Shown here piece after piece: positions 1 through 64,000 of a stretch of 64,000 nucleotides of DNA. Positions within the stretch are counted from its first letter, which is position 1, and the number at the start of each line of letters is the position of its first letter. This DNA comes from Patescibacteria group bacterium (lineage in GTDB: Bacteria > Patescibacteriota > Microgenomatia > Levybacterales > UBA12049). The position numbers were made by a program, and so were the translations under genes. The notes beneath the pieces were generated by a model, which did no database searches, was not told the origin of the DNA, and saw nothing but the letters and a program-made list of their open reading frames with translations. Location: contig DATICB010000001.1 in the NCBI GenBank assembly GCA_035457005.1, positions 3,246 through 67,245 on the forward strand. The letters are read 5' to 3'.

Positions 1-1
1 A

Positions 2-679
2 CTTACTTTTTTTGAAGTGGATAAGAGAAATGTGTCATATCAAAGAAATTTTGGTGCAAAAAAAGGAAAAGGCCAATATTTTGTGTTTCTTGATGCAGAC
101 ACCAGAATTCCGAAAGATTTTACCTATCAATTGCAGCATGCATGCTTCCAGAGAAAGTTTCAGCTTGTTTTGCCAACCATTGCGTGGGACGACAAAAGTA
201 GAAAAGGAAAAATCCTTATGTCTATTGTGAAATCCTTTATTCGCGCATCACAAGTGTACGGGAGGCCACTCGCAACAGGCGGCAATTTTGCAATAGAGAG
301 ACATTTATTTGAAAAGATTGGCGGATTTAATGAAAAAGTATTTATTTCTGAAGACCATGACATAATCAGGCGTGCATACGAAGCAGGAGTTAAGGCAAAA
401 ATAGTCAAAAATGTGAAAGCCATGTTGTCGCTTCGACGATCGGAAGTCGAGGGTGATATGATGCTTATTTACAAACATGTTGTCGGATTTTTGGCATACA
501 CAGTTGCACCCAGTGAAAAAGCGTTGCAGAAAAAATTATTTGAATACGAAATGGGAGGCCAACGATATTTGGAAAAAGGACCTAGAAAAAGTGGTTCAAA
601 GAAAAATATTGAGTATTTGCGACAGCTTCTTCAGTTAAGTAGTATTTTGGTGATTCTTCGGTATTTCCAACGCTTCTAG
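2..679 (+). CDS. glycosyltransferase family 2 protein, C-terminal part (5' end lies outside the window)
   Basis: The reading frame is open to the window edge. GAKKGKGQYFVFLDADTRIP resembles the GT2 DxD region, and the C-terminal part looks like a GT2 fold. Confidence 0.55.
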   Translation, partial: LTFFEVDKRNVSYQRNFGAKKGKGQYFVFLDADTRIPKDFTYQLQHACFQRKFQLVLPTIAWDDKSRKGKILMSIVKSFIRASQVYGRPLATGGNFAIERHLFEKIGGFNEKVFISEDHDIIRRAYEAGVKAKIVKNVKAMLSLRRSEVEGDMMLIYKHVVGFLAYTVAPSEKALQKKLFEYEMGGQRYLEKGPRKSGSKKNIEYLRQLLQLSSILVILRYFQRF

Positions 680-723
680 GCGTAAGCTTCGAATTTTGAT
701 ACAATATGCATGCTTGCAATAAA

Positions 724-810
724 TTGCAGCATTAGGCATGCTTGCTGCATAAGAATCGGCCTCCGCCGATGCTACTGTAAGAATGCCTAACGGCAAAGCA
801 GTAAGTAAGT
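724..810 (+). promoter_or_regulatory. putative promoter plus structured region upstream of tRNA-Cys
   Basis: TTGATA-18-TAAATT. Nested inverted repeats: TTAGGCAT...ATGCCTAA encloses ATCGGC-CTCC-GCCGAT. Confidence 0.25.
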
Positions 811-886
811 GGCACGATGGTGAAGTGGTTAACACAGCTGTTTGCAAAACAGCCATGCGCCGGTCCGAATCCGACTCGTGCCTCCA
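811..886 (+). tRNA. tRNA-Cys(GCA)
   Basis: 7-bp acceptor stem GGCACGA/TCGTGCC. Anticodon stem GCTGT/ACAGC with loop TTGCAAA. U73 discriminator, typical of tRNA-Cys. CCA is encoded. One C-A mismatch in the T stem. Confidence 0.8.
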
Positions 887-913
887 AATGTCATCCTGAA
901 CATAGCGAAGGAT
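887..913. repeat. hairpin-unit repeat, variant R3 (GTCATCCTGAacatAGCGAAGGATC)
   Basis: Directly abuts the tRNA-Cys 3' end. Same unit as 19400-19426, 34743-34770 (reverse complement) and 40575-40600. Confidence 0.6.
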
Positions 914-959
914 CTAATCAAAATCAATAGATTCTTCGTTCTTCATTGAAGAACTCAGA

Positions 960-1442
960 ATGACAAGCAGTGGAACTATTTTTATGGAAGGAAGATCACC
1001 AGAAATTTTGTCTCAGAAAACAGAAGCAACAGATCAGGGATTTAGTGAAAAAAGGGCTGCAAGAATTACCGAGGGAAAACAAGCAGATAATTCACAATTA
1101 TCCAAAAGAAAACATTTGCCCGAACCCAAACAAAAGCCTGTCAGGACAAGTAGAACCGATAACGGGCAAGTAAAGCCACTCAAAAGGGCTGCACGAGTAG
1201 AGCCGTCTCTTAAAGAAAAACTTCTTGCTGCCTATAGTGATAATGCAAAGGCAATAGGAGAGATGGCTACAAGCCTTACTGTTCTGTCAACATCTTCAGT
1301 TGAGGCAGCAGCAGAATTGATGACGGCAATGCGGACAAAACAAAAACTGCAGGAGCAGCTTCTTAATGCGTTGGAGGCAGAAAGTAAAGGTGAGTTGACA
1401 GAAGACACTCTTCCCAAAGAGCTACAAGATTTGATAAAATAG
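960..1442 (+). CDS. hypothetical protein (charged, low complexity)
   Basis: 160-aa ORF with no recognisable motif. Confidence 0.35.
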   Translation: MTSSGTIFMEGRSPEILSQKTEATDQGFSEKRAARITEGKQADNSQLSKRKHLPEPKQKPVRTSRTDNGQVKPLKRAARVEPSLKEKLLAAYSDNAKAIGEMATSLTVLSTSSVEAAAELMTAMRTKQKLQEQLLNALEAESKGELTEDTLPKELQDLIK

Positions 1443-1515
1443 GGTTTAGCAGTGCTTAGGGCATAGGGCAAAGAAAAAAATCTTAGCTCTTCGCGCTAAG
1501 CTCTTTGCATCAAAA

Positions 1516-1562
1516 GGGTAGCTAGTTCAGCGGCAGAACGGTCGCCTGAGGCGACAGGTGCA
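1516..1562 (+). pseudogene. 5' portion of tRNA-like gene X (acceptor 5' strand, D arm, 15-nt anticodon arm, variable region)
   Basis: GGGTAGC TA GTTC AGCGGCA GAAC G GTCGC CTGAG GCGAC AGGTG. The anticodon arm is 2 nt shorter than canonical (5-nt loop). The segment AGCGGnAGAACGGTCGCCTGAGGCGACAGGTGCA is repeated at 1886-1919. Confidence 0.55.
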
Positions 1563-1578
1563 ATAATATATAAACAGT

Positions 1579-1821
1579 ATGTTCTCTGTTTATGTATTGA
1601 AAAGCTTAGCAAACGGTAGGTTATACACAGGTTCTACAAATAATGTAGAAAGACGACTAAGAGAACATAATGCAGGACAAACAAAATATACACGATCAAC
1701 AAGGCCATTCGTGTTAATCTACCAAGAGGTCTATGACACAAAGGTAGAAGCAATTAGAAGAGAAAGATTTTTAAAAACAGGAAAAGGAAGGGAATTATTA
1801 AAACAGATTTTGGGCATTTAG
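1579..1821 (+). CDS. GIY-YIG nuclease family protein (YhbQ/UPF0213-like, 80 aa)
   Basis: VYVLKS..GRLYTGST.NVERRLREHN is a GIY-YIG core. The stop codon overlaps the first bases of tRNA-Ile. Confidence 0.75.
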   Translation: MFSVYVLKSLANGRLYTGSTNNVERRLREHNAGQTKYTRSTRPFVLIYQEVYDTKVEAIRRERFLKTGKGRELLKQILGI

Positions 1822-1886
1822 TTCAGCGGTAGAACGCTTCTCTGATAAAGAAGAGGTGGATGGTCCGACTCCATCAGTGCCCACCA
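1812..1886 (+). tRNA. tRNA-Ile(GAT)
   Basis: Acceptor GGGCATT/AGTGCCC (one G-U pair). D arm GTTC AGCGGTA GAAC. Anticodon stem CTTCT/AGAAG with loop CTGATAA. T arm GATGG TCCGACT CCATC. CCA encoded. Confidence 0.8.
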
Positions 1887-1942
1887 GCGGTAGAACGGTC
1901 GCCTGAGGCGACAGGTGCATGGTCCGACTCCATGGCTACCCA
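1886..1942 (+). pseudogene. 3' portion of tRNA-like gene X (D loop through acceptor 3' strand)
   Basis: AGCGGTAGAAC G GTCGC CTGAG GCGAC AGGTG CATGG TCCGACT CCATG GCTACCC A. The acceptor 3' strand pairs perfectly with GGGTAGC at 1516. No CCA encoded. Confidence 0.55.
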
Positions 1943-1950
1943 CAGGAAAA

Positions 1951-2190
1951 TTATAGTGATCCACTGCGAGAAATTCGCCTATCACAACCTTTACACTTAC
2001 GACTTCCTCCACGGGTAATGCCACCAGGAGTATCTAATCTATTAAGTTCACATGGTGCCTGTGAGTCACCTGACCCTGTTGCTGGATCGACAACAACACG
2101 ATCATAAATTCCTGTTTTTGGATTTCTTGTTGTGGTTGCTAGTCCTTGTTCTGGTGGCAATCCTCTTATTGGACAATCTGGTGTGGACAT
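1951..2190 (-). CDS. small Cys4 Pro/Gly-rich protein, paralog 1 of 3
   Basis: Shares ..DCPI.., S.D.SAPC and a C-terminal CxxC(D/R)R with the two neighbours. GC-richer than surrounding sequence. Confidence 0.55.
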   Translation of the reverse strand: MSTPDCPIRGLPPEQGLATTTRNPKTGIYDRVVVDPATGSGDSQAPCELNRLDTPGGITRGGSRKCKGCDRRISRSGSL

Positions 2191-2218
2191 AAAATAAGTA
2201 ACTTTAAAAATAAAAAAA

Positions 2219-2464
2219 TCAATTCCTTGGTCTTACTGATCTTCTGCATGCAGCACACTGTGGTGGTGTAGGTCCACCTCTTTGCATTTGCTCTATTGCG
2301 CAAGGTGCGCTTGGGTCTGGAGATGCATGTGGTGGTCTTGGTCCAAGAGTTGCTCGTTGTCCTCCTGCAGTCACGTCAAGTGTTCTATTATCTCCTGCTT
2401 GTGGTGCTGGACATTCGCTATAAGACATAGAAGGTATTATATGGTGGTAATTGAAAATTGGCAA
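2219..2464 (-). CDS. small Cys4 Pro/Gly-rich protein, paralog 2 of 3 (start may be the internal Met, MSYSEC)
   Basis: SPDPSAPC ... QCAACRRSVRPRN, paralogous to the neighbours. Confidence 0.5.
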   Translation of the reverse strand: MPIFNYHHIIPSMSYSECPAPQAGDNRTLDVTAGGQRATLGPRPPHASPDPSAPCAIEQMQRGGPTPPQCAACRRSVRPRN

Positions 2465-2476
2465 GAGGGAATTATG

Positions 2477-2728
2477 TTAGTTGGTATCAATTGGCATAGT
2501 TGTTGTCGTAATTTCTCTGTGGCAGCGACGACATGACGAAGATCTTGTTCCTGTGGGAGTATCTGCAGCTGGAATAGGAATCTCTGTTGCTCTGCAAGGA
2601 GCAGATAGATCTGGACTGCCAGATGGAGAAGTCCAACGAACTCTTGTTCGTTTTTGTGGTCCAACAATGTCTAATTGCCTTACGCCTAGTCTCTCAATCT
2701 GATCTATCCCACAGTCCTGTCTTGGCAT
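2477..2728 (-). CDS. small Cys4 Pro/Gly-rich protein, paralog 3 of 3
   Basis: MPRQDCGI ... SPDLSAPC ... SCRRCHRE, paralogous to the neighbours. Confidence 0.55.
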   Translation of the reverse strand: MPRQDCGIDQIERLGVRQLDIVGPQKRTRVRWTSPSGSPDLSAPCRATEIPIPAADTPTGTRSSSCRRCHREITTTTMPIDTN

Positions 2729-2735
2729 AGTGATT

Positions 2736-3098
2736 TTATTTTACTTCGTTAAATTTCCCATCCAAGAGGATGTAAAAAAGGTCAACTTTTAAATGTGGAT
2801 ATTTTGCCAAAATAGTTTTTTTGGCTTTTAGTAAATCTTCTGCATGGCGCTCAGGTGTAGATTCTGCACCATATGCACCACAATTTTCATGATGCATCAG
2901 GACAACTTGTTTAATGTCATGAAGTTTAACACAAAGATCTATTTGCTTCATGACTGTGTCAAGCTCTTTTGACCCGCCTGCATAGCCGACATAATCAAAT
3001 GTTTTGTCACCAAAATTGTCATCCAACCATTTTCTAATAAATTTTTGAAATCTAAAGTCAATGCAGCTAACGACCAATGCATCACATGTGTGTGCCAT
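2736..3098 (-). CDS. short beta-carbonic-anhydrase-like protein (120 aa)
   Basis: CxDxR (VVSCIDFRF) and HxxC (MHHENCGA) motifs with beta-CA-like spacing, but the protein is much shorter than a canonical beta-CA. Confidence 0.4.
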   Translation of the reverse strand: MAHTCDALVVSCIDFRFQKFIRKWLDDNFGDKTFDYVGYAGGSKELDTVMKQIDLCVKLHDIKQVVLMHHENCGAYGAESTPERHAEDLLKAKKTILAKYPHLKVDLFYILLDGKFNEVK

Positions 3099-3202
3099 AG
3101 GGAATTATTATACGCCTGATTTTTTTGTTTGACAAGAATTTTGTCAGGATTTGGTTTTGTACATTTCAAGCACTTGACAGGAAAACGTGAGAGTATGGTA
3201 GT

Positions 3203-3511
3203 ATGATGATACTCATGCAGGGGAGTCTCCACACAAGTACCAAAGAATGTCTACAAAAAGATTTCCAAACTGTTGCCCGTCAAGTTGCTCGTAAACGGAA
3301 AAGACCTGTATCTTATTTAGCTTTTGCAAAGCGTACCACACATGGGTACGCTTTTTTTGAATCTATCCAGGAAGAGGTATGGGACATGCTTCATAAAATT
3401 GCAAAAACAGTACACAGTCTTCATCCGGAATATGAATTTTCATTGGTTGCTGATGTCTGTTCGGATATGGCAAACAGCATTGATTTTTCTCCAATATCAT
3501 CAGAAATATAG
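3203..3511 (+). CDS. hypothetical protein
   Basis: 102-aa ORF preceded by TTGACA-17-TAGTAT; no recognisable motif. Confidence 0.25.
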   Translation: MMILMQGSLHTSTKECLQKDFQTVARQVARKRKRPVSYLAFAKRTTHGYAFFESIQEEVWDMLHKIAKTVHSLHPEYEFSLVADVCSDMANSIDFSPISSEI

Positions 3512-3529
3512 TCTTGCTATAATACTTCC

Positions 3530-4279
3530 ATGTTGGTCAAGGCATATAAAACAAGAAAAGTTGTGTCAGGAGACGACTTGTTTACTATTCTGAAAGAAAG
3601 TCTGCCGAAAGAATTGCCAGAAAAATCCATAGTGGCAATTTCATCGAAAATTATTGCACTGTGCGAAAGTAGGATTGCTAATCCTCAGGATATGGGCAGA
3701 GACGAATTAGCAGAAAAAGAAGCAGAGTATTATTTGCCTCGAGAAACAAATCCTTTTGGCGTTATGGTAACAATAAAAAATAATGTCATGGTTGCATCGG
3801 CAGGAATTGATCAATCGAATGCACATGGCATGTATGTTTTGTGGCCAGAAAATGTGCAGGCTTCTGCCAATAGCATCCGTCAGCAGATAGCAAAGAGCAA
3901 AGGGCTAAGAGATATAGGAGTGATTGTGACAGATAGTAGATTGTCGCCACTTCGATGGGGAGTAACTGGTGTTTGTTTGTCGCATAGCGGTTTTGAGGCA
4001 ATAAGAAGCTATATTGGCAAGCCCGATGTGTTTGGTAGACTACTTCAAGTAGAAACAGTCAATGATGCAGACAGCATTGCTGCGGCAGCAGTAAGTGTGA
4101 TGGGGGAAGGGTCCGAGCAAACACCACTCGCGATTGTTTCGGACATTCCTTATATTGTTTTTACCGACAAAAATCCAACTCCCAAAGAATCACTCGTCAG
4201 CATGATTGATATGAATCATGAGGTGTTTACGCCTCTTCTTACCGCAGCCCCTTGGAAAAAAGGAAAGGGAGGAAGATAA
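3530..4279 (+). CDS. CofE-like gamma-glutamyl ligase family protein (F420-0:gamma-glutamyl ligase homolog)
   Basis: ISSKIIALCESR, SAGIDQSN, GVIVTDSRLSPLRWG..G.CLSHSG and AAAAVSVMGEG match CofE signature blocks. Confidence 0.7.
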   Translation: MLVKAYKTRKVVSGDDLFTILKESLPKELPEKSIVAISSKIIALCESRIANPQDMGRDELAEKEAEYYLPRETNPFGVMVTIKNNVMVASAGIDQSNAHGMYVLWPENVQASANSIRQQIAKSKGLRDIGVIVTDSRLSPLRWGVTGVCLSHSGFEAIRSYIGKPDVFGRLLQVETVNDADSIAAAAVSVMGEGSEQTPLAIVSDIPYIVFTDKNPTPKESLVSMIDMNHEVFTPLLTAAPWKKGKGGR

Positions 4280-4288
4280 TCCTTTATT

Positions 4289-4894
4289 TTACTGGGCGGA
4301 GGGTGTGCCAACTGTGGGCGTTGTGGATGGTGTTATGGTTATTGTATAGTCTGTTGTTTTTTTCAAAACTGATTCTATAATTCTATCTGCAGTCACCGCT
4401 GTTTTGGGTAAAAAGCTTATGGTTGTTGTTCCGGAAAATGTTGGGCTAACAGTATAGAAAAGGAGTGCAACAGTGCCTGTTCCTTTTTTGCCGGGCAAAT
4501 CAATTTGCTCAGTGAGTGCGTAAGAAATTCTGCCGCCAATTGTATCGATTGTATTAATCAAAGGACTCGGCTGCTGAAAAAAATCGCCGGGAGTAATAGT
4601 GACATTGGTCAGTGCTTGCGGGTCGTAGGCAAACTCGAGTTGTACTGAGTTGACGACATTGTCACCAGTGTCTATATGGACAGCAAGCGTTTGTTGGGTA
4701 AGTTGGGACGAGCTAGACGCATTTGCTGGGGTAATAGTAAGAGTGGTATGTGCATTAACCGATACTGGGGTTGGTGTTGGTTGTTGCGCTGGTGTTTGTT
4801 TTTTCTGATAAGGCGTTGAGACAAGTGCAAGATACAAAAGACCACAGGTGAGAAGAAAGAGAAAAAGAATTAACGCGAGCGTTTTTTTACTCAT
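4289..4894 (-). CDS. signal-anchored cohesin-like domain protein
   Basis: N-terminal TM segment. VQLEFAYDPQALTNV resembles the cohesin YDP..L motif. Paralogous to 62321-63328. Confidence 0.55.
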   Translation of the reverse strand: MSKKTLALILFLFLLTCGLLYLALVSTPYQKKQTPAQQPTPTPVSVNAHTTLTITPANASSSSQLTQQTLAVHIDTGDNVVNSVQLEFAYDPQALTNVTITPGDFFQQPSPLINTIDTIGGRISYALTEQIDLPGKKGTGTVALLFYTVSPTFSGTTTISFLPKTAVTADRIIESVLKKTTDYTITITPSTTPTVGTPSAQ

Positions 4895-4942
4895 AGCTGA
4901 TCTTTCTAGACTACACTAGTTTGTCTTTTTTGACAAGCAAAA

Positions 4943-7243
4943 TTAGTCTCCCGTGCATTTATTATTTGTTTGACCGCATGCGGTTACCAAGCTTCTCACC
5001 CATAAATTATAATTGAATGACCACTCATCGCCGGTTGTTCCTCCGTCTGGATAATCAAAGAAGTTCATAACATCGCCACAGGTAAATGTAATCGTCTGAT
5101 TTCCTGACACCATAGATTGTGGTGTTGTTGGATTTTGATTGCGACACGTTCGCAAAATATTGTAATCAAGTCCATTAATAACGTCATCTTGTCCCAAATT
5201 GCCTGTCCTGCCATCGACAATATCTCCCGGCAGAGGATAGACAGTAACGGTATTGGCAACACCAGAAGTAAGGGATATTTTTTCACCTTTACTACTGCTT
5301 TTACGTGCAAAGGCTTTGAGGAATTGAGGCACGCCAATATACACACGAAATTCTTTGGCAGTGGTGTAGGGAAGGACGCCAACATTAATAGGACTACTCA
5401 CAAACAGTCCAGTTGAGGAGTTATACGTGAGCGTTGTAGTTGTCCTGGTAGACGCATTGCCGCTTTGGTCAAAAATAACCACTCCTACATTGTTGCGGGT
5501 CTGATGGGCTGGATTTTTATTCTCAAAGTCCCCTGTCCCAATTCCTGGTAATTTGACATTTAGGGTAACTGTTGTTGTTTTACAAACAGTTGTTGGGATG
5601 TAGGTAGTTGGGCTGCTGTATGGACCGGTACAGGTATTGGTTTGTACTTTGTACGCTGCACCAAAGTTTTTTGCATTACTGTCATAACAACTTGTTCCCA
5701 AACTTCTGCTTGCTTTTAAGGATGAAGAAACAGTAAAAGCAGTACTTGTTGAGGAAGTGTTGCACTCATTGTATTCATCTTTCCCACTGACATCTCTGTG
5801 GAACCACCAATCAAGAATGTATTTGGTTGCACCACTTTTTGCCTTCACATTTGCCTTCACCCCAGCAAGTGTTGTCCCCGAGCAAACAGGGGAGAGGACA
5901 AGATCTGATTGTGCCGGCTTATCAGTACAGACATTAGGAGTATTTGATGTAAGCTGTTGTTGTTTTGGGTCGGCTTTGGTTGGGTCGTAGGGAGCACAGC
6001 AGGTATAATTTGATCCTTTAGCACATTTATAGGTAGGGTCTGCCTTTGTCCCTGCTTGGCAGGATGTTTGACACGCATCTGCGGTCTTGTATACTGTCTC
6101 ACAAGATGGCGCTGGAGCTGGTGTTGAGGTGGGAGCTTTGAGAGTTGGGTTTTGGGAGGCCACATAGCAACATTTTATATTCACACCGACACTTGCCATA
6201 CAGCCACTACTATTAGTGATTTCATGTGAACCACTCACCCCTAAATCTTGTTGAACCATCGTGCTACAGGGAATGGGTTGTATATTTGGACAGGTACCTG
6301 CTATTTGTGTAGCTATGTTAAATGGATCGAAGTATGGAGAACAAAAATTGACCATTACTGGGGACCATTGGTGAGAATAGGCACTTCCAGTAAATACGGC
6401 AGGGTAGTAACAGATGCCTTTCTCTGTTGCGCCATTTACAGTTCCACTACAAGAGTTTGCACCAGATGGAAGAGGCGCAGCTGTTGGGGTAGGGGTGATG
6501 GTAGGCTTGCCAGGGATACAACATTTTGCCACTGGAGTTCCTGGCAACGAGGTACTACAGGCACTTTCATTCACCGAAGATTCTGCTGCACCACTTGTGT
6601 TAGTCAAAGCGTCACATGAGGGGAGTGCTGTAGAATTGTTTGCTTTTGTTGCTACGTTTTTAGGGTTATTTGTATAGGTAGAGCCATAATTATTATGATA
6701 ATAACAAAGTCCATTATTTGTTGGTCCACAAGATTTTGCTGCATAAACTGTCCCATCAGACCCAGTTACTGGTACAGATTTTGGAGTAGGAGCGGCTTTG
6801 GGAGCAGTGTAGCCACATTTCCCATCTTGGTAATGACAGTTTGCTTTTGTTGTATAGGTACTGCATGTATTGCCACTAACATCACATATTTGCTGTCCTA
6901 CACATTGGCTATACTGCGTGTAATTATGGCAGTCTCTTTTTGCAAGGCAGCAAATATTACCAGATTTAGTAGGACATTCAGTGGTTTTAGCAGTGTAAAT
7001 ATCTGCACAATTCTCTGCAGATGTACAGAACGCTCCAGTTGCAACAGTTGAACATGTAACGGTGGTTGTACTTCCACCACCACCTTCAACCATGGCATGT
7101 TGTTGGGTGTTGGTTTGTTGGGGCAAGACTTGGACAGTCACAATAGTCCCGACAATCAAAATAAGGACAAGAAGGACTCCAAGGGTTCGGGAGTGAGTGG
7201 GAGAAAAAAGAAAGTTTTTTAGCTGTTGTAATTTTTCTTTCAT
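4943..7243 (-). CDS. large secreted Cys/Thr/Asn-rich protein (766 aa) with a C-terminal dockerin-like segment
   Basis: N-terminal TM anchor and about 60 Cys. C-terminal DDVINGLDYNIL resembles a dockerin Ca-binding repeat. Confidence 0.55.
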   Translation of the reverse strand: MKEKLQQLKNFLFSPTHSRTLGVLLVLILIVGTIVTVQVLPQQTNTQQHAMVEGGGGSTTTVTCSTVATGAFCTSAENCADIYTAKTTECPTKSGNICCLAKRDCHNYTQYSQCVGQQICDVSGNTCSTYTTKANCHYQDGKCGYTAPKAAPTPKSVPVTGSDGTVYAAKSCGPTNNGLCYYHNNYGSTYTNNPKNVATKANNSTALPSCDALTNTSGAAESSVNESACSTSLPGTPVAKCCIPGKPTITPTPTAAPLPSGANSCSGTVNGATEKGICYYPAVFTGSAYSHQWSPVMVNFCSPYFDPFNIATQIAGTCPNIQPIPCSTMVQQDLGVSGSHEITNSSGCMASVGVNIKCCYVASQNPTLKAPTSTPAPAPSCETVYKTADACQTSCQAGTKADPTYKCAKGSNYTCCAPYDPTKADPKQQQLTSNTPNVCTDKPAQSDLVLSPVCSGTTLAGVKANVKAKSGATKYILDWWFHRDVSGKDEYNECNTSSTSTAFTVSSSLKASRSLGTSCYDSNAKNFGAAYKVQTNTCTGPYSSPTTYIPTTVCKTTTVTLNVKLPGIGTGDFENKNPAHQTRNNVGVVIFDQSGNASTRTTTTLTYNSSTGLFVSSPINVGVLPYTTAKEFRVYIGVPQFLKAFARKSSSKGEKISLTSGVANTVTVYPLPGDIVDGRTGNLGQDDVINGLDYNILRTCRNQNPTTPQSMVSGNQTITFTCGDVMNFFDYPDGGTTGDEWSFNYNLWVRSLVTACGQTNNKCTGD

Positions 7244-7251
7244 CGCTATTC

Positions 7252-7330
7252 GTCATTGCGAGAAGTTCTTTTTAAGAACGACGCGGCAATCTCATACCAA
7301 AAAAGATTGCTTCACTACGTTCGCAATGAC
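7252..7330. repeat. R1 palindromic hairpin-pair element, intergenic copy
   Basis: Termini GTCATTGCGAG ... CGCAATGAC with inner GCAATC/GATTGC. Confidence 0.7.
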
Positions 7331-7503
7331 GTAGGACACGCCTTCATTTAGCATAAGAAAGTTTTCAGGGTATAGCAAGAGGCATTTGCAGTACTGTTGT
7401 CCTTGATTTCCCTCGCCCTTGCGGGAGAGGATAGGGTGAGGGGAAAGTAGTAGGGATGAGGTTATATTGACACCCAAGAGCGTCTCAGTGCTATACTGAG
7501 GGT

Positions 7504-7845
7504 ATGCAAAAGAATAAGGTGACGCCAGTTACATTGGATGCAATAGAACAGCTTTTGGAACGAAAGCTGCAAGAAGGATTGCAAGAGCAGAATAAAGAAC
7601 TCCGGAAAGTTATTCAAGAAGAAATAGAATTTTCTGAAGCAAGAACGGATATAAAGCTGGTGAAAATGGAGCAGAGAATTGATGACAACGCAAAGAAGTA
7701 TAGAGATGATGTGTTAACCAGAATGGACGAAACAATGGGAGAGCTGGAAACGATTCGTCAAGAACAACTTCTCACAGGAAATCAGGTAACAGCTCATGAA
7801 GAGAGAATTGCCAAATTGGAAAAGCTTCAAGGCGTTACCTCATAA
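7504..7845 (+). CDS. hypothetical coiled-coil protein
   Basis: 113-aa ORF rich in E/K/Q with heptad-like pattern. Confidence 0.4.
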   Translation: MQKNKVTPVTLDAIEQLLERKLQEGLQEQNKELRKVIQEEIEFSEARTDIKLVKMEQRIDDNAKKYRDDVLTRMDETMGELETIRQEQLLTGNQVTAHEERIAKLEKLQGVTS

Positions 7846-7911
7846 GAACTGCATAAGATGGATCTACTTTGTCATCTTTTAAAAAACAAAAGTTAATGTT
7901 AGACTTTCTCT

Positions 7912-8481
7912 GTGATTCTTTCTGACAGAGACATTAAAAAAGCCCTTCAAGAAAAAAGAATTGTCATTACCCCAAAGCCTGATTTAGCAATACAGCTGGG
8001 GAGTTGTTCGGTTGATCTGCGTTTGGGCAATGCGTTTCGCGTATTTGATCATTCGCGTTTTCCTTTTATTGATCCGTCGAAAAAAGATTTTAGTAACGAA
8101 ATAACCAAAGAAGTTGTTGTAAAAGATGGGACAAATTTTATTATGCAGCCAGGGGATTTTGTTTTGGCAGTATGTCTTGAGAATGTAAAAATTCCAGCAG
8201 ATTTAATGGGGCGGTTGGAGGGACGTTCATCCCTTGGCCGTTTGGGATTGGTTGTCCATTCAACAGCATCTACTTTTGATGCCGGGTGGGATGGGAAGCC
8301 TGTTTTGGAATTGGGGAATTTGGGAAGAATGGCAATTTCTCTGACTCCTGGCATGCGTATTTGTGCCATGACATTTGAGCAGCTGAGTAGTCCTGCAGAG
8401 ACGCCCTACACGAATAAAAAATTTGCAAAATATAAATTTCAACAAAAGCCGGAAGAAAGCAAAATCCACGAGGAAAGATAA
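7912..8481 (+). CDS. dcd: dCTP deaminase
   Basis: GTG start. MILSDRDIKKAL..VDLRLGN..GRSSLGRLGL matches Dcd along its length. Confidence 0.8.
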   Translation: MILSDRDIKKALQEKRIVITPKPDLAIQLGSCSVDLRLGNAFRVFDHSRFPFIDPSKKDFSNEITKEVVVKDGTNFIMQPGDFVLAVCLENVKIPADLMGRLEGRSSLGRLGLVVHSTASTFDAGWDGKPVLELGNLGRMAISLTPGMRICAMTFEQLSSPAETPYTNKKFAKYKFQQKPEESKIHEER

Positions 8482-8482
8482 G

Positions 8483-9022
8483 ATGATTTTAGGACCGAAA
8501 AAATTATTAGAATTAGTGAGTTCAGCTAAATTGGTAGAGGGTTTGTCAGAGCGTGAGCTTACCAATCCCGAAGGTGCAGGATTTGATTTGCGACTAGGAG
8601 AGGTGTACACAATTTCTGGCGATGCATTTTTGGGCGAAACTCACAGAAAAACAGCAGACATAGAGTTAGTTCAAAGTTATGATGCAAAAGAACCTCGTTC
8701 TGTCGTTATTAAGCCAGGAGACTTTGTATTAGTTAAGACAATAGAATCAGTGAATATGCCAAACAATCTGACGGCATCTATTACTCCTCGTTCAACAACG
8801 TATCGTTCAGGTTTGATGCTTCGTACAGGCAATGTGCCACCGGGCTACTGTGGAGGACTTACATTTGGTCTAAAAAATGAAGGACCAATTGAGGTAACAA
8901 TAGAAATGGGTGCTCGGTTTGTCCACATCCAATTTAGCGAAGTTTTGGGGGAGGGGAATATGTATCGTGGTCAGTGGCAGGGAGGAAGAGTTACTGCAAC
9001 AAAAAAAGAAAAACAAGTGTAA
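8483..9022 (+). CDS. dCTP deaminase/dUTPase superfamily protein (second tandem copy)
   Basis: FDLRLGEVY ... SITPRSTTYRSGLML resembles the Dcd/Dut fold. The start was taken at the internal Met, MILGPKK. Confidence 0.6.
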   Translation: MILGPKKLLELVSSAKLVEGLSERELTNPEGAGFDLRLGEVYTISGDAFLGETHRKTADIELVQSYDAKEPRSVVIKPGDFVLVKTIESVNMPNNLTASITPRSTTYRSGLMLRTGNVPPGYCGGLTFGLKNEGPIEVTIEMGARFVHIQFSEVLGEGNMYRGQWQGGRVTATKKEKQV

Positions 9023-9366
9023 TGAAATTTACTAAAAAAAATCTTTCAGAAATTCCACTTGAAGAAGCGCATGCGGGAAGCGGTTCTCGACAAATGCTTT
9101 TTACTCCTGGTTCTGCCAAAAGTACTAAATGGGAAGCAGTTACAAAAGGATTTTTGCCAGCAAGATCGCAATTTGATTGGCATGATCACAAGGATACGGA
9201 TGAAATGTTTATTGTTCTACGCGGAACGGGAAAGTTTTATTGTGAAGATACAGAAGTAGACTATAAAGCAGGGGATGTCATTTTAGTCAGAGCAAATACA
9301 AAGCACAAAATTCTGAACGATGGGAAAGAAACAACAGAAGGATTTTTTATTAGAATTAAGGTATAA
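9022..9366 (+). CDS. cupin domain protein
   Basis: WHDHKDTDEMFIVLRGTGKFY..AGDVILV is a cupin two-motif pattern. The start overlaps the previous stop (TAATG). Confidence 0.55.
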   Translation: MKFTKKNLSEIPLEEAHAGSGSRQMLFTPGSAKSTKWEAVTKGFLPARSQFDWHDHKDTDEMFIVLRGTGKFYCEDTEVDYKAGDVILVRANTKHKILNDGKETTEGFFIRIKV

Positions 9367-9420
9367 ATTCTCTTTGTGGTGTCTTGTCAAAAAATATATT
9401 TCGTGTTACTTTAAATCACA

Positions 9421-10472
9421 TGCCAACCTCTCAAAAACACGCTGAATATCAATATTTAGATCTTCTGAAAGAAGCACTCAAAGACGGGATTATTAAAATA
9501 GACCGAGGGACAGATATAAAACTTCATAGTTTGTTTGGTCGACAGACACGCTACGATTTATCGCAAGGATTTCCACTGCTCACAACAAAAAAAGTGTACT
9601 GGAAGGGAGTCATTCACGAGTTGTATTGGTTTATGTCAGGGCAAACAAATATTAAATATTTAGTTGATAATAACGTGCATATTTGGGACGACTATCCGTA
9701 CAAAATATATAAGACAAAAATGAGTCAGCATCATTCTGTCATTGCGAGCGAAGCGAAGCAATCTAATAAAAATAAGATTGCCGTGTCGTCTTCGACTCCT
9801 CGCAATGACATTATTTTAACAAAAGAAGAATTTATAGAAAAAATAAAGACAAATAATACGTTTGCCAAAAAATGGGGAAATCTGCCAAGAATTTATGGAG
9901 AAATGTGGCGCAAATGGCCTACCAAGACAGGCCGAACAATAGATCAGCTTGCATGGGTTTTACAGGAAATGAAAGAAGATCCTGATGCAAAAAACCTTAT
10001 TGTCACCTCGTGGAATCCAGAATATATGTATACCATGGCGACTTACGAAGACGCGAATAGGTTTCCAATTTGCCACAACATGTATCAAATCAGCAATCGC
10101 AATGGCTATTTGGACTTACAGCTGTATCAGCGCAGTGCAGATTTATTTTTAGGAGTGCCATTTAATATTGCGTCTTATGCGCTTTTGACTATGATTCTGG
10201 CAAAAATTGCAGGACTCAAGCCTGGTGTTTTTACCCATACATTTGGCGATGTGCATGTGTATGACGATCATGTCGCGGCAGTAAAAGAGCAATTAAAGAG
10301 AAAACCAAGACCATTCCCGAAAATTAAGTTTACTCATGATTTTAAAACGCTCGATGCGTTTCGACCAGAATACGTTGAATTAGTCAATTATGATCCATAC
10401 CCAACTATTAAAGCAGAATTGACTGTTGCAGGTGGACTTTTTGATAAAAAAACAGGGAAGATGGCAGGGTAA
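9421..10472 (+). CDS. thyA: thymidylate synthase ThyA with a ~50-aa small-domain insertion that contains an R1 repeat
   Basis: QYLDLL, IHELYWF, YGEMWRKW, LQLYQRSADLFLGVPFNIASYALL. An in-frame TTG at 9384 is also possible as the start. Confidence 0.85.
9738..9809. repeat. R1 element in frame inside thyA
   Basis: GTCATTGCGAGCGAAGCGAAGCAATC...GATTGCCGTGTCG...CTCGCAATGAC, translated VIASEAKQSNKNKIAVSSSTPRND. Confidence 0.75.
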
Positions 10473-10483
10473 AGATAAGATCT

Positions 10484-10759
10484 TTAGTGACCCCTTCTAA
10501 AAGCATGTACATACGCTCCTGCTGCTGCAGCAAGATCACGCATTGCTTGTGCATCTCTTTGTTGTGTATTTCTAGCATTGAATCCTACGCCCCTTTGACT
10601 TCCGATTGCACGACTAACATGCGTTCGGACGTGATGTCTTGTTGCTGCGTCTCCATGTCGACGCGAGCTGTCTAGCAATGGTGCTGCTGCTTCCCATCCC
10701 GCTCTGTTGCGGTCTATTAGCTGTTGCATTCCTTGCTCTAGTCTTTGTTGAATTGTCAT
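10484..10759 (-). CDS. hypothetical Arg/Ala-rich protein (GC-rich ORF)
   Basis: 91-aa ORF; coding strand uncertain because a + strand ORF overlaps it. Confidence 0.25.
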   Translation of the reverse strand: MTIQQRLEQGMQQLIDRNRAGWEAAAPLLDSSRRHGDAATRHHVRTHVSRAIGSQRGVGFNARNTQQRDAQAMRDLAAAAGAYVHAFRRGH

Positions 10760-10823
10760 TATGTCTATAGTATATACCTTGTGTCAAGAGATGCTTGACA
10801 AAAATTGGACAAAATATTTCTCC

Positions 10824-10852
10824 TTGACATTACTGTGCGTAAACTCTATAGT
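10824..10852 (+). promoter_or_regulatory. sigma70-like promoter (TTGACA-17-TATAGT), probably leaderless
   Basis: The GTG start at 10861 lies 8 nt after the -10 box. Confidence 0.4.
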
Positions 10853-10860
10853 TTTTTCTT

Positions 10861-11085
10861 GTGTCAGACAGACGATTACCAATTTTTAGAGCATCTCAAG
10901 GACAGTGTGAAAATTTAGAAGCAAACGGGCATTGTGGATTAAGGCGACCAGTTCCTGGTTCTCAATTTTTGGGCACTCCACGTTACGATGGCCCTTTCCC
11001 AATGGATCCAGGTACAGGAGATTGCAATTTTAGAAATGAACCAGCATTTCAGCGACTTTGCCGTAAGTACAAACGAAATAATTAG
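10861..11085 (+). CDS. small Cys4 Pro/Gly-rich protein (possible distant member of the 1951-2728 family)
   Basis: 74 aa with 4 Cys. DPGTGDC is comparable to DPATGSGD..APC; basic C-terminus. Confidence 0.35.
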   Translation: MSDRRLPIFRASQGQCENLEANGHCGLRRPVPGSQFLGTPRYDGPFPMDPGTGDCNFRNEPAFQRLCRKYKRNN

Positions 11086-11354
11086 GCTTAAGAAAAATTA
11101 GCGCCTTTTTGCAGGTGATGGTGTTGGTTGGTTTTCTTGTGGCGTTTGTCCACTCTGACGACCAAGATCTCTCATCTGATCCGCTGTTGTTGCAGCTTTT
11201 TCTCTTCGAGCACCACGTCTTTTTTGACGCCAAAACTCTAAAACAGCGGCAATTACGTTTGGTTGGGAAGTTTGTCTTTGCTTTTCCATAATGGCTGCAT
11301 TGTAGATCCATCATGTTTATTTGTCAAATACAGAAATGTGATATAACTAAAACA

Positions 11355-11963
11355 ATGAAAATTTCAGCAATTGCAATTATTTCTAAAAATCGGGGATTGG
11401 GATTTGAGAATCATCTTCTTTTCCATATTCCTGGTGAGCTCCCACGATTAAAAGCAATTACCATGGGCCATCCAGTTGTTATGGGAAGAAAAACGCATGA
11501 GTCAATTGGGAGAATTTTGCCAGGAAGACTCAACATTGTTATTACCAGAAAAGGTGGAGAGGATGTGCCGGGTTTGCTTATTTTTGTTGACAGTTTGGAA
11601 AAAGCATTGGAGATTGCAAAAGAGAGTGAGGGAAAAAAAGTCAAAAAGTCTTCTTCGAGCAAGCAAAGCGAGTCGAGAAGTGAGTTGTCGACAAGCTCGA
11701 ACAAGAATAAGATTGCCGCGTCGGTCGCCAAAGGCGAACCTCCTCGCAATGACAACGAAGGCGAAATCTTTATCTTAGGTGGGGGACAAATTTTTGCAGA
11801 AAGCCTGTCAATAACAGATCGTTTGTATTTGACAATTGTTGATACAGAAGTACCAGCAGATACTTTTTTTCCAGACTACGAAAAAGAATTTACAAAAGTT
11901 ATTACTGAGGAGAAGAAAACAGATTGGGAATACCCCTACACATTTCTTACTTTAGAAAAATAA
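11355..11963 (+). CDS. folA: dihydrofolate reductase with a ~45-aa insertion built from R2 plus an R1 half
   Basis: ISAIAIISKNRGLG..LPRLKAITMGHPVVMGRKTHESIG, IFILGGGQIF. Confidence 0.85.
   Translation: MKISAIAIISKNRGLGFENHLLFHIPGELPRLKAITMGHPVVMGRKTHESIGRILPGRLNIVITRKGGEDVPGLLIFVDSLEKALEIAKESEGKKVKKSSSSKQSESRSELSTSSNKNKIAASVAKGEPPRNDNEGEIFILGGGQIFAESLSITDRLYLTIVDTEVPADTFFPDYEKEFTKVITEEKKTDWEYPYTFLTLEK
11651..11686. repeat. R2 element (CTTCTTCGAGCAAGC.AAGCGAGTCGAGAAG) in frame in folA
   Basis: Also present in recR at 38804-38836; translated SSSSKQSESRSE. Confidence 0.6.
11705..11752. repeat. R1 3' half-element in frame in folA
   Basis: AATAAGATTGCCGCGTCG...CCTCGCAATGAC, translated NKNKIAASVAKGEPPRND. 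Confidence 0.65.
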
Positions 11964-11967
11964 ACAC

Positions 11968-12981
11968 CTACTGTCTTTTCGACCGCCTGAGTCTTTCACT
12001 CATTGTTTTGGGCATGTTGCCAATGTATTCCTGCAAAAGTCCAAGATGCAACTTGCCTGCAGCTAAAATGTGTGCCTTCTGAAACGCTTTCTGCTGATTT
12101 GTTTGTGTCCAGTTCTGTGAAGTTAGCTCATCTGGGTTTTGTGTCATGTATTGGATAACTTCCATTTCTTGAAATGTCTCGACTTTTATGCCTCCCGCTG
12201 TCTTGGCAAGTGGCGGGTAGGTTTTGGCTGCCTCCAATTGATACTGCGCAAATCCTTCTGGCGTTGCTAAATAGGCAAGTTTTTCTGGATCGAGGAGCAC
12301 CACCATTTGTCGCACAGAGTATGCATCTCTGGATGTGTCACGCCTACTACTGTTGTGAATATAGGTTGCCATTTCAATAATGTAGGGAACAGACGGCCAA
12401 TTATTTTCTTGTGCCATTCGTGCAAGTGATGCAAATCGCTCTTGTACTGTTTCCATTTCCCGTCCTGCATGGACTCTCTCTGGTTTGCCAACTCTTTGAA
12501 AAACAATTTGGCCATCTTGAATGGTTGGTATTGCATTGACCTCGTCAAGGCCAACAATTGGATTGACTCTCCACCAATGGTGTTCTTTAAATCTTTCACG
12601 AATTGGGTGAGACCGTCTTTCGTTTCGTTGTATCTGTGCGGCAGAGAGCGCCTTGGACTTTGCATCCAGAAAAGGACTACCAGTATGCTGCTCCTCACCA
12701 ACCAATCGTCGAAGAGAAAGAGCGGGAAAATTTCTGCGAAAATCTTCTTCGCGAATACCATTATCACTAGCAATACCTGCAACATGGAGTCCAATCCCCA
12801 GTGAAAATTTTGTTTTCTTGGGCATATGGCGGACTGATTCTTGGATGAGTTCTTGCCTGGTTGCATCAAGAAGAGTGGTAAAGAGGATCGGGGCTTTTTC
12901 TGTGCGTGGTGAAATTGCAGTTTCGCTGCTTGGTAAGTGAGGATACGGTGGAGGGGTTGTCCCTGCTTCGATCCTTTTCAT
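11968..12981 (-). CDS. hypothetical protein (337 aa) at the distal end of the purine-salvage block
   Basis: Long ORF with no recognised motif. Confidence 0.5.
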   Translation of the reverse strand: MKRIEAGTTPPPYPHLPSSETAISPRTEKAPILFTTLLDATRQELIQESVRHMPKKTKFSLGIGLHVAGIASDNGIREEDFRRNFPALSLRRLVGEEQHTGSPFLDAKSKALSAAQIQRNERRSHPIRERFKEHHWWRVNPIVGLDEVNAIPTIQDGQIVFQRVGKPERVHAGREMETVQERFASLARMAQENNWPSVPYIIEMATYIHNSSRRDTSRDAYSVRQMVVLLDPEKLAYLATPEGFAQYQLEAAKTYPPLAKTAGGIKVETFQEMEVIQYMTQNPDELTSQNWTQTNQQKAFQKAHILAAGKLHLGLLQEYIGNMPKTMSERLRRSKRQ

Positions 12982-13116
12982 ATCACGTCAAAAAAATAGG
13001 TGTCATATATTTGTGCTGACGAAAAGGAGAGAAAATAGCGGAGAATTTTTGGAGTTCCATGACTTATTTTATTTGAAAGAGAGAATTCCTGTCAATAAGA
13101 TAATTTACTATGGGTA

Positions 13117-14175
13117 TTATTTTGATTGTTGGCTGAGTGATGTAGCAAGTTTAATGACCGCTGGAATAAGATAGCGCTCAGCAATTTTGCCACCAGACAA
13201 CACTTCTTCTGCATTTGTTGGATTGGGACTTGCGACATTATTTCGCCTGAGACTTTCTTTTGTTGGAAATTCAGGACGAGAAATAATATTGGTTGCAGCA
13301 GTAAGCCCAATCCAGGGAATTTTTCTGTCAAAACCGTTACTATCTGTAGATGGATCATTGTAATGCTGCATGACCATTGCCTCTGTGGCAAAGGACATGC
13401 CAAAAAGTTGCACCATGTCGGGATTTTGTTGAGAAAGCGCTGGATACATGCCATTTGCAATATCGCCTCTGCCCTCGTAGAGCGGCGCATTGATTGCCAT
13501 CGTATAGATGCCAAGATGCAGATTGTTGGCGGGAATTGTGTCTTCGAGTAGTGCAAATAGGTGCGGATCTGCAGTGTCTGCTTTTCCGGGGAATCGTTGT
13601 CCAAGTCTATCATCATTTGGTCCAATCAGTGGATTGACGCCGTTTTGATTGACATAGTCAACATCCACCACAACATCGCCAACATGAACATTGCCATTAT
13701 CCAATGCGCCTGCTGCATTGGTTGTGACGAGCCAGTTAATTCCCAAGCCTTTGGCAACGCGAAGGGGAGCGGTGATCATCTTTAATTGTTGCGGAGAATA
13801 ATCGGTATCGTACATATGGGCCCTTCCGGTCATAATGCCAACTTCCTGACCACCAATATCGGCAATCACCAACTCTTTTCCATGTCCTGGCGCTGTCGGG
13901 ACAAACCAATGGGGGATTTGCTCCATGGGGATTTTGTCGTGAATGGTTATGTCTGGTGAATCTGCAAGTCCTGCTAACCCTGACCCACACACAATCCAAC
14001 CATCGAGTGTTTTTCTGCCAATTTTTTCTTGCAAACGATTTTCCAGAAACGTTTTGCTTTCGACCAATTGCTCATAATATCTCTGTTGCTCGGCTCTGCC
14101 AATTTCCTGCTGAAGCCCTACGTTAAAACGCTCGCGTGCAATAGTTTTGGCTCTTGATGTTTTTCTTTCGCTCAT
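13117..14175 (-). CDS. purine nucleoside phosphorylase / MTAP family protein
   Basis: GSGLAGL, GRAHMYD, LVTTNAAGAL are PNP/MTAP family-1 motifs. Confidence 0.7.
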   Translation of the reverse strand: MSERKTSRAKTIARERFNVGLQQEIGRAEQQRYYEQLVESKTFLENRLQEKIGRKTLDGWIVCGSGLAGLADSPDITIHDKIPMEQIPHWFVPTAPGHGKELVIADIGGQEVGIMTGRAHMYDTDYSPQQLKMITAPLRVAKGLGINWLVTTNAAGALDNGNVHVGDVVVDVDYVNQNGVNPLIGPNDDRLGQRFPGKADTADPHLFALLEDTIPANNLHLGIYTMAINAPLYEGRGDIANGMYPALSQQNPDMVQLFGMSFATEAMVMQHYNDPSTDSNGFDRKIPWIGLTAATNIISRPEFPTKESLRRNNVASPNPTNAEEVLSGGKIAERYLIPAVIKLATSLSQQSK

Positions 14176-14723
14176 ATAGTTGACCAGTCTACTATACCAA
14201 GTTGTCTTAATTTTTTCTTTGCTTCTTGTAATCCGAATTTTTCTATAAATGCTGCTTTTGTTTCTCTTAATTCATATGGCAAGATGATCCACCCATTTAA
14301 TTGTTCCTCATAAAAATGAGGAACATATTTTGTCCGTGGTTTTATGTACAAAGAGGCAGTGATAAACGACATTACGTTTGATTCTTTGAGATACGCAGTT
14401 GCACGGAGAAATGTTGCGCCGGAATCAGCTAATTCGTCAACTAAAAGGATTTTTTCATTGGTAAATTTCTTAGAAAGCAGGTGCGTAATTACCGGAGTTT
14501 TTTGTTGGTCAAAATTTTTATATGACTCAATAGTAATAAAGGAAATTCTTGCGTCAAGGATGTCTGAAAGAATTCGACTTAAAACAATACCTCCTCTGGC
14601 AATCGCAATGATTTCATCTATTCTTCCATATTCATCGCGAATTTTTTTTGCAAGAGAAATTGCATCTTTTTCATATCTTTGCCAAGAAATAGGAATAAAT
14701 TTTTTTGTAGCTTTTTTATTCAT
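14172..14723 (-). CDS. purine phosphoribosyltransferase
   Basis: ILLVDELADSGATF is a PRPP-binding motif. Confidence 0.7.
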   Translation of the reverse strand: MNKKATKKFIPISWQRYEKDAISLAKKIRDEYGRIDEIIAIARGGIVLSRILSDILDARISFITIESYKNFDQQKTPVITHLLSKKFTNEKILLVDELADSGATFLRATAYLKESNVMSFITASLYIKPRTKYVPHFYEEQLNGWIILPYELRETKAAFIEKFGLQEAKKKLRQLGIVDWSTI

Positions 14724-14976
14724 TAGCTATTTGTAAATGAAAATTCCCAAAAGGGATACGTACTAATCCGTCCCAGGGCGTTATTACTGCTCCATCAATA
14801 TCTGCCGATCCATGTGTTTGACGAACCGATGGGTTGTTGGTAATTGTTTTGCTGTGTTTTCCTCGCCGAAGCGTTACAGTCGTTGGGCGATGCGCATCGT
14901 GAAGCACATGTTCCCTTGTTGCAGGAATACCGTTGATTGTTGTACCAGGAGGAATATCGTGAATTCTCGTTGTCAT
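14716..14976 (-). CDS. hypothetical protein (86 aa from the internal Met, MTTRIHD)
   Basis: Fills the gap exactly between the LOG stop and the PRT start, with short overlaps, so it is probably part of the operon. Confidence 0.4.
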   Translation of the reverse strand: MTTRIHDIPPGTTINGIPATREHVLHDAHRPTTVTLRRGKHSKTITNNPSVRQTHGSADIDGAVITPWDGLVRIPFGNFHLQIANE

Positions 14977-15842
14977 CTCCTTCGTGTATGTTGGCCAATT
15001 GTCTTGTCCCAATATTCATATCCTTGCCGAATTATCCCTACTATCTCGGGGACTGTTGCTGCATAGCGCACTTGCAGATCATCAAACCGTATCAATGGGT
15101 CTACTCCTTGTTTAATACGTTCTTCATACATCATTTTGTGAAAATCTTCAATGGTTTTTTTCCAAAAAGGATGAACAATAATAGGATATTCTGGTTCTAG
15201 ATGATGTGATTGCTTTAGCTGCATAACCATAATCAATTCAAGTGCTGTGCCAATACCACCAGGACCAAAGTATGCTGCATGGGACATATCAATCATTTCC
15301 TGAATTCTTGTTGTGTATTCAGTGTGCTCGTGGTAACTGTCGAGGTTAGGATCTGCTGCTTCTTCGTAGGGAAGCCTAATGCTAACGCCCAAAGTTCTTG
15401 AATTAATATTGCCTGGTAGCGCATCCTCTCGAGCACGTCGTGCGCCAAGTGCTGCGGCACCCATAATACCCGGTCCTGCGCCATTGATAATATCAACACC
15501 AAGTTCTTTTACTAATTCATGAGTGAGTTCTGTGGTAAATTGGTATTCCGGTGAATTCGGATTAATGCGTGCGCTTCCTGAAACCATGACTCGATAGTGT
15601 GTTGCAAGCTCATGGTGAAGAAGCTCTCTCCGTGCGCTGTTATATTCTCTACCTTTTTGCAGCACGCGTTCTCTTGCGCGCCTCCCATCGCCACGATGGA
15701 GACGTATAATACCCTGTGCTGCTTGGCTTTGTAGCTGGTCTAGCACCTCTGTTCTTGTTGATGTATACTTTTTTGCTTCATCAATTTCTGTCTCTGGAAT
15801 TCGGTGAGATCTGTGGAAAAGACCCTCTCTTATTTTTGTCAT
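14973..15842 (-). CDS. LOG family protein (nucleotide 5'-monophosphate nucleosidase / Rossmann TIGR00730-like)
   Basis: GAGPGIMGA and GPGGIGTALEL motifs. Confidence 0.7.
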   Translation of the reverse strand: MTKIREGLFHRSHRIPETEIDEAKKYTSTRTEVLDQLQSQAAQGIIRLHRGDGRRARERVLQKGREYNSARRELLHHELATHYRVMVSGSARINPNSPEYQFTTELTHELVKELGVDIINGAGPGIMGAAALGARRAREDALPGNINSRTLGVSIRLPYEEAADPNLDSYHEHTEYTTRIQEMIDMSHAAYFGPGGIGTALELIMVMQLKQSHHLEPEYPIIVHPFWKKTIEDFHKMMYEERIKQGVDPLIRFDDLQVRYAATVPEIVGIIRQGYEYWDKTIGQHTRRR

Positions 15843-15943
15843 GGTGTGTATTGTAAAAAAATAGAGGTAAGGTGTCTGTTCTGAGCAGAACGAGAAGATA
15901 GTTCTGAAAAGAACGCAGGAATTGTTCTACAGAGAACACATTC

Positions 15944-16585
15944 TTAAAGAAGCACGATCCTCTTAGGAGATATGATAATTTTTTTCTCCTTTTGCAGTAT
16001 ATGTAAAACTTCAGTCACCCGGGGTCGAGTTGCGCCAACAATTTGAGCAATCGTTTCGTGAGAAAAAAGCAGGATATTATTTTCTGAAAGCCGGGAAAGA
16101 AATTGCAGGATGTGATATGTCCTGTCGTAAAGATTATTGCCAAGACGAAGGCCTTGCAAGTGATTAAATTCCCTTAGTTTGGCAAGAATAATTTCATACA
16201 TATTCTTCCAAAGCTGTGGATTGTCTTGCAGTAGGGAGAGCATATCTTTTTTGTAAAGTATCAGCATATGCGAAAGATGCAATGTTTCAATAGTTGCGCT
16301 TGCTGGTTTTCTATCCAAATCCATAATACCCAGATAATTATCTTTTCTTTCATATGCCAGGAAAATTTCGTTACCTTTTTCCGTAGTCTTATATATTTTA
16401 ACTGTTCCATTGAGAATAAGGAAAATCTTGTCATTTATTTCATCTTCATGGATCAGATGATACCCTGCATGAAAGGCTTGTATTCTTGCTTTTTGAGCTA
16501 ATTTTTGCAGTTTTTCCTTATCGAGGCCGCGAAAAAGAAAGGAGGATTGAAGAATTGCGAGAATATCCTGATTGTCACTCTCCAT
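15944..16585 (-). CDS. Crp/Fnr family transcriptional regulator
   Basis: cNMP-binding-like N-terminus and a C-terminal HTH (TIAQIVGATRPRVTEVL). Confidence 0.7.
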   Translation of the reverse strand: MESDNQDILAILQSSFLFRGLDKEKLQKLAQKARIQAFHAGYHLIHEDEINDKIFLILNGTVKIYKTTEKGNEIFLAYERKDNYLGIMDLDRKPASATIETLHLSHMLILYKKDMLSLLQDNPQLWKNMYEIILAKLREFNHLQGLRLGNNLYDRTYHILQFLSRLSENNILLFSHETIAQIVGATRPRVTEVLHILQKEKKIIISPKRIVLL

Positions 16586-16681
16586 AATAAATTATATAAC
16601 CTGTAGTATAAGTTGTCAAGCGCTATTTATTCTGTTCCGCAGGGAACTGAAAAAGGTTTGTCAATAAAGTAAGCTGTTGCT

Positions 16682-16981
16682 GTGTCAAACATTACAGAAA
16701 CACCTGAATTTAGGGAAAACAGACAATTCGTCAGAGATATGATCCCCATTTTTAGAGGGAGTATGGAACGAGGAGAAATGACGTGGGAAGAAGTTGTCGC
16801 TGCTACAAAAGGACTCCGCAGGCAATTTCAATTTAATCGGAATGGCCAGGCAGAACGAGTCAGGCCAGTAGAGCCGATGGTTCCTTCAATTGAAACGATC
16901 CGTGCGTACGAAGCAGCAAGGAACAGACAAGAGTGGGATGAAGTACATCGACAAATAGCAAGACGACGAAGACATTGGTAA
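16682..16981 (+). CDS. hypothetical protein
   Basis: GTG start, 99 aa, Arg-rich C-terminus. Confidence 0.35.
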   Translation: MSNITETPEFRENRQFVRDMIPIFRGSMERGEMTWEEVVAATKGLRRQFQFNRNGQAERVRPVEPMVPSIETIRAYEAARNRQEWDEVHRQIARRRRHW

Positions 16982-17041
16982 TTTTTACCCATCTCGCCTC
17001 TTTACAATTTTCACAGTTTCAGTACAATACCTACTGGTATT

Positions 17042-19390
17042 ATGTATCAACGATTTGGAGAGAGTGCACTGCCGAGAGTGATTAATCATATTGTTTCTCC
17101 TGTTAAAATTCCACCAACGCTCCTTTTTGCGACACGAAATCAAAATAAACTGCGTGAATACCAAAGAATATTAAAAAAGCCTGTGGAAGGAATTGATTTA
17201 AAGGTGCCAGAAATTCAGGACAGCGATCCGCTCAAAGTTCTTTCTGAAAAAGCAAAAACAGCCTATGCAATTCATGGAGGACCAATTTTTGTTGAGGACA
17301 CAAGTTTTACGCTTCCAGAGTTGGACAACATGATTGGGCCGTATGCAGACAACGAAACAAGCTCGCGTGCCAAGCTTGCAGCAATTTGTCGCATGTTTGA
17401 CACAACGCATAAAAGGGAAGCGATTGTTGTAGTTGGTATTGCGCTTTTTGACGGACGCGAAGTGTATATGTGGGTAGGAAAAGTGTCTGGCACTGTTGCT
17501 GCCTCGCCGTTAGGCAGTAATGGATTTGGATTTGATGCAATTTTTATTCCAAAAGGAGCGAAAAAAACATTTGCCCAAATGACGGATAGTGAAAAAGATA
17601 GTTATAGTCCTCGAAAAAGTGCGCTTTTGGATTTAGTAAAAAACCCTCCAAGCTTAGCTGAGCCTATTTTCCAACTGCAAGAGCCGTCAGTATTTCAAAC
17701 AAATAGAATCAGAAAAGAAGAAATAGCAAAAAGAAACGCATTACAATTTGCCTTTAGCATGGAATCTTTGGAAAAAGCCCGTTCAGCAGGTTTAGCTCGA
17801 GCAACAAAACCAAATGTCAAATTGGAAGTAAGTACTTATGCGCCATTTACTGAGGTATTGCACTACAATGGCGCAGTAAGGGAATATACTGTTGATCCAA
17901 AATCTGCATCAATGGGACTTGTTCTTCTCACAGAAGTAGATTTAAAAACAGTGCCTGATAAAGGGAAAAAACGAGCTATAAGACTTGCAGTCAGTGACAC
18001 TGGCAATCCTCTTTTGTATCAAATGGGGCCAAAGGCGATGGAAATTGTCTTGGCTGCACGAGCAGCTGAGTATTTAGATATGCACTCAGCAGATATGCAC
18101 CAACACGTACGCGATTTGTTGTCTGGAAAAATACAGCATGTATCGCGAAGCAGTACCAGATCTTCTGTTTTGGAAGAAGTGTTGGGAATGTTTGTCAAAA
18201 CAGATGAGAAAGGCGTGCATAAAATTATTCATGGAGCAAGTACAGCAATTGCAACAAAAGAATTAGGATACAAAAGATTATCGAGCGGAGGTATTTTAAG
18301 CAGAAAACAAGCTGCAAAAGGACTTTTGATGAGAGGACCAGATGGCGTGGTTTCGAGTTTGTATTCATACGGCGGTATGCCGCCAACAACAGGGAGTCGC
18401 GACAGTATTGTGACAGCAGCAATGTCTTTTATGCGGGCATGGATTCCAAGAAACGGCGTGTTTGCAGGAAATTTTGCAAGACAACTCCAGCTTTTTAAAC
18501 AAGCAAAAAAAGCAATTATCGGCTTTGGTTTGCCAAAAGACATTGAAAAGCAGGTAATTTCCCAAATCGGGATTGCAGTTGGCTGTGACAATCCTGTTAG
18601 TATCGCCAGAGATGTGAAGAAATTTGCTCTGCTTGGCGGACATGCTGCAAGAATTTATACAACCAATCCAGATATACGAATTATTGAAACAGCAAAAGCA
18701 ATTCGAAAAGCAACGGGCCCGAATTTTCTTTTGTGTGTTGGGCCGGTGACTGATTACGAGCAGGCTGTTCGTCTAAAAAAAGAAGCACAGGTACACATGT
18801 TTTTAGTAGGTCATGGTGGAGGAGAAAATTGTACGTCCCTTACTGCAGGCGGTGCAGCAAATTCAATAGAACTTCTGTATCAACTCTACCTAGATCCACT
18901 GTTTAATGACTGCATTATTGGTTTGGAAGGTGGGACTGGGACAACCATTGGTGCGCTGCTACCACTTTTGGATGTTATTTCTTTGAATAAACGTGGTATC
19001 GGCGGATTCGAAAGCACACAGGGATTGTATGCATTAAAAGCGCGCAACGGCAAAGAAGAGCCAGTTATTCCGTATCATGGATCAGCCAGTGCTGCAACGC
19101 AGTTGATTGAAGCATACATGAGCCCAGAGATTGCAAAAAAAAGATTGGGGCCAGATGGTATTGTGCGGGCAGTTGAGGGAAAAGTAAATTACATTGTGCT
19201 CAATGACGCAGTGAGGAGTAATGTAAGCGCAATCCGGGAAAATAGAGCCATTGCAGGACTAGCGTTAGCTGATCAGCAGTCTTTGTCTATATATCAACTG
19301 CGCGAAAGAGTGAAAAAGTTAGGACATAATCATGTGGGTATTTCTGCTGCATCAAGTGTTGTCGCTAACGAACACAGGAGTGGGGTATAA
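17042..19390 (+). CDS. fusion protein: N-terminal non-canonical purine NTP pyrophosphatase (RdgB/Ham1 ITPase) and C-terminal IMPDH/GMP-reductase-like TIM-barrel domain
   Basis: ATRNQNKLREY, FVEDTSF and GFGFDAIFIPKGAKKTFAQM..SPRKSA are Ham1 motifs. VGPVTDYEQAVRL...VGHGGGENCTSLTAGG...GLEGGTGTTIGALL resembles the IMPDH catalytic-Cys loop and phosphate-binding region. Confidence 0.6.
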   Translation: MYQRFGESALPRVINHIVSPVKIPPTLLFATRNQNKLREYQRILKKPVEGIDLKVPEIQDSDPLKVLSEKAKTAYAIHGGPIFVEDTSFTLPELDNMIGPYADNETSSRAKLAAICRMFDTTHKREAIVVVGIALFDGREVYMWVGKVSGTVAASPLGSNGFGFDAIFIPKGAKKTFAQMTDSEKDSYSPRKSALLDLVKNPPSLAEPIFQLQEPSVFQTNRIRKEEIAKRNALQFAFSMESLEKARSAGLARATKPNVKLEVSTYAPFTEVLHYNGAVREYTVDPKSASMGLVLLTEVDLKTVPDKGKKRAIRLAVSDTGNPLLYQMGPKAMEIVLAARAAEYLDMHSADMHQHVRDLLSGKIQHVSRSSTRSSVLEEVLGMFVKTDEKGVHKIIHGASTAIATKELGYKRLSSGGILSRKQAAKGLLMRGPDGVVSSLYSYGGMPPTTGSRDSIVTAAMSFMRAWIPRNGVFAGNFARQLQLFKQAKKAIIGFGLPKDIEKQVISQIGIAVGCDNPVSIARDVKKFALLGGHAARIYTTNPDIRIIETAKAIRKATGPNFLLCVGPVTDYEQAVRLKKEAQVHMFLVGHGGGENCTSLTAGGAANSIELLYQLYLDPLFNDCIIGLEGGTGTTIGALLPLLDVISLNKRGIGGFESTQGLYALKARNGKEEPVIPYHGSASAATQLIEAYMSPEIAKKRLGPDGIVRAVEGKVNYIVLNDAVRSNVSAIRENRAIAGLALADQQSLSIYQLRERVKKLGHNHVGISAASSVVANEHRSGV

Positions 19391-19399
19391 AGTTGTTGA

Positions 19400-19426
19400 T
19401 GTCGTCCTGAGCAAAGCGAAAGGATC
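19400..19426. repeat. R3 hairpin-unit repeat (GTCGTCCTGAGCAAAGCGAAAGGATC)
   Basis: Intergenic, upstream of glyA. Confidence 0.55.
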
Positions 19427-19780
19427 TTATTCTTTACATTTTCTTGTACTTTTGCACCGGCAAAAGATACCAAAACTCTTTGTCAATCTTTTTGGTTCTT
19501 TCATAACCGAAAGAACCAAAGGTTTTCGTCGCAATCTTGTTTTGTGCTTTCGCCATTTACTCGTTCTTCGGGGGATTTCACCCCTTCCGACAATTTGTCG
19601 GAATCCCCCTGAATCGCTCACTCATTGCTCATGCACAAAACTGCAAGGCGACAAAGAAAGACCATTTTTCATGCAGTCACTGCGAACTGCCGATTGAAAT
19701 AATTTGTGTTTTCTTTTGTTCTATTTTGTTGTGGAAATTGCTACTTGTTTCACTTTTCAAACTCTTCTATAGTGAGTCTC

Positions 19781-21106
19781 ATGAGTGCGCTTAAAAAGAC
19801 AGACTCGCAGATTTACGAGCTTATTAAGGACGAGGAAAAAAGACAAAAAGATGTTTTGGAAATGATTCCCTCGGAAAATTATACATCTCGAGCTGTTATG
19901 GAAACATTAGGATCTGTACTTACCAATAAATATTCAGAAGGATATCCACGCAAAAGATATTATCAAGGCAATGAAGTCATAGATAGTGTCGAAGAGATTG
20001 CTCAAGAACGCGCCAAAAAATTATTTGGCGTACCATATGTTAATGTCCAGCCCTATTCTGGCAGTCCTGCGAATGCAGCAATCTATATGTCTATTCTTAA
20101 GCCTGGACAAAAACTGATGGGACTAGCCCTGGCTCATGGAGGACACATTACCCATGGGCTGGAAGTCGTTGGATTTTCTGGAACATTCTATAAAACAGCT
20201 CATTACACAGTCAATAAAAAAACTCGACAATTGGATTATGACGAAGTAGAAAGGCAGGTTTTGGCAGAAAAGCCAGATCTTCTTATTTGTGGATTTACCG
20301 CATATTCACGAATTATTGATTGGGCAAGATTTCGAAAAATTGCCGATAAAGTTGGATGTTTTCTTATGGCAGACATGAGTCATATTACTGGCTTGGTTAT
20401 TGGCGGGGTGCATCCTTCTCCTGTTCCCTATACTGATGTTGTTATGACAACAACACATAAGACACTCAGGGGTCCGCGGGGTGCGATGATTATGATTACG
20501 GACAGAGGCATTAAGAAAGATGCTGAATGGCCAAGACGACTCAACACTGCTGTTTTCCCAGGTCTTCAGGGTGGCCCACACGATAATCAGACTGCAGCAA
20601 TAGCAGTTGCTCTCAAAGAAGCGGCAACTCCTGCATTTAAAAAATATGCAGAGCAAATTGTTAAAAATGCCCGGGCTCTTGCAGATGGACTGATGGCAAG
20701 AGGGTACGAGGTAGTGTCTGGCGGAACGGACAATCATTTGGTTTTGGTAGATTTACAAAATAAGAAAATGAGTGGGAAAATCGCAGCAGAGGCACTTGAG
20801 GCAGCGGGAATTATTTTGAATTATAATTTGGTGCCATATGACCCAATGCCGCCAATGTACACGTCTGGTATTCGCATGGGAACACCCGCATTGACTACAC
20901 GAGGATTAAAAGAAATTCAAATGGAAAAAATTGCTGATTGGATGGATAGAGCACTTCGTGAAGTGAATGGATTTGTTTTGTCAGACAATAAAGATGAACG
21001 GACAGAGCAAATGAAAAAGTATCGATTGGCAATTGCAGAAAATAAAAATTTGGCAAAAATTGCGCAAGAAATTAAACAGTTTATTACCAAATATCCAGTG
21101 CCATAA
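19781..21106 (+). CDS. glyA: serine hydroxymethyltransferase
   Basis: EMIPSENYTS, TTTHKTLRGPRGAMI and other SHMT signatures. Confidence 0.9.
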   Translation: MSALKKTDSQIYELIKDEEKRQKDVLEMIPSENYTSRAVMETLGSVLTNKYSEGYPRKRYYQGNEVIDSVEEIAQERAKKLFGVPYVNVQPYSGSPANAAIYMSILKPGQKLMGLALAHGGHITHGLEVVGFSGTFYKTAHYTVNKKTRQLDYDEVERQVLAEKPDLLICGFTAYSRIIDWARFRKIADKVGCFLMADMSHITGLVIGGVHPSPVPYTDVVMTTTHKTLRGPRGAMIMITDRGIKKDAEWPRRLNTAVFPGLQGGPHDNQTAAIAVALKEAATPAFKKYAEQIVKNARALADGLMARGYEVVSGGTDNHLVLVDLQNKKMSGKIAAEALEAAGIILNYNLVPYDPMPPMYTSGIRMGTPALTTRGLKEIQMEKIADWMDRALREVNGFVLSDNKDERTEQMKKYRLAIAENKNLAKIAQEIKQFITKYPVP

Positions 21107-21345
21107 AAACTCTTCTTGACGGGTTTAGAAAAATTCATGTATAGTATTTTCCATGAGATGGAGACCAAATGGAACACATAGAGTAAGAAGAGGAATTGCT
21201 GAACCAAATGTTCATGCTGGGCCCGTTGAGACTCGAGCAATTTTGGGAAGACCCACCTCAAAGAGAAAGAAACATCAGCAAAGAGTGGAGAAAAGTCGCG
21301 CACATGATCCCGAACAGGGTGGAAGACGAGAAGAAGAGTAGAACT

Positions 21346-22386
21346 CTATTTATATGGAGTTGCATGCTCCCAGCCACCCAGAAACCACTCTTGAAGTAGC
21401 CTACGATACTGCGGATTTTTGGAAAGCAGCACTACTTCTGCATCTCCACCAACAACCATGTCATCAACAAAATTCGAAGAGCCAGTGAGTGCCAAATCAT
21501 CAATAAGCAGCGTCTTGGCATGGGTAAAATGTTTGGAGTTGGTGTATTCACGCACATCTATTCCTGCATTAATAAATGGTCTTGTCCAGTGATTGGGAAA
21601 ATATCGAAATCGAAAATCGTTAGACGTTTTATAATCAGGAATAAGAAGGCGAACATCAAGATTGGGGTTTTGTTTTTTGGCCAGAATAAGCGCATCTTTA
21701 ACACGGTGTGAATCAAGATACGATGTTTCCATCCAAATTCTTTCTTTTGCATTGCCTATTTCTTTGATAACACGGTCAATAATAGTATCTGTTTTTTTGC
21801 TGTCGAATAGCATTTCTGTACCATCTTTTGCATCAAGGACATAATGCGAAGATCCATTATTTGTACCTTCCCATGTTTTTTGAAAATCCGCAGCAAGCAC
21901 TTCTACTGGCTGTCCAGTGGTGCGCATTATATAATCCCGCCACTTGAGAAATCTTCCTGACACATTGCTACCACCAATATAGCCAACTTCTTGGTTTGTC
22001 CCGGCATCTATAGCAACAATTTTTTTATGGTCTCGTCTTAAGGGATTAAGACTGTCTTTTTTCTGACGCGCGTGTTTGACTTCTATTTTCAGCCCTTCTT
22101 TTTGTAACTTAGTGAGTCTGCGAAATTCGCGTCTGGACGCAAATGGAGCATGAATATTGCCAATATGATCAACAACAATTCGCACGTGCACATTTCGTCT
22201 TGCTGCTTCTTCGATTTCTCTAAAAATGGGTTGTGTTGTTTTGTCGGACTCAAAAACAAAAAATGCAAGATCAACACTTTTTTCTGCTTTTCCAATATCT
22301 GCTGCTAACTGGGAATAAAACACTGGTTGTGATTCAAGTAGTCTAAAAGGTGCTCGTGGTTGTTTTGTGGGAAGCCGATCTGCCAT
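21346..22386 (-). CDS. phospholipase D family protein (cardiolipin-synthase-like, two HKD motifs)
   Basis: HKKIVAIDAGTNQEVGYIGGSN and HAKTLLIDDLALTGSSNF. Confidence 0.7.
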   Translation of the reverse strand: MADRLPTKQPRAPFRLLESQPVFYSQLAADIGKAEKSVDLAFFVFESDKTTQPIFREIEEAARRNVHVRIVVDHIGNIHAPFASRREFRRLTKLQKEGLKIEVKHARQKKDSLNPLRRDHKKIVAIDAGTNQEVGYIGGSNVSGRFLKWRDYIMRTTGQPVEVLAADFQKTWEGTNNGSSHYVLDAKDGTEMLFDSKKTDTIIDRVIKEIGNAKERIWMETSYLDSHRVKDALILAKKQNPNLDVRLLIPDYKTSNDFRFRYFPNHWTRPFINAGIDVREYTNSKHFTHAKTLLIDDLALTGSSNFVDDMVVGGDAEVVLLSKNPQYRRLLQEWFLGGWEHATPYK

Positions 22387-22491
22387 AGCTAACCCAGCAG
22401 TATAGAGTATTTTCTAAAAAATTCAATGTGGATGGGTGTTGCATAACTTTGTGCTTGTCAATTGTAAATAAATACTGTAAAATATCTCCTT

Positions 22492-22686
22492 ATGGCAGAA
22501 CAAAAGTTCGGAGACGATTATACAGGTAGCCCACAGCATTGGGATGATTATGGTGTGGAACCATCCACTCCAGAACCTGCTCGCCCTGCACCAACACCAA
22601 GACGATTGACTCCAAAACAACAACAAGAAGCTAGGAGAGCAGCAACAAGTCTTCCACCGCCTAGATCTACAGGAAAACAGAAATAA
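22492..22686 (+). CDS. hypothetical small Pro-rich protein
   Basis: ORF only. Confidence 0.25.
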   Translation: MAEQKFGDDYTGSPQHWDDYGVEPSTPEPARPAPTPRRLTPKQQQEARRAATSLPPPRSTGKQK

Positions 22687-22745
22687 ATCTTCAAACGAAT
22701 TAAAAAAGTCGTATAAAGATAAGAAATAATGTTTTCACATTCTTC

Positions 22746-22958
22746 TTGACGAAAAAGTTATTCAATGGCTATAATCGCTCCATGACAAAAGGACAGGCTA
22801 GGACAGGAAATGGAAGGCGCTACAGGAGGCCACATGGTAAACCCAAGGAAGAGCTAGACGAAGAGGGAAATGTAATTAAAAGAGGAAGGTTCCGTAGTGG
22901 GCGTATCGACCTTAAGCAAGAAAGGCAGTGGGAGCGGAATCCAGAACAAGAAGAGTAA
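22746..22958 (+). CDS. hypothetical small basic protein
   Basis: ORF only. Confidence 0.25.
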   Translation: MTKKLFNGYNRSMTKGQARTGNGRRYRRPHGKPKEELDEEGNVIKRGRFRSGRIDLKQERQWERNPEQEE

Positions 22959-23098
22959 GGTTCTTGTTTTTCTCTAACGAGCCTGGTATAATACTTCTAT
23001 CCCTTCGTCGCTAAAGCTATGGAAGGGCAAGCAAACATATCTAGCAACATAATCCTTGAAACTTCAAGCTAGATAGGTGAACAAAGGATTATCATTGT

Positions 23099-23962
23099 AT
23101 GAAATCAATTACACTCGAAGAACTTCTTGAAGCCGGTTGTCATTTTGGCCACCAGGTTACCAGACAAAACCCAAAAGCGCGGGAATTTGTTTTTGAACAA
23201 AGAGACAATATTCAAATTATTGATCTTGGGAAAACAAAAGAAGGTTTGGAAGAAGCAGCATCTTTTCTTTTGAAAACAGCACAAACTCCTGAAAGTACTC
23301 TTCTTGTTGTGGGTACAAAAAGACAGGCAATTCCCCTGATCGAAGAAACTCTTGCAGGACTTCCGGAAGAAGTAAGAAAAAGCATGTTTACTGTTACCAA
23401 AAGGTGGATGGGTGGAACACTGACCAATACAGTAGCAATTTCTCAAAACTATGAAAGATTAAAAGAAATCAAAGAAAAATTGCATAGCGATGAGTGGAAA
23501 CAAAAATACACCAAACGAGAATTGGTTCTTTTTGAAAAAGAAATGCAAAAATTAGAAGCATATTATGGCGGCATTGTGGATATGAAAAAAATGCCAGCAG
23601 CACTTTTTGTTATTGATACACACACAGAAGATTTGGCGGTAAAAGAAGCAAACAGAATGGGAATTCCTGTTGTGGGTATTGTTGACACGAATGCAGATCC
23701 AGATTTAATTGATTACGTTATTCCAGCCAATGATGATGCAGTTGGAAGTCTTAAGCTTCTTATTGGCTATATTTTTAGTGCATGGGTAGAGGGAAAAACA
23801 GGAGTAAGTGCAAAATCAGAAGGCTTAAATCCCAAATCTCAAGAAACAAAAGAGAAAAAAGAGGAAAAGGAAAGTTCTACAGAGCAGAATTTAGAGAAAA
23901 AAGAGAAATCTGCTAAAAAAGCAAAATCCTCCTCTGGAGGAAAAAAAGAAAAGAAAGGATAA
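23099..23962 (+). CDS. rpsB: 30S ribosomal protein S2 with a K/E-rich C-terminal tail
   Basis: GCHFGHQVTRQNPK, IIDLGKT, FVIDTHTEDLAVKEANRMGIPVVGIVDTN. Confidence 0.9.
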   Translation: MKSITLEELLEAGCHFGHQVTRQNPKAREFVFEQRDNIQIIDLGKTKEGLEEAASFLLKTAQTPESTLLVVGTKRQAIPLIEETLAGLPEEVRKSMFTVTKRWMGGTLTNTVAISQNYERLKEIKEKLHSDEWKQKYTKRELVLFEKEMQKLEAYYGGIVDMKKMPAALFVIDTHTEDLAVKEANRMGIPVVGIVDTNADPDLIDYVIPANDDAVGSLKLLIGYIFSAWVEGKTGVSAKSEGLNPKSQETKEKKEEKESSTEQNLEKKEKSAKKAKSSSGGKKEKKG

Positions 23963-23965
23963 AAT

Positions 23966-24047
23966 AAATTAACCTAATTATCTAATTGACCTAATTAACC
24001 TAAATATTTTTAGAAATTAGAAATTAGAAATTAGAAATTTTCAGGTT
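23966..24047. repeat. AT-rich intergenic element: (A)ACCTAATT x3 followed by TTAGAAA x4, ending TTTCAGG
   Basis: A near-identical architecture recurs at 41056-41179 upstream of nadE. Confidence 0.6.
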
Positions 24048-24500
24048 ATGGTACTTGATTTAACACTTCTTAAAAAACTTCGCGAAGAAACAGGCATTTC
24101 TATTTCTCAATGTCGACAAGCTTTGGAAGACGCAAATGGTGACTACGAGAAAGCATTAAAAGTCTTAAAAGAGCAAGCAGAAAAAACAGCAGCAAAAAAA
24201 GCAGACCGCGAGACAGGACAGGGAATTGTTGAGACCTATGTTCATGGTGGTGGCAAAATTGGCGTTATGGTAATGCTTTTGTGTGAAACAGATTTTGTTG
24301 CTAAAACAGATGAATTTAAGCATTTAGCCCACGAAATTGCTATGCAAATTGCAGCAATGGATCCAAAAGATGTAGAGGATTTGCTCAAACAAGAATTTAT
24401 TAAAGATCCATCAATGACGATTGAAAAAATGGTAAAAGAAGCAATTCACAAAACAGGAGAAAATATTGTCGTTAAGAAATTTGACAGATTTGCTATATAA
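24048..24500 (+). CDS. tsf: elongation factor Ts (short form)
   Basis: LLKKLREETGISISQCRQALED ... TDFVAKTDEF. Confidence 0.85.
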   Translation: MVLDLTLLKKLREETGISISQCRQALEDANGDYEKALKVLKEQAEKTAAKKADRETGQGIVETYVHGGGKIGVMVMLLCETDFVAKTDEFKHLAHEIAMQIAAMDPKDVEDLLKQEFIKDPSMTIEKMVKEAIHKTGENIVVKKFDRFAI

Positions 24501-24507
24501 TATATTT

Positions 24508-25059
24508 ATGGATCCTATCCCACAAGAAGCCTCTTCACAAATGCAGAAAGTTTTGGAACTTCTCAAACATGATTTAGCAACGATTCGTACGGGTCGCGCA
24601 GTACCTAGTCTTGTTGAAAATATTGTTATTAATGCGTATGCAGGGTCGGCAAAATTAAAAGTTATTGAGCTAGCAACAGTTGCTGCAACAGATACGCAAA
24701 CACTTGTCATTACACCGTTTGATCATGCGACAATTCATGAAATAGAAAAAGGTATTCAAGAAGCAAATATAGGAGTAAGTCCGGTGATTGATAGTACGCT
24801 TATTCGTATTACCTTGCCACCATTATCGACAGAAAGACGACAAGAGTTGATTCATTTAATGCGTCAAAAATTGGAAAACGGCAAAATTCTTCTTCGACAA
24901 TCTCGACAAGATGCAATGAATAATTTGAAGAAAAATGCCAGTCTTTCAGAAGATGAATTACGAAGATTGGAAAAAGAAGTGCAAGCAGTAACCGATAAAT
25001 TTATGGCATCTGTTGAAACATTGGGCAAACAAAAAGAAGAAGAACTCCTACAGATATAA
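24508..25059 (+). CDS. frr: ribosome recycling factor
   Basis: LKHDLATIRTGRA, ITPFDHATI, PPLSTERRQELIHL. Confidence 0.85.
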   Translation: MDPIPQEASSQMQKVLELLKHDLATIRTGRAVPSLVENIVINAYAGSAKLKVIELATVAATDTQTLVITPFDHATIHEIEKGIQEANIGVSPVIDSTLIRITLPPLSTERRQELIHLMRQKLENGKILLRQSRQDAMNNLKKNASLSEDELRRLEKEVQAVTDKFMASVETLGKQKEEELLQI

Positions 25060-25092
25060 AGCTTAGAGCAAAGAGCATGGGGCACAGAGTAC

Positions 25093-25443
25093 ATGTTTAG
25101 ATTTGAAACATTAACTATTTGGCAAGATGCTCGTGAATTCTCCAAAGATATTTATTTTCTCACTAAAAAATTTCCAAAAGGTGAAATGTTTAGTTTAACA
25201 AATCAACTTCGCAGAGCTGTAAATTCTATTGGAGCAAATATTGCCGAGGGCTCTGCAAGTTCTAGTTCAAAAGATTTTGCGCACTATCTTGATATTTCAG
25301 TAAAATCACTTTACGAAACAATTGCTCATTTGCAAATAGCTGAAGATCAAAAATATATTTGTTCAAAAGATAAAGAAGTACTTTATGAAAAAGCAGATAT
25401 TCTTGCACGAAAAATCAGATCTTTTCGAAAAACTTTACTCTAG
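25093..25443 (+). CDS. four-helix-bundle protein (23S rRNA intervening-sequence protein family, TIGR02436)
   Basis: FETLTIWQDAREFSKDIYFLTKKFPKGEMFSLTNQLRRAVNSIGANIAEG. Confidence 0.75.
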   Translation: MFRFETLTIWQDAREFSKDIYFLTKKFPKGEMFSLTNQLRRAVNSIGANIAEGSASSSSKDFAHYLDISVKSLYETIAHLQIAEDQKYICSKDKEVLYEKADILARKIRSFRKTLL

Positions 25444-25484
25444 TAGTTATTTCAATTAGAATATAAAATATTGCTCAGAGCTCT

Positions 25485-26624
25485 ATGCTCTCTGCACAAT
25501 GCTCTATGCTCCTGACTATTATTTCTTTTCTTCTTGTCCTCACGGTTTTGGTTTTGGTACATGAGCTGGGACATTTTCTTACTGCAAAATTTTTTGGTGT
25601 AAAAGTAGAAGAATTTGGATTTGGATTTCCTCCAAGAGCATGGGGCAAAAAAATTGGTGAAACTATCTATTCACTGAATTGGTTGCCAATTGGTGGGTTT
25701 GTAAAATTATATGGAGAAGACGAAGCTGGTGGGGGAAGTATAAAAATCTCAAACCCCAAATTGCAAATCTCACAAAAAGATGCGAAGCGGGCATTTTTTG
25801 CACAACCTGTTTGGAAACGGTTTGTTATTGTATTTGCTGGCGTTTTTATGAATTTTGCGCTTGCAACTGTTTTGTTAACGTACTTGGTTGGTGCACAGGG
25901 AATACCAGCTGCAGGAAAGGATGTTGTTGTTGCAGAGGTTGTGCACAATACACCTGCTGAAAAAGCAGGACTTAGGCAAGGGGATATCGTGTTGCAGGTA
26001 GATAATCAGAAATTAGCATCACCAGATCAACTTATTTCCTACACCAAAACACATCAAGGCAAACAGATTAGTTTGGTTGTTAAAACAAAAGACAATAACG
26101 TCAAAACAATTTTCGTGACACCTCGTGTGCATTATCCAGCAAATCAAGGAGCAATGGGTATTGCGGTTGGCAGCAATGTTGTCGTAAGACGTTTTGCTTG
26201 GTACCTCTGGCCATATGTTGGGCTGAGAGAAGCATTATCGCAATCATGGCTTATTCTTGCGGGATTAGGACAACTCTTGGCGCAATTATTCACAAAAGGA
26301 CAGATTCCACAAGGACTGGCAGGACCCGTTGGTATAGCGCAAATTACTGGACAATTTGTGCAGATGGGTGCAAATGCAACGCTTTCTCTTGTTGCGCTTC
26401 TCTCTTTAAATTTAGCAATTCTTAATGTATTGCCAATTCCCGCACTTGATGGAGGAAGACTTTTCTTTATTGTGTATGAGGCAATTTTTAGACGGAAAAT
26501 TTCGCCAAAATACGAAGGGTACGCGCATGCTATTGGTATGGCATTTCTCTTAGCACTCATTGCATTAATTACATTACACGATATTATCCGCATAGCAACA
26601 GGAGGATCAATTCTTCCTAAATAA
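25485..26624 (+). CDS. rseP: RIP metalloprotease RseP (M50 site-2 protease with PDZ)
   Basis: HELGHF, PDZ-like middle region, LNVLPIPALDGG. Confidence 0.85.
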   Translation: MLSAQCSMLLTIISFLLVLTVLVLVHELGHFLTAKFFGVKVEEFGFGFPPRAWGKKIGETIYSLNWLPIGGFVKLYGEDEAGGGSIKISNPKLQISQKDAKRAFFAQPVWKRFVIVFAGVFMNFALATVLLTYLVGAQGIPAAGKDVVVAEVVHNTPAEKAGLRQGDIVLQVDNQKLASPDQLISYTKTHQGKQISLVVKTKDNNVKTIFVTPRVHYPANQGAMGIAVGSNVVVRRFAWYLWPYVGLREALSQSWLILAGLGQLLAQLFTKGQIPQGLAGPVGIAQITGQFVQMGANATLSLVALLSLNLAILNVLPIPALDGGRLFFIVYEAIFRRKISPKYEGYAHAIGMAFLLALIALITLHDIIRIATGGSILPK

Positions 26625-26651
26625 AACCTGTGGAGTGAGAAAACAGTATAT

Positions 26652-27350
26652 ATGAAAATTCTTCAAATTTCAGATTTCCATAACGCAGTGGAAAAAGCAA
26701 AGGATATTTTGTACGAAAAAGTGGATAGAAAAACAGTTTTGTTTCTCTCAGGTGGCGCAACACCAAAAAGTTTGTATACACAACTTGCAAATGAAAAAAT
26801 TATCCACCCTGCTGCTGTTGGATTAATAGACGAAAGATATGGGAAAAAATTTCACGAAAAAAGTAATGAGCTGATGATAAAAGAGACGGGATTTTTACAT
26901 TATTTGTCATCTGCCACTATTCCTTTTTACCCGATCTTGAATAAAAATTTTTCCCGAGAAAAAACAGCAAAGGCGTACGATAAAACAACACGCGATTTAT
27001 TTTTTCATTTCCCAAAAAGTGTTGCGATAATGGGAGTTGGGGCAGATGGTCATACATCAAGTATTATTCCCAATAGAAAAGATTTTATTGACCCAATGTT
27101 TGCAGAAGGAAAAAAACAATTATTTGTTGGGGAACTTAATGACACAAAATCAGACTATAAAGAAAGAATTGGCATGACATTTGCAGGGTTATCACTTATT
27201 GATTATTTTATTGTTTTGCTTTTTGGTAAGGAGAAGAAAAAAGCATTACAGAAAATGTTCGACGAGGGGTCTTTGGAAGAAATACCTGCACGTTTTTTTA
27301 CCCAGCAAGCTTCAAATAATACTATTATTATTACCGATCAAGAGATTTAG
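26652..27350 (+). CDS. pgl: 6-phosphogluconolactonase
   Basis: LSGGATPKSLY, MGVGADGHTSSIIPN. Confidence 0.75.
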   Translation: MKILQISDFHNAVEKAKDILYEKVDRKTVLFLSGGATPKSLYTQLANEKIIHPAAVGLIDERYGKKFHEKSNELMIKETGFLHYLSSATIPFYPILNKNFSREKTAKAYDKTTRDLFFHFPKSVAIMGVGADGHTSSIIPNRKDFIDPMFAEGKKQLFVGELNDTKSDYKERIGMTFAGLSLIDYFIVLLFGKEKKKALQKMFDEGSLEEIPARFFTQQASNNTIIITDQEI

Positions 27351-27397
27351 CGAAGAAAAGTTCTTGTTTCTCTGCAAAGATGCAGTAGAATATCATT

Positions 27398-28828
27398 ATG
27401 GATTCGCCGTTTATTTTTATTCTTTTTGGAGCAACAGGGGATCTAGCAAAAAATAAATTAATTCCTTCACTGTTTACATTATTTAAGAAAAAAAAGTTGC
27501 CGGAAAATTTTTACATATTTGGTTTTGGGAGACGTGAAATAACAGACACAGACTTCGCTGCATTTTTTCCAGAATTTGCTCTCGATTCTTTATGGACTGA
27601 TTTTGCCAAGCATTTGCAATATCAACAAGGATTTTTTGATGAAGCAAATGGTTACATGCAACTTGTTGAAAAATTACAAAAAATAGACAAACAAATGGGC
27701 GCATGTGTCACTCGCATTTTTTACTTAGCAACACCGCCAAATAATTATGATGCTATTTTAGATAACTTAGTCAGTTCTAGGCTTTCAGAAGGATGTGGGC
27801 AAGGCAGTAGTAAATGGACGCGAATTGCCATTGAAAAACCGTTTGGAAAAGATTTACAAACAGCAAAAGCATTGGATGAAAAATTAGCAAAAAATTTTGA
27901 AGAAAGACAGATCTTTCGAGTCGACCATTATTTGGGAAAAGAGACATTGCAAAACTTACTTGTTTTCCGTTTTGCTAATGGTATTTTTGATCCTATCTGG
28001 AATAAAGAATATATTGATCATGTACAAATTACCTGGAATGAGAAAAAAGGAATAGGGACGCGGGGAAAGTTTTTCGATGGCGTCGGCATGCTTCGGGACG
28101 TTGGACAAAATCATCTTATGCAACTTATTGCTGCTGTTGCAATGGAAATGCCGCGAAGTTTTTCTAGAGAAGGTGTCCGAGATGCCAGGTCACAAGCAAT
28201 AAAAAATATTAGCTGTATCGAGCCAGACGAAGTTGCATCGCGAGTTGTGAGAGGACAATACAAGGGGTATCTTGATGAAAAGAATGTTGCATCAAATTCT
28301 TCAACCGAAACATTTGTTGCAATGAAATTTTTTGTTAATTCAGAAAGATTTGCTCATATACCGTTTTATGTGAGAGCAGGAAAAGCGATGGGAGACAATA
28401 GTGTGCAAATTCATATTGTTTTTAAACAAACGTGCCACATTCTCTTTAAAGAAATTGGTTGTCCAGAAGAGGGAAATGTGTTGACTATTCGCATACAGCC
28501 AAATGAAGGAATTTCACTTAAAATTATTGCGAAAACACCAAGTACGCACTTGTCGTTGCAACCGGTAGATATGCATTTTACCTACAATGAGTCATTCGGA
28601 ACAAAAGGGTCTGATGCATACGAAAAAATTCTTACAGATATTATGACAGGAGATCAAATGCTATTTAATCGGTCAGACGAATTAGAGGCATCATGGACAT
28701 TTATTGAAAAAATTATCAAAGGATGGGAAAAATCAGGCGAGAAAATTACGTCATACGCGGTTGGTTCTGCTCGTCCTGATGCAGCAGATGCACTGATCGA
28801 AAAAGACGGAAGAAAATGGATAGAGTAA
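27398..28828 (+). CDS. zwf: glucose-6-phosphate 1-dehydrogenase
   Basis: LFGATGDLAKNKLIPSLF, RVDHYLGKE. Confidence 0.9.
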   Translation: MDSPFIFILFGATGDLAKNKLIPSLFTLFKKKKLPENFYIFGFGRREITDTDFAAFFPEFALDSLWTDFAKHLQYQQGFFDEANGYMQLVEKLQKIDKQMGACVTRIFYLATPPNNYDAILDNLVSSRLSEGCGQGSSKWTRIAIEKPFGKDLQTAKALDEKLAKNFEERQIFRVDHYLGKETLQNLLVFRFANGIFDPIWNKEYIDHVQITWNEKKGIGTRGKFFDGVGMLRDVGQNHLMQLIAAVAMEMPRSFSREGVRDARSQAIKNISCIEPDEVASRVVRGQYKGYLDEKNVASNSSTETFVAMKFFVNSERFAHIPFYVRAGKAMGDNSVQIHIVFKQTCHILFKEIGCPEEGNVLTIRIQPNEGISLKIIAKTPSTHLSLQPVDMHFTYNESFGTKGSDAYEKILTDIMTGDQMLFNRSDELEASWTFIEKIIKGWEKSGEKITSYAVGSARPDAADALIEKDGRKWIE

Positions 28829-28839
28829 TTTCGTAATCT

Positions 28840-28868
28840 TGATTTTTGTAAGACAAATAGCTACTATA
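28840..28868 (+). promoter_or_regulatory. putative promoter TTGATT-17-TACTAT
   Basis: The -10 box lies about 7 nt before the leader-peptide ATG at 28874. Confidence 0.3.
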
Positions 28869-28873
28869 AAATT

Positions 28874-28987
28874 ATGAATGATCGCGTTTTAGTTACTAAT
28901 AATTATTCGCCCAACAAAACCTCCTAGATTTTTGCTGGGAGATTTTGCGTACTCATGTTGTAGACCTCCCAGCACGGGAGGTTTTTT
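28874..28987 (+). promoter_or_regulatory. attenuator-like leader: 17-codon ORF (MNDRVLVTNNYSPNKTS) overlapping three mutually exclusive hairpins and ending in a terminator
   Basis: Hairpin 1 is CCTCC..GGGAG. Hairpin 2 is CTGGGAG(28935-41)..CTCCCAG(28966-72). Hairpin 3, the terminator, is CCTCCC-AGCAC-GGGAGG followed by TTTTTT (28965-28987). Confidence 0.45.
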
Positions 28988-29020
28988 AGTGGGATACCAT
29001 GTAGTTTTGTGTTTACATGT

Positions 29021-29093
29021 GTCACGGTTGGATAGCTCTTTGAGCATTCAACGTGACCCTGTTAGATGCGAAGCTATCTAACAGGGGAGGTGA
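29021..29093 (+). promoter_or_regulatory. conserved bipartite 5' leader (hairpin A, hairpin B, GGGGAGGTG SD), copy 1
   Basis: A is GTCACG-GTTGGATAG..CATTCAA-CGTGAC. B is CTGTTAGAT-GCGAAGC-TATCTAACAG. Then GGGGAGGTGAAAAAATATG. Confidence 0.55.
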
Positions 29094-29099
29094 AAAAAT

Positions 29100-29423
29100 A
29101 TGAATCCAATTATTTGTACAATTTGTCAAAAAACAAATCATTTACCGGAAAAACAAGTTATTGTTATGGCAAATTTTGCACAGAAGTATCAAGCAGAAAG
29201 AGCGTTATTTGATATTCAAAAATCACACATTGCTATTGTCTGGCAGAGAATTTTTGTCCGGTCAGATTTTATAACACTTATTTTGTCATTGCATGGCATA
29301 AAAGATATTGTTCATCTGCAAAGTCTTTACATTGAAAGTATGTGTCAAAATAATAATGCATTAACAATTGATGTTGTTTCGCAAAAAGTACATCAAGAAA
29401 AATTATTGTCTGCTTTGAGCTAG
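29100..29423 (+). CDS. hypothetical protein (107 aa)
   Basis: ORF with a strong SD. Confidence 0.45.
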   Translation: MNPIICTICQKTNHLPEKQVIVMANFAQKYQAERALFDIQKSHIAIVWQRIFVRSDFITLILSLHGIKDIVHLQSLYIESMCQNNNALTIDVVSQKVHQEKLLSALS

Positions 29424-29469
29424 TTTTATCTCTTGTTTTAGAGAAAAAAAGTGTGTAGTTTTAATAAAT

Positions 29470-30444
29470 ATGCTAATTGGTTTTCTCGGACTTGGGAAAA
29501 TGGGTGGCCGAATGGTGAGTAAATTATTGCAAGGCGGACACGATGTTGTGGCGTGGAATAGGTCGATAGACGTTTCAGAAGAATTTGTCAAACAATATGC
29601 TTTGAGCAAAGCGACCAGCCTGCCGGCGCGGCAGGGAAGTTCCCACATTCGTTCGAATAATATCTCCCTTGTTAAAAATATTTCTGATTTTGTTTTATTA
29701 AAAAATAAACCTCATGTTTTTTGGTCAATGGTTCAATATGGAGAACCGACCAAACAGGTTCTTTTGCAACTTCTTACTACTGCAGAAAAAGGTGATGTGG
29801 TTATTGATGGGGCAAATTCTTTTTACTTGGATACACAAAAACAGTACGAAGCATTTACTAAAAAAGGGATTCACTTTTTGGGAATTGGTGTAAGCGGGGG
29901 AATTCTGGCACCAGTCAATGGATTTCCTCTCATGGCAGGGGGATCAGAGACAGGATATAAAAAAATCCAACCAATTCTTGATACACTCAGTAAACCACAT
30001 GGAGGTCATGCGTATTTTGGGAAAGGCGGAGTTGGACATTTTATTAAAATGGTTCACAACGGCGTGGAGTACGGGATGATGCAAGCAATTGGTGAGGGAT
30101 TTGGTGTTTTGGAAAAGGGACCGTATTTGTTGGATTTGGAAAAAGTTGCAGATCTTTGGACAAAAGAGACAATTGTTTCTGGGTTCCTCATGGATTGCGC
30201 AAGAGATGCATTGGTAAAAGATCCACAACTTGCCAAGACGGCAGGATTTATAGAAGAAAATGGGGAAGCAAAATGGACAATTGCATTGGCAAAAAAGCTA
30301 CGGGTTCCAATTGAGATTATTGAAGCTTCATTACAATTTAGACAAAAATCACAAAAAAGTTTGATTATCCAAAAGTCATTTGCTGCAAAAATGGTTGCCG
30401 CCCTCAGACACGAATTTGGTGGACATAAGACAAAGGAGAAATAA
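29470..30444 (+). CDS. gnd: 6-phosphogluconate dehydrogenase (decarboxylating), short form, with an insertion after the Rossmann fold
   Basis: GFLGLGKMGGRM, HFIKMVHNGVEYGMMQAIGEG. Confidence 0.75.
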   Translation: MLIGFLGLGKMGGRMVSKLLQGGHDVVAWNRSIDVSEEFVKQYALSKATSLPARQGSSHIRSNNISLVKNISDFVLLKNKPHVFWSMVQYGEPTKQVLLQLLTTAEKGDVVIDGANSFYLDTQKQYEAFTKKGIHFLGIGVSGGILAPVNGFPLMAGGSETGYKKIQPILDTLSKPHGGHAYFGKGGVGHFIKMVHNGVEYGMMQAIGEGFGVLEKGPYLLDLEKVADLWTKETIVSGFLMDCARDALVKDPQLAKTAGFIEENGEAKWTIALAKKLRVPIEIIEASLQFRQKSQKSLIIQKSFAAKMVAALRHEFGGHKTKEK

Positions 30445-30636
30445 ATGGCCAACAAACCTAAGGAGTATGGTGTTGCACCCGATTCTCCACGAACGCAGGA
30501 TAGTGTTACTAGAAGAATAGGAGAATTAGGTGATGCAACACGGCGGAGAGGTTTGGACATTTATTCCTTTTTAAGACTCCGTCGATTGGGGCAAAAAATT
30601 GATAATGGTGATTACCATGAGGACAGATTTCATTGA
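30445..30636 (+). CDS. hypothetical small protein
   Basis: ORF only. Confidence 0.25.
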   Translation: MANKPKEYGVAPDSPRTQDSVTRRIGELGDATRRRGLDIYSFLRLRRLGQKIDNGDYHEDRFH

Positions 30637-30660
30637 CAAAAAACGTTTTATGTATATAAT
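30633..30660 (+). promoter_or_regulatory. consensus sigma70-like promoter TTGACA-16-TATAAT driving the T-box leader
   Basis: Exact consensus hexamers. Confidence 0.5.
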
Positions 30661-30852
30661 AACTGTAACGCGTTGTGGGTATCCCGCCCAATTTGTTCTT
30701 GGAAAGAGAACACGCTGACTGCGATGAGCAGATCCGAGCCACTCTCGTAAAAAGTGAAAGGTGAGTTCGAAAGAATTTACGAAGCAAGGTGGTACCACGA
30801 TTTACCTCGTCCTTGTTAAGCAGATTTCTGTTTAATGAAGACGAGTTTTTTA
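30661..30852 (+). ncRNA. T-box leader (tRNA-sensing riboswitch) upstream of proS
   Basis: AAGGTGGTACCACG at 30786-30799 matches the T-box AGGGTGGNACCGCG core. Terminator CTCGTC...GACGAG TTTTTT at 30806-30851. AGAGA and a candidate CCG specifier lie upstream. Confidence 0.65.
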
Positions 30853-30877
30853 TTGTAAAATTTGATACGATTACATT

Positions 30878-32590
30878 ATGAAATATTCACAGTTACCATT
30901 TAAGACAACAAAAACAATTGCAAAAGATTTGCAGTCAAAAAATTCACGTCTTCTTACTCAGGCTGGCTACATTCATAAGGAAATTGCAGGGGTATACACG
31001 TTTTTGCCTCTTGGACTGCGAGTTTTGAATAAAATAGAAGCGATTATTCGTGAGGAGATGGATACGATTTCTGCAGAGCTTTTTATGCCTTCATTGGCAC
31101 CAATTGCTCACTGGGAAAAAACAAAACGATTCCACAGTGTTGATGTGCTCATGAAGACAACACCTGCAAATGAAAAAGCCAGACTAAAAAACGATACAGA
31201 ATATGTCCTGAGCCCAACACACGAAGATATGGTCACACCGCTTGTGCAAGAATTTGTCCATTCATACAAAGATTTACCAGTTGCGGTGTATCAAATTCAA
31301 ACAAAATTTAGAAACGAGCCTCGTGCAAAATCAGGACTACTGAGGTGTCGTGAATTTCGTATGAAAGATTTGTATTCATTCCACATGAACGAAGAGGATT
31401 TAAAAAGATACTACGAAATTGTAAAAGAAGTATATTTTCGAGTTTTTGAAAAATTAGGTCTTAAGCATGGACTATTTCTTACCTTAGCATCTGGTGGTGA
31501 TTTTACGAAAGATTACTCGCATGAGTTTCAGGTTGTCTGTGATGCTGGGGAGGATATTATTTTCCATGTAAAAAGCAAAAATCTTACCTTTAATCGCGAG
31601 GTTGCGCCAAGTATGGCGCCAACTATGGATCAGCACGATGAGGAAGAAAAACCACTTGCCGAAATAGAAGGTGTTGGCATGATTGGAGTAGAAGAGGTGG
31701 CAAAACACATAGGAATTACTGTTGAGCAAACAACAAAAACACTTCTTTTTGAAGATGAAAATCACCATATTATCGCGGCAACAGTCAGGGGTGGATATGA
31801 CGTGAACGAGGAGAAATTGCAAAAAATTGCAGGAGTCGGCTCGCTTACTTTGGCTTCTGCAGAAACAGTAAAGAAAGTTACTGGTGCAGAAGTTGGGTAT
31901 GCGGGACTTCTGAATTTACCAAAAGACGTAAAAATATTTATGGATGAATCACTGAAAGGAAGACGTAATTTTGAAATGGGAGCAAACAAAACAGGGTTTC
32001 ATTCAATGAATGTTAATTTTGGAAGAGATTTACCAGAACCAGAGACATTTTACGATCTTAAGACTGCCAAAGAAGGCGACAAATATCCTGAAACAGGTGA
32101 AGTATATGAAGTGTATAAAGCAGCAGAAGTTGGTAATATTTTTCCACTCAATGTAAAATTTTCCGAAAGCTTTGGGTTTACCTACATAGATGAAAAAGGT
32201 CAAAAAATGCCAATTTATATGGGAAGTTACGGTATTGGCCCATCCCGAGTTATGGGAGTAATTGTTGAGAAGTTTGCCGACGAAAAAGGGCTTATTTGGC
32301 CTCATAATATTGCACCGTATACGGTTCATCTCATCTCCCTTAACGCACATGATAAGGCAGGCATGTTGTACAAAACGTTGGAGCAAGAAGGAGTCGAGAT
32401 ATTTTATGATGACCGCGGTAATGCGTCTGCTGGAGAAAAATTTGCAGATGCAGACCTTATGGGTATGCCGGTTCGTTTAGTTATTAGTGGCAAAACAGGA
32501 GACAGTGTTGAATGGAAAGAGCGGGGTAAAGAAAATAGTGAGTTGATAAGTGTTGAAGAAGTAATTACCCGTTTAAAAAGAGCTCATTGA
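30878..32590 (+). CDS. proS: prolyl-tRNA synthetase
   Basis: Class II aaRS motifs FRNEPRAK..REFRMKDLYSF and a C-terminal anticodon-binding region. Confidence 0.85.
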   Translation: MKYSQLPFKTTKTIAKDLQSKNSRLLTQAGYIHKEIAGVYTFLPLGLRVLNKIEAIIREEMDTISAELFMPSLAPIAHWEKTKRFHSVDVLMKTTPANEKARLKNDTEYVLSPTHEDMVTPLVQEFVHSYKDLPVAVYQIQTKFRNEPRAKSGLLRCREFRMKDLYSFHMNEEDLKRYYEIVKEVYFRVFEKLGLKHGLFLTLASGGDFTKDYSHEFQVVCDAGEDIIFHVKSKNLTFNREVAPSMAPTMDQHDEEEKPLAEIEGVGMIGVEEVAKHIGITVEQTTKTLLFEDENHHIIAATVRGGYDVNEEKLQKIAGVGSLTLASAETVKKVTGAEVGYAGLLNLPKDVKIFMDESLKGRRNFEMGANKTGFHSMNVNFGRDLPEPETFYDLKTAKEGDKYPETGEVYEVYKAAEVGNIFPLNVKFSESFGFTYIDEKGQKMPIYMGSYGIGPSRVMGVIVEKFADEKGLIWPHNIAPYTVHLISLNAHDKAGMLYKTLEQEGVEIFYDDRGNASAGEKFADADLMGMPVRLVISGKTGDSVEWKERGKENSELISVEEVITRLKRAH

Positions 32591-33303
32591 GAAAGAAATG
32601 GGAGAGAATACCCAAAGAATTTTACCCAAAACACTGCATAGACTACTAAAAAAGCAAAAGCACCAAAAATAAGAATCAGCGGAGAAAATCCTTTCCCTTT
32701 TACTTTTGCAGCTGCAACAGGACTTCCGCCATTACCTATTTTTATTGTTTCTGTTTCATGAGGAACAATATGCGGCATGCTCATTGTTGCACTCATAGAA
32801 TCCATAGGAGAAGCATTTGTTGGCGTTGGAGTTGTAGGTGTTGCTGTTTGCGCATCATCTGTTGTTGGCGTCATAGGTGATGGAGGAGTCGGCTCAGAAG
32901 CAGGTATTGGATTACCAGGGAGTGTTATGGGCGTGTCCATAGAGGGACTTGTGGGAGGTGTAGATGGCGGCGTTGGCATTACTGGTGTTACGGGGTTGTC
33001 TGCCGGCATTTCTGGTGCAGATGGCATTGTTGGACTTTGCATAGGGTCTGCCGGTGTTGGGGAAGGCATAGTAGGCGATGGTACTGGCGTCGGTTCTGCT
33101 GGTGAAATAGGCGGTGTCTGAGAAGCAGGGTCCTGCGTTGGTGTTGTCGGTGATGGTGAGGTAGGTGTTTGAGAAGGTGTTGCGGAAAGATTTGTCCCCA
33201 TAACACGGTCGTAGACTTCTTGTAATTTGGGGTCTAGTGGTTGATTGCTGTTTTGTTTGGGATCCATGTATACATAATCTCGAATCTTATACTCGTTTGT
33301 CAA
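32584..33303 (-). CDS. Pro/Thr/Ser-rich protein with a C-terminal TM anchor
   Basis: Low-complexity PT-rich ORF with a C-terminal hydrophobic helix. Confidence 0.5.
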   Translation of the reverse strand: MTNEYKIRDYVYMDPKQNSNQPLDPKLQEVYDRVMGTNLSATPSQTPTSPSPTTPTQDPASQTPPISPAEPTPVPSPTMPSPTPADPMQSPTMPSAPEMPADNPVTPVMPTPPSTPPTSPSMDTPITLPGNPIPASEPTPPSPMTPTTDDAQTATPTTPTPTNASPMDSMSATMSMPHIVPHETETIKIGNGGSPVAAAKVKGKGFSPLILIFGAFAFLVVYAVFWVKFFGYSLPFLSQ

Positions 33304-33368
33304 GTTTCAACTTGTTTACCTTTTAATCCAGAGCGCATAAGACTTGGGCTATTTGCTATAATTGCATT

Positions 33369-34286
33369 ATGCACGTTATTATTACCCACGCATCTCCTGA
33401 CTGGGACGCAATTGGTTCTGTTTGGATTTTAAAGCGATTTTTGCCAGGATGGGAGAATGCAAAAGTGGAATTTGTCCCGGCAGGTAATCGGAGCCCACGC
33501 GTTTTACGAAAAGAAAAAGAAGCAGATACACAAGTCGTCGTAGAATCTGATGACACAAAAATAATTCACGTCGATACTGGGCTTACTCCTTTAGATCATC
33601 ATCAAATTTATGATACCAATGTCTGTTCAACAAGTAGATGTTGGGACTATGTTGCCCGCGAAAATCCCAATCTTCATGCAACAACATCGGACACAAAAAG
33701 AGACGATAAAATTGTTGCGATGGAGCGAATCGTTAGCTACATTGTTGCGCTGGATCATTTTCAGGAAATTTTTTGGCCAGACGCTGGATCTGACATTCAC
33801 GAGTTTAGTCTCTATGGCATTTTAGAGGGAATGAAGGGACTTCATCCTGACGATGATGACTATTTTGTGAGTTGGGGAATGGATATTTTGGATGCAATGC
33901 TCAAACGATTTGAGAGCAGAGTTTGGGCAGAAAAAGAAATTGCAAAAGGGAAAGAATTTAGTACGAAGTGGGGAAAGGCAATTGCGATTGAGACAATCAA
34001 TGATAGTGTGATTAAGCTTGCGCAAAAAATGGGATATGTTGTGGTTGTCAGACGTGATCCGCGAAAAGGATATGTGCGAATTAAAGCAGTTCCATTTAAA
34101 GAAGGGGTGACTCCAAATGTTAATTTAAGCCTTGTGCATAATCAGCTCGAAAAAATGGATCCAGAGGCAACGTGGTTTCTTCATGTCTCCAATAAAATGC
34201 TTCTTAATGGCACGCCAAAAAACCCAAAAATGGTACCAACAAAACTTTCTTTAGAGCAGATTGTTTCGGTTTTGGAAAAGATATAA
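33369..34286 (+). CDS. DHH family phosphoesterase (NrnA-like)
   Basis: ITHASPDWDAIGS and LTPLDHHQ motifs. Confidence 0.65.
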   Translation: MHVIITHASPDWDAIGSVWILKRFLPGWENAKVEFVPAGNRSPRVLRKEKEADTQVVVESDDTKIIHVDTGLTPLDHHQIYDTNVCSTSRCWDYVARENPNLHATTSDTKRDDKIVAMERIVSYIVALDHFQEIFWPDAGSDIHEFSLYGILEGMKGLHPDDDDYFVSWGMDILDAMLKRFESRVWAEKEIAKGKEFSTKWGKAIAIETINDSVIKLAQKMGYVVVVRRDPRKGYVRIKAVPFKEGVTPNVNLSLVHNQLEKMDPEATWFLHVSNKMLLNGTPKNPKMVPTKLSLEQIVSVLEKI

Positions 34287-34288
34287 GT

Positions 34289-34363
34289 GTCATCGCGAGT
34301 TTGCCTGCTGGCAACGTGGCGATCTTTAAAAGATTGCTTCGTCACTACGTTCCTCGCAATGAC
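34289..34363. repeat. R1 element, intergenic copy filling the gap between DHH and HIT
   Basis: GTCATCGCGAG...GATTGCTTCGTCACTACGTTCCTCGCAATGAC. Confidence 0.7.
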
Positions 34364-34370
34364 AAAATCT

Positions 34371-34694
34371 ATGGATAGCTGTATTTTCTGCAAAATTGCG
34401 AGTCATATTGAACCCAAAAGCTTTACTTACGAAGACGAAGACATTATGGTTTTTCCAGACACGCATCCTGTTAAGCCTGTTCATCTTCTTATTGTTCCTA
34501 AAAAGCACTATAAAGATTTCATAGAGCTTAGTGACGCTGTTTTGTGGAATAAGATTCGGGAAGTTGCCCAGAAACTTGTTGGTCAGTTTGATCTAGCAGA
34601 TAAAGGCTTTCGCATCTCAATTAATGGCGGTGGGGCACAAAAAATTGACCATTTGCATGTTCACCTCATGGGACCAATGGGAAAGATGGTATAA
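34371..34694 (+). CDS. HIT family protein
   Basis: HLHVHLMG histidine triad. The start was taken at MDSC, downstream of the repeat. Confidence 0.75.
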   Translation: MDSCIFCKIASHIEPKSFTYEDEDIMVFPDTHPVKPVHLLIVPKKHYKDFIELSDAVLWNKIREVAQKLVGQFDLADKGFRISINGGGAQKIDHLHVHLMGPMGKMV

Positions 34695-34742
34695 GGAAAA
34701 GTGTTGTGGAATTTGTTTTACATAGCTTTTTTAGCGAGACAG

Positions 34743-34770
34743 GATCCTTCGTTTCACTCAGGATGACATG
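34743..34770. repeat. R3 hairpin-unit repeat, reverse orientation
   Basis: CAGGATCCTTCGTTTCACTCAGGATGAC. Confidence 0.55.
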
Positions 34771-34794
34771 AATTTGTTTATAATTATACAAAAT

Positions 34795-34826
34795 CATGTC
34801 ACTTTTCCACATTTTTGTGATATAAT
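34795..34826 (+). promoter_or_regulatory. extended -10 promoter (TGaTATAAT)
   Basis: TGATATAAT at 34818-34826, upstream of the rpsU leader. Confidence 0.35.
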
Positions 34827-34848
34827 TAACCACGCTACATAACAAAGG

Positions 34849-34925
34849 GCCACAGTTAGATAGGCTGAGGCCATCTAGCGTGGTTCCATTGGATGCTCCA
34901 AGGAGCTATGCAATAGGAGGAGGTG
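34849..34925 (+). promoter_or_regulatory. conserved bipartite 5' leader, copy 2 (upstream of rpsU)
   Basis: A is GCCAC-AGTTAGATAG..CATCTAGC-GTGG. B-like is TTGGATGC..AGCTATGCAATAGG. Then AGGAGGAGGTG. Confidence 0.5.
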
Positions 34926-34937
34926 TTTATTTAATTT

Positions 34938-35138
34938 ATGGTAATTGTCGTAAAACAACCAGGTGATTCGGATGATGCAGTCATTCGAAAATTTACAAAA
35001 AAAGTAATGGATGCAGGTATCGTTCAGCAAGCAAAGCGTTTGCAATTTTACCTAAAGCCTTCAGCCGCACGTGCACAAAAAAAGCAAGATAATAGAAAAG
35101 CACGACTCCTGAAAAAGTCCATCAAAGCAACAATATAA
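34938..35138 (+). CDS. rpsU: 30S ribosomal protein S21
   Basis: 66 aa; RKFTKKV..AGIV..KR..FY.KPS..R..K S21 pattern. Confidence 0.75.
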   Translation: MVIVVKQPGDSDDAVIRKFTKKVMDAGIVQQAKRLQFYLKPSAARAQKKQDNRKARLLKKSIKATI

Positions 35139-35524
35139 TGAATGATGTAAGCGTTTTGTTATTTGTCGAAAGCAGATACAAAGTTAACCGCCGTCGCATA
35201 CGAAGAGCTGTTGAAAAAGTGTTGTATGATCAGCATGTTGCAGGCCCCGTAGAGGTAAGTATTGCGATTATTGGCGACCGCAAAATGCGCGAATTATCCA
35301 AAAAATACAAAGGCGAGGATAAAACGCGAAACATTCTGAGTTTTTCTTTGGCAGAGGGGAGTCCAACAGTATTGCCAACAGATAAACTCCGCCTTGGCGA
35401 TATTGTTATTTCGTATCCATATCTTATTAAAGAAGCAGCGCAATTTGATGAATTGGTCGACGATCGCATGGACATGCTTGTTAGCCATGGTATGTTGCAT
35501 CTTTTGGGCGTTCACCACGAATAG
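35138..35524 (+). CDS. ybeY: endoribonuclease YbeY
   Basis: HGMLHLLGVHHE metal-binding motif. Confidence 0.8.
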   Translation: MNDVSVLLFVESRYKVNRRRIRRAVEKVLYDQHVAGPVEVSIAIIGDRKMRELSKKYKGEDKTRNILSFSLAEGSPTVLPTDKLRLGDIVISYPYLIKEAAQFDELVDDRMDMLVSHGMLHLLGVHHE

Positions 35525-35584
35525 AAAAGACAGAGTTTGTTCCATTTCCAATTGTGTGCTTTTGTAGTATTCTAGGAAAGCTTT

Positions 35585-37072
35585 ATGGTCTTCTATAGAA
35601 AATATCGATCACAAACAATCGCAGAGCTCGACAGCCCCAAATTACGCGAAACTCTCTATGCTGTTTTATCTCAGAAAGAGATCCCTCACGCATTTCTTTT
35701 TACCGGACCAAAAGGTTTGGGCAAGACATCAACCGCTCGCATTATTGCGAAAGTGCTTAATTGTACCGCGACAAAACGCGACGGCATTGAGCCGTGTAAT
35801 ACATGCGACCAGTGTGTGTCGATTACCAATGGGAATAACATTGACGTGTTGGAAATTGATGGTGCATCCAATCGTGGCATTGATGAAATACGCGATTTAC
35901 GGGAAAAAGTTAATTTAGCACCGTCGAGTGCAAAAAAGAAAGTGTACATTATTGACGAAGTTCACATGCTCACAACCGAGGCATTTAATGCGCTGTTAAA
36001 AACAATTGAAGAGCCACCAAGTCATGTTGTTTTTATTTTCGCCACAACAGAGCCGCAAAAAGTGCCAGCAACTATTATTTCTCGCTGTTTTCATGTACGT
36101 TTGGCAAAAGCAACGAAAGAAGAGCTTGTTCATGCGCTCAACCGAATTGTAAAAGGTGAAAAATTGAGTATTGAGCCAGGCGTTTTGGACGCAATTGCGG
36201 AAATGGGTGATGGTGGATATCGTGATGCAACAAAGATTTTGGAAGAATTGGTCGCACTTTCTCAAGGCAAAAAAATAACACAAGAATTATTTGAATCTCT
36301 ATTTAAAACAGCACATATAACATCGTTTGTTCAAAAATTTCTGCAGCATGTTGCAAAAAAAAATGCGAAAGAAGCATTGGCTGTTTTGCAGGCTTTATCG
36401 GACGAAGGGACTGATGTTAAATTATTTTTATATCAAGTGTTGGTTGCGTTACATGAGGAATTTTTGCAGTTGGCAAGTAAGGCTGATTCAGATTCATTCT
36501 TTTCACTGACCGATTTGCAGCTCTTGCTGCCTCTTTTGGAAGATGCGTATCAAGAAACAAAATATGCCGTTATTGCAAGCTTGCCATTAGAATTGGTAGT
36601 TGTGCAGTATTGCTCATCGTCCGTTGTTCCTGGAGACCAAGCGACTCCAGAATCTCAAGAAAAATCTTTAAGCCAGGATGATAATAGTAAAAAGTCAGGT
36701 TTGACTATGCAGGACATGCTTAAAAAAGAGCAAATAATAAAGGTAAATCAGGTGCTGCATCCTGTGAAGCCTGAAGAAAAAAAGAAAGCTGAGAGCACTC
36801 ATGTCCAGGAAAATTTACCAAAAGACGTAAAAGACGCAAGTGTTCTTATGGAAAATCTTATTTATAAAGTAAAACCATACAATCATTCTGTTGCGGGAGT
36901 CTTGCGAGGATGTGCTATTGCATCTAGGACTGATGAATCAATTGTTTTTGCAACCGCATACGCATTTCATAAAGAAAAATTGGAAGAGCAAAAAATTAAA
37001 GAAATTCTCCAGCAAGTTGTTCGCGAGGTAACTGGTAAAAATTTGAAGGTAATGGTAGAATTGAAAAAATAG
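35585..37072 (+). CDS. dnaX: DNA polymerase III subunit gamma/tau
   Basis: FLFTGPKGLGKTSTARIIAK, CNTCDQC Zn module, IIDEVHML. Confidence 0.85.
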   Translation: MVFYRKYRSQTIAELDSPKLRETLYAVLSQKEIPHAFLFTGPKGLGKTSTARIIAKVLNCTATKRDGIEPCNTCDQCVSITNGNNIDVLEIDGASNRGIDEIRDLREKVNLAPSSAKKKVYIIDEVHMLTTEAFNALLKTIEEPPSHVVFIFATTEPQKVPATIISRCFHVRLAKATKEELVHALNRIVKGEKLSIEPGVLDAIAEMGDGGYRDATKILEELVALSQGKKITQELFESLFKTAHITSFVQKFLQHVAKKNAKEALAVLQALSDEGTDVKLFLYQVLVALHEEFLQLASKADSDSFFSLTDLQLLLPLLEDAYQETKYAVIASLPLELVVVQYCSSSVVPGDQATPESQEKSLSQDDNSKKSGLTMQDMLKKEQIIKVNQVLHPVKPEEKKKAESTHVQENLPKDVKDASVLMENLIYKVKPYNHSVAGVLRGCAIASRTDESIVFATAYAFHKEKLEEQKIKEILQQVVREVTGKNLKVMVELKK

Positions 37073-37089
37073 CAATGCATTTAGTGATT

Positions 37090-37161
37090 GCTACAGTTAG
37101 ATAGTCCTTTGGACATCTAGCGTAGCCCCGTTAGATGCAAAGCTATCTAACGGGGGAGGTG
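37090..37161 (+). promoter_or_regulatory. conserved bipartite 5' leader, copy 3 (upstream of ybaB)
   Basis: A is GCTAC-AGTTAGATAG..CATCTAGC-GTAGC. B is CCGTTAGAT-GCAAAGC-TATCTAACGG. Then GGGGGAGGTGAA. Confidence 0.55.
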
Positions 37162-37172
37162 AATTACTGATT

Positions 37173-37457
37173 ATGTTTAATCCATTTCAACAATTAGGAG
37201 ATTTAAAGAAAATGCGCGACCAGGCAATGCAAATTCAAAAAGCGCTGCAAGCCGAGCAAATTACTGTAGAAAAATCAGGTGTTACTGTTGTTATGACAGG
37301 AGATCAGAAAGTTGTTTCTATTTCGAGTAACGGAAGATCGGACAATGACATTAAAGATTGTCTAAATGAAGCAATTAAAAAATCTCAAGAAATAGCAGCA
37401 AAAAAATTAGCACAAATGGGTGGCGGTTTGGGTGGGCTTATGGGAGGAGGCAATTAA
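37173..37457 (+). CDS. ybaB: nucleoid-associated protein YbaB/EbfC
   Basis: Length and pattern (central beta region, Gly-rich tail) fit YbaB; position between dnaX and recR. Confidence 0.7.
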   Translation: MFNPFQQLGDLKKMRDQAMQIQKALQAEQITVEKSGVTVVMTGDQKVVSISSNGRSDNDIKDCLNEAIKKSQEIAAKKLAQMGGGLGGLMGGGN

Positions 37458-37463
37458 GCGAAA

Positions 37464-38399
37464 ATGAAGATTTTTTCAGGAAGTGCAAGTCGAGCGTTGA
37501 CAGAGGAAGTAGTGAAAGTCATGAATATTCCACTGTCTTTAATTGATGTGCATGTTTTCCCAGATGGAGAAAGGCGAATCCGCATTCACGACAAAGTGGT
37601 TGGGAAATCAACAGCTGTTATTCAGACAGCATCAACTCCAGTAGACACCAACTACATGGAGCTTTTTTTTATTGTTGATGCACTCAAGCGGTCTGGTGCA
37701 GAATTTGTGACTGCAGTCATTCCATATTTTGGGTATCAGAGACAAGATCACGTTTTTCGCGATGGAGAGGCTGTTTCTTTGGAAGTCGTTATTCACATTT
37801 TAGAAAGTTTAAAAGTAGATAGAATGGTGAGTTTGGACATGCATTCTAGTCGAATTCCTGATTTATTTAGTATTCCTGTTGGGCATTTATCTGCATTACC
37901 TCTTTTTGCCGAAGAAATTAGAAAACATAAATGGAATAATACCGACACTGTTTTAGTATCTCCAGACACAGGAGGCATTGGCAGAATTAAAAAATTATCA
38001 ACACTTCTAGAGGACATGCCGTATGCTGTTTTGGAAAAAGTTAGAGATTTATCATCTGGTGCAATCTCTATTGCAGATATCGAAGAAGGGTCCTTGCGTG
38101 GGAAAAAACGTGCAATTTTGGTTGATGACATGATTTCCTCTGGTGGAACGATTATTATGGGCGCGTCTTTGTTGGCAGCACAGGGAATAGAGGAGATTTA
38201 CGTTTTTGCGACACATCCTGTTTTTTCACATGACGCGCCGGACAGGCTGCAAAATTCTGCAATTAAAAAAGTGTATGTAACCGACACAGTTGCTGTTGCG
38301 CAAGATAAGCAATTTTCTAAATTAGAAGTATTGTCTGTAGGTACGTTGATTGCAAACGAACTCAAACATCCAACCGCATCTAACGATCCATTGTTGTAA
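37464..38399 (+). CDS. prs: ribose-phosphate pyrophosphokinase
   Basis: FSGSAS, FPDGE, VSPDTGGIGR, ILVDDMISSGGT. Confidence 0.85.
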   Translation: MKIFSGSASRALTEEVVKVMNIPLSLIDVHVFPDGERRIRIHDKVVGKSTAVIQTASTPVDTNYMELFFIVDALKRSGAEFVTAVIPYFGYQRQDHVFRDGEAVSLEVVIHILESLKVDRMVSLDMHSSRIPDLFSIPVGHLSALPLFAEEIRKHKWNNTDTVLVSPDTGGIGRIKKLSTLLEDMPYAVLEKVRDLSSGAISIADIEEGSLRGKKRAILVDDMISSGGTIIMGASLLAAQGIEEIYVFATHPVFSHDAPDRLQNSAIKKVYVTDTVAVAQDKQFSKLEVLSVGTLIANELKHPTASNDPLL

Positions 38400-38405
38400 T
38401 AGCCT

Positions 38406-39077
38406 ATGAAAATTCCACGAGCAGTACAAAATCTTATTGAGTCGTTTGAAAAACTGCCTGGCGTTGGGCCAAAGTCTGCTCAGCGGCTTACGTTTTATTT
38501 ACTGCATGTCCCACAAGGCGAATTGGATACCTTTGCAAAAAGCCTAACAGAGCTAAAAACAGGCACCAAATTGTGCTCTATTTGCATGTCAATTGACGAA
38601 ACAGACCCATGCTCAATTTGCTCGGATGGCCTTCGGGATCACGCAACAATTTGTGTTGTCGAGCAGCCTTTGGATGTCTTGGCTTTGGAAAAATCAGGAA
38701 CCTATAAAGGAATCTATCACGTGCTACACGGGAGAATTGATCCACTCAATAATTTGGGGCCAGATGAGATTTATGTGGGGAAGTTATTCGACAGGATAAA
38801 AAATTCTTCTTCGAGCAAGCCTAGCGAATCGAGAAGTCTTGAGGAAAGTTCTCGACTTCGCTCGAACGAGAACACTCATATTAAAGAAATAATTCTAGCT
38901 ACCAATCCTACCATGGAAGGCGAGGCAACAGCAATGTATATTACCAAACAATTAAAAGCATTAGGTTTTGCTGGTGCTATAACAAGAATTGGAAGAGGTT
39001 TGCCGGTTGGTGCGGATTTGGAATATGCAGACGAAATTACTTTGCAGCGCGCTATGGAAGGCAGAAGCGAAGTATAA
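38406..39077 (+). CDS. recR: recombination protein RecR with an in-frame R2-derived insertion
   Basis: LPGVGPKSAQRL, C-x2-C...C-x2-C zinc finger, Toprim region. Confidence 0.85.
   Translation: MKIPRAVQNLIESFEKLPGVGPKSAQRLTFYLLHVPQGELDTFAKSLTELKTGTKLCSICMSIDETDPCSICSDGLRDHATICVVEQPLDVLALEKSGTYKGIYHVLHGRIDPLNNLGPDEIYVGKLFDRIKNSSSSKPSESRSLEESSRLRSNENTHIKEIILATNPTMEGEATAMYITKQLKALGFAGAITRIGRGLPVGADLEYADEITLQRAMEGRSEV
38804..38875. repeat. R2 element plus palindromic extension, in frame in recR
   Basis: TTCTTCTTCGAGCAAGCCTAGCGAATCGAGAAG..., translated NSSSSKPSESRSLEESSRLRS. Confidence 0.6.
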
Positions 39078-39138
39078 CTGCTCAAAATTTTCCTCCGTAA
39101 AAAGCATAATGCTAATTTTCAGATTAACTTGATCTACT

Positions 39139-39525
39139 TTGGAGTATTTTGTTCTATTGATAGAAAAACAATTTTTTCGTAACATGCTTGTTATGAGTCT
39201 ATTTGGTGGACAACAAGATCCAAATGCAAAAAGAAGAGCACAGCGAAGAGCTGGAGTAAAAGCTGCTTTAGAAGCAGAGCGCTCGCGAGTAAGAGCAGCT
39301 GATGAATTAGCAACGCAGCATGCTGATGAAGCACAAAGAAATCTTTGGGCAGGTCTTATGCTGGAAGGTGTACGTGCTGGCATACCAGTAGGAAGACAGC
39401 AACAAGAAGAAATTACAGCAGCAGAAAGAAGAGGTGCGGAAGGGACATTGGGTGCAATGGAAAGAATGAGAGTTGGTAGTAATGGTAACGGGCAAAATGG
39501 ACAAAATGGACATCACGAGCGTTAA
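39139..39525 (+). CDS. hypothetical Arg/Gln/Glu-rich protein ending in a NGQNG tail
   Basis: GC-richer ORF, compositionally similar to 39739-40224. Confidence 0.4.
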   Translation: MEYFVLLIEKQFFRNMLVMSLFGGQQDPNAKRRAQRRAGVKAALEAERSRVRAADELATQHADEAQRNLWAGLMLEGVRAGIPVGRQQQEEITAAERRGAEGTLGAMERMRVGSNGNGQNGQNGHHER

Positions 39526-39551
39526 TTGTACAATGGTGTATTTTTTCAATT

Positions 39552-39572
39552 CTCCCGTAAGGGAGTTTTTTA
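39552..39572 (+). terminator. rho-independent terminator CTCCC-GTAA-GGGAG plus T-run
   Basis: Perfect 5-bp GC-rich stem followed by 6 T. Confidence 0.6.
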
Positions 39573-39738
39573 TTGGTTTTACTCTTTTGGGTAAAAGACA
39601 TATTACCGGTCTAACATATTTTATTCTTTATTTTATAGAGATGTTCTTTTGTATGGAAAAACGGAAAATTTACTAGGCCGAAATAACTTCTTTATAGGAC
39701 TATTTTAAGTATTGACAAAATAGGTAAGATAGATTAAA

Positions 39739-40224
39739 ATGTGTTTTACTATGAGCGAAACATTTGGTCAAAATGGAAGATCCTCAGTAAGAGTTGTTGC
39801 ATCCGGACTACCACGTCAGAGTCATGATATAGTGGTTACGCCTTCAACAATAGGAATTTCAGAAGAAACTGCAGAAGTATTACGACAACAGGGCGAACAA
39901 AGATTAGCCGATCGATTAGCAGAGCAGAGGAGACAAGAAGAAGTAGAGAGGCAGCATGCAGAAGAAATAAAAGGACTACAAGCACAGGTAGCAGATCTTC
40001 AGAGATGGCCAGATGCGCATGCACTAGCACGACAAATGGAAGCAAACAGCGGCGCGCGTCAAACTGATCCAACTGATTCTATTTCCACCTGGCATTTAGA
40101 ACACGATAAAGGTCTAGAGACTGCAAGAGAGCATGGTCTGAGAAGAGTACCCAGTGCTGATGCAACAAAAGGCAATGGAAATGGAGATGGTAATGGGAGA
40201 AGAAGATGGTTGAGAAGAAAATAA
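39739..40224 (+). CDS. hypothetical Arg/Gln/Glu-rich protein ending in a NGNGDGNG tail
   Basis: Similar composition, tail and terminator to 39139-39525. Confidence 0.4.
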   Translation: MCFTMSETFGQNGRSSVRVVASGLPRQSHDIVVTPSTIGISEETAEVLRQQGEQRLADRLAEQRRQEEVERQHAEEIKGLQAQVADLQRWPDAHALARQMEANSGARQTDPTDSISTWHLEHDKGLETAREHGLRRVPSADATKGNGNGDGNGRRRWLRRK

Positions 40225-40250
40225 AACATAAATTGTTGAGATCGATAATG

Positions 40251-40272
40251 CTCCCAATAGGGAGTTTTTTTA
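40251..40272 (+). terminator. rho-independent terminator CTCCC-AATA-GGGAG plus T-run
   Basis: Same architecture as the terminator at 39552-39572. Confidence 0.6.
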
Positions 40273-40377
40273 TGGCTCTGCAAAGCAGAATATTAGAACA
40301 CGCTTTGGTAAAAGATAATTCTTAATATGTTTCGCATGATTCTGGACAAGGCAGAATGACAAAGGTACAATACTTCA

Positions 40378-41055
40378 ATGAGAATCGGTGTGTTTGGCGG
40401 CAGATTTGATCCAATTCACAATGGTCACTTGGCTGTTGCGAAAGAAGTTTTGAAAATGGGTAAAGCAGACGAAGTGTGGTTAAGTATAGAAAATCAGCAC
40501 CAGTGGCGGCCAATTATTGCAGCAGCTAATGATAGAAAAAAAATGGCAGAATTGGCAATAGATTCAATTACAGATGTCATCCTGAGCAATGCGAAGGATA
40601 TATATTCTTCGGCTATGTCTCAGAATGACAAAAATAAGATTGCCGTGTCGCCTGAGGCTCCTCGCAATGACATCCAAAATAATTTTAAAGTAGATATGAC
40701 GCCGGTTGAGCTGGGTGGGACAACAGAAACAATACAAGTCGTTAGGCAGTTGCGAAAAAAATATCCAGAGCATGAATTTATTTTCATTGTTGGGTCGGAT
40801 CAATTGCCAACATTTCATAAATGGTCACACTGGGAAGATTTAAAAAAAGAAGTGCAATTTTTAATTGTTACCAGAAAGGGCTCGCCTTTGGATAATATTC
40901 CTAAAAATGCTTCTGTTATTACCGATCCAACATACGAACCACTCGATGACAGCGCGACGCGAATACGGGAATTTCTGCATGTTGGTACATCTATCTCTGG
41001 CCTTGTCCCAAAAGCAGTGGAGGAGTATATTAAAGAGCACAAGCTGTACCAGTGA
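40378..41055 (+). CDS. nadD: nicotinate-nucleotide adenylyltransferase with an in-frame R3 unit and R1 half-element insertion
   Basis: GVFGGRFDPIHNGHL. Confidence 0.85.
   Translation: MRIGVFGGRFDPIHNGHLAVAKEVLKMGKADEVWLSIENQHQWRPIIAAANDRKKMAELAIDSITDVILSNAKDIYSSAMSQNDKNKIAVSPEAPRNDIQNNFKVDMTPVELGGTTETIQVVRQLRKKYPEHEFIFIVGSDQLPTFHKWSHWEDLKKEVQFLIVTRKGSPLDNIPKNASVITDPTYEPLDDSATRIREFLHVGTSISGLVPKAVEEYIKEHKLYQ
40575..40671. repeat. R3 unit (40575-40600) plus R1 3' half (40631-40671), in frame in nadD
   Basis: GTCATCCTGAGCAATGCGAAGGAT ... AAAATAAGATTGCCGTGTCG...CTCGCAATGAC, translated VILSNAKDI...DKNKIAVSPEAPRND. Confidence 0.7.
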
Positions 41056-41179
41056 AATTAACCTAATTCACCTAATTAACCTAATTTCTAAATAAGCACC
41101 AATAAATCAAATTTTAGAAATTGGAACTCAGGAATTATTTAGGTCAATTAGAAATTAGAATAATTAGAAATTTTAGGAT
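41056..41179. repeat. AT-rich intergenic element (ACCTAATT repeats ... TTAGAAATT repeats ... TTTTAGG), second copy
   Basis: Shares ordered blocks with the element at 23966-24047. Confidence 0.6.
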
Positions 41180-42007
41180 ATGTTTGACTTAGATTACACA
41201 AAAAAAGCACAAGAAATTCAGGATTGGATTGCCACAACAGTGCGTAGTGCAGGATTTGAAAAAGTTATTTTGGCAGTGTCTGGTGGTGTGGACAGCGCTG
41301 TATCGCTTAGTCTAGCAGTAAAGGCATTGGGAAAAGAAAATGTGTACGCAGTACTTTTGCCATATGGAACATTAAGTTCGGCTTCACTTGAACATGGAAA
41401 ATTGGTTGTTGAGTCTGCTGGTCTTCCAAAAGATCATGTGTTTGTCCGCGATATCCAATCAGGAGTTGATAAGCTATGGTCTGTCATTGCGAACGAAGCG
41501 AAGCAATCTGATACAAATGACGAGATTGCCGCGTCGCAAGCTCCTCGCAATGACACTTCAATTCGCCGAGGCAATATGATGGCAAGAGTGCGCATGATAT
41601 ATTTATTTGATTTGGCAAAAAGCTTGGGGGCGTTAGTTGTTGGAACAGAAAATAAAAGTGAGCATTATTTGGGCTATTTTACGCGTTTTGGAGACGAAGC
41701 ATCGGACATAGAACCAATTCGATCGTTATACAAAACACAAGTGTGGGAAATGGCAAAAAGCTTGGGAGTTCCGAAAGAAATTATCGAGAAAAAACCTTCT
41801 GCAGGGCTTTGGGAAAATCAATCAGATGAAGGAGAATTTGGTTTTTCTTATACAGATGCAGACAAAGTGTTGTATTTTTCTTTTGAAGAAAAAAAATCTC
41901 AAGAAGAAATAATTGCCTTAGGGTTTGATAAAAAATTAGTAGAAAATGTCTTGGGCTTTGCTCGCAAAAATGATTTTAAACACCACGTTCCATACATTTT
42001 TGAATAA
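41180..42007 (+). CDS. nadE: NH3-dependent NAD+ synthetase with an in-frame R1 insertion
   Basis: VILAVSGGVDSAV, RRGNMMARVRM. Confidence 0.85.
   Translation: MFDLDYTKKAQEIQDWIATTVRSAGFEKVILAVSGGVDSAVSLSLAVKALGKENVYAVLLPYGTLSSASLEHGKLVVESAGLPKDHVFVRDIQSGVDKLWSVIANEAKQSDTNDEIAASQAPRNDTSIRRGNMMARVRMIYLFDLAKSLGALVVGTENKSEHYLGYFTRFGDEASDIEPIRSLYKTQVWEMAKSLGVPKEIIEKKPSAGLWENQSDEGEFGFSYTDADKVLYFSFEEKKSQEEIIALGFDKKLVENVLGFARKNDFKHHVPYIFE
41483..41553. repeat. R1 element in frame in nadE
   Basis: GTCATTGCGAACGAAGCGAAGCAATC...GATTGCCGCGTCGCAAGCTCCTCGCAATGAC, translated VIANEAKQSDTNDEIAASQAPRND. Confidence 0.75.
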
Positions 42008-42008
42008 T

Positions 42009-42165
42009 GTCATTGCGAGGAGCGTAGTGACGAGGCAATCTTATAAAATACTTTTGTATATATCTTCAAACAAAATAATTTCTAGAGAACACAAATTCAG
42101 TATAAGATTGCCACGCTTCGCTCGCAATGACAACATAATTTTAGGCAATCCATTGCAATGACAGA
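42009..42165. repeat. R1 element, expanded intergenic copy, plus a terminal fragment
   Basis: GTCATTGCGAGGAGCGTAGTGACGAGGCAATC ... GATTGCCACGCTTCGCTCGCAATGAC, then GGCAATCCATTGCAATGAC. Confidence 0.7.
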
Positions 42166-42193
42166 GTAGTTTTTTTGTGCTAGACTGGGAAGC

Positions 42194-42784
42194 ATGAGTG
42201 ATGGAGCTTCTGGAAATGCATTTGGCGATGCGTTGGAGTCAATGGCTACCAACACCAAAAAAGCAATTGGTGGAACATTAGCCGATTTTACTAAGTCTGC
42301 AACAAATCAGGTAAAAGGAAATAGTAGTGTTTCAGGAAGCTTTACTCCAGGTGCATCGCAGCAGTCACAAAATCCTGCACCAGAGGCAGGCAAGCAAGCT
42401 TTGCAAGGCGGAGATTTATTTAGTCCAGACATGATGCCCAAACCCCAAATCTCAAATTCCAAATCACAAGGATCTATTCCTCAACCTCTGACGGTAGCTG
42501 GACAACAATTAGCACAAAACCCTGATGCAAAATCGCCGGAAGAGGCAAAACATATTCAAGAGATAGAAGCAGAACTCCGAAGTATGCATCAAGCATACTA
42601 TCAGGATTTTGCAGCAAAAGCAGAAGGACGGGATAGGAAAACCCAAATAGAAGTGCAAGAAAAAGCTCAAGACGATAGAGCACAACAAATGGAAGACTTG
42701 CAGAAAAAAGAAGAGAAAAAACAAGAAGATAGGTCTGTTTTTCAAGCAAAACGCGCAGCAGAAATTAAGGGAGGAATGGGATAA
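42194..42784 (+). CDS. hypothetical Gln/Glu-rich protein
   Basis: ORF only. Confidence 0.4.
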   Translation: MSDGASGNAFGDALESMATNTKKAIGGTLADFTKSATNQVKGNSSVSGSFTPGASQQSQNPAPEAGKQALQGGDLFSPDMMPKPQISNSKSQGSIPQPLTVAGQQLAQNPDAKSPEEAKHIQEIEAELRSMHQAYYQDFAAKAEGRDRKTQIEVQEKAQDDRAQQMEDLQKKEEKKQEDRSVFQAKRAAEIKGGMG

Positions 42785-42901
42785 TCCTTATCATTCCTGA
42801 CCTGATCAGGCGCCGCTACAGAGTAGCTAGTACTCTGAGGGGTAAGTCTATATAAATAAGGAACTAGATCCCGCATCAAGTGCGGGATGACATGCTATAT
42901 T

Positions 42902-44287
42902 ATGAAAATTTATAATACACTGAGCCGTTCAATCGAAGAATTTATTCCACAAAATCCACCGCAGGTGAGTATGTATTCCTGCGGACCAACAGTCTATGAC
43001 TATCAGCATATTGGTCACATGAGACGATATGTTGGTGACGATGTCCTGATTCGTGTTTTGCAATCCAATGGTTATACAGTGCATCATGTGATGAATATTA
43101 CAGATGTTGGACACTTGGTAAGTGACTCTGACACCGGCGAGGACAAAATGGAGAAGGGTTCGAAGAAATTTGGGAAATCAGTGTGGGAAGTGGCAAAAAT
43201 GTTTGAAAATCAATTTAAAGATTCTTGCCGTTTACTTAATATTGTTTTACCTCATGGAGACAATTTGATGCATGCAACAGATTATATTAAAGAGCAAATC
43301 GAATTAGTAGAAACTCTGGAAGAAAAAGGCTACACATACAAATTAGAGGATGGAATTTATTTTGATACCTCTAAATTTCCAGATTATTTTAAGCTGTCCC
43401 GTCAAAACCCGGAGGAATTAAAAAAAGGAGCACGGGTGGAATTTATTGAAGGAAAGAAGAATGCAGCGGATTTTGCATTGTGGAAATTTTCTCCAAAAGG
43501 AGAAAAACGGCAAATGGAATGGGATAGTCCATGGGGAATTGGCTTTCCTGGATGGCACATAGAATGTAGCGCAATGTCTATGAAAGCACTGGGTCGGACA
43601 CTAGATATTCATACAGGTGGCATTGATCACATTGCGATTCATCACACGAATGAAATTGCACAGAGTGAGTGTGCGACAGGTGTTCAGTTTGTACGTTATT
43701 GGGTGCACCATAATTTTTTGGTTGTAAATGGAACAAAAATGAGCAAATCATTGGGGAATTTTTATACGGTTGAAGACGTAAAAGCAAAAGGATACGACCC
43801 ATTAAGTCTTCGCTACTTATATTTGCAAACCCATTATCGACAGGAAATGAATTTTACGTGGGAAGCACTGGAAGGAGCACAAAAAGCATATAAAAAATTA
43901 GTTGAAGAAATTGCTTCTTGGGATGCGCCTGCAGTTGGCTGTGCAGAATACGAAGAAAGATTCATGACGGCAGTCAATGATGACATGAATATGTCAAAAG
44001 CGCTGAGTATTGTGTGGGAATTGGTAAAATCCGACTATCCAACATCGGCAAAAGCAGAAAGCATGAAGCGTTTTGATGAAATTTTAGGTTTACAACTATT
44101 CGAGAAGGCAAAAGAGAAAGAAAAGGCAGTGGAAGTTCCTGAAGAAGTACAAAAATTACTTGCCGAAAGAGAAACATTTCGAAAATCAGAAGACTGGGTA
44201 GCATCGGATGAGTTACGCAAAAAAATAGAAAGTTTGGGTTTTGCTGTTGCAGATAGCAAAGAGGGTTCAAAAGTTGTAAGAAAATAA
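42902..44287 (+). CDS. cysS: cysteinyl-tRNA synthetase
   Basis: CGPTVYDYQHIGHMR (HIGH), KMSKSLGN (KMSKS). Confidence 0.9.
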   Translation: MKIYNTLSRSIEEFIPQNPPQVSMYSCGPTVYDYQHIGHMRRYVGDDVLIRVLQSNGYTVHHVMNITDVGHLVSDSDTGEDKMEKGSKKFGKSVWEVAKMFENQFKDSCRLLNIVLPHGDNLMHATDYIKEQIELVETLEEKGYTYKLEDGIYFDTSKFPDYFKLSRQNPEELKKGARVEFIEGKKNAADFALWKFSPKGEKRQMEWDSPWGIGFPGWHIECSAMSMKALGRTLDIHTGGIDHIAIHHTNEIAQSECATGVQFVRYWVHHNFLVVNGTKMSKSLGNFYTVEDVKAKGYDPLSLRYLYLQTHYRQEMNFTWEALEGAQKAYKKLVEEIASWDAPAVGCAEYEERFMTAVNDDMNMSKALSIVWELVKSDYPTSAKAESMKRFDEILGLQLFEKAKEKEKAVEVPEEVQKLLAERETFRKSEDWVASDELRKKIESLGFAVADSKEGSKVVRK

Positions 44288-44381
44288 TTGTATTTTGTCT
44301 GATTTTCGTCAAGTACTATCCAAATATATTCTCCATACTACTTTTATTCGGTTTGTTTTTCTTTAAAAGAAAGGAGGTACT

Positions 44382-44567
44382 ATGATTGGGGAGACCGATG
44401 AAGAAATTGTGGCAAGAACACCTACAGTAAGTTTTGTCACCAGACTTTTGCAAAGAAGGTTGCAAAAAATGGAAGCGGGAAAAATTGTGGAGAATGGATC
44501 AGGCTCAGATGGTTCTGTAAAAGCAGCAGGAAGTCAAGACAGGCCGGGAAAAAGAAGACAAGCATAA
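44382..44567 (+). CDS. hypothetical small protein
   Basis: Strong SD AAAGGAGGT 7 nt upstream of the ATG. Confidence 0.4.
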   Translation: MIGETDEEIVARTPTVSFVTRLLQRRLQKMEAGKIVENGSGSDGSVKAAGSQDRPGKRRQA

Positions 44568-44621
44568 GCCAGATGGTCTCAGTGATTTCACATTCTTATT
44601 TATTTCTGCAATAATGAGAAG

Positions 44622-44963
44622 GTGGATAATTCACAATTTGTCTGTCCTGTGTGCGGGAGTATAACTGCTCCAGATGATGTCTTTTGCAGTCACTGCGGGA
44701 CAAAATTAAATAGAGTTGTTGCAATTGGTTGGGTGAGACAGATCTGGATTTACTTTGTCAGCTTTTTTCTGCCGCCATTTGGGCTTATTTGGACATGGAA
44801 ATATCTTCGTTCGGACAAACCACCTCTTAAAAGAATTGGGTGGATTTCGCTTCTTCTTACTGTTGTTTCAATTATTCTCACCGCTTGGGTGACTGTTGGA
44901 TTTTTTCAGGGAGTATCGAGTCAAATTAATTCTGTAAGTAATTATTCTAATTTGGGATTATAA
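44622..44963 (+). CDS. zinc-ribbon membrane protein
   Basis: CPVCG..x14..CSHCG followed by two predicted TM helices. Confidence 0.5.
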   Translation: MDNSQFVCPVCGSITAPDDVFCSHCGTKLNRVVAIGWVRQIWIYFVSFFLPPFGLIWTWKYLRSDKPPLKRIGWISLLLTVVSIILTAWVTVGFFQGVSSQINSVSNYSNLGL

Positions 44964-44966
44964 AAG

Positions 44967-45203
44967 TTAATTTCTTCGTCCTCGACACTGTCCTCTTTGA
45001 GCCACTGCAATCACACTAGTTGCAATTTGTTCGGTGGTTGGAGTGCTGCCATCCCTTGGTTGTGCTCGAATAACGCCTTCTGTATAGCAATTTCGTGAAA
45101 GACCTCTAACACAGACAGAACCAACACAGGCACCAAATGTTGTTGGTGTTGTTGTGTCATCACTCCAGATTGTTGCTGGACCCTCCTGCGTTGCGTATGC
45201 CAT
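44967..45203 (-). CDS. small Cys4 protein with Arg-rich tail (possible distant member of the 1951-2728 family)
   Basis: 78 aa, GC-richer, ends QCRGRRN. Confidence 0.3.
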   Translation of the reverse strand: MAYATQEGPATIWSDDTTTPTTFGACVGSVCVRGLSRNCYTEGVIRAQPRDGSTPTTEQIATSVIAVAQRGQCRGRRN

Positions 45204-45303
45204 TGAAGCATTATATAAGAGTCCTATATTTATTTCAATACATATTGTATTTGCATTGCAGTTTTGACTTGACCTGGTTTTCTTTTCATGAAATAGTTAT
45301 GGT

Positions 45304-45744
45304 ATGGTCAAGCTGCCGAAATCTCTGACAAGAGTTACTTCATTTTCCAAGCTTGTTGCGCTTTTTGTTATTTTGGGATTTTTGCTCGGCGCATTTTATG
45401 CAGGAATTCTTTTCCAGAAAAATTACGGCTCTTTGTCGTTAGGATTAGCTCCAACACCAACGCCTTTTGCATCCGATGAAAATGCATGCACATCAGACAG
45501 TGATTGTGTGTTGGCAGATTTGTCTTCGCAAGGACTTTGCTGTCCCAATACCAAGTGTGCTGATTTTTCTCAAGAATCAGTGAGAGCAGTGAGTAGCGCG
45601 TGGCTCACCAATCACACCTTTAATCAGTGCAAGGGAAGAATGTGTCCGATGATTATGGTAATATGTACAAGAAATATTACCGAAGAAAATAAACACTACA
45701 ATGCGAAATGTATTTCTCATGTTTGTACTAAAGTGCGAAGTTAG
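45304..45744 (+). CDS. signal-anchored Cys-rich secreted protein
   Basis: N-terminal TM segment and about 12 Cys in the ectodomain. Confidence 0.45.
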   Translation: MVKLPKSLTRVTSFSKLVALFVILGFLLGAFYAGILFQKNYGSLSLGLAPTPTPFASDENACTSDSDCVLADLSSQGLCCPNTKCADFSQESVRAVSSAWLTNHTFNQCKGRMCPMIMVICTRNITEENKHYNAKCISHVCTKVRS

Positions 45745-45791
45745 AAAAGCCTTGTAATTCTTTTTGACATAGCATCACCAGATGCCTATAA

Positions 45792-46610
45792 TTGCTCCTT
45801 GTGGAACATATTACCGTTGCTTGTACTTCTGATTGGCATGTGGGGAGCCCCAATATAAAAGGGGATTTTCCCTCAGAGGAAGAATTAAGGGAGTCTTTGA
45901 GGAGAGCCCTTGAGGAAAATGTGGATGCCTATATCCTTGCTGGCGATATAGTACATAGGGGTTCGAGCAAAGCCGCAAATTATGCGGTGGAGATTATTAA
46001 GCCATTTATAGAACAGGGACTTACCGTGATTGCCATCAATGGAAATCATGACCTTGATCGTGGTACTGATACGTCTGTAGTAAGTACTATTTTTAGTGCA
46101 AATGGGATTACCATGCTGGAGGGAGAATCCTATCTACTGCAAAGCAAAGACGAAAAGCGATCACTGACGATTATTGGTGTCAGTGCGGAAACAGGACAGA
46201 AGAATAATCAGTGGTGGCAACACCCTGAGGGAAAAGAAAAAGGGTGGGAGGCTGCGCTTGCAGCAGCAACCCCGCATGTTGCAGATTTACAAAGAGAACT
46301 GGAGCAGTCGCAAACAGAACAGGTGCTGTTAGTAACGCATAGGGGGATTATTGCAGAGACAGTTGGCACTGCAGCACGAAGAGGTGAAAAATTTTCTCCC
46401 CAGGTGGCTCAATTTGCGCCAATCATTAATGAATTTGCAAGGCGCGGTAAGGAAATTACCGTGGTGCATGGGCACGATCACACAACAGGGAGTGAATGGG
46501 AAGGATTCCCAGAGGGGACAACAGAAGCAGGGGTTTTGGTGTACAATGTAGCAGCCCCTGTCAGAAGGCGCTTGGGGCGTTCTCTTGAAAAGCGGCTAGT
46601 TTTCCCATGA
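45792..46610 (+). CDS. metallophosphoesterase (calcineurin-like)
   Basis: DWHVG, ILAGDIVHRG, GNHD. Confidence 0.7.
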   Translation: MLLVEHITVACTSDWHVGSPNIKGDFPSEEELRESLRRALEENVDAYILAGDIVHRGSSKAANYAVEIIKPFIEQGLTVIAINGNHDLDRGTDTSVVSTIFSANGITMLEGESYLLQSKDEKRSLTIIGVSAETGQKNNQWWQHPEGKEKGWEAALAAATPHVADLQRELEQSQTEQVLLVTHRGIIAETVGTAARRGEKFSPQVAQFAPIINEFARRGKEITVVHGHDHTTGSEWEGFPEGTTEAGVLVYNVAAPVRRRLGRSLEKRLVFP

Positions 46611-46624
46611 GCGAGGAGATAAAT

Positions 46625-46912
46625 CTATTGTAGCCCCACGCAATCAATTTTTGGAAAAGCACCTCTTATATACCCCCAAAATGTATCGGACGTTTTGCTA
46701 GAAAATTTGCCATATTTTCCGCCCTCTGACTGACTGCAGAGCATATTTTCGTACCGCCTAATTATTTTTAATACGTCTTCGCCCAATTCATTTAAGTGAG
46801 TCTGAAATTTTTTTGCATCCAAAGCATATTGATCGTGAACAATTTTAAATGCGTCAAACAAATCTTTATGATTTTCCATCATGTCGTGAAAGTATTGCTG
46901 TGATTTTGTCAT
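46625..46912 (-). CDS. hypothetical protein
   Basis: ORF only. Confidence 0.35.
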   Translation of the reverse strand: MTKSQQYFHDMMENHKDLFDAFKIVHDQYALDAKKFQTHLNELGEDVLKIIRRYENMLCSQSEGGKYGKFSSKTSDTFWGYIRGAFPKIDCVGLQ

Positions 46913-46977
46913 AGTGTATGTTTGTTATGAAAATAAAGTATAGCAACGAAAGAGTGAGTCGATCAAGGGGGTGAAAA

Positions 46978-47355
46978 TTAACTAAATTGTGCAGCAAATT
47001 GGTCTGCTTCGTTTTCTTGTCGTTGAATTGCTTGTTTGGTCTGTTTGACAAAAATATTATTTTTATGTTTTAAAATAACATGGCCAATTTCGTGTGCAAT
47101 AGACCAATGAATTTGTTCTTCATCCTGATTGAGGAGATCGTCACTTAAAAAAATAAGATGTTGGTCAAGCAAGTCGTTACCTGTAAAAACAAATCCCCAT
47201 GCATCTTCCATAGAGCCGACAAACCAAACATATTTTGTAATATATTTTTGCATCTCATCGGGGAGGCGGGAAGTGACTATGCAGACTTCTTCTTTTAGTC
47301 TTTTGGTGCCAACCAATCTTCCACCAAACGCTTTGCGGATTTCCAGTGGTGTCAT
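46978..47355 (-). CDS. ImmA/IrrE-family Zn metallopeptidase-like protein (DUF955-like)
   Basis: HEIGHVILKH HExxH motif in the ImmA-like context WSIAHEIGHVIL. Confidence 0.5.
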   Translation of the reverse strand: MTPLEIRKAFGGRLVGTKRLKEEVCIVTSRLPDEMQKYITKYVWFVGSMEDAWGFVFTGNDLLDQHLIFLSDDLLNQDEEQIHWSIAHEIGHVILKHKNNIFVKQTKQAIQRQENEADQFAAQFS

Positions 47356-47389
47356 GGATAAATTATATCATGGAAATTTTTGATACCTC

Positions 47390-47998
47390 TTGACAGAAGT
47401 AAAAAAGTGTGTGCATGATAGACATGGTATGCTTCATAAAATCATTAAAAAGGTTGGTCCGGAGCTTCATATTTTTTTGAATGCAACAGTTCTTCTTTTT
47501 TGCATAGTCTTGGTGTTAGCAGTTGTTGTTCTTATTTTTAAACATGAAAAATTAAAAGCAGCAATGTATTATTTTGCCAACCAAGCAGCAATTGCGTCTA
47601 AGCAGCGATATATTGGCGCAGATGCAACAGAAGATGCGCAAATGTTGGCAACAACTTTGGCAAATGTTCCAGCAGGGAAAGTCTTGTTTGATGACAAAGA
47701 AAATTTACAACGTGTTGTTTCTCTTTTATCCAGACAAACAGGACGCGACATTGTCGTAATGGATACACATCAGACCATTTTGGCAGATAGCATCGCCGCT
47801 AATGTAGGAAAGACATATGCTTTTGGCAATGGCGTTGATGCAGCAACCATAAAAGATGGACAACCAAGAAGATTTATGGAAGAGAGTGCAGACTATCCAG
47901 GTGGTGTGGATGAAGTTGTTGTCGCAGTAAAAGATAGCGCGGGAAAAATTGTTGGAGCAGTAATCATGTCTACATCTCATATCTTCAACGATAACTAA
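47390..47998 (+). CDS. signal-anchored hypothetical protein
   Basis: Single N-terminal TM helix followed by a soluble domain. Confidence 0.45.
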   Translation: MTEVKKCVHDRHGMLHKIIKKVGPELHIFLNATVLLFCIVLVLAVVVLIFKHEKLKAAMYYFANQAAIASKQRYIGADATEDAQMLATTLANVPAGKVLFDDKENLQRVVSLLSRQTGRDIVVMDTHQTILADSIAANVGKTYAFGNGVDAATIKDGQPRRFMEESADYPGGVDEVVVAVKDSAGKIVGAVIMSTSHIFNDN

Positions 47999-48001
47999 GC
48001 A

Positions 48002-48625
48002 ATGAACAATAAATGGTTGTGGGCTATTGTTGGTATTTTAATCCTTTTTCTTGTTGGTGCATTTGCATATTATAAATTAGCCCTCAAATCTTCAGCGCCA
48101 ACCACAGTAGGAGAAAAACCCACTAGCGTTGTTGCTTCTATTCAGGATGCTCTTGCTAAAAATATGTCTTTGCAATGTCAATTTAGCTCAGATGATGGAA
48201 TTGCAACAGTGGCATACATAAAATCAGGCTCTATTAGAGCAAACACGAGTGTTGGTACAGCAAACGAAACAAACATGATTATGAAAGATAAAAAAATCTA
48301 TTTCTGGAAAACAAATGAAAAAACAGGAACACTTATGGCACTACCGAGTATTACCCTAACGCCTGTTCCACAAACAACAAAAGCAACAAGTTCATCTGAG
48401 CAGTCAAGTGATAGTTCGAATGTGCTTTCGATGTTAGAAAAATTTAAAGATGCGTGTAAAGTTGCTAGCATTGCAGATTCACTTTTTGTCCCACCAGCAA
48501 GTGTTACATTCCGTGACATGTCTGACATGATGAAACAAACAATGCCATCTGGAGCACCGACGGGAATGAGCCAACAAGATATTCAAAAAATGATGCAGCA
48601 ATATGCTACCCCCACAGGATACTAA
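48002..48625 (+). CDS. signal-anchored hypothetical protein
   Basis: Single N-terminal TM helix followed by a soluble domain. Confidence 0.45.
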   Translation: MNNKWLWAIVGILILFLVGAFAYYKLALKSSAPTTVGEKPTSVVASIQDALAKNMSLQCQFSSDDGIATVAYIKSGSIRANTSVGTANETNMIMKDKKIYFWKTNEKTGTLMALPSITLTPVPQTTKATSSSEQSSDSSNVLSMLEKFKDACKVASIADSLFVPPASVTFRDMSDMMKQTMPSGAPTGMSQQDIQKMMQQYATPTGY

Positions 48626-48679
48626 TCCACAGATTGTTGGTGTGTTCTCAAGTTTTACTGAGTAGGTTATAATGGATAT

Positions 48680-49255
48680 ATGCAGGTAGAAAAAATAAAA
48701 CGCGGTATTAAAAAATTTGCAAGAGTACGACTGCAAAAAATTCACCTAGATTGGATTGTTGGTATTTTATCTATCCCTGTATTAATAACTGCAATTGTTA
48801 TTAATTGGAGCAATCTTTCAGCCAAACATACAACAACAGTGCCAGCGACTCCATCGCCTCAGGTGATTATTGTTCCGCAAAATAATACAGGGGTTGTTCC
48901 AACATCTTCAACATGCATCAAAAGTGTTGGTCCAATTACAATTTCCTCGCCAACAGAAGGAGAGATTGTGAGCGATAATCCAGTTTGTATAACCATTGAT
49001 TACTCTGATCCTACATATTGTTCGGTAGTGTGGTCGTATCGCATTAATGGTGGTTCGTGGTCTGATTTTAATAATACCAGCCCCTGCTTATATAACTTGC
49101 CAAGTGGACAGGTAAGCGTTAATCTTCGGGTCAACAGCACTGTTTCATCCGATCAAAAATCTCTGACTCGAACCTTTACCTATACCGGATCAAATACTAT
49201 AACTACCACAGTGACACCAACACCAACAAATTCGGCTACATCTTCTGCGCACTAA
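48680..49255 (+). CDS. signal-anchored hypothetical protein (Thr/Ser-rich C-terminus)
   Basis: Single N-terminal TM helix. Confidence 0.45.
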   Translation: MQVEKIKRGIKKFARVRLQKIHLDWIVGILSIPVLITAIVINWSNLSAKHTTTVPATPSPQVIIVPQNNTGVVPTSSTCIKSVGPITISSPTEGEIVSDNPVCITIDYSDPTYCSVVWSYRINGGSWSDFNNTSPCLYNLPSGQVSVNLRVNSTVSSDQKSLTRTFTYTGSNTITTTVTPTPTNSATSSAH

Positions 49256-49326
49256 CATTGTTCTTTTAGCCTCGGAAAAATGTATTAACTTGAGATTCAA
49301 GATTGCCAGTGCTATACTATCAGCCT

Positions 49327-49698
49327 ATGGATGAAGAAGGCGGAGACAAAAGTAAATTAATTATCGGCATTGTTGTCGCAGTGATTATTCTTATTATTGG
49401 TTTTTTTGTTGTCAGAGGATTTTTAAGTAAAAAACCAACATCGCAAAAAACAGAGTCACTTCCATTTGTAGGAAAGACATCACCAACACCATCTGTTTTA
49501 CCAACACCTCTTCCAACAAAGGAGCAAACAACAAGTTCGTCAGGGTCTACAATATACAACACAACCAATGGTTCAACTTATTATTACTATCAATCACAAT
49601 CCAGCTCACAGTCAGATCAATCACAAAATCAAAATAGTGACTCGCAGTCTCAGTCACAAACGCTTCCTAACGGCATGACACAAAATCAAAATCAATAA
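49327..49698 (+). CDS. signal-anchored Ser/Gln-rich protein
   Basis: TM helix followed by low-complexity SQ repeats. Confidence 0.4.
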   Translation: MDEEGGDKSKLIIGIVVAVIILIIGFFVVRGFLSKKPTSQKTESLPFVGKTSPTPSVLPTPLPTKEQTTSSSGSTIYNTTNGSTYYYYQSQSSSQSDQSQNQNSDSQSQSQTLPNGMTQNQNQ

Positions 49699-49765
49699 AA
49701 TACCTCTTGGTATATAGTTTTCTTATTTTTCATCTTGACGTCATTTTTTTACCTTATTATGATAA

Positions 49766-50215
49766 TTGCATATGAAAAAAATTATCATTGGAGTTGTTGC
49801 GCTTGGTCTTATTGGCGCAGCAGCTTTTTTTCTTCGAAGACACTCAGACGATGAGACAATTCTTGGAGTACCAACACCAACGTTGGGTTTAACGCATGCC
49901 ACTCCAACGCCATCTTCCGCATCAGCTACATATAAAGATGGTGCGTATACAGGAGAAACAGTAGAAACAGATAGGGGATACGGACCAGTCCAAATTAAAG
50001 CAGTTATTAGTGGCGGAAAAATAACGGACATTATTTTCTTGCAGATGCCAAATTTACCTGGTCATACGACAGAAGTAACAGCATTTTCACAGCCCCTTCT
50101 TAAAGAAGAAGCAATTACTGCACAGAATGCTTCTATAGATACAGTGAGTGGCGCAACGCAAACAACAGAAGCATTTGAAAAATCATTAGCATCTGCGTTG
50201 GCGCTCGCAAAATAA
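49766..50215 (+). CDS. FMN-binding domain protein (NqrC/RnfG-like FMN_bind), signal-anchored
   Basis: YKDGAYTGETVETDRGYGPVQIKAVISGGKITDI...IDTVSGATQTTEAF; the T in SGAT is the usual flavinylation site. Confidence 0.65.
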   Translation: MHMKKIIIGVVALGLIGAAAFFLRRHSDDETILGVPTPTLGLTHATPTPSSASATYKDGAYTGETVETDRGYGPVQIKAVISGGKITDIIFLQMPNLPGHTTEVTAFSQPLLKEEAITAQNASIDTVSGATQTTEAFEKSLASALALAK

Positions 50216-50221
50216 CTCCCT

Positions 50222-50971
50222 ATGCGTCAAACAAAACTTCTTATGGGAATGCCCATAACAATTGAAATTGTCGACGACACTGTTTCAGAAAAAGATATTA
50301 AATCAATTTTTACTTTTTTTCAAGAAATAGATAATCGCTTTAGTACCTATAAAAAAAACAGTGAAATTTCAAAATTTAATAGGGGAGAGATTTCAGAAAA
50401 AAAATTGTCAAAAGACATGAAAAAAATATTTGCACTTTCTGAAAAAACAAAAAAAGAAACAAATGGATTTTTTAATATACAAAAGTCAGACAGGACAGTT
50501 GATCCATCGGGTTTGGTAAAGGGATGGGCAATTTGGAAAGCATCAGTGTTAGTTGGAAAAAAAGGTTTTCAAAATTTTTATATTAATGCAGGAGGGGATG
50601 TGCAAGTTGTTGGGTTAAATAAAGAAAAAAACCCATGGAAAATTGGTATAAAAAATCCATTCAATGAAAATGAAGTTATCAAAGTTGTTGGTCTAATCAA
50701 CAAAGGTATTGCTACGAGCGGAACCTATATTCGCGGCCAACACGTGTATGACCCTCATAATCCAAATTCAATACTTCAAGAAATCGTTAGCATGACTGTT
50801 ATCGGAAAGAATGTCTACGAAGCAGACCGTTTTGCAACTGCTGCACTTGCGATGCAAAGAAATGGAATTTATTTTCTTGAGAGACAGAAAGGTCTTGAAG
50901 GATATATGATAGATAAGAAAGGAATTGCGACATACACATTGGGATTTGAAAAATATGTTTCGTCTTCTTGA
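50222..50971 (+). CDS. ApbE-family FAD:protein FMN transferase (short form)
   Basis: GGDVQVVG, IATSGTYIRGQHVYDPHNP match ApbE signature blocks. Confidence 0.6.
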   Translation: MRQTKLLMGMPITIEIVDDTVSEKDIKSIFTFFQEIDNRFSTYKKNSEISKFNRGEISEKKLSKDMKKIFALSEKTKKETNGFFNIQKSDRTVDPSGLVKGWAIWKASVLVGKKGFQNFYINAGGDVQVVGLNKEKNPWKIGIKNPFNENEVIKVVGLINKGIATSGTYIRGQHVYDPHNPNSILQEIVSMTVIGKNVYEADRFATAALAMQRNGIYFLERQKGLEGYMIDKKGIATYTLGFEKYVSSS

Positions 50972-52472
50972 CAGCTTTTTGGACAGTATTACCATGTACC
51001 GACTAACACTGTATGTGTTAATTGGATTAGTAAGTGGGGCAGTGGTCTTTTCTTTTTTTGGCATTCTTTCTTATTCACCAACAGGAATTTTGATCACTTG
51101 TTTGGTTCTTATTGGTAGCATGTGGATTGCGAATAAGCTTTTTGCATTTTTTTTGAAAGTGCCAACAAATGTTGAGTCTGTTTATATTTCTGCACTTATT
51201 CTTTCGCTTATTCTTTCGCCGGCTAAATCAACCCAAGAAATGCTTTTAATTATCGTAATAGGTTTTCTTGCTGTCTTATCAAAATTTCTTCTTTCAATAA
51301 GAAAAAAACATATTTTTAACCCAGCTGCAATTGCTCTAGTTATCAGTGGATTTTTTTTGCATTACTATGCAAGTTGGTGGATTGGCACTGCAATCATGCT
51401 GCCTTTGGTAATAATTGGTGGATTTTTGATTGTAAAAAAATTGCAAAAAACAATACTTGTTGTATATTTCCTTTTAGGTGTTTGTGCTGTAACAGCAATG
51501 TTCGCTCAGATTAGTGGTATCTCAATTGCTAGTAGTTTGTACTCGCTTTTTTTTGATAGTGCAATTGTTTTTTTTGCAACAATTATGCTCACAGAGCCGC
51601 TGACTGCACCACCAACAAAAAAATTACAAATAATGTATGGCGCACTCGTTGTCTTTCTTATTGATCCACATGCTCATGTGGGCAGTATCTATTCAACACC
51701 AGAATTGACTTTGGCTGTTGCTAATATTTTTTCCTATATTGTGAGTCCAAAGCAAAAACTTATTCTCAAACTGAAAGAAAAAATACACATTGGCATGGAC
51801 CAAATTGATTTTGTTTTTACCTCTCCAGAAAAAATAATATTTACGCCAGGACAATATATGGAATGGACATTGCAACATCCTCATACAGATAGCCGCGGGA
51901 ATAGGCGGTATTTTTCACTTGCGTCGTCTCCAACTGAAGACACGATTCGATTAGGTGTTAAGTTTTATTCACGTGGCAGTAGTTATAAAAAAGCACTTCA
52001 CGCATTTTCTGATCACGAGATAATTGTCGCTGGGTCACTTGCAGGGGATTTTACATTACCAAAAGATACAAAGAAAAAATTAGTTTTTATTGCTGGGGGG
52101 ATTGGCATAACACCTTTTCGGAGTATGACAAAATACCTTATTGATAGAGGAGAAAAGCGGGATATTGTTTTACTTTATTCCAATAAAATAGAATCGGAAA
52201 TTATGTACGAAGACATTTTTGCAATGGGACGTTCGATTGGGGTTACAGCTGTGTATACCTTGACCGATATAGACAATTTACCACCGCATTGGAAAGGAGA
52301 GACAGGTAGAATAAGTACAGACATGATTAAAAATAAAATTCCGGATTTTAAAAATAGGGAATTTTATCTTTCCGGACCGCACGATATGGTGACACGATTT
52401 GAGGAAACTTTACAGCAAATGGGGATTCATCAGTCACAAATTAAAAAAGATTTCTTCCCTGGATTTGTCTAA
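50955..52472 (+). CDS. membrane oxidoreductase: polytopic N-terminal domain plus C-terminal ferredoxin-NADP-reductase-like FAD/NAD(P)-binding domain
   Basis: About 6 TM helices. RRYFSLASSP is the FAD RxYS motif; GGIGITPFRSM is the NAD(P)-binding motif. Start uncertain (in-frame ATGs at 50925, 50955, 50994). Confidence 0.6.
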   Translation: MFRLLDSFLDSITMYRLTLYVLIGLVSGAVVFSFFGILSYSPTGILITCLVLIGSMWIANKLFAFFLKVPTNVESVYISALILSLILSPAKSTQEMLLIIVIGFLAVLSKFLLSIRKKHIFNPAAIALVISGFFLHYYASWWIGTAIMLPLVIIGGFLIVKKLQKTILVVYFLLGVCAVTAMFAQISGISIASSLYSLFFDSAIVFFATIMLTEPLTAPPTKKLQIMYGALVVFLIDPHAHVGSIYSTPELTLAVANIFSYIVSPKQKLILKLKEKIHIGMDQIDFVFTSPEKIIFTPGQYMEWTLQHPHTDSRGNRRYFSLASSPTEDTIRLGVKFYSRGSSYKKALHAFSDHEIIVAGSLAGDFTLPKDTKKKLVFIAGGIGITPFRSMTKYLIDRGEKRDIVLLYSNKIESEIMYEDIFAMGRSIGVTAVYTLTDIDNLPPHWKGETGRISTDMIKNKIPDFKNREFYLSGPHDMVTRFEETLQQMGIHQSQIKKDFFPGFV

Positions 52473-52528
52473 GGCATTTGATTTTCTCTGTCAAAACGCT
52501 ATGCTACAAAGGGGAGGTGAATTTTTAA

Positions 52529-52723
52529 TTGAGAGAATACACATTTATTTGCCCACTAGAAGGATGCGGTACGGTTTTGTCTATCCATGCAGATAATGCA
52601 GATCAGGGGCAAACACTGCTGACTGTAGAGGCAGAAAAGCATTTACGAGAAGTGCATCCAGATATTCACAAAACGCACGAAGAAGTTGCTTTGGATATTA
52701 AGTCACACATGCAGGAGAAATAA
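52529..52723 (+). CDS. DUF1059-like small metal-binding protein
   Basis: TTG start. MREYTFICPLEGCG..EAEKHLREVHP resembles DUF1059. Preceded by GGGGAGGTGAA. Confidence 0.45.
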   Translation: MREYTFICPLEGCGTVLSIHADNADQGQTLLTVEAEKHLREVHPDIHKTHEEVALDIKSHMQEK

Positions 52724-53140
52724 CTACTGTTTCTTCAGTTCAAGATTAAACGGTGCATCAATAGGTTTTGCATTTATATCAAGCATTTTTACCGCAGCTA
52801 CGTTAATAATTTGATAATAAGATGTCATTGATCCACTTTTTAATTGCAAAACCTGCATATGGTTTTTTTCCATTTGCTGCCATGTACCCTTTTCGGTAAA
52901 AGGTGCGCCGCGATCAATATATAAAGACTGTAATGTATAGGTATGATTGCCATTAAGTGTGAGTGTTGTTTTAATTCCCGCACAGTCTGCGCAGGGAAGT
53001 GTCCCCGAATAAACAGTGACCGAAGTGTATTGAAGGTAAAATCCAAATGCAAAAATCACAAGAAGAGCAGCTACTACATAGAAAAATCGTACAAAATGAA
53101 AAAACTTGAATTTCCTTATATGTTTTGATTGGCTGGACAT
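52724..53140 (-). CDS. NlpE N-terminal-domain-like protein
   Basis: YSGTLPCADCAGI motif after an N-terminal TM segment. Confidence 0.55.
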   Translation of the reverse strand: MSSQSKHIRKFKFFHFVRFFYVVAALLVIFAFGFYLQYTSVTVYSGTLPCADCAGIKTTLTLNGNHTYTLQSLYIDRGAPFTEKGTWQQMEKNHMQVLQLKSGSMTSYYQIINVAAVKMLDINAKPIDAPFNLELKKQ

Positions 53141-53305
53141 ATATTCATCAAATCACAGATAAAAGATGAATGTAAAGTCCCAAGATGTCTTTGGGACTTG
53201 CTGCCAAGGAAAGTATTTGGCTTGGCGAAAAAGAAAAAGCAGTCAAATAGCTCATAGGAATTTATTAGTTGTTTCTTTTTTGTAAATATTGATACAATCA
53301 AATCA

Positions 53306-54490
53306 ATGCTTAAAGAAAATCGGAACTTACTTATTATTGCCCTCATTGCTCTTGTTAATATGCTAGGGTATGGCATAGTTATTCCGATTTTGTATGCATA
53401 CTCCAAACATTTCGGATTGTCTGATTTTCAAAATGGCCTTCTTTTCGCCTCATTTTCTATTTGTCAATTCATTGCAACACCCATTATTGGAAGAATGTCG
53501 GATAAATATGGAAGACGTCCGTTGCTTTTAATCTCCATTACCGGGACGGCAGTTTCTTTTCTTCTTATGGCATTTGCACAAAATAGCCTTTGGCTTTTTG
53601 CGGCAAGAATGCTTGATGGGATAACTGCGGGGAATATTCCTGTTGCATTTGCGGTAATTTCTGATTCAACAGAAGTGAAAGACAGGCCTCGTGCGTTTGG
53701 CATTGTCGGTGCTGCATTTTCTTTTGGGTTTGTCTTCGGGCCTGCCATATCGGCTCTTACTCTTGGACTTGGTAGCAGTGTTCCGTTTCTTTTTGCTGCG
53801 GCAGTAACGATTATTGCAATTGTACTCACCGCATTATATTTACCAGAAACAAATAAACATCGTGGGGAAGTGTCACGCAAAAATTTGTTTGACTTTTCGC
53901 ACTTATGGCATGCGCTTTTTGATCCAAATATCGGGTCAACCTTTGTTATTTCCCTTATCTACTTCTTGGCTTTTTCCTGCGCAATTATTTACGGATTCCA
54001 GCCGTTTACCATGCATGTCTTGCATGTAAGCGCACAACAAAATGCTATCCTTTTTACTTTGTTTGGTGTCGTGGGTCTTATTTCCCAGACATTCCTGGTG
54101 CAGAGATTTGCAAAAATGTTTGGTCAGAAAAAAGCGTTCGCTATTAGTTTTTTATTGACAGCAATTGTTTTTTTCGTTATGTATTTAGCAAAAACACTGT
54201 ACTTTTTCGTTGGCGTTTCGCTTATCTTAGGCTTTGTTAACAGTGTTGCCCAGACACTGATTCCTTCAATTTTATCGCAGGAAGCAGACGCAAAGTCCCA
54301 AGGATCGATCATGGGATTAAATAGCTCGTATCAAAGCATTGGAATGATTATTGGCCCAATTCTCGGCGGTTTTGTTGCAACGATTGCTGTTCCATTGCCA
54401 TTTTTAATAGGAAGCATTCTCGCCATGATTTGTTTCTTCTTGGCCGTAAGAATTATTACCCACAAAGAAGCAAAAGAAACAGCTTTCTAA
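53306..54490 (+). CDS. MFS transporter
   Basis: 12 TM helices; GRMSDKYGRRPLLL MFS motif A. Confidence 0.8.
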   Translation: MLKENRNLLIIALIALVNMLGYGIVIPILYAYSKHFGLSDFQNGLLFASFSICQFIATPIIGRMSDKYGRRPLLLISITGTAVSFLLMAFAQNSLWLFAARMLDGITAGNIPVAFAVISDSTEVKDRPRAFGIVGAAFSFGFVFGPAISALTLGLGSSVPFLFAAAVTIIAIVLTALYLPETNKHRGEVSRKNLFDFSHLWHALFDPNIGSTFVISLIYFLAFSCAIIYGFQPFTMHVLHVSAQQNAILFTLFGVVGLISQTFLVQRFAKMFGQKKAFAISFLLTAIVFFVMYLAKTLYFFVGVSLILGFVNSVAQTLIPSILSQEADAKSQGSIMGLNSSYQSIGMIIGPILGGFVATIAVPLPFLIGSILAMICFFLAVRIITHKEAKETAF

Positions 54491-54915
54491 GGTCTATCGT
54501 CTGGAGCAATAACGACTACATTATCTGTTCTGTCTGGGGTTACAATCAATGTTCCACTTGGACCATCTCTTCCTCGTAAATCTGGACGCGGTGTCTGTCG
54601 TGGGCCATTGGTTTGGGCAAACGCATTCAAAAGTTGATGAACGCCATGAGGAACATTAATTTCAACAATTCTTCTGCCTGATCTTGTTGGGCGAGTTGGA
54701 AAAGGCTCTTCACCAGCTCTTTCCATGTTGCCAATTCGCGAGTCAACTTCTGTTTGGCCTACACCAAAGAGGCGACGGAATGCACCAACCGACATTCTTC
54801 CTCCAATGGGCCAGCTTTGTCTTCTTGCACCCCGTGATCCGTCGGGATTTCTGCCATATTCAATGACCACATGCACATAATAACACAGGATAGTCTCTGT
54901 TCTAAATATAATCAT
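54487..54915 (-). CDS. hypothetical Arg/Pro-rich protein (GC-rich ORF)
   Basis: ORF only. Confidence 0.25.
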   Translation of the reverse strand: MIIFRTETILCYYVHVVIEYGRNPDGSRGARRQSWPIGGRMSVGAFRRLFGVGQTEVDSRIGNMERAGEEPFPTRPTRSGRRIVEINVPHGVHQLLNAFAQTNGPRQTPRPDLRGRDGPSGTLIVTPDRTDNVVVIAPDDRP

Positions 54916-54925
54916 TAGGAGTTTA

Positions 54926-55657
54926 GTGCTGACAGCAAAGAGAATAACACTAGCAGGAGAAATTTGTTATACTTTTTATATGGTCGAAGATAAAGAAGAG
55001 AAAAAAATATCTGGAGAGTTGGGGAGTCTGATTAGTCAGGATAGAGTCTTAAGTTTTTCAGATGCTGTTTTTGCATTTGCTGCAACACTTCTTGTTTTAA
55101 AAATAGACTTACCCCAAATTGTACGGTCGCAAATTAGCACACAATTTTTTGCTGCTTTTGTCACACTTTGGCCGCAATATTTGGCAAACATTATTAGTTT
55201 TTTGGTTATTGGGTATTATTGGCTTAATCATCATGCCATTTTTGGAATGGTTAAAAAATATAACACAACTCTTGTTTGGTTAAATTTACTCTTTCTTATT
55301 TTTCTCTCTTTCTTGCCGTTTCCGGTTGATTTATATGGTGATTTTCTTACAACACCAATTGTTGTTGTTTTTTACAGCGCAAGTTTGGCAGTTGTTGGAC
55401 TCCTTCTATTTCTTATTTGGTGGTATGCAAGCAGAAATCATAATTTAATTAATGAAAAAATGTCTACACATGAAATAACATATTACAGTGCTCGAATGCT
55501 TTTAGCACCAATTATCTTTACGTTTTCTATTCCGCTTGTGTATATTCATCCAGCACTCACGCAAGTATCGTGGGTATTTATTTTAATTGGTATTGTTGCG
55601 TTGAATAGAATTTTTAAGAGAAAAAAACTTTCCGAAGTGGAGAAAGTCTCCTTGTAA
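54926..55657 (+). CDS. DUF1211 / TMEM175-like membrane protein (putative K+ channel family)
   Basis: RVLSFSDAVFAFAATLLVL signature helix. Confidence 0.6.
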   Translation: MLTAKRITLAGEICYTFYMVEDKEEKKISGELGSLISQDRVLSFSDAVFAFAATLLVLKIDLPQIVRSQISTQFFAAFVTLWPQYLANIISFLVIGYYWLNHHAIFGMVKKYNTTLVWLNLLFLIFLSFLPFPVDLYGDFLTTPIVVVFYSASLAVVGLLLFLIWWYASRNHNLINEKMSTHEITYYSARMLLAPIIFTFSIPLVYIHPALTQVSWVFILIGIVALNRIFKRKKLSEVEKVSL

Positions 55658-55658
55658 T

Positions 55659-56516
55659 ATGGTAGCTAGTGCTCTTTTTCTTTCCCTTTTTGCAACAATT
55701 TGTTTTGGAGCAGCAACGTTTCTTTCCTCAAAAAGTGCAAAAGACATGGGAAGTTTGCAAACACTCTTTTTCTTTCAACTTCTTGGGCTTCCCGCTGATT
55801 TATTGTTGCTGCCATTTGCACCACGTACTGTTCACATTGATTTACTACCGATTATTCTTGTCGGTTTGTATATGACAGTAAGTATGCTCGTGTGGTTTTA
55901 TGCACTGAAAGTTGGCAACGTATCTATTGTCTCTCCTGCAACAGAATCGTATTCGCTTTTGAGTGTTTTACTGGGAATTTTTTTCCTTCATGAATCAGTA
56001 GGAATACTAAAAGGGATTGGAATTATTTTGATATTTGTTGGCGTTTTGTGTATCGGGCTTAATTTTTCATCACTTAAAAAAAGCAAAAGAGTGGAGTTTT
56101 ATACGGGCATACCGCTTGCTTTCTTGTATGCAATACTTTTGGCAGTGTTTTATCTTTTTACAACATTTCTTGCCAGAACAGACGGGTGGTTTGTAACTGC
56201 ATTTGGACTTCGTGTTGTTATTATTATTGGATCTTTTGTTTTGCTTATCCTTCAGGGGAAAAGTTTTAAACAAATTTTTTCACATGTTCCATGGGCATGG
56301 ATAGGTGCTGCTGGATTTTTAGATGGACTGGGATTTTCTATTTTTACTTTAGCACTCACTTTTTCTCAGGTATCTTATGTTGCTGTTATTGCATCAACAC
56401 AATCACTTGTAACAGTATTTCTTGCTTATTTCTTTTATAAAGAACGACTAAAATTGTATCAAATAGTTGGTCTCGTTGGTGTAATCGTGGGGCTTATCTT
56501 CTTGCAGCTGCATTAA
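55659..56516 (+). CDS. EamA/DMT family transporter
   Basis: 10 TM helices, two EamA-like repeats. Confidence 0.65.
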   Translation: MVASALFLSLFATICFGAATFLSSKSAKDMGSLQTLFFFQLLGLPADLLLLPFAPRTVHIDLLPIILVGLYMTVSMLVWFYALKVGNVSIVSPATESYSLLSVLLGIFFLHESVGILKGIGIILIFVGVLCIGLNFSSLKKSKRVEFYTGIPLAFLYAILLAVFYLFTTFLARTDGWFVTAFGLRVVIIIGSFVLLILQGKSFKQIFSHVPWAWIGAAGFLDGLGFSIFTLALTFSQVSYVAVIASTQSLVTVFLAYFFYKERLKLYQIVGLVGVIVGLIFLQLH

Positions 56517-56941
56517 TTGCAGGTGCCATTGTAAAGTTTGCTGTCATCGCAAATTTTTCCGTTGGGGAGGGTGCATGTGGCATTTTTTATTGCAAACGTT
56601 TTGCCGCCAAGCCACGCACAATACTTTTGTTCAATGTTATCAAAGCCGGTTGTCTTGACTCCACCAACAGGGCAGTCGCCCCGGAAAAGCGCCCATTCTT
56701 CACATTGCATGTTGTCGCCAAAATCACAAAGACCATACTCATTGCCGTTGGGAAGTTTTTTAATAGAAAGTGTCCCGCCAACTTGAGAGCAATTAACTGA
56801 TGCTGGATTTGCAAGTGTTGTTGTTGGAGTTGGCACTACACGGGAAATGGTTGGAGCATAGACTGTGTGCCAAGTGACGAGCAAAAATCCCATGACTACA
56901 ATACCAGCAAGAAAGACAATAACAATAATTACTTTAGTCAT
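56513..56941 (-). CDS. DUF333 domain protein, membrane-anchored
   Basis: NPASVNCSQVGG...GLCDF..CEEWALFRGDCP repeated-Cys pattern. Confidence 0.5.
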   Translation of the reverse strand: MTKVIIVIVFLAGIVVMGFLLVTWHTVYAPTISRVVPTPTTTLANPASVNCSQVGGTLSIKKLPNGNEYGLCDFGDNMQCEEWALFRGDCPVGGVKTTGFDNIEQKYCAWLGGKTFAIKNATCTLPNGKICDDSKLYNGTCN

Positions 56942-56946
56942 ATTTT

Positions 56947-57465
56947 TTACCAGGCACTACTGGCAAAGACAGTGACATCTATTTTACAGGGACAAGAAAA
57001 TTGAAGAGGCTCATTTGAATTACTGCTTGAAGGTTGGGTTTTGTATGAAAAAAGGAGGAGTTGTTTTTTACCATCGTTGTCTTTAAGATACCCCCAGCTC
57101 GATGCTCCTGGTCCATCTGCTTCTAAATTGGTATCTGGTAAAAATTTACTGGTTGCTAAGCTATTTACATCTTCAAAATGTCCAAGCATTGGCTTGTCAC
57201 TCGTTATCTGTGCATGGATACTGAGTCCTGAAAGTGTGCCATAAAAAGTTGTTTGCGTATCTTTTGCAGGATGAGACCATGGTGCAGATGGGTACCAAAC
57301 AGCAGCGTCGACAAGTAAATTATATTCATATGTGTTGGTAAGAGGAGAGGGGAAAGGCACTGTGTGATTTAGGAAAAGTTTGTATCCTGCAAGCAAAACA
57401 ATAACAAGAAAGCATATAAAAAGAGAAAGTAAAAAATTGGAGAAATAAAATTTCTGTTTTGCCAT
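56947..57465 (-). CDS. signal-anchored hypothetical protein
   Basis: N-terminal TM helix. Confidence 0.45.
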   Translation of the reverse strand: MAKQKFYFSNFLLSLFICFLVIVLLAGYKLFLNHTVPFPSPLTNTYEYNLLVDAAVWYPSAPWSHPAKDTQTTFYGTLSGLSIHAQITSDKPMLGHFEDVNSLATSKFLPDTNLEADGPGASSWGYLKDNDGKKQLLLFSYKTQPSSSNSNEPLQFSCPCKIDVTVFASSAW

Positions 57466-57543
57466 ATATATAGTATGAAATAGTTTGCGGTTTGTTGCAA
57501 GGTATATCTTGATTCATGTCCACAAACGTGAAATAGTTAAGGA

Positions 57544-58128
57544 ATGAGGTGGTATTTTGTCTTCTTCGGTCTTGTAAATTTTATTGCACTTTTTGTTGCA
57601 TTTATTTTATCCCTCAATGTCATTGCTGACTACTTTAGCTATTTTACTGTACTGAGCAATATTCTGGTTACGGGAATTTTTCTGACTATTGGACTATTTG
57701 GATTTAAAAAAATGAAAAAGAGTAGATTTATCTCTATCTTTTATGGCGCGTCTGTTTTATATATGGGCATAACTGGCATTGTCTATTGGACTATTTTGCA
57801 CGGAGGCAAGCAGCTAACAACCGATGTTGAATGGATTACGTTGGTGTTGCATGGACTTATGCCAATTGCTGTTGTTGTAGGATGGATACTAATTTCCAAA
57901 CACTACACGTGGAAGCATATTTTGTCCTGGCTTTTATTCCCATTTTTCTTTGTTATCTATACGCTGATTCGTGGATTTTTTGTCCACTGGTATCCATACC
58001 CATTTCTTAATCCTTCACTTGTTGGATACGAAGGGGTTGTTATCTGGACTTTTGGTATCCTGACAGGAAGTTTTTTTGTAGGACTTTTTCTTTTACTTCT
58101 TGGAAAAGTTTCATGGAAGCACTTGTAA
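57544..58128 (+). CDS. polytopic membrane protein, hypothetical
   Basis: 6 predicted TM helices. Confidence 0.5.
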   Translation: MRWYFVFFGLVNFIALFVAFILSLNVIADYFSYFTVLSNILVTGIFLTIGLFGFKKMKKSRFISIFYGASVLYMGITGIVYWTILHGGKQLTTDVEWITLVLHGLMPIAVVVGWILISKHYTWKHILSWLLFPFFFVIYTLIRGFFVHWYPYPFLNPSLVGYEGVVIWTFGILTGSFFVGLFLLLLGKVSWKHL

Positions 58129-58366
58129 AATAATTTTTCTCATCTTTTGAATACGTGTACTTTTTTACCCGCAGTTGTATACTGAAGATATTGTATCTGT
58201 ACTGTTTGGAAAAATACAAAAATAAACAGAGAAAACAAAACATTAAAAAACGGCTTCAGAATGAGTTGAATGTGTATGACGTAAATAAATTTATCAATTG
58301 GTGCTTTACTTGTTGTGGTGGATAGTAATAAAAGAGCGATATGTATTTTTGTTACAATAATATGAA

Positions 58367-59869
58367 ATGAATAAATATTTTTTTTCAATAAAAATTGTAA
58401 CATTTTTTTTACTTTTTGTAAGTTTGGTCTCAAGCGGATGGGAACCTTTTTTCTTGCATGGCCCACACTTGGTGAAAGTGTATGCTACAGCCCCACTTCC
58501 TGCATATCGTGCGACTGGTGCGTTTACTGCCGGAACAGGCGCCATAACACCCCCTTTTCCCGCAGGTATGCAGGCAGATGACGTATGCTTGCTTGCTGCC
58601 AGTTCAGAAAATCAAGCAATTACACTTTCCAGTGCTCAAGGTTTTGCAGAGGTTCCGACATGGTCTCCCCAAAGTGCAGGTACCGCCGCGACCGATCCAG
58701 GATCACGTTTGGCTCTTTTTTGGAAACGAACCGTTGGTGGAGATACTGCGCCAACGGTTGCAGATTCGGGAAATAATACAGAAGGAGTGATTCATTGTTT
58801 TTCTGGGGTAGTGAACACAGGGAATCCATGGGATACAGGTGCAGGTGGCAATGATAGTGCTGCTAATGATACAACAGGTACTATCCCGGGCGCTACGACC
58901 ACAACAGACAACGATTTAGTGGTCTTGGTTATATCAACAAGTAACAATCTAACTGCATCAACAAATTGTTCTGGCTGGGCGAATGCAAATTTGGCCGCCA
59001 TTACAGAAAGACAGGATAATAGCAATACCGTAGGTCTTGGTGGTGGGTCTTGCATGGCAACGGGAACAAAAGCTACAGCGGGTTCGTACACAACAACTAC
59101 GGTAACTATGTCGGCAACAACATTCAAGGGCGCAATATCCTTGGCTCTTAAGCCACCACAGCTGTCAACCGTTACGACACAAGCTGCGTCAAGCATAAAG
59201 GACACAACAGCAATAGCAAATGGCACTATTACGGCAACAGGTGGAGGAAATGCTGACGAGGAAGGCTTTGTCTATGACGCGACGTCACACAGTTTGCCAG
59301 GAAACGTTGCTCCAGGGTCTTCTGGGTATGCTAGCTCGGCACAAAACATAGGGAGCTTTGGTGCCGGTGCGTTTACGACAAGCTTGACTGGATTGAGTGG
59401 CGCAACGACTTATTTCGGCAGAGCTTATGCGCACAACTCAGCGGGATATAGCTACGGTGGGGAGGTCAGCTTTACAACCGGTATAATTTCTGTTTCGGTT
59501 TCAGACGGAGTTATAGCATATGGACTTATTGCGCAAAACGTATCGAAAGACACCACTGCAAGCGGATTAAATGACACGCAAACAGCAACCAACAATGGGA
59601 ATATTGCAGAAGACTTTAATATTAAGGGACAAGACAGCTCTTGTCCATGGACACTTGCTTCAAGTACAGCTACGGACCAATATAAGCATGAATTTTCGAT
59701 AAATAGTGGAAGTAATTGGACTGCGCTTACAACAAATTATCAGTCTTTAGCAAGTAACATTGCATCGAATGGGACACAAACATTTGACTTACGTCTGACA
59801 ACCCCAACAGGGACAAGCTGTTTTACACAACAATCAGTAGATGTAACTATTCAAGCAGTCGCTCATTAA
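58367..59869 (+). CDS. secreted Thr/Gly/Ala-rich surface protein; C-terminal ~130-aa domain paralogous to 60532-61029
   Basis: Signal peptide. The C-terminus ISVSVSDG...TQTFDL..TQQSVDVTIQAVAH is about 60% identical to the downstream protein. Confidence 0.6.
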   Translation: MNKYFFSIKIVTFFLLFVSLVSSGWEPFFLHGPHLVKVYATAPLPAYRATGAFTAGTGAITPPFPAGMQADDVCLLAASSENQAITLSSAQGFAEVPTWSPQSAGTAATDPGSRLALFWKRTVGGDTAPTVADSGNNTEGVIHCFSGVVNTGNPWDTGAGGNDSAANDTTGTIPGATTTTDNDLVVLVISTSNNLTASTNCSGWANANLAAITERQDNSNTVGLGGGSCMATGTKATAGSYTTTTVTMSATTFKGAISLALKPPQLSTVTTQAASSIKDTTAIANGTITATGGGNADEEGFVYDATSHSLPGNVAPGSSGYASSAQNIGSFGAGAFTTSLTGLSGATTYFGRAYAHNSAGYSYGGEVSFTTGIISVSVSDGVIAYGLIAQNVSKDTTASGLNDTQTATNNGNIAEDFNIKGQDSSCPWTLASSTATDQYKHEFSINSGSNWTALTTNYQSLASNIASNGTQTFDLRLTTPTGTSCFTQQSVDVTIQAVAH

Positions 59870-59875
59870 AAAAAG

Positions 59876-60499
59876 ATGGCAAAAAATTTTCTTCAAACAT
59901 TTTTTATAGAAAACGGTACAAAGGAAATTGTTGCAAAAGGCGAGATGATAATCCGCATTGAAAAATCTCCACAGAGCATTTTTTTTATTGAAAAAGGACA
60001 TGTGGGGGCATATATTGGTCAAGAAAATCAACTGCAAGCAATTTATCGAAAAGGGGATATGTTTCCTTTCTCTCACCATGTTATGTATTCCAGTGTCTAC
60101 TATGCAATGACGGAGACGATTTTGCGCATACTGCCATCAAAGCGCCTATATAATCTTGTCGAAAAAGATAATCGGATAGCGCGGGATTTGGTACACGTAT
60201 TAATTGAAAGAGCCGATCTTTTGAAAGACCGGCTTACTATTGTCACTACACGTACAACATATTTTCGTGTTATTCAATGGATTTTATTTGCAGGTATGCA
60301 CTTTGGAAAACAAAAAAGAAAAGTTTTGGAAATATCTCTTATTGCTACACAACAGGAATTGGCAAATGCACTTGCAACAACACGCGAGACAATTAACAGA
60401 ATATTTTCCAAACTCGAAAAAAAGGGTCTTATCCGCACAGACCAGGAAGTATTGCGAATTCCATCAATAAAAAATTTACAAAAAGAAATTTCCTCTTGA
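59876..60499 (+). CDS. Crp/Fnr family transcriptional regulator
   Basis: cNMP-binding-like domain plus HTH (LANALATTRETINRIFSKL). Confidence 0.65.
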   Translation: MAKNFLQTFFIENGTKEIVAKGEMIIRIEKSPQSIFFIEKGHVGAYIGQENQLQAIYRKGDMFPFSHHVMYSSVYYAMTETILRILPSKRLYNLVEKDNRIARDLVHVLIERADLLKDRLTIVTTRTTYFRVIQWILFAGMHFGKQKRKVLEISLIATQQELANALATTRETINRIFSKLEKKGLIRTDQEVLRIPSIKNLQKEISS

Positions 60500-60531
60500 C
60501 AAGACATGTGATATATATCACTATAAATTAT

Positions 60532-61029
60532 ATGAGATTTCTTTTCATTGTTTTTTCTATTGTCGTTGTGTCGCTATTTGGTTTTGTCTCTTTTGCGCAA
60601 GCAGCAACAACGGCATCGGTTGCAGCAACAGTTACTGTTCAAAATATTTCCGTGAGTGTTTCGGATGGATCGGTAACATATGGTACATTAGGGGTTAATT
60701 CATCTGCTGGAACAAATGGATCAGACACTCAAACAGCAACCAACAATGGTAATGTTGCAGAAGACTTAAATATTAAAGGACAAAATAGCGCAACATGGAC
60801 ACTCGCAAATTCTGCAGCATCAGATGCCTACGTCCATCAGTTTTGTGTTGCAACCTGCGGGTCAGCACCAACAAATTACACAAAACTAACAACTGCATAC
60901 CAAGCACTTGCGACGAATATCGCATCCAATGGAACACAAACATTTGATTTATATATTACGACTCCAACATCGTCCTCGAGCTTTACGCAACAATCTGTTG
61001 ACGTAACTGTGCAAGCAGTTATACACTAA
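60532..61029 (+). CDS. small secreted surface protein (SCPU/WxL-like beta-domain; paralog of the 58367 C-terminal domain)
   Basis: Signal peptide. Shared ISVSVSDG, TQTATNNGN.AED.NIKGQ, WTLA, TQTFDL, TQQSVDVT.QAV.H. Confidence 0.55.
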   Translation: MRFLFIVFSIVVVSLFGFVSFAQAATTASVAATVTVQNISVSVSDGSVTYGTLGVNSSAGTNGSDTQTATNNGNVAEDLNIKGQNSATWTLANSAASDAYVHQFCVATCGSAPTNYTKLTTAYQALATNIASNGTQTFDLYITTPTSSSSFTQQSVDVTVQAVIH

Positions 61030-61071
61030 ATCCCTTGCGATAGGATTTGCAATCCTGTATGATCTAGCCAA

Positions 61072-61686
61072 ATGAAGAAATTCCTCTTTTTATTATTATC
61101 TCTTGCACTTTTTCTTCCCGCGTCAGCATTTGCACGAATTGGCGTCGGCGTTGGTATTGGAAAAATTGTTGTTAATCAACAGTTGCGTCCAGGAATTATT
61201 TATGACTTACCTCCACTAACCGTTATTAACACAGGAGACACAACAACAAATTATCAAGTTGCAGTAACATTTAATCAAAGACAGGCGCAAAAATTTCCAA
61301 AAGCAGATTGGTTTATTTTTTCACCAGATAAATTTCAGCTAGCTCCCGGAAAAGTACAGCGAGTCGATGTAAAAGTAAATTTGCCGCTTATGATGGAGCC
61401 AGGGGATTATTTTGCATATTTAGAAGCACATCCTTTGGCTGTTGATAAAAATGGTGCAACAACAATTAATATTGCTGCTGCTGCAAAATTATACTTTACT
61501 GTTGTTCCGGCAAATATTTTCCAGGCAATGTATTACAAAACAAGCTCGTTTTGGGAACTTTACCAACCATGGACAACTGTTGTTGCAATCCTTTTTGTCT
61601 TTGTTGTTGTCGGGGTGTTACTAAAGAAATATGTTCATATTGAAATCAATATGAAACAAAAATCAACACCACCGCGCAATGAATGA
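61072..61686 (+). CDS. surface protein with N-terminal signal peptide and C-terminal TM anchor (DUF916-like topology)
   Basis: Signal peptide, beta-rich ectodomain, C-terminal hydrophobic helix then KKY. Confidence 0.5.
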   Translation: MKKFLFLLLSLALFLPASAFARIGVGVGIGKIVVNQQLRPGIIYDLPPLTVINTGDTTTNYQVAVTFNQRQAQKFPKADWFIFSPDKFQLAPGKVQRVDVKVNLPLMMEPGDYFAYLEAHPLAVDKNGATTINIAAAAKLYFTVVPANIFQAMYYKTSSFWELYQPWTTVVAILFVFVVVGVLLKKYVHIEINMKQKSTPPRNE

Positions 61687-62324
61687 AATATCTAGCAATT
61701 CTTTTTTCCGTGGCAGGATTATTATTAGTGCATAGACTTGTGTATGCATCGACTTCGTCATCGATTAACGCTACTATTAAATTAAGCGTCTGTGGTAATT
61801 TGGTCGCAGAAGGTGGGGAAGACTGTGATAATTCCGATTTAAAAGGAAAAAGTTGTACAGATTTAGGATATGGTGGAGGGAATTTGTCTTGTGATATAAG
61901 TTGCAGTTATAACACGAGTGGCTGCATTGCAGCAACACCTACGCCAACACCGACTCCCACGCCAACCCCAAGTGTTACACCTACACCAACGCCAGGTGCA
62001 CAAACAAGTTCAACAAGTGACGTTACGACAACGCCAACCAATGCACCAACAAATACGATAGTCTTTCCAACAATTCGTGCAAATGTGCAATCATTTTTCC
62101 CCAAGGCGCTGCAAGCGTTTGTTGGAGACAATGGTACAATAGCAGTAGTACAGCTCCATGCCGTATTGACACAATGGGTCAGTGGGTGGAAGAATTTTAT
62201 TCAGACCCAGCAAGACAGTCCGCAAAAAGGTGCTGCGATTGCAGCATCATCATGTGATGTTAATCAGGATGGGATTTGTGACATTTTGGATTTGTCGGTA
62301 TTACTATTTCACGTAACACAATGA
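61683..62324 (+). CDS. secreted Cys-rich protein with PT linker and C-terminal dockerin-like motif
   Basis: CDVNQDGICDILDLSVLL matches the dockerin DxNxDGxxDxxDxxxL pattern; (TP)n linker. Confidence 0.55.
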   Translation: MKYLAILFSVAGLLLVHRLVYASTSSSINATIKLSVCGNLVAEGGEDCDNSDLKGKSCTDLGYGGGNLSCDISCSYNTSGCIAATPTPTPTPTPTPSVTPTPTPGAQTSSTSDVTTTPTNAPTNTIVFPTIRANVQSFFPKALQAFVGDNGTIAVVQLHAVLTQWVSGWKNFIQTQQDSPQKGAAIAASSCDVNQDGICDILDLSVLLFHVTQ

Positions 62325-63328
62325 ATATATTAATATCCAGAACGCAAATTATTTTATATATTGCAATTTTTGCCGTTTCGTCATGGATTTTAATTCATGT
62401 CCTTAGTCTTCTTGGCGTTTTCTTAGCTCTGGCGTATCCTATTTGGTGGTTTTTTGCACCAAGACAAACAGTATGTCTTTTTTGTAGATCACGGGCAAAT
62501 GGTCAGATATGTCCACTGTGTCATCGAGTTATTTCCAAAACAGACAGTATGTCTCCCAAAACATTCTTCTCCGCACTTTTTAATGGTGGCATACTTTTTG
62601 CATTTTCTCTTGTGAGTATTGCGATTGTTGTTGTAGAAAGTCAATTTCTACATTTCTTAGGATTTCCACCAGCAAAAGCATCTGTCTCTTTTACTATTCC
62701 AACAGCAAATACGTATCGATTAGGTGAAATATTTCCTATGAAGTTGGCAATAAGCGGTGTAGATGTTCCAGTGAACACAGTCCAGGCAGATATTGCATAT
62801 GATCCACAAAAACTAGAAATTGTGAATATCTCAACAGAAAATTCTTTCGCAACCATTTTTATCCAAAAAGAAATTAATAATACTGTTGGATATGCACGAC
62901 TTACCGGTGGTCTTCCTAATCCCGGATTTTCGGGGAAAGATGGACTGTTTGGAACAGTGTACTTTAAAAGTAAACAGCCTGGCGTAACAGATGTGCGGTT
63001 TTTGCCAACAACTATGGTTTTGGCAAATGATGGGAAGGGAAGTGATGTCTTGAAAAATTTTGGGACTATTTCATACTTGGTCTTGCCAGAAAAAATATCT
63101 GATGCAGAGCAAGCGCAAGAAAATGGAAAAAATAACGTGCTTGGCGCAAGCACTAGTGGAACACAAATGATTTTCTACACAGACGAAGATGTTTTGGGAA
63201 GTAAAACAGCCGCGAAAGACAGTCTGCAGGTCAATTCATCCAAGCAATCCACTCCGGGATTTTTTGACGTTTTAGGATATGTGGACGGATTTATTGTTTC
63301 GGTTTGGCAAAAAGTACTGCATGTGTGA
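62321..63328 (+). CDS. membrane protein with Zn-ribbon-like CxxC pairs and a cohesin-like domain
   Basis: VQADIAYDPQKLEIV cohesin YDP..L motif; paralogous to 4289-4894. Confidence 0.55.
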   Translation: MNILISRTQIILYIAIFAVSSWILIHVLSLLGVFLALAYPIWWFFAPRQTVCLFCRSRANGQICPLCHRVISKTDSMSPKTFFSALFNGGILFAFSLVSIAIVVVESQFLHFLGFPPAKASVSFTIPTANTYRLGEIFPMKLAISGVDVPVNTVQADIAYDPQKLEIVNISTENSFATIFIQKEINNTVGYARLTGGLPNPGFSGKDGLFGTVYFKSKQPGVTDVRFLPTTMVLANDGKGSDVLKNFGTISYLVLPEKISDAEQAQENGKNNVLGASTSGTQMIFYTDEDVLGSKTAAKDSLQVNSSKQSTPGFFDVLGYVDGFIVSVWQKVLHV

Positions 63329-63391
63329 TAGACCTAGTTTTATTTTTTATTTCCTAATCTCACTAGTTATTTGTAATGAGAAAAGCGAGAG

Positions 63392-63817
63392 TTATGCTTT
63401 TGGTTGTCTTGGAGCAGGTTGGAGCATGCCGACATGATTGCCTTCAGTGTCGACAAAACTAACATATTTGCCAATTCCGGGAATATCATCAACTGTTCCA
63501 GGTCCTTTTGATCCACCTAATATTTTTCCGCGTGCTTCTTCTACCTTTTTTATGGAAGCATCGATATTGTCCACAGAAATTACTAAATGAGGGACGTCAA
63601 ATCCTTCTTTGTCTTGAAAATCAAAAAATCCTCCATTAATGGTTCCGGGGGTTTTGACCATATTATTTTCATCAACCTCGGAAGTTCCGGCGAGTAAATA
63701 ATTGGACATATCCTGACCAAGCATGCTCATTTTCCAGTCAAATGCTTTGGAATAAAAATCCGAGACTCTTTTTTTATCTTTTGCAGGCATTTCGAAATGT
63801 ACAACAGGGTCTGACAT
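63392..63817 (-). CDS. VOC (glyoxalase/bleomycin-resistance) family protein
   Basis: Two beta-alpha-beta-beta-beta modules; HFEMPAKD, GGFFDFQD, HLVISVDNID. Confidence 0.6.
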   Translation of the reverse strand: MSDPVVHFEMPAKDKKRVSDFYSKAFDWKMSMLGQDMSNYLLAGTSEVDENNMVKTPGTINGGFFDFQDKEGFDVPHLVISVDNIDASIKKVEEARGKILGGSKGPGTVDDIPGIGKYVSFVDTEGNHVGMLQPAPRQPKA

Positions 63818-64000
63818 GATTTAGTTATAGATTGTTTGTCATAAATAGTCAATCGCTTTCTTTCCTTACTTTATTTTCAGTAACTACTTTACGAATTTTT
63901 ACAATTAGTGCTATCATACATGTATGAAGGCCGTACAAATTAATTCTTATGGCAAGCCGGATGTTATTAAAGTAAACAACGTAGACGTCCCAAAGCTTAC

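Follow-up and report, generated by a model that had tools for sequence, protein, structure and literature searches.

Tagged palindromic repeats in a Patescibacteria genome, in frame in enzyme genes and probably related to the CGTC/TGTC-tagged REPs

CGTC-tagged REPs carry a tag that is often TGTC, start their stems with AT and form head-to-head dimers, and VIPAKAGI and VIAGLDPAIH...ARVKPAHD are examples of the peptides encoded by their in-frame copies (Di Nocera, De Gregorio and Rocco 2013, BMC Genomics 14:522; PMC3733652). The CGTC/TGTC-tagged REPs include Neisseria dRS3/NTS and RPE-4 and RPE-6 of Rickettsia conorii (PMC3733652). NTS/SRM hairpins are substrates of Ssn GIY-YIG nucleases, which cut them in single-stranded DNA; SsnA binds them solely as ssDNA and leaves the RNA form unbound, and the positions important for its cleavage and binding are the GTC tag, the AT...AT palindrome and the adjoining 3' C (Chenal et al. 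2025, Nat Commun 16:2388; PMC11893778). The demonstrated role of the Neisseria Ssn nuclease is restriction of transforming ssDNA. Rickettsia palindromic elements of the RPE-1 type were reportedly found inserted in protein-coding genes by Ogata et al. in 2000. At the level of the single hairpin, the d(GCGNAGC) arrangement is an extraordinarily stable DNA mini-hairpin (PMC13037366).

We analysed a 64,000-nt stretch of a Patescibacteria (CPR) genome (the window), in which an earlier note had described two hairpin types, R1 and R3, as one family with a constant loop and compensatory stems. Both have the form 5'-(T/C)GTC / AT-NNN / GA-[interior]-GA(A) / N'N'N'-AT / C-3', in which the 5' (T/C)GTC tag, the A-T/T-A stem start, the GA...GA internal-loop bases and the 3' C are constant. 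We consider them probable single units (“REPs”) of one tagged palindromic repeat family. Tagged hairpins (GTCAT-N3-GA...N3'-AT) occur 17 times in the window, compared with a mean of 0.42 and a maximum of 2 in 200 dinucleotide shuffles. Two interior classes exist: a short one, in which the interior is a GC-GNA-GC mini-hairpin, and a long one with a variable inner hairpin, whose opposite strand is preceded by its own CGTC tag in most units. Single units span 25-43 nt and mostly stand as head-to-head dimers of 72-123 bp with tags outward. The dimer termini are inverted over at least 11 bp (GTCATTGCGAG...CTCGCAATGAC), and the dimers show no target-site duplication, their flanks reading T|...|A with no repeat.

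The four R3 units lie at 890-914(+), 19401-19426(+), 34743-34767(-) and 40576-40600(+), 1-3 nt from where the earlier note had placed them. The first is the left half (GTC-ATCCT-GAACATAGCGA-AGGAT-C) of a head-to-head dimer at 890..964 that starts 4 nt past tRNA-Cys (811-886), in keeping with the reported position at the tRNA 3' end; its right half at 930-964(-) reads GTC-ATTCT-GAGTTCTTCAATGAAGAACGA-AGAAT-C, and the two halves, with different stems, are both perfectly self-complementary. Two R3 units are solo. The one at 19401 (GTC-GTCCT-GAGCAAAGCGAA-AGGAT-C) begins 11 nt past the stop of the ORF at 17042-19390, and that at 34743 (GTC-ATCCT-GAGTGAAACGA-AGGAT-C) has its inner pair altered compensatorily (GT...AC). 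The other intergenic dimers are a 79-bp one at 7252..7330, with ATTGC/GCAAT stems in both halves, the long-class one at 7252-7291(+) and the short-class one at 7305-7330(-) (interior GAACGTAGTGAA); a 75-bp heterodimer at 34289..34363, between a DHH-family gene and a HIT gene, with ATCGC/GCGAT at 34289-34324(+) and ATTGC/GCAAT at 34332-34363(-); and a 123-bp one at 42009..42131, directly past the end of the nadE ORF (42007), with a long half at 42009-42040(+) and a short half at 42106-42131(-) (interior GAGCGAAGCGTG). The published SRM search pattern has a single match in the window, a canonical NTS/SRM-type unit with a 7-bp stem at 42864..42892(-) (TGTCATCCCGCACTTGATGCGGGATCTAG); the R1 and R3 units fail this pattern.

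The loop proved less constant than had been proposed. GAGCAAWGCGAA is found in just two of the four R3 units, with GAACATAGCGA and GAGTGAAACGA in the remaining two; three of the R3 loops are 11 nt long rather than 12, and the loop does not define the family. The R1 half-unit GTC-ATTGC-GAGCGAAGCGAA-GCAAT-C is found as described at 9738-9763, and among the 12 ATTGC-stem units in the window 3 have a GAGCGAAGCG-type loop and 9 have variable interiors of 12-29 nt. The proposed GCGAAGC mini-hairpin stands for one of the two interior classes: three of the four R3 triloops are non-GNA (AAA, AAT, ATA), half of the window's short units have non-GNA or mismatched interiors, and the heptamer GCGAAGC itself is not enriched (7 copies against 5.06 expected). 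Two candidate members were rejected. A supposed degenerate R3 loop in gnd, an 11-mer at 29604, has neither a GTC tag nor a complementary stem, and 1.2 one-mismatch matches to the loop pattern are expected by chance. Leader hairpin B (29068-29074) does carry a GCGAAGC cap, replaced by GCAAAGC in its second copy, but it is untagged and belongs to a different element. The dimer halves, the in-frame enzyme inserts, and the published class with its cognate nuclease family lie beyond what the earlier note had described.

Dimers are inserted in frame in four genes, thyA, folA, nadD and nadE, giving VIA...PRND peptides. In thyA (ORF 9384-10472), a 72-bp head-to-head dimer at 9738..9809, with the short R1 half at 9738-9763(+) and a long half at 9776-9809(-), encodes VIASEAKQSNKNKIAVSSSTPRND. 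The folA insert at 11643..11753 (ORF 11313-11963) ends in ...PPRND; it combines a palindrome of another kind on the left (11643-11700), which encodes SSSSKQSESRS, with a long-class ATTGC half-unit on the right (11711-11753(-)). The 96-bp insert at 40576..40671 in the nadD-like gene (ORF 40378-41055) encodes VILSNAKDIYSSAMSQNDKNKIAVSPEAPRND and holds three half-units: 40576-40600(+) with ATCCT, 40603-40629(-) with ATTCT, and 40638-40671(-), a long-class ATTGC unit. In nadE (ORF 41180-42007), a 72-bp head-to-head dimer at 41483..41554, short half 41483-41508(+) and long half 41524-41554(-), encodes VIANEAKQSDTNDEIAASQAPRND. The thyA insert is not present in the syntenic thyA of relatives L121 and L122, the folA insert is missing from the 169-aa DHFR of L121, and 38 kb of relatives L121-L123 hold no tagged unit; the insertions are lineage-specific. 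One reading frame is common to all four intragenic R1/R3 inserts and to the thyA inserts of L325 and L326. The intragenic copies may persist because the dimer, read in the GTC ATT ... AAT GAC frame (V-I-A...R-N-D), gives an open, hydrophilic stretch and falls in tolerant loops, and the frame bias would follow from stops in one of the other frames and a basic hydrophobic product in another.

The earlier note had read the compensatory stem differences as evidence that R1 and R3 are one hairpin family under selection as nucleic acid rather than as peptide, and larger samples bear this out, for selection or for generation on the hairpin. A genome scan that placed no constraint on the stem yielded 153 copies, drawn from more than 15 phyla; in 126 of them (82%, compared with 1.6% by chance) the free triplets of the stem are complementary, and the stem types number at least 11; at sites outside the scan's selection, 89 of 204 are paired, compared with 1 in the control. 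A viral-contig replicate gave 134 complementary copies out of 149. Across 61 distinct units, paired cells amount to 95.8% versus 84.1% in shuffles, and double-change cells to 63 versus 18.7, neither value being reached in 500 shuffles; covariation is present in 5/5 variable pairs, and slid controls are 16-50% paired. Between R1 and R3 the stem differences compensate fully; the 19401 unit has a single G.T pair (GTCCT/AGGAT). Among 88 tag-defined dimers, 36 have halves with different stems, and in 19 of these both local stems are perfect, which marks the half-unit as the conserved hairpin. GTC is preceded by T in 64% and by C in 31% of the 153 genomic copies.

Several features hint at action at the DNA level. 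In GC-NNN-GC, the free triloop reads G-N-A in 85% of the 153 genomic and 81% of the 149 viral-contig copies, and covariation extends to both inner pairs (GC/GC to AC/GT and GT/AC), which lends support to the mini-hairpin idea. The melting temperature is 76.5 °C for d(GCGAAGC) and 39 °C for r(GCGAAAGC) (PMC13037366), and mismatches in the stem are not skewed towards the G.U type (7 G.T versus 9 A.C). On the other hand, in nearest-neighbour folding, lone short units as DNA reach -1.4 to -2.9 kcal/mol, with shuffles equally good, and dimers prefer a single long hairpin.

The hairpins might instead be kept mainly as RNA elements, such as terminators, mRNA 3'-end stabilisers or processing sites, which we regard as unlikely. 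Five of the six intergenic copies (890, 19401, 34289, 34743 and 42009) lie about 50 nt or less downstream of a gene or tRNA, a bias that Di Nocera 2013 also saw for REPs and took to argue for RNA function (PMC3733652), but this siting may merely reflect insertion tolerance. The dimers fold strongly as RNA (-27 to -34 kcal/mol, z -4.4 to -7.9) and the pair in the 19401 unit is G.U-compatible; however, the units have no trailing T run, dimer orientation relative to genes is not fixed, and 4 or 5 copies lie within coding sequence. The absence of a G.U bias argues in the same direction, as do the C-G-closed GNA triloop, a DNA-specific stability motif (PMC13037366), and the failure of SsnA to bind the RNA form (PMC11893778).

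The units are associated with a small nuclease gene. In 80 metagenomic loci chosen solely by the presence of a ~96-aa GIY-YIG gene, units lie within 250 nt of the gene in 69 and on both sides in 52 (65%, compared with 42% for SRMs; PMC11893778). Near the gene there are 5.27 units per kb, compared with 0.37 per kb farther off, and 168 of the 201 units at these loci have the ATTGC stem, with R1-type interiors. Among motif-selected loci, 5 of 120 have a hairpin-flanked ~96-aa GIY-YIG gene. In the CPR relative L325, such a gene is enclosed by two R1 hairpins and sits 90 bp upstream of thyA, and thyA itself has an R1 dimer at the site identical to that in the window. No ~96-aa GIY-YIG gene, whole or as a remnant, is present in the window. 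Its only GIY-YIG gene (1579..1821(+)) encodes an 80-aa single-domain nuclease, with the nearest unit 615 nt away, and sits between 35-nt direct repeats (1528-1562, 1885-1919) with the hairpin GTCGCC-TGA-GGCGAC; it is nearest to UPF0213, a subfamily other than the R1-flanked ~96-aa type, and has relatives in genomes without units.

Together, our results suggest that these are probably mobile-type tagged palindromic repeats of the CGTC/TGTC-tagged REP superfamily, with an Ssn-type GIY-YIG as the likely cognate nuclease. A unit would fold into a hairpin when DNA is single-stranded, during replication, repair or DNA uptake. A small single-domain GIY-YIG nuclease, its gene bordered by the same hairpins in the manner of an insertion sequence, would recognise the hairpin via the stem together with the GTC tag and the 3' C. 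A nick beside the hairpin would presumably drive copying or recombination of the unit; in the literature, we found no paper demonstrating repeat mobilisation by Ssn nucleases.

Movement as classical REPINs by a RAYT (IS200/IS605-type Y1 transposase) agrees with the architecture, in which two hairpin units face each other across a short spacer, share a constant 5' tetranucleotide and leave the target site unduplicated, but we think it very improbable: the tag is (T/C)GTC rather than GTAG, Di Nocera 2013 has no CGTC-flanked RAYT (PMC3733652), Pfam scans of about 20 selected window ORFs gave no Y1 transposase match, and the hairpin-flanked gene that was found is a GIY-YIG. That the dimers are MITEs, derived by deletion from a DDE-transposase insertion sequence and mobile via terminal inverted repeats, fits their length and inverted termini, but it is hardly credible given that they lack target-site duplications, that solo units and heterodimers preserve local stems rather than matching termini, that one unit type extends across more than 15 phyla, and that no related insertion sequence is present in the window. 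The chance that the VIA...PRND peptide is the conserved feature, with palindromy secondary, is negligible: the shared frame speaks for it, but the other frames account for that bias, identical units stand in intergenic DNA on both strands, changes in the stem compensate one another at the nucleotide level, and insert-free close homologues are functional.

Read as tagged palindromic repeats, the units can be set beside several known systems. RPE-1-type elements are likewise in-frame palindromes carried by housekeeping genes in a bacterium with a small genome, where they lengthen the protein by 20-30 residues at sites that tolerate it; they are 100-150 bp long and unrelated in sequence, whereas the present inserts are dimers of tagged hairpins. 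REPIN/RAYT systems (Bertels and Rainey 2011) also set two REP hairpins in inverted orientation around a spacer; they too are non-autonomous, exist in many copies and go with a nuclease or transposase gene that is present once and bordered by the repeats, but with a GTAG tag and a Y1 (HUH) transposase where the present units have a GTC tag and a GIY-YIG nuclease gene. The short class shares its GC-GNA-GC interior and C-G closing pair with the d(GCGNAGC) mini-hairpin of Hirao and co-workers, which is known in nature from phage replication origins and N4 promoters (PMC13037366), whereas here it caps a genomic repeat. With NTS/SRM hairpins the units share the GTC tag, the AT...AT palindrome and the C directly 3'; the ~96-aa GIY-YIG is a putative relative of Ssn proper (cd10448) and the candidate nuclease for this hairpin type. 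With the CGTC REPs they have in common an unpaired 5' CGTC tag (often TGTC), a complementary A-T/T-A stem start, a short unpaired tail beginning with C, mostly head-to-head dimers including heterodimers with different stems, in-frame intragenic copies giving V-I-x...x-(N/H)-D peptides, and no associated RAYT. In the four described CGTC families the stems run for 8-9 bp without interruption, with 4-5-nt loops and a CCA tail, and R1 and R3 do not fit them, having a 5-bp stem, a GA/GA(A) internal loop, then a 2-bp GNA-capped mini-hairpin or a nested hairpin, and a CT(T/A/C) tail. Those families occur in 5 phyla, mostly in alpha-proteobacteria, whereas the present unit type has a CPR host and is found in more than 15 phyla and in viral contigs. 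The repeat class and its cognate nuclease family are already published; here the repeats are met in a CPR genome, also in frame in housekeeping genes.

The window contains about 20 half-units of a GTC-tagged hairpin, in a G+C background of 39.6% and beside ThyA and GIY-YIG proteins whose best matches are named Patescibacteria, Microgenomates, Daviesbacteria or Levybacteria. Each half-unit consists of a (T/C)GTC tag, a 5' stem strand AT-NNN, an interior starting with GA(G/A), the 3' strand N'N'N'-AT and usually a C. A count of the pattern GTCAT-N3-GA...N3'-AT gave 17 hairpins, compared with a mean of 0.42 and a maximum of 2 in 200 dinucleotide-preserving shuffles. Twelve units carry the stem ATTGC/GCAAT that defines the R1 half-unit of the earlier note, which we located at 9738-9763. 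The stem ATCCT/AGGAT of its R3 units is present in three, plus one with GTCCT; ATTCT/AGAAT is found in two, and ATCGC/GCGAT and ATCCC(GC) in one each. The four R3 units lie within 1-3 nt of their reported positions, at 890-914(+), 19401-19426(+), 34743-34767(-) and 40576-40600(+). The tag flank, displayed for 10 window units, is TGTC in 9 and CGTC in 1. The stem starts with A-T/T-A in every unit except 19401 (G.T), and a C lies immediately 3' of the palindrome except in two units with A (40576, 40629). The tail, whose first base is mostly C, reads CTT, CTA or CTC versus the CCA consensus, and this C is fixed in our scan patterns. With 8 tags on the plus and 11 on the minus strand, there is no strand bias within the window.

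Nearly all of these units form head-to-head dimers with the tags outside, at 890-964, 7252-7330, 9738-9809, 34289-34363, 41483-41554 and 42009-42131, together with a head-to-head element of three halves at 40576-40671. No target-site duplication accompanies the dimers in the window. Overall, we counted 57 head-to-head versus 8 tail-to-tail dimers, and 19 heterodimers. A different arrangement is seen in a Bacteroidaceae contig (L036, 3563-4217), where seven unit copies with an exact 105-nt spacing form a clustered array rather than dispersed dimers. Twice in the window, the ATGAC end of a unit provides the first ATG of the downstream ORF: cysS (42887-44287) and a 160-aa ORF of unknown function (960-1442). 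The latter lies in a stretch without counterpart in relatives; in L121, a relative of the window, just 175 bp separate tRNA-Cys from the GIY-YIG gene.

Two classes of interior can be distinguished. The short interior (11-13 nt) reads GA-[G/A][C/T]-NNN-[G/A][C/T]-GA(A), and the long one (17-29 nt) is typically GAG-GA-[variable hairpin]-GAC-(A/G)CG. The constant 12-nt loop described in the earlier note is too strict: GAGCAAWGCGAA was matched in only 2 of the 4 R3 units, three R3 loops are 11 nt long, and only 3 of the 12 ATTGC-stem units have a GAGCGAAGCG-type loop. The GCGAAGC heptamer, around which the family had been thought to be built, is not enriched in the window (7 found, 5.06 expected). 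Two further occurrences that had been linked to the family were discarded: the 11-mer in gnd at 29604 has neither tag nor stem, and the GCGAAGC of the conserved leader belongs to a separate two-hairpin element.

This leader repeat (29024-29094 and 37093-37163; 71 nt, 80% identity between copies) lies upstream of a 107-aa ORF of unknown function and of a ybaB/ebfC-like gene, and has no Rfam match. Its two hairpins show four compensatory pairs between the copies, the second being capped by GC-GAA-GC or GC-AAA-GC. The 3' end, GGAGGTGAA, is a ribosome-binding site, and a similar piece is found at 1840-1878(-) of L326, a CPR relative. In gnd, ~20 extra residues (SKATSLPARQGSSHIRSNN, 29596-29660) are present in the NAD-binding domain relative to the Pfam profile. 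The underlying DNA, in which the 11-mer falls, holds the palindrome CCTGCCG-GCG-CGGCAGG and may represent another inserted repeat type.

The earlier note had taken the compensatory stem differences as a sign of selection on a hairpin and proposed a test on more copies, and larger samples bear out the covariation. We scanned one genome per species with the pattern GTCATNNNGAGCNNNGCGAN{3,4}ATC, in which neither the stem triplets nor the triloop were constrained; AT...AT and the 3' C were fixed, so these positions are preset in the large sample. At least 120 loci were recovered. The hosts of the matches listed include Nitrospirota, Alpha-, Gamma- and Delta-proteobacteria, Bacteroidota, Chloroflexota, Acidobacteriota, Planctomycetota, Verrucomicrobiota, Omnitrophota, Clostridia, Saccharibacteria, Gracilibacteria and others. 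Perfectly complementary triplets were found in 126 of the 153 matches listed (82%; chance 1.6%), with at least 11 different stem triplets, and the base before GTC in these copies was T in 64% and C in 31%. Among same-locus sites outside the scan selection, 89 of 204 were paired, compared with 1 in a reversed-triplet control. A replicate on viral contigs gave 134 complementary triplets in the 149 matches listed (90%). At least 120 predicted viral contigs carry the tagged hairpin (IMG/VR, L205-L324); among those listed, only one encodes a GIY-YIG relative.

We then tested the structure ...(((((..((...))..))))). on 61 distinct 25-nt units. Paired cells amounted to 95.8% versus 84.1% after shuffling (0/500 as high), double-change cells to 63 versus 18.7 (0/500), and the covariation score was 0.414 versus 0.178; sliding the partner by 1-3 columns left 16-50% paired. 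Compensatory changes affect all five variable pairs, including the inner pair (GC to AU, 7 distinct sequences). In 36 of 88 tag-defined dimers the stem triplets differ between the halves, and 19 of these keep both local stems perfect. What is conserved is thus the local hairpin of each half-unit, whereas energy minimisation favours a long hairpin spanning both halves. Thermodynamic folding of single units gave z scores near 0 and no signal.

The mini-hairpin idea of the earlier note is supported for the short class by the larger samples. Among the matches listed, 130 of 153 genomic copies and 120 of 149 viral copies (81%) carry G-N-A at the free NNN of GC-NNN-GC, a triloop closed by C-G, and the inner pairs of the mini-hairpin covary. 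It does not hold for three of the four R3 window units, which have AAA, AAT and ATA, and GNA loops are found in only 5 of the 9 short units of the window. For the short class only, a GNA cap closed by C-G supports a probable DNA-level structure, as d(GCGAAGC) melts at 76.5 C and tolerates any N in GCGNAGC, while the melting temperature of its RNA counterpart r(GCGAAAGC) is only 39 C (PMC13037366; PMC3201870). The oligonucleotide d(ATTGCGAGCGAAGCGAAGCAAT) is a candidate rod of stacked G.A pairs plus mini-hairpin. Of 72 long-class interiors, 40 finish with GAC plus 2-3 nt (3.7 expected), and in 37 of those the base after GAC is G. The complementary strand therefore has the order CGTC-[inner hairpin]-TCC, and thus contains another tagged hairpin, nested and oppositely oriented. 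The observation in the earlier note is confirmed in part, and its interpretation is partly supported.

A role at the RNA level, e.g. as terminator or stabiliser, could be considered, given that 5 of 6 intergenic copies lie just downstream of genes. We regard it as unlikely, because the units have no T-run, the cap is DNA-specific, and an asymmetry of G.T versus A.C mismatches, which was sought to tell RNA from DNA or strand from strand, is absent (7 versus 9).

Four composite elements lie in frame within enzyme genes of the window, encoding VIASEAKQSNKNKIAVSSSTPRND in thyA, ...NKNKIAASVAKGEPPRND in folA, VILSNAKDIYSSAMSQNDKNKIAVSPEAPRND in a nadD-like gene and VIANEAKQSDTNDEIAASQAPRND in nadE. 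Close ThyA homologues lack the insert, and others carry related inserts at the identical site. In syntenic relatives of the window, thyA (L121 and L122) and folA (L121) are uninterrupted, and no units were found across 38 kb of L121-L123; the insertions are therefore lineage-specific. Upon alignment, the empty-site DNA of L121 and L122 was too diverged from the window to define exact insertion junctions or target duplications. In L326, another dimer occupies the same thyA site, with the short and long classes in a different arrangement.

Other repeat types are also found within genes. A second insertion hot spot in ThyA homologues (alignment A1 columns 195-214; ~10550-10640 in L326) holds a different repeat type, with peptides such as ...SARSGQA and STGSTSSPQAISGQGQK. 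A different palindromic insert, in frame in recR (38799-38875) and folA (11643-11700), encodes SSSSK(Q/P)SESRS..., with the stem TTCT(T)CGA/TCGAGAA around the loop GAGCAAGC-NNN-GCGA. It splits the Toprim domain of RecR and equals the left part of the folA insert; it may be a diverged relative without the GTCAT tag.

In the motif-selected genomic loci, five small GIY-YIG genes are no more than 100 nt away from the hairpins, and most of them have hairpins on either side (L085, L064 from Gracilibacteria, L068, L028 and L095). For the reverse test, we used 80 metagenomic loci chosen solely for encoding a relative of the ~96-aa GIY-YIG protein. A GTC-AT...AT-C hairpin was present within 250 nt of the gene in 69 of these loci, and on both sides in 52. 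Unit density was 5.27/kb near the gene versus 0.37/kb further away, a 14-fold difference. Of the 201 nearby units, whose tags mainly point outward, 168 combine the ATTGC stem with the interiors GAGCGCAGCGAA, GAGCGAAGCGAA and GAGGAGCGAAGCGACGAA; by sequence, this is the window's R1 unit. In the 201 units, GTC is preceded by T in 108 and by C in 85. In the CPR contig L325, syntenic with the window (dCD-dNK-thyA-folA-glyA), the GIY-YIG gene (9556-9912(-)) lies between two R1 hairpins and 90 bp upstream of thyA, in which an ATTGC+ATCGC dimer occupies the site that also holds a dimer in the window. The encoded ~96-aa protein (MLNKQYYIYILANK...) has a UPF0213 protein as best PDB match (E 6.5e-5), and NCBIfam has no named family for this or the 80-aa type.

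The window encodes one GIY-YIG protein of the latter type (80 aa, 1579-1821; PF01541, E 7e-18), and no second copy or remnant was found in the window. It is 34% identical to the ~96-aa type and closer to UPF0213 proteins, its best PDB matches (E 2.5e-8). The gene separates the 5' part (1516-1562) of a tRNA-like sequence from its 3' part (1887-1943); in this sequence, a 6-bp/3-nt hairpin, GTCGCC-TGA-GGCGAC, replaces the normal anticodon arm. The gene is flanked by a 35-nt direct repeat (1528-1562, 1885-1919). The 12-mer GTCGCCTGAGGC recurs as the inner hairpin of unit 40639-40671. Rfam identified only two tRNAs over the window. The last codons of the gene overlap the start of tRNA-Ile, and such overlaps recur in L121-L123 (tRNA-Ile) and L124 (tRNA-Val), e.g. 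L121 5700-6065 and L124 10001-10360, which are loci with few or no units. The arrangement looks like a cassette targeting or duplicating tRNA genes. Since no R1 or R3 unit lies within 600 nt of the window gene, and its relatives occupy the same tRNA setting in unit-poor or unit-free loci, we rejected it as the cognate nuclease. The cognate enzyme, if present in the genome, would be encoded outside the window.

Together, the hairpin structure and its covariation, the in-frame insertions, which are lineage-specific, and the association with GIY-YIG genes are best explained by a repeat that forms a tagged ssDNA hairpin and is linked to an Ssn-like GIY-YIG nuclease. The link to the small nuclease is strong and testable. 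We infer that the units fold in ssDNA in vivo and that the nuclease recognises and nicks the hairpin, and likewise the manner in which the units would spread; in Neisseria, the only demonstrated role is restriction of transforming ssDNA. RAYT-driven REPINs are very improbable, DDE-type MITEs still less credible, and a peptide module under selection can practically be dismissed, as all three are contradicted by the tag, the absent target duplications, the occurrence of heterodimers and intergenic copies found on either strand; no Y1_Tnp Pfam match was found among ~20 selected window ORFs.

Building on the nuclease-linked repeat, it is tempting to speculate, although we hold this to be possible rather than probable, that the GTC-tagged, two-tier, GNA-capped hairpin and the ~96-aa GIY-YIG gene constitute a distinct pan-bacterial mobile element, also carried on viral contigs. 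The GIY-YIG protein would then act as the transposase of an ssDNA-hairpin element, as a counterpart of RAYT/REPIN; the nested CGTC hairpins would record insertion of units into unit loops, and surface loops of essential CPR enzymes would have been repeatedly rewritten, e.g. at the thyA site in the window, L325 and L326.

A very common, rarely named bacterial repeat is now assigned to a published class and a candidate enzyme, and proves to be the origin of many "hypothetical" peptides (e.g. VIASEAKQS, ...PRND). This large, widespread hairpin type escapes published search patterns. With it, the in-frame "selfish DNA in genes" familiar from Rickettsia now includes reduced Patescibacteria genomes. 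The extraordinarily stable d(GCGNAGC) mini-hairpin also gains a natural setting in genomes, and so a direct test of sequence versus shape reading by Ssn-type nucleases, which may yield new ssDNA-cutting specificities.

A full-text literature search for GTCATTGCGAG returned primer sequences only, and no description of REPIN/RAYT or palindromic elements in CPR/Patescibacteria was found. REPIN/RAYT systems combine a GTAG tag with a Y1 transposase, whereas the window units have a GTC tag and the gene they flank in other loci is GIY-YIG. CGTC-tagged REPs have an unpaired CGTC tag, often TGTC and with CCTC also accepted, a short tail, and stems that nearly always begin with complementary A-T/T-A; they are mostly head-to-head dimers, including heterodimers, have no dedicated transposase, and were equated with Neisseria dRS3 and Rickettsia RPE-4 and RPE-6 (PMC3733652). 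In-frame intragenic copies encode peptides such as VIPAKAGI and VIAGLDPAIH...ARVKPAHD (PMC3733652). The window units share the unpaired (T/C)GTC tag, the A-T/T-A start and the head-to-head dimers, heterodimers included. However, families CGTC-1 to CGTC-4 have an uninterrupted 8-9-bp stem and a 4-5-nt loop, while the stem of the window units is 5 bp long and leads through a GA/GA(A) internal loop to a 2-bp inner stem closed by a 3-nt loop, or else encloses an interior of 15-29 nt.

The Neisseria NTS CGTCATTCCCGCGMAVGCGGGAATCYRG is bound and cut by SsnA, a 94-aa single-domain GIY-YIG nuclease that acts on single-stranded DNA only, not on dsDNA, RNA or the reverse strand (PMC11893778). Cleavage requires three bases 5' of the palindrome, the C directly 3' matters most for binding, and ssn genes usually have their own motifs on either side (PMC11893778). 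The SsnA-critical positions (GTC, AT...AT, C) are kept in the window units. The SRM search pattern HGTCWYN(0-2)YYVSBRHN(0-5)WNVSBRGN(0-2)RNCYNB matches no R1 or R3 unit in the window; its only match is 42864-42892(-), the sole window unit with a 7-bp stem and 7-nt loop. By sequence, short-class units also share GC-GNA-GC and its C-G closing pair with the d(GCGNAGC) mini-hairpin DNA. The units belong to a known kind of element and have novel traits, namely a two-tier stem, a GNA cap, nested tags, a CPR host and a structure that the published pattern misses.

What the first reader, a model, noticed from the sequence alone, without database searches (positions are those of the whole stretch)
1951..2728. 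Three tandem paralogous ~80-aa Cys4 Pro/Gly-rich proteins on a GC-rich islet beside the tRNA locus
The minus-strand ORFs 1951-2190, 2219-2464 and 2477-2728 share an N-terminal (D/E)C(P/G) motif, a central S(P/G)D.S(A/Q)APC motif and a C-terminal CxxC(D/R)R followed by an Arg-rich tail. This gives four conserved Cys, a zinc-ribbon-like pattern. The local GC content is visibly higher than the flanking sequence, and the position next to a tRNA/GIY-YIG junction suggests horizontally acquired cargo. Possible distant relatives, judged by size, Cys4 spacing, DPxTG and RRN tails, are 10861-11085 and 44967-45203. No known family is recognisable.
Basis: seen in the sequence. Interest (0 to 1): 0.6.

Follow-up and report, generated by a model that had tools for sequence, protein, structure and literature searches.

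The report
Orphan tandem four-cysteine mini-protein genes
Three neighbouring genes in an uncultured Patescibacteria genome encode real, related ~70-85-residue proteins with four invariant cysteines; they belong to a tiny lineage-restricted family with no known relatives, fold or function, and are most likely small metal-binding proteins, not a recently imported island.

Summary
The minus-strand ORFs 1951-2190 (A), 2219-2428 (B) and 2477-2728 (C) are paralogues. They are significantly similar only in that reading frame (z 4.4-7.2). Each has exactly four cysteines, at aligned positions. B most likely starts at ATG 2428, not TTG 2464.

An exhaustive profile search of 1.84 billion protein representatives found one further member, P0009 (88 aa). 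It lies on a 713-bp metagenome contig in the same position: directly after a beta-carbonic-anhydrase-like gene and before a tRNA.

No match was found in Pfam, NCBIfam, PHROGs, PADLOC or PDB sequences. The AlphaFold model (pLDDT 66) matched no solved structure.

Parts of the interpretation fail:
- The pattern C-x36-42-C-x14-21-C-x2-C is not a canonical zinc ribbon.
- GC is only modestly raised (0.44 against 0.40). This comes from amino-acid composition, because GC3 is below the genome's.
- The proposed relatives at 10861 and 44967 are unrelated.

The slot between the carbonic-anhydrase-like gene and tRNA-Ile does vary among relatives.

Best reading: cytosolic, basic, Pro/Gly-rich mini-proteins folded around one Cys4 metal site. 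They would be expressed from leaderless-type promoters and are evolving fast by duplication and decay. Function is not established. Interest is modest.

The parts
2477..2728 (-). Cys4 mini-protein gene C (83 aa; Cys 6/45/66/69). It starts 7 nt after the stop of the carbonic-anhydrase-like gene. It is the positional and sequence orthologue of P0009.
   Evidence: ORF. NCBI VLB73_00055 (P0001). C against P0009: 39% identity, tblastn E=5e-6, SW z=17.6. Codon log-likelihood +0.09, GC3 0.27.
2219..2428 (-). Cys4 mini-protein gene B (69 aa from ATG 2428; Cys 6/43/58/61).
   Evidence: NCBI VLB73_00050 is 69 aa (P0003). The promoter-like site ends 8 nt upstream of ATG 2428. B-C z=7.2, A-B z=4.4.
1951..2190 (-). 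Cys4 mini-protein gene A (79 aa; Cys 6/47/66/69), 28 nt downstream of B across an AT-rich spacer. Probably co-transcribed with B.
   Evidence: NCBI VLB73_00045 (P0002). A-C z=6.6, A-P0009 z=7.1. Codon log-likelihood +0.21, GC3 0.16.
2436..2464 (-). Sigma-70-like promoter candidate TTGCCA-17-TATAAT in the C-B spacer. Its -10 box ends 8 nt before the ATG of B (leaderless-type geometry).
   Evidence: 11 of 12 consensus matches. The same -10-to-ATG geometry occurs at many bona fide genes of the window. This is a consensus match only; no expression data.
3107..3135 (-). Sigma-70-like promoter candidate TTGTCA-17-TATAAT upstream of the carbonic-anhydrase-like gene. Likely drives that gene plus gene C.
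   Evidence: 11 of 12 matches; geometry. Co-transcription is inferred from the 7-nt gap.
2736..3098 (-). Upstream gene of the operon: 120-aa beta-carbonic-anhydrase-like protein (Pfam Pro_CA_2) with CxDxR and HxxC motifs. It is the conserved anchor of the locus.
   Evidence: PF20393 E=3.3e-15. 80 metagenome loci carry homologues at 61-83% identity. The C-terminus of a homologue precedes P0009 in L001.
1885..1943 (+). tRNA-like remnant (D loop to acceptor 3' end) that bounds the array on its downstream side. It converges on gene A, 8 nt from A's stop codon.
   Evidence: Direct repeats D2 and D3; sequence. L001 ends in a near-identical T arm and acceptor.

Best explanation
A, B and C are real, expressed protein-coding genes. 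They form an old tandem array of a very small, lineage-restricted family of cytosolic mini-proteins (69-88 aa).

Proposed working, with the basis of each step:
1. Transcription (inferred). Two leaderless-type promoters act on the minus strand. One lies before the carbonic-anhydrase-like gene and would carry gene C with it across a 7-nt gap. The other lies in the C-B spacer and would carry B and A.
2. Fold (composition shown; metal site inferred). The chains are hydrophilic, basic (pI about 9) and rich in Pro, Gly, Ser and Thr. They have about half the hydrophobic content of the proteome, and no signal peptide or membrane segment. Such a chain cannot form an ordinary hydrophobic core. The four invariant cysteines would together bind one metal ion, most likely Zn(II). 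These are one near the N-terminus, one in the central SAPC motif, and a CxxC knuckle at the turn of a C-terminal beta hairpin. The metal would tie the three parts into a compact fold.
3. Activity (speculative). The Arg/Lys-rich surface around the knuckle suggests binding to a polyanion such as RNA or DNA, or to an acidic partner protein.
4. Evolution (shown). The family evolves by duplication, rapid divergence of the loops between fixed cysteines, and decay. It sits in a slot between the carbonic-anhydrase-like gene and tRNA-Ile whose content differs among related genomes.
For: Coding and paralogy:
- Similarity is specific to one frame.
- Codon usage is native and GC3 is low.
- NCBI called all three as genes.
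- The homologue P0009 was found at E=2e-4 against 1.84e9 proteins with a profile built only from A, B and C. It keeps an intact 88-codon ORF, while its antisense frames carry stops.
- P0009 lies in the same position, after ...ILLDGTFNEVK* of a carbonic-anhydrase-like gene and before a tRNA T arm.

Expression signals:
- Promoter-like sites score 11 of 12.
- The genome lacks Shine-Dalgarno motifs and often places the -10 box 6-8 nt before the ATG, including at gene B.

Metal-site inference:
- All four members have exactly four Cys, all aligned, at 27-43% overall identity.
- Aliphatic plus aromatic residues make up 12-19% against 34% in the proteome. Pro plus Gly make up 17-26% against 12%. pI is 8.9-9.2, and the highest 15-residue hydropathy is 0.55 or less.
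- The AlphaFold model (pLDDT 66, pTM 0.56) has two beta hairpins, with CxxC at the turn between strands 60-65 and 72-79.

Age and turnover:
- Synonymous sites are saturated in all pairs.
- L001 has a second, frameshifted and truncated copy that still shows 'EDC' and 'DPTQSCQLDN'.
- The slot holds other genes in L082, L083 and L084.
Against: - There is no direct evidence of transcription, translation or metal binding.
- Only one CxxC knuckle is present. Two distant single cysteines are an unusual ligand set.
- The first AlphaFold run (3 sequences) gave pLDDT 44. The better model is only medium confidence, and I could not read its coordinates to check whether the four Cys lie close together.
- No fold or sequence match to any metal-binding family.
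- Four Cys could equally form two disulfides if the proteins are exported.
- With only four members, dN/dS cannot be estimated (synonymous sites saturated). Purifying selection beyond the Cys and motif columns is therefore not demonstrated.
- The nucleic-acid-binding step rests on charge alone.
Confidence: 0.5

Rival explanations
1. Exported, disulfide-stabilised mini-proteins, in the manner of an effector, toxin or bacteriocin. The four Cys would form two disulfides that hold a scaffold while the loops diversify quickly. This would fit molecules that act on a host or competitor of an episymbiotic Patescibacterium.
For: - The Cys count is even and invariant while the loops diverge fast. C and P0009 share 39% identity, whereas the adjacent carbonic-anhydrase-like tail is 10 of 11 identical.
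- The genes lie in a variable genomic slot and show copy-number change and decay.
- The family is restricted to one narrow lineage.
- The window also encodes large Cys-rich secreted proteins, for example 4943-7243.
Against: - No signal peptide or hydrophobic N-terminus; highest hydropathy 0.55 or less.
- No transporter, peptidase or immunity gene nearby; the neighbours are housekeeping genes.
- The CxxC sits in an Arg/Lys-rich hairpin, which is more typical of a zinc knuckle.
Confidence: 0.15
2. Precursor peptides of a ribosomally synthesised, post-translationally modified peptide (RiPP). Several tandem Cys/Ser/Thr-rich precursors would be modified by a maturase, for example by thioether or radical-SAM chemistry.
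For: - The array consists of tandem paralogous small Cys/Ser/Thr-rich ORFs.
- The neighbouring 160-aa ORF 960-1442 gives a weak Nif11 match, E=0.0044, below the Pfam cut-off.
Against: - No radical-SAM, lanthionine synthetase, YcaO, peptidase or ABC exporter gene lies in the roughly 14 kb read on the one side, or in the 1.9 kb available on the other.
- Conservation is spread over the N-terminus, centre and C-terminus, not split into a conserved leader and a variable core.
- In L001 the gene again sits next to only the carbonic-anhydrase-like gene and a tRNA.
Confidence: 0.04
3. Recently acquired horizontal cargo of a tRNA-targeting mobile element. The three genes would have arrived together with the GIY-YIG/tRNA junction.
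For: - The slot next to tRNA-Ile holds different genes in related contigs.
- A GIY-YIG gene and duplicated tRNA pieces lie directly beside gene A.
- GC is in the 92.6th percentile.
Against: - GC3 and codon usage are native.
- The 35-nt direct repeat brackets only GIY-YIG plus tRNA-Ile (1528-1919), not the Cys4 genes.
- No integrase or recombinase was seen in the flanks.
- L001 has the same gene order.
- The paralogues and P0009 are saturated at synonymous sites, so the array is old.
- No phage or viral-contig relatives.
- L138 has the GIY-YIG/tRNA-Ile module without Cys4 genes.
Confidence: 0.1
4. Not genes at all. The ORFs would be chance or antisense products of a DNA repeat, a non-coding RNA, or plus-strand genes.
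For: - The plus-strand ORFs 1919-2107 and 2481-2702 also score as coding-like (+0.12, +0.16), because they share the wobble position with A and C.
- There are no expression data.
Against: - Only the minus ORF frame shows similarity between units.
- No DNA repeat family covers the units, and the DNA alignment is poor.
- No Rfam match even at E up to 1.
- ORF 1919-2107 starts inside the tRNA-like remnant.
- The P0009 ORF is intact in another organism, while its antisense frames are interrupted.
Confidence: 0.04

Closest known systems
Zinc-ribbon / zinc-knuckle mini-domains (Pfam clan Zn_Beta_Ribbon; for example the zinc forms of ribosomal proteins L32, L33 and L36)
   Same: Small size, four Cys, and a CxxC knuckle predicted at a beta-hairpin turn. 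Basic residues surround the knuckle. The hydrophobic core is too small to fold without a metal.
C(P)XCG zinc-finger micro-proteins of Haloferax volcanii (PMC11241148)
   Same: Stand-alone prokaryotic proteins of about 70 aa or fewer, predicted from cysteine patterns alone, many of unknown function. That paper also shows that such predictions are not always borne out; its title says most bind zinc but several do not.
   Different: [quoted passage not shown] The proteins here have a single CxxC, no CPxCG, and long Pro/Gly-rich spacers. They come from a different domain of life, and no homology is detectable.
Cysteine-scaffold, hypervariable-loop secreted peptides (defensin or conotoxin type evolution; from my own knowledge, not tested)
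   Same: Invariant, even-numbered Cys framework, rapidly diverging inter-Cys loops, tandem gene duplication and decay.
   Different: No signal peptide or pro-region. Far fewer Cys per residue. Bacterial and probably cytosolic. No export machinery nearby.
The second small Cys family in the same genome (window 10861-11085 and L083 3645-3905)
   Same: Similar size (74-86 aa), four Cys, Pro/Gly-rich, basic tail, lineage-restricted, and no Pfam or NCBIfam match for 10861-11085.
   Different: No significant similarity to A, B, C or P0009. The Cys pattern differs: C-x7-9-C ... C-x11-13-C.

Membership tests
Zinc ribbon (two-knuckle Cys4 beta-ribbon) | Two CxxC/CxxH knuckles, each at a beta-hairpin turn | tested here: not met
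   All members have one CxxC plus two isolated Cys. Pattern: C-x36-42-C-x14-21-C-x2-C.
Zinc ribbon (two-knuckle Cys4 beta-ribbon) | Sequence match to a curated zinc-ribbon model | tested here: not met
   No Pfam or NCBIfam family at E up to 1, apart from a below-threshold Stomagen hit. No PDB sequence hit better than E=1.
Zinc ribbon (two-knuckle Cys4 beta-ribbon) | Structural match to solved zinc-ribbon folds | tested here: not met
Zinc ribbon (two-knuckle Cys4 beta-ribbon) | Stoichiometric binding of Zn(II) by the four Cys | not testable with these tools
   Needs recombinant protein and metal analysis. I could not inspect the model coordinates for Cys proximity.
C(P)XCG zinc-finger micro-proteins | [quoted passage not shown] | tested here: not met
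   Sequences show a single CxxC (CKGC, CAAC, CRRC, CRRC) and no CPxCG. Definition taken from PMC11241148.
RiPP precursor peptide cluster | Adjacent maturase, protease or exporter genes | tested here: not met
   The neighbours are a glycosyltransferase, tRNAs, GIY-YIG, a carbonic-anhydrase-like gene, a CofE-like gene, a cohesin-domain protein, dCTP deaminase, a cupin and thymidylate synthase. Only 1.9 kb is available on the left side.
RiPP precursor peptide cluster | Conserved leader plus variable core architecture | tested here: not met
   Conserved columns are spread over the N-terminus, centre and C-terminus.
tRNA-linked genomic island (horizontally acquired) | Composition or codon usage deviating from the host genome | tested here: not met
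   GC3 is 0.16-0.27 against 0.31. Codon log-likelihood of +0.09 to +0.21 lies within the in-frame range of bona fide genes. GC is at the 92.6th percentile only.
tRNA-linked genomic island (horizontally acquired) | Integrase or recombinase, and att-type direct repeats bracketing the cargo | tested here: not met
   The 35-nt repeat brackets GIY-YIG plus tRNA-Ile (1528-1919), not 1951-2728. No integrase among the flanking ORFs.
tRNA-linked genomic island (horizontally acquired) | Presence/absence polymorphism among related genomes | tested here: met
   The Cys4 gene is present in L001. L082, L083 and L084 (carbonic-anhydrase-like protein 81-83% identical) carry other small genes in the slot. It is absent from 77 more distant carbonic-anhydrase-like loci.
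The Cys4 family itself (A, B, C, P0009) | Significant sequence similarity plus four aligned Cys. Applied to the candidates 10861-11085, 44967-45203 and P0011. | tested here: not met
   10861 and 44967: hhalign probability 0.1%, SW z<1, and no HMM hit. P0011 (L083 5340-5558): same Cys spacing and 'DCPI', but hhalign aligns only 12 N-terminal residues (E=0.019) and SW z is 1.7 or less. Its membership is unproven.

The most novel reading that the evidence does not exclude
The four proteins define a new metal-knotted (or disulfide-knotted) mini-protein fold. It would be confined to one Patescibacteria lineage, with fixed cysteines and fast-diverging loops as the signature of an arms-race molecule. 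Examples are a small effector or inhibitor acting on the host cell, on phage, or on the neighbouring GIY-YIG/tRNA mobile module. The genes would be housed in a tRNA-adjacent hot spot where this lineage repeatedly swaps small Cys-rich genes: different ones sit in L083, L082 and L084, and a look-alike (P0011) lies on the other side of the tRNA pair in L083.
Probability: 0.12. Interest if true: 0.55.

Novelty: new variant of a known kind. Interest (0 to 1): 0.3.

Why it matters
If these are metal-binding mini-proteins, they add an uncatalogued Cys4 architecture: one knuckle plus two distant single ligands. They would come from the least-characterised part of bacterial proteomes, the small lineage-specific proteins of Patescibacteria. 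They would also illustrate how such genes are born, duplicated and lost at a tRNA-adjacent slot. In practice the result is mainly a clean-up. With four known members and no functional clue, their wider importance is limited for now.

Tried and rejected
- **Known RNA families.** Rfam over the whole window at gathering threshold, and over 1400-3200 at E up to 1, found only the two tRNAs. A non-coding RNA reading is rejected.
- **Protein family libraries and PDB sequences.** Pfam, NCBIfam, PHROGs, PADLOC and a PDB sequence profile gave nothing usable.
- **Homologue searches.** Three word-indexed searches returned only the window's own proteins, P0009 and P0011. The exhaustive HMM search added only P0009. 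Its other hits are C2H2 zinc-finger arrays and repeat proteins that match short stretches many times, so they are artefacts.
- **Locus scans with the alignment.** I used neighbouring genes as anchors instead: CofE-like in GTDB genomes and carbonic-anhydrase-like in metagenomes. I then scanned six-frame ORFs of all 160 loci with the family HMM. No new member appeared. The one hit below E=0.1, L068 at E=0.0045, comes from an alphaproteobacterial contig; I did not examine it and think it probably spurious.
- **Regular-expression scan for the Cys pattern.** It gave 6 hits in 12,337 ORFs: the 4 members, P0011 and one obvious false positive.
- **Phage origin.** tblastn against 50,697 phage genomes with A and C, and a viral-contig scan with C, found nothing.
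- **dN/dS.** Synonymous sites are saturated (pS 0.58-0.77), so it is uninformative.
- **Group I intron in the split tRNA-like sequence.** I considered this after finding PMC13011429. I rejected it because there is no intron model hit and the insert is bracketed by a 35-nt direct repeat and contains a whole tRNA-Ile.
Full report
**1. What is in the sequence**

The window is from a Patescibacteria MAG. NCBI tags VLB73_00045, 00050 and 00055 correspond to the three ORFs. On the minus strand lie, in transcriptional order:
- a 120-aa beta-carbonic-anhydrase-like gene, 2736-3098 (Pfam Pro_CA_2, E=3.3e-15);
- ORF C, 2477-2728, 7 nt further on;
- ORF B, 2219-2428;
- ORF A, 1951-2190, after a 28-nt AT-rich spacer.

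Eight nucleotides beyond A's stop, on the other strand, the tRNA/GIY-YIG junction ends.

The three proteins align over their whole length at 27-28% identity. They share M-x3-(D/E)-C-(P/G), S-(P/G)-D-x-S-(A/Q)-A-P-C and C-x2-C-x-R. Each has exactly four Cys, all in aligned columns.

**2. Is it more than chance, and which strand?**

I translated each unit in all six frames and compared units by Smith-Waterman with shuffling. Only the minus ORF frame gives significant scores: z 4.9-7.6, with 0 of 200 shuffles reaching the observed score. No same-frame comparison in any other frame exceeds z=1.3. A repeat with 1000 shuffles gave z 4.4-7.2.

At the DNA level the units barely align, and no repeat family covers them.

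Codon usage of A, B and C (+0.21, +0.13, +0.09 per codon) falls in the in-frame range of 23 long genes of the window (mean +0.21, 5th percentile +0.08). It is far from the off-frame mean of -0.36.

The plus-strand ORFs 1919-2107 and 2481-2702 also score positive, but only because they share the wobble position with A and C. The first begins inside the tRNA-like remnant (the 'MVRLHG' reading of the T arm, which appears again in L083). ORF 2282-2536 scores -0.345.

Rfam finds no RNA family in the region, even at E up to 1.

**3. Relatives elsewhere**

Word-indexed searches found only the genome's own proteins.

I searched 1.84 billion representatives exhaustively with a profile built from A, B and C alone. 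This returned one convincing outsider, P0009 (88 aa, E=2e-4, full-length match). The remaining hits were repeat artefacts.

P0009 has four Cys at the aligned positions. It is closest to C: 39% identity, tblastn E=5e-6, z=17.6.

Its 713-bp contig (L001) is informative:
- It opens with the last codons of a carbonic-anhydrase-like gene (...ILLDGTFNEVK*, 10 of 11 identical to the window's).
- P0009 starts 5 nt later.
- A frameshifted, truncated second copy follows ('MTHPEDC...', '...DPTQSCQLDNV').
- Next comes an unrelated 64-aa ORF on the other strand.
- The contig ends in a tRNA T arm and acceptor almost identical to window 1913-1943.

The locus architecture is thus shared by a second, clearly diverged organism. 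Synonymous differences are frequent even in the carbonic-anhydrase-like tail.

**4. Synteny and the 'islet' idea**

I used the neighbouring genes as anchors and fetched two sets of loci:
- 80 GTDB loci for the CofE-like gene;
- 80 metagenome loci for the carbonic-anhydrase-like gene, at 61-83% identity.

I then scanned all six-frame ORFs with the family HMM. No further member was found.

The three closest loci keep the surrounding order: glycosyltransferase, tRNA-Cys, a 146-167-aa protein, tRNA-Ile, the slot, the carbonic-anhydrase-like gene. Their slots are filled differently:
- L083 has an unrelated 75-aa Cys-containing ORF.
- L082 has a 113-aa membrane ORF on the opposite strand.
- L084 has 111-aa and 133-aa ORFs.

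In more distant loci a glycosyltransferase or another gene follows directly.

The compositional argument does not survive:
- GC is 0.441 against 0.397, the 92.6th percentile, and about 30 segments of the window are as GC-rich.
- The excess lies in codon positions 1 and 2 (GC2 0.63-0.70, reflecting Pro, Gly, Ala and Arg). GC3 is 0.16-0.27, below the genome's 0.31.
- The 35-nt direct repeat brackets GIY-YIG plus tRNA-Ile, not the Cys4 genes.
- No integrase is nearby.
- There are no phage or viral-contig relatives.
- All pairs are saturated at synonymous sites.

The array is old and native to this lineage.

**5. The proposed distant relatives**

ORFs 10861-11085 (+) and 44967-45203 (-) show no relationship to the family: hhalign probability 0.1%, SW z<1, and no HMM hit.

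ORF 10861-11085 is nevertheless a real gene of a different small Cys family. It matches an 86-aa ORF in L083 (BLASTP 9e-7, z=10.6).

An ORF in L083 between the glycosyltransferase and tRNA-Cys (P0011, 73 aa) has 'DCPI', Cys at 6/48/62/65 and a basic CxxC region. It was one of only two extra hits of a Cys-pattern expression in 12,337 ORFs. Alignment statistics do not support homology. I list it as possible only.

**6. Expression signals**

This genome almost never shows a Shine-Dalgarno motif. Many bona fide genes instead have a TAnAAT box ending 6-8 nt before the ATG, which is the geometry of leaderless mRNAs.

The two best promoter-like sites in 1400-3400 (11 of 12 consensus positions) have this geometry and lie on the minus strand. 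One precedes the carbonic-anhydrase-like gene (3135-3107). The other precedes ATG 2428 of B (2464-2436). This supports the 69-aa form of B and a two-transcript layout: carbonic-anhydrase-like gene plus C, and B plus A. These are consensus matches, not measurements.

**7. What the proteins are likely to be**

Properties:
- pI 8.9-9.2 and GRAVY -0.7 to -0.9.
- Aliphatic plus aromatic residues 12-19%, against 34% in the proteome sample.
- Pro plus Gly 17-26%, against 12%.
- No hydrophobic stretch, so no signal peptide or membrane segment.

A chain like this cannot build a normal core. The invariant cysteines are the obvious folding determinant.

With five sequences AlphaFold gives a medium-confidence model (pLDDT 66, pTM 0.56). 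It has two beta hairpins and two short helices, and the CxxC sits on the turn of the C-terminal hairpin. With three sequences the model was unusable. The model matches no solved structure.

My best reading is a single tetrathiolate metal site, most likely Zn. It would join the N-terminal Cys, the central SAPC Cys and the C-terminal knuckle. The Arg/Lys-rich surface around the knuckle hints at binding a polyanion. The metal site is inferred, and the ligand target is speculative.

The main rival is an exported two-disulfide scaffold with fast-evolving loops. It would fit the rapid divergence and the variable slot, but it lacks any export signal or machinery.

A RiPP reading lacks a maturase and a leader/core pattern.

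**8. Comparison with known kinds**

The family behaves like a zinc-knuckle mini-protein but fails every testable membership criterion of zinc ribbons: there are not two knuckles, no model hit and no fold hit. It also fails the definition of the haloarchaeal C(P)XCG micro-proteins (PMC11241148). It is best described as a new, very small family within the general kind 'stand-alone Cys4 mini-proteins'.

**9. Verdict**

The finding is a genuine orphan gene family, but nothing points to an unusual mechanism. Interest is 0.3.

Noticed in passing
window 1516-1943 (+); also L138 4300-4738 (-) and L058 1940-2370 (+): A small GIY-YIG gene (1579-1821, 80 aa, PF01541 E=7e-18) sits between a degenerate 5' copy of a tRNA and an intact tRNA-Ile(GAT) at 1812-1886. 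The 5' copy (1516-1562) has the acceptor and D arm and a hairpin with only a 5-nt 'anticodon' loop. A second partial copy follows at 1885-1943, and a 35-nt direct repeat links 1528-1562 to 1885-1919. Joining the two partial copies gives a cloverleaf, but neither copy is complete. The same layout recurs in L138 (5' tRNA-like fragment, GIY-YIG at 64% identity, tRNA-Ile) and in L058 (degenerate 5' copy of tRNA-Arg, GIY-YIG, intact tRNA-Arg). L082, L083 and L094 have tRNA-Ile without it. It looks like a recurrent GIY-YIG element that inserts at tRNA genes and leaves a duplicated tRNA piece.
   Followed up: partly
window-wide; examples upstream of 3530, 2736, 2428, 33369, 53306, 58367, 14973, 44967: Almost no gene has a Shine-Dalgarno motif. 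Many have a TATAAT/TACAAT box ending 6-8 nt before the ATG. This suggests that leaderless mRNAs are the main mode of expression in this genome.
   Followed up: partly
window 10861-11085 (+); L083 3645-3905 (-): This is a second, unrelated family of small four-Cys Pro/Gly-rich proteins. It has a shared 'C..L..NG.CG' motif, then a G(D/E)C.FR..P motif and a further Cys about 7-8 residues on. The two ORFs match at BLASTP 9e-7 and z=10.6. The window copy has a TTGACA-17-TATAGT site 8 nt before its GTG start.
   Followed up: partly
window 44967-45203 (-): A 78-aa four-Cys ORF with native codon usage (+0.22) and a TATAAT box at -12. It has no Pfam, NCBIfam or PHROG hit, no homologue in any fetched locus, and no relation to the Cys4 family.
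   Followed up: partly
L083 5340-5558 (-) (= P0011, 73 aa) and L083 4369-4596 (+), 3159-3542 (-): The closest relative contig carries several other small Cys-containing, Pro/Gly-rich ORFs around the same tRNA-Cys/tRNA-Ile pair. P0011 copies the Cys spacing (6/48/62/65) and 'DCPI' of the family but has no significant alignment to it. NCBI labels it as from 'Candidatus Eisenbacteria', although its contig shares gene order with this Patescibacteria window.
   Followed up: partly
window 10484-10759, 11098-11289, 14716-14976, 16739-16981, 21153-21341, 22492-22686, 22782-22958, 30445-30636, 39184-39525, 44382-44567: There are many 58-113-aa ORFs between longer genes. They have coding-like codon usage and very hydrophilic, Arg/Gln/Pro-rich, Cys-free sequences. 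I did not test whether they are real small proteins.
   Followed up: no
window 960-1442 (+); L083 4681-5121; L082 2391-2894: A 146-167-aa protein is conserved between tRNA-Cys and tRNA-Ile in the three related loci, at 34-50% identity. Its only family signal is a sub-threshold Nif11 match at the C-terminus, E=0.0044.
   Followed up: partly
window 4943-7243 (-) and 4289-4894 (-): A 766-aa secreted-looking protein, very rich in Cys, Thr and Asn, with no Pfam domain. It lies next to a 201-aa protein with an N-terminal hydrophobic segment and a cohesin domain, E=1.8e-5.
   Followed up: no
L001 466-660 (-): In the P0009 contig, a 64-aa basic, helical-looking ORF (MSRRKKTPEERVADALEQFRK...) lies between the decayed second Cys4 copy and the tRNA. 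It has no counterpart at this position in the window.
   Followed up: no

Follow-up and report, generated by a model that had tools for sequence, protein, structure and literature searches.

The X-module/dockerin (XDoc) dyad of CipA binds type II cohesins of the SdbA, OlpB and ScaB-type anchors. Cohesin-like and dockerin-like modules outside cellulosomes are reportedly widespread in Bacteria and Archaea, and the toxin complexes of C. perfringens have cohesin/dockerin-like pairs. Type II cohesin–dockerin pairs serve in surface attachment, fixing scaffoldins to cell-surface anchors, and not in the recruitment of enzymes (PMC12484212). Type III dockerins have reduced symmetry and lack a canonical second Ca2+ loop, yet are still functional (PMC12484212). 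The clostridial XDoc modules that serve as reference in this analysis are those of C. thermocellum CipA, with SdbA, OlpB or ScaC cohesins (2B59, 3KCP, 5G5D), and of A. cellulolyticus ScaA, with ScaB Coh3 (4U3S, 4WI0). A prior description of a cohesin–dockerin pair in Patescibacteria (CPR) was not found in the searchable literature.

The window analysed here is a stretch of 64,000 nucleotides from a Patescibacteria group bacterium (positions 3,246 to 67,245 of the 80.7-kb contig DATICB010000001.1). Two of its genes probably constitute a two-part, non-cellulosomal cohesin–dockerin surface display system of this CPR bacterium, a reading to which we assign a probability of about 0.68. The gene at 4943–7243 (minus strand) encodes a Cys-rich protein of 766 aa with a C-terminal XDoc, the proposed secreted cargo or "plug", and the gene at 4289–4894 (minus strand; coh1) encodes a 201-aa protein with a single cohesin, the proposed membrane anchor or "socket". 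The two open reading frames are adjacent, as an earlier note on this DNA had described them, and lie on the same strand 48 nt apart.

The closest likeness is to the clostridial type II XDoc, which provides the best structural matches: an Ig-like β-sandwich at the C-terminus is packed on a two-helix dockerin, homology is detectable in sequence via CPR intermediates, and the partner is a cohesin on an envelope-anchored protein, a pairing predicted here from gene linkage. The differences extend beyond the host, which is a CPR bacterium and not a clostridium. Attachment of the anchor is presumably by an N-terminal membrane helix in the CPR pair and by SLH domains or sortase in clostridia, the cargo is a hypervariable Cys-rich region, and the dockerin part has a first loop interrupted by an insertion, a non-canonical second loop, and a β-hairpin with a conserved disulfide pair between the repeats. 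Ruminococcal type III dockerins offer a precedent for the degenerate repeat 2 in the XDoc of the 766-aa protein, but no specific sequence or structural match to them was obtained. The pair also resembles the non-cellulosomal modules, in which single-copy cohesins and dockerins are borne by proteins with no link to plant cell-wall degradation and presumably mediate protein–protein assembly; it differs from them in that Pfam misses the partner module, an XDoc dyad, and in that the two genes form a conserved cassette with a swappable, fast-evolving payload.

Clostridial cellulosomes combine carbohydrate-active enzymes, CBM and a multi-cohesin scaffoldin, and the CPR pair lacks all three. A cellulosome was ruled out because the payload of the Cys-rich protein has no Pfam or NCBIfam domain and the window contains just one XDoc and two cohesins, which are on separate proteins.

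The Small Cohesin Protein

The cohesin domain of coh1 comprises aa ~43–187 (4334–4768, minus strand), as delimited by Pfam and by alignment of the family profile to 6kg8_A. Against Pfam Cohesin (PF00963), coh1 scores 25.4 bits and passes the gathering cutoff of 24.1, with the match covering aa 71–187, and the protein contains the cohesin-type motif FAYDPQALTNV. Homologues of about 200 aa number 114, and nearly all of them have PF00963. The family profile matches solved cohesins among PDB sequences at E = 1e-7 over the whole domain (6kg8_A residues 5–151 correspond to query residues 43–187), as well as ScaB, SdbA and other cohesins; phmmer with coh1 itself against PDB sequences gave cohesin matches at the motif level only (E ~ 1). 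Judged by these profile matches, the cohesin domain of coh1 is genuine. It is not assignable to type I or type II, because the family profile matches both. The NCBI name for relatives of coh1 is "cohesin domain-containing protein".

Hydropathy windows above 1.6 are confined to aa 1–29, which corresponds to one N-terminal hydrophobic helix (aa ~5–25; 4820–4882, minus strand) followed by a short P/T/Q-rich stalk. The cohesin call made earlier for this signal-anchored protein thus holds in its motif, its single helix and its Pfam score. The family consensus was found to contain no AxA-type cleavage site, and the helix is presumed to act as a signal anchor. Lipoprotein anchoring via "LLTC" was ruled out, because the Cys of this motif is not conserved across the family.

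The Cysteine-Rich Protein

The 766-aa protein is identical to a hypothetical protein of an NCBI Patescibacteria MAG, and all of its relatives are likewise annotated as hypothetical. These relatives are few (35 among 1.84e9 representatives), and a word-indexed homologue search returned only the protein itself. The protein as a whole has no Pfam or NCBIfam match, and phmmer against PDB sequences gave only noise.

The N-terminus consists of 20 charged-region residues preceding a 21-residue hydrophobic helix (aa 21–41), after which comes a Q-rich motif, PQQTNTQQHAM (aa 42–52); helix and motif together span 7088–7183 (minus strand) and were defined by hydropathy and alignment A1. The motif is kept in alignment A1 and in the XDoc proteins of loci L009 and L010. 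The hypervariable payload follows at aa ~60–553 (~490 aa; 5585–7066, minus strand). It contains 37 Cys, arranged in modules of the form C-x4-6-C-x8-16-C-x5-7-[VIF]-CC; the count for the entire protein is 42, lower than the ~60 that had been estimated at first.

The C-Terminal XDoc Module

The C-terminal ~210 aa of the protein are a diverged homologue of the X-module/type II-like dockerin dyad of clostridial scaffoldins. The module comprises an X-module-like β-sandwich (aa ~554–668; 5240–5584, minus strand), corresponding to residues 8–122 of the AF2 model, with blocks mostly at pLDDT 84–97, and a diverged dockerin-like subdomain (aa ~669–757; 4973–5239, minus strand), defined by the AF2 model and hhalign. 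The β-sandwich directly precedes the dockerin-like part and packs on it, with both placed C-terminally in the protein, as in an XDoc. The subdomain consists of a first loop-helix, a β-hairpin with the invariant pair C700/C722, and a second loop-helix; in the model, the helices are H145–153 and H192–211, with the hairpin between them. The model of the module has a pLDDT of 87.4 and a pTM of 0.83. For the X-module-like part, individual homologues gave weak PEGA matches.

In a Foldseek search of the PDB with this model, the only matches at E ≤ 1e-3 were the ScaA XDoc chains 4wi0_B and 4u3s_B (E = 1.8e-5); with a second, independent fold-search method included, the two parts of the module together align with the CipA and ScaA XDoc structures. 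Modelled alone, the dockerin-like subdomain is of low confidence (pLDDT 67), and the fold search with this isolated model found no dockerin in the PDB and no meaningful match, so that it is the two-part module as a whole that carries the XDoc match. The loss of confidence fits a dependence of the subdomain on the X module.

Profile comparison leads to the same structures. The family profile (A3) aligns with a profile of distant CPR modules (A6) in hhalign at 99.15% (E = 3.8e-19, 166 columns), and in this alignment both loop-helices correspond to F-hands, namely the two repeats in Dockerin_1-positive modules. A6 members score 25.7 (L009_411), 22.2 and 20.2 bits against Pfam Dockerin_1, for which the cutoff is 22.9, and the A6 profile matches, among PDB sequences, the CipA XDoc (2b59_B, 3kcp_A and 5g5d_B) at E = 2.8e-7 to 2.8e-6 and the ScaA XDoc at E = 0.006. 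When A3 was compared directly with PDB sequences, the best match was a type I dockerin repeat at a non-significant E = 0.44. Sequence homology of the module to characterised XDoc modules is thus transitive, from A3 via A6 to CipA. The 766-aa protein has no match to Pfam Dockerin_1 (PF00404, cutoff 22.9 bits), nor did its C-terminus alone match at E ≤ 10, and Pfam and NCBIfam searches of five isolated C-terminal modules gave no dockerin match.

The C-terminal signature that had been called dockerin-like, DDVINGLDYNIL (aa 686–697; 5153–5188, minus strand), takes in the latter half of the Ca-type loop 1 together with the first part of helix 1. Its residues D693 and Y694 are invariant across the family. 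The counterpart in CPR modules according to hhalign is NALNIVDYSTL, and HMMER aligned the stretch vlnildynil of the CPR-module profile with SINLLDVAEV of CipA. This motif is raised above chance by its position, as the module whose first loop-helix contains it is identified as an XDoc dyad by fold searches and profile–profile comparison; the signature stands as to its location and its dockerin-like character, but is matched neither by Pfam nor by a strict dockerin regular expression, which had no match in the six frames of the window.

A canonical dockerin F-hand has Asp or Asn at loop positions 1, 3, 5, 9 and 12 in two duplicated segments. Both loop-helices are present in the module, but their Ca loops are non-canonical: loop 1 has an insertion of 8–14 residues, and loop 2 is longer, with Pro/Gly at positions 3 and 5 and Asn replacing Asp12. 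Ca2+ dependence and cohesin binding may consequently differ from those of canonical dockerins, or be lost. The invariant residues of the family (D674, D693/Y694, D733–G735, N744–Y745–N746 and W748) sit exactly in the two loop-helix elements, which argues for a maintained binding function.

Gene Linkage and Evolution

In each of the seven independent loci examined (7/7), an XDoc-bearing gene is located directly upstream of a small cohesin gene and shares its strand, always in this order. This adjacency is kept where the payload is wholly different, namely a VWA/SdrD adhesin-like protein or cohesin-containing proteins. Cohesin and XDoc occur together in one protein in relatives only; in the present genome, each protein has one module. 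In a scan for promoters and terminators, counts deviated from the shuffled expectation by no more than about two standard deviations, and no operon boundary was defined.

Between syntenic genomes, the cohesin is 56–73% identical, similar to a housekeeping neighbour (57–81%), whereas the payload is only 22–30% identical and differs in length as well. The presence of a bAvd gene close to the L005 locus prompted consideration of a diversity-generating retroelement as the source of this variability; it was rejected, as no template/variable repeat in the window involves the 766-aa gene.

The Second Dockerin–Cohesin Pair

A second pair, also reported in the earlier note, is present at 61683–63328 on the plus strand. 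The first gene, doc2 (61683–62324), encodes a signal peptide, a Cys-rich domain with CGN..EGGEDCD, a PT linker and a C-terminal two-repeat dockerin (aa ~139–212), recognised from Dockerin_1 matches in its family and from alignment A5. The second, coh2 (62321–63328), overlaps doc2 by 4 nt at the start/stop and encodes three hydrophobic helices, a CxxC..CxxC zinc ribbon (aa 52–67) and a Pfam Cohesin domain (aa 123–237), which scores 32.4 bits against the cutoff of 24.1; the HMM of the coh1 family matches coh2 at E = 6e-11. phmmer searches of PDB sequences with doc2 and coh2 gave only noise.

The doc2 copy in the window scores 13.4 bits against Pfam Dockerin_1, below the cutoff of 22.9. Within its family, 9 of 31 members match Dockerin_1 at E ≤ 0.01, and two relatives pass the cutoff (P0158, the best, at 29.6 bits, and P0178 at 25.2 bits). 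Repeat 2 of the window copy is canonical (DVNQDGICDILD), and repeat 1 is degenerate (alignment A5). By these comparisons the doc2 dockerin is real at the level of the family. The order of doc2 followed by a cohesin gene is repeated in L007 and L008. Pair 2 appears to be a dockerin/cohesin pair of its own, with a classical two-F-hand dockerin and a polytopic cohesin anchor, and lies within a conserved cluster of five surface-protein genes.

Proposed Surface Display and Alternative Explanations

In the proposed mechanism, after export via Sec, the XDoc tail would plug into the membrane-anchored cohesin in the manner of CipA. This binding would keep the variable Cys-rich region at the surface of the cell, and its most plausible role there would be in adhesion or host recognition, with diversifying selection acting on it. 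Anchor plus cargo is preferred to a multi-cohesin scaffold because each protein of this genome has one module. Of the self-assembling scaffold first suggested for these paired modules, the dockerin identity (as an XDoc, by Foldseek, hhalign and the CipA matches) and the consistent pairing of the genes are retained; the scaffold becomes an anchor with its cargo, and contact between the two proteins is a predicted one.

The modules might be correctly identified and yet the XDoc might not plug in cis into the neighbouring cohesin. The 766-aa protein would then be tethered by its own N-terminal helix, and XDoc–cohesin contact would occur in trans between cells, as in self-recognition, aggregation or a biofilm adhesin, or else a two-point attachment would stretch the Cys-rich region over the surface. 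The helix, 21 residues after a charged N-terminus of 20, is long for a cleaved signal peptide, and if it is uncleaved the protein is already membrane-tethered and the cohesin anchor redundant; in addition, the proteins of relatives that combine cohesin and XDoc could chain head to tail. We nevertheless consider this explanation unlikely, as the conserved Q-rich motif after the helix ends in Ala and resembles a processing site, and strict one-to-one gene adjacency is the pattern of an anchor–cargo pair.

Somewhat less likely again is that the XDoc is a relic that no longer binds cohesin and whose role is now structural or in binding the cell wall or S-layer; the cohesin would then have another partner, and the adjacency would reflect only shared regulation of surface proteins. 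The degenerate Ca loops, the lack of a Pfam score for the window copy and the failure of the isolated subdomain to match a dockerin in the fold search would agree with a relic; the concentration of invariant residues in the two loop-helix elements and the persistence of adjacency across lineages with swapped payload speak against it. Binding without a canonical second loop also has a precedent in type III dockerins (PMC12484212). That the motif matches arose by chance in unrelated neighbouring genes is highly improbable. The earlier note had named profile searches as the test of this, and the outcome with Pfam is divided: both cohesins score above the cutoff, whereas neither dockerin of the window does, and the strict regular expression found nothing. 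Chance is contradicted by the two independent fold-search methods, the profile–profile homology, the CipA XDoc sequence matches via intermediates and the invariable adjacency.

Anchor plus cargo is the preferred reading. An extension of it is offered tentatively, as it is more doubtful than the display system itself: Patescibacteria may have a dedicated, modular plug-and-socket display cassette in which a conserved membrane-anchored cohesin receives swappable cargo with a lineage-specific XDoc, so that episymbionts could rapidly exchange or diversify disulfide-rich host-attachment adhesins. In some lineages, cohesin-plus-XDoc proteins might even form head-to-tail polymers, giving a fibre on the cell surface made purely of cohesin–dockerin links.

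Implications for CPR Bacteria

The small anchor/plug pair could serve protein engineering as an orthogonal affinity pair. For genome annotation, the XDoc module represents a real dockerin family that is invisible to Pfam in CPR genomes. If the proposed display system is correct, type II cohesin–XDoc anchoring reaches well beyond the cellulolytic Firmicutes. Most CPR bacteria are uncultured and presumably live attached to other cells, with little known of how that attachment surface is built and varied. A cohesin anchor with XDoc-tagged hypervariable cargo would provide a concrete, testable mechanism of surface display in these bacteria.

Pair 1 Genes and the coh1 Cohesin Family

The two ORFs proposed for pair 1 are borne out: the coh1 gene (4289–4894, reverse strand, 201 aa) and the gene for the Cys-rich protein (4943–7243, reverse strand, 766 aa) share a strand and are separated by 48 nt. 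The coh1 protein has one hydrophobic helix, which is N-terminal, and contains the motif FAYDPQALTNV. Against the Pfam Cohesin gathering cutoff of 24.1 bits, coh1 scores 25.4 bits and coh2, the cohesin protein of pair 2, scores 32.4 bits. The 114 homologues of coh1 are about 200 aa long and nearly all contain PF00963; those with names derive chiefly from MAGs of Patescibacteria or Levybacteria, and the label 'cohesin domain-containing protein' is already attached to some. Across the whole domain, the coh1 family profile aligns with cohesins of known structure (6kg8_A at E = 1e-7), and by these sequence comparisons the cohesin identity of coh1 is solid.

The 766-aa protein is a 100% match to a hypothetical protein encoded by a Patescibacteria-group MAG, which places the organism among the CPR bacteria. 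It has a helix near the N-terminus (aa ~21–41). The dockerin-like motif reported for it, DDVINGLDYNIL, lies at aa 686–697, and its Cys residues number 42 rather than the ~60 first given. It has no Pfam family, NCBIfam contributes nothing further, and Dockerin_1 is absent at E ≤ 10 from five isolated C-terminal modules of the family. The earlier note held that its motif matches would be chance if profile searches failed to score cohesin or dockerin domains; read literally, half of that outcome was found, on the dockerin side, where the pair 2 candidate (doc2) is also below the cutoff.

The 766-aa protein is close to being an orphan: when 1.84 billion representatives were scanned exhaustively with HMMER, 35 relatives were recovered, almost all with overlap confined to query residues ~552–757. 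The family was also recovered independently by synteny: where relatives lie on long contigs, a 660–739-aa protein without a Pfam hit always directly precedes the coh1 orthologue, with dCTP deaminase kept on one side and an F420-ligase-like gene on the other. The family alignment has three parts, namely a conserved N-terminal helix followed by the Q-rich motif QQTNTQQHA, a hypervariable Cys-rich middle (3–5 modules per protein of C-x4-6-C-x8-16-C-x5-7-[VIF]-CC), and a conserved C-terminal module of ~210 aa.

The C-Terminal Module as a Diverged X-Module–Dockerin Dyad

An AF2 model of aa 547–766, with 25 family sequences as input, is of high confidence, with a pLDDT of 87.4 and a pTM of 0.83, and consists of a beta-sandwich, a helix, a beta-hairpin, a short helix, and a long helix, in that order. 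Two fold searches were concordant. Foldseek against the PDB at E ≤ 1e-3 returned only 4wi0_B (E = 1.8e-5) and 4u3s_B, which represent the X-module/dockerin (XDoc) chain of A. cellulolyticus ScaA in complex with type II cohesin. Modelled by itself, the dockerin-like part falls to a pLDDT of 67 and its fold search was empty. This fits a subdomain that would need packing against the X module, and the structural match to XDoc therefore relies on the dyad as a unit.

In two loci of more distant coh1 relatives (L009, L010), the small cohesin gene is likewise directly preceded by secreted-protein genes. The C-terminal modules of their products score 25–52 bits against the 766-aa family profile, and several reach or approach the Pfam Dockerin_1 cutoff (25.7, 22.2, and 20.2 bits). 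Profile–profile comparison of the window family with this module family gives 99.15% probability (E = 3.8e-19, 166 columns), and the distant-module profile matches XDoc sequences of CipA (E = 2.8e-7 to 2.8e-6) and ScaA (E = 0.006), and type I dockerins (E = 0.01–0.05). The profile–profile match and the CipA and ScaA XDoc matches identify the window module as a diverged XDoc homologue, with DDVINGLDYNIL in the first loop-helix.

Unlike canonical dockerins, the window module has a loop 1 extended by an 8–14-residue insertion, a beta-hairpin between the repeats with an invariant Cys pair (C700, C722), and a longer loop 2 that lacks Asp/Asn at positions 3 and 5 and has Asn instead of Asp12. Type III dockerins, which are functional without a canonical second loop, provide a precedent (PMC12484212).

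Every XDoc-bearing protein (window 7088–7120; L009, L010) carries, directly after the N-terminal helix, a Q-rich motif closing in Ala (QQTNTQQHA, SQQQQENRSQA, SQQQQNPRGKAA) that is absent from all other proteins of the window and may be a signal dedicated to processing or sorting.

Gene Linkage and Payload Divergence

In a census by local HMMs, an XDoc-bearing ORF lies directly upstream of a coh1-type cohesin gene on the same strand at all seven independent loci (window, L001, L003, L005, L006, L009, L010); the window holds exactly two cohesins and one XDoc. The window clade has a Cys-rich payload, L010 has VWA+SdrD_B, and cohesin-containing payloads occur in both L009 and L010. Because the payload varies among lineages, the cassette logic is 'any cargo + XDoc, then anchor cohesin'. 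Between syntenic genomes, pairwise identity is 56–73% for the cohesin protein, 57–81% for the F420-ligase-like housekeeping neighbour, 31–57% for the XDoc module, and 22–30%, with indels, for the Cys-rich payload. A diversity-generating mechanism of the DGR type was rejected as the cause of this variability, as a repeat scan of the window found no DGR-type template/variable repeat. In one relative, a bAvd-like gene (DGR accessory; PF22296, PF05635) is located at L005 523–918, ~4 kb from the cohesin/XDoc pair.

Three proteins of distant relatives (L009 1629–2948, L009 3707–4957, L010 1658–3121) combine cohesin with a C-terminal XDoc; such adaptor-scaffoldin-like proteins could link up head to tail in a chain attached to the small anchored cohesin. 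In relatives, the cohesin/XDoc pair is flanked by genes for dCTP deaminase, thymidylate kinase/dNK, thymidylate synthase, and DHFR, and the cassette therefore sits in a stable nucleotide-metabolism neighbourhood. In the window, two dCTP deaminase-like ORFs (7912–8481, 8423–9022) adjoin thymidylate synthase.

Pair 2 and Its Surface-Protein Cluster

The doc2 family (~36 proteins) has a signal peptide, a 'CGN..EGGEDCD' Cys-rich domain, a PT linker, and two F-hand repeats, in that order. Dockerin_1 is detected at E ≤ 0.01 in 9 of 31 members (top score 29.6 bits); the window copy (61683–62324, forward strand) is only a half-dockerin, with a degenerate first repeat and 13.4 bits against a cutoff of 22.9. 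The coh2 gene (62321–63328, forward strand) follows directly with a 4-nt overlap, and encodes a cohesin domain, a CxxC..CxxC ribbon, and three hydrophobic helices. L007 and L008 share this gene order within a conserved five-gene cluster. The XDoc profile does not match doc2, and thus pair 1 and pair 2 rely on different types of dockerin, which suggests that they are orthogonal.

Residues 1–110 of coh2 form an unusual anchor, with a zinc-ribbon-like CxxC-x8-CxxC motif (aa 52–67) between helices 2 and 3 and weak matches to Spt4/RpoE''-type ribbons and DZR_2. Pair 2 closes the cluster (58367–63328; also in L007 and L008), in which proteins of ~500, ~177, and ~204 aa precede doc2 and coh2 and the final three genes are joined by 4-nt overlaps. 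The ~204-aa protein has a hydrophobic helix at the C-terminus and weak matches of the PapD/fn3 type, and in the window a Crp/Fnr-type regulator gene (59876–60499) is inserted after the first cluster gene. A 66-nt direct repeat (89% identity; 59573–59638 and 60724–60789) gives the 500-aa and 177-aa proteins a shared paralogous segment, 'DTQTATNNGN(V/I)AEDLNIKGQ'.

Other Repeats in the Window

A MITE/REP-like element, palindromic and with the termini GTCATTGCGA...TCGCAATGAC, has at least five copies (7252–7330, 9738–9809, 34289–34363, 41483–41554, 42009–42131), with 17 matches at ≤1 mismatch where 3.9 are expected, a number reached in 0 of 100 shuffles. One copy is 9 nt upstream of the start codon of the 766-aa gene, and another is in frame within the thymidylate synthase ORF (9384–10472), encoding 'VIASEAKQS...'. 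A 71-nt direct repeat (80% identity; 29024–29094 and 37093–37163) with an internal hairpin CCCTGTTAGAT...ATCTAACAGGG and the 3' end GGAGGTGAA may serve two downstream genes as a common 5' leader or regulatory element.

Comparison with Known Systems and Proposed Mechanism

A cellulosome was rejected, since CAZyme and CBM domains are absent, as is any multi-cohesin scaffoldin. Peer et al. are said to have found in 2009 that non-cellulosomal cohesins and dockerins are widespread. By fold and transitive sequence homology, the C-terminal module of the 766-aa protein belongs to the type II XDoc family, even though the Pfam dockerin profile does not score it. The cohesin annotation of coh1 relatives is already known; the XDoc that Pfam misses, the conserved cassette of two genes with swappable hypervariable cargo, and the occurrence in CPR appear to be undescribed, as no account of any of these was found in the searchable literature.

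Module identities and gene linkage are shown by the analysis, and from them we infer a mechanism modelled on cell-surface attachment by type II cohesin–XDoc (PMC12484212). Pair 1 would work by analogy with such anchoring, with putative binding: coh1 may be a membrane-anchored socket, into which the XDoc tail of the Cys-rich protein, predicted to be exported, would plug, such that the variable disulfide-rich region may be displayed on the cell surface.
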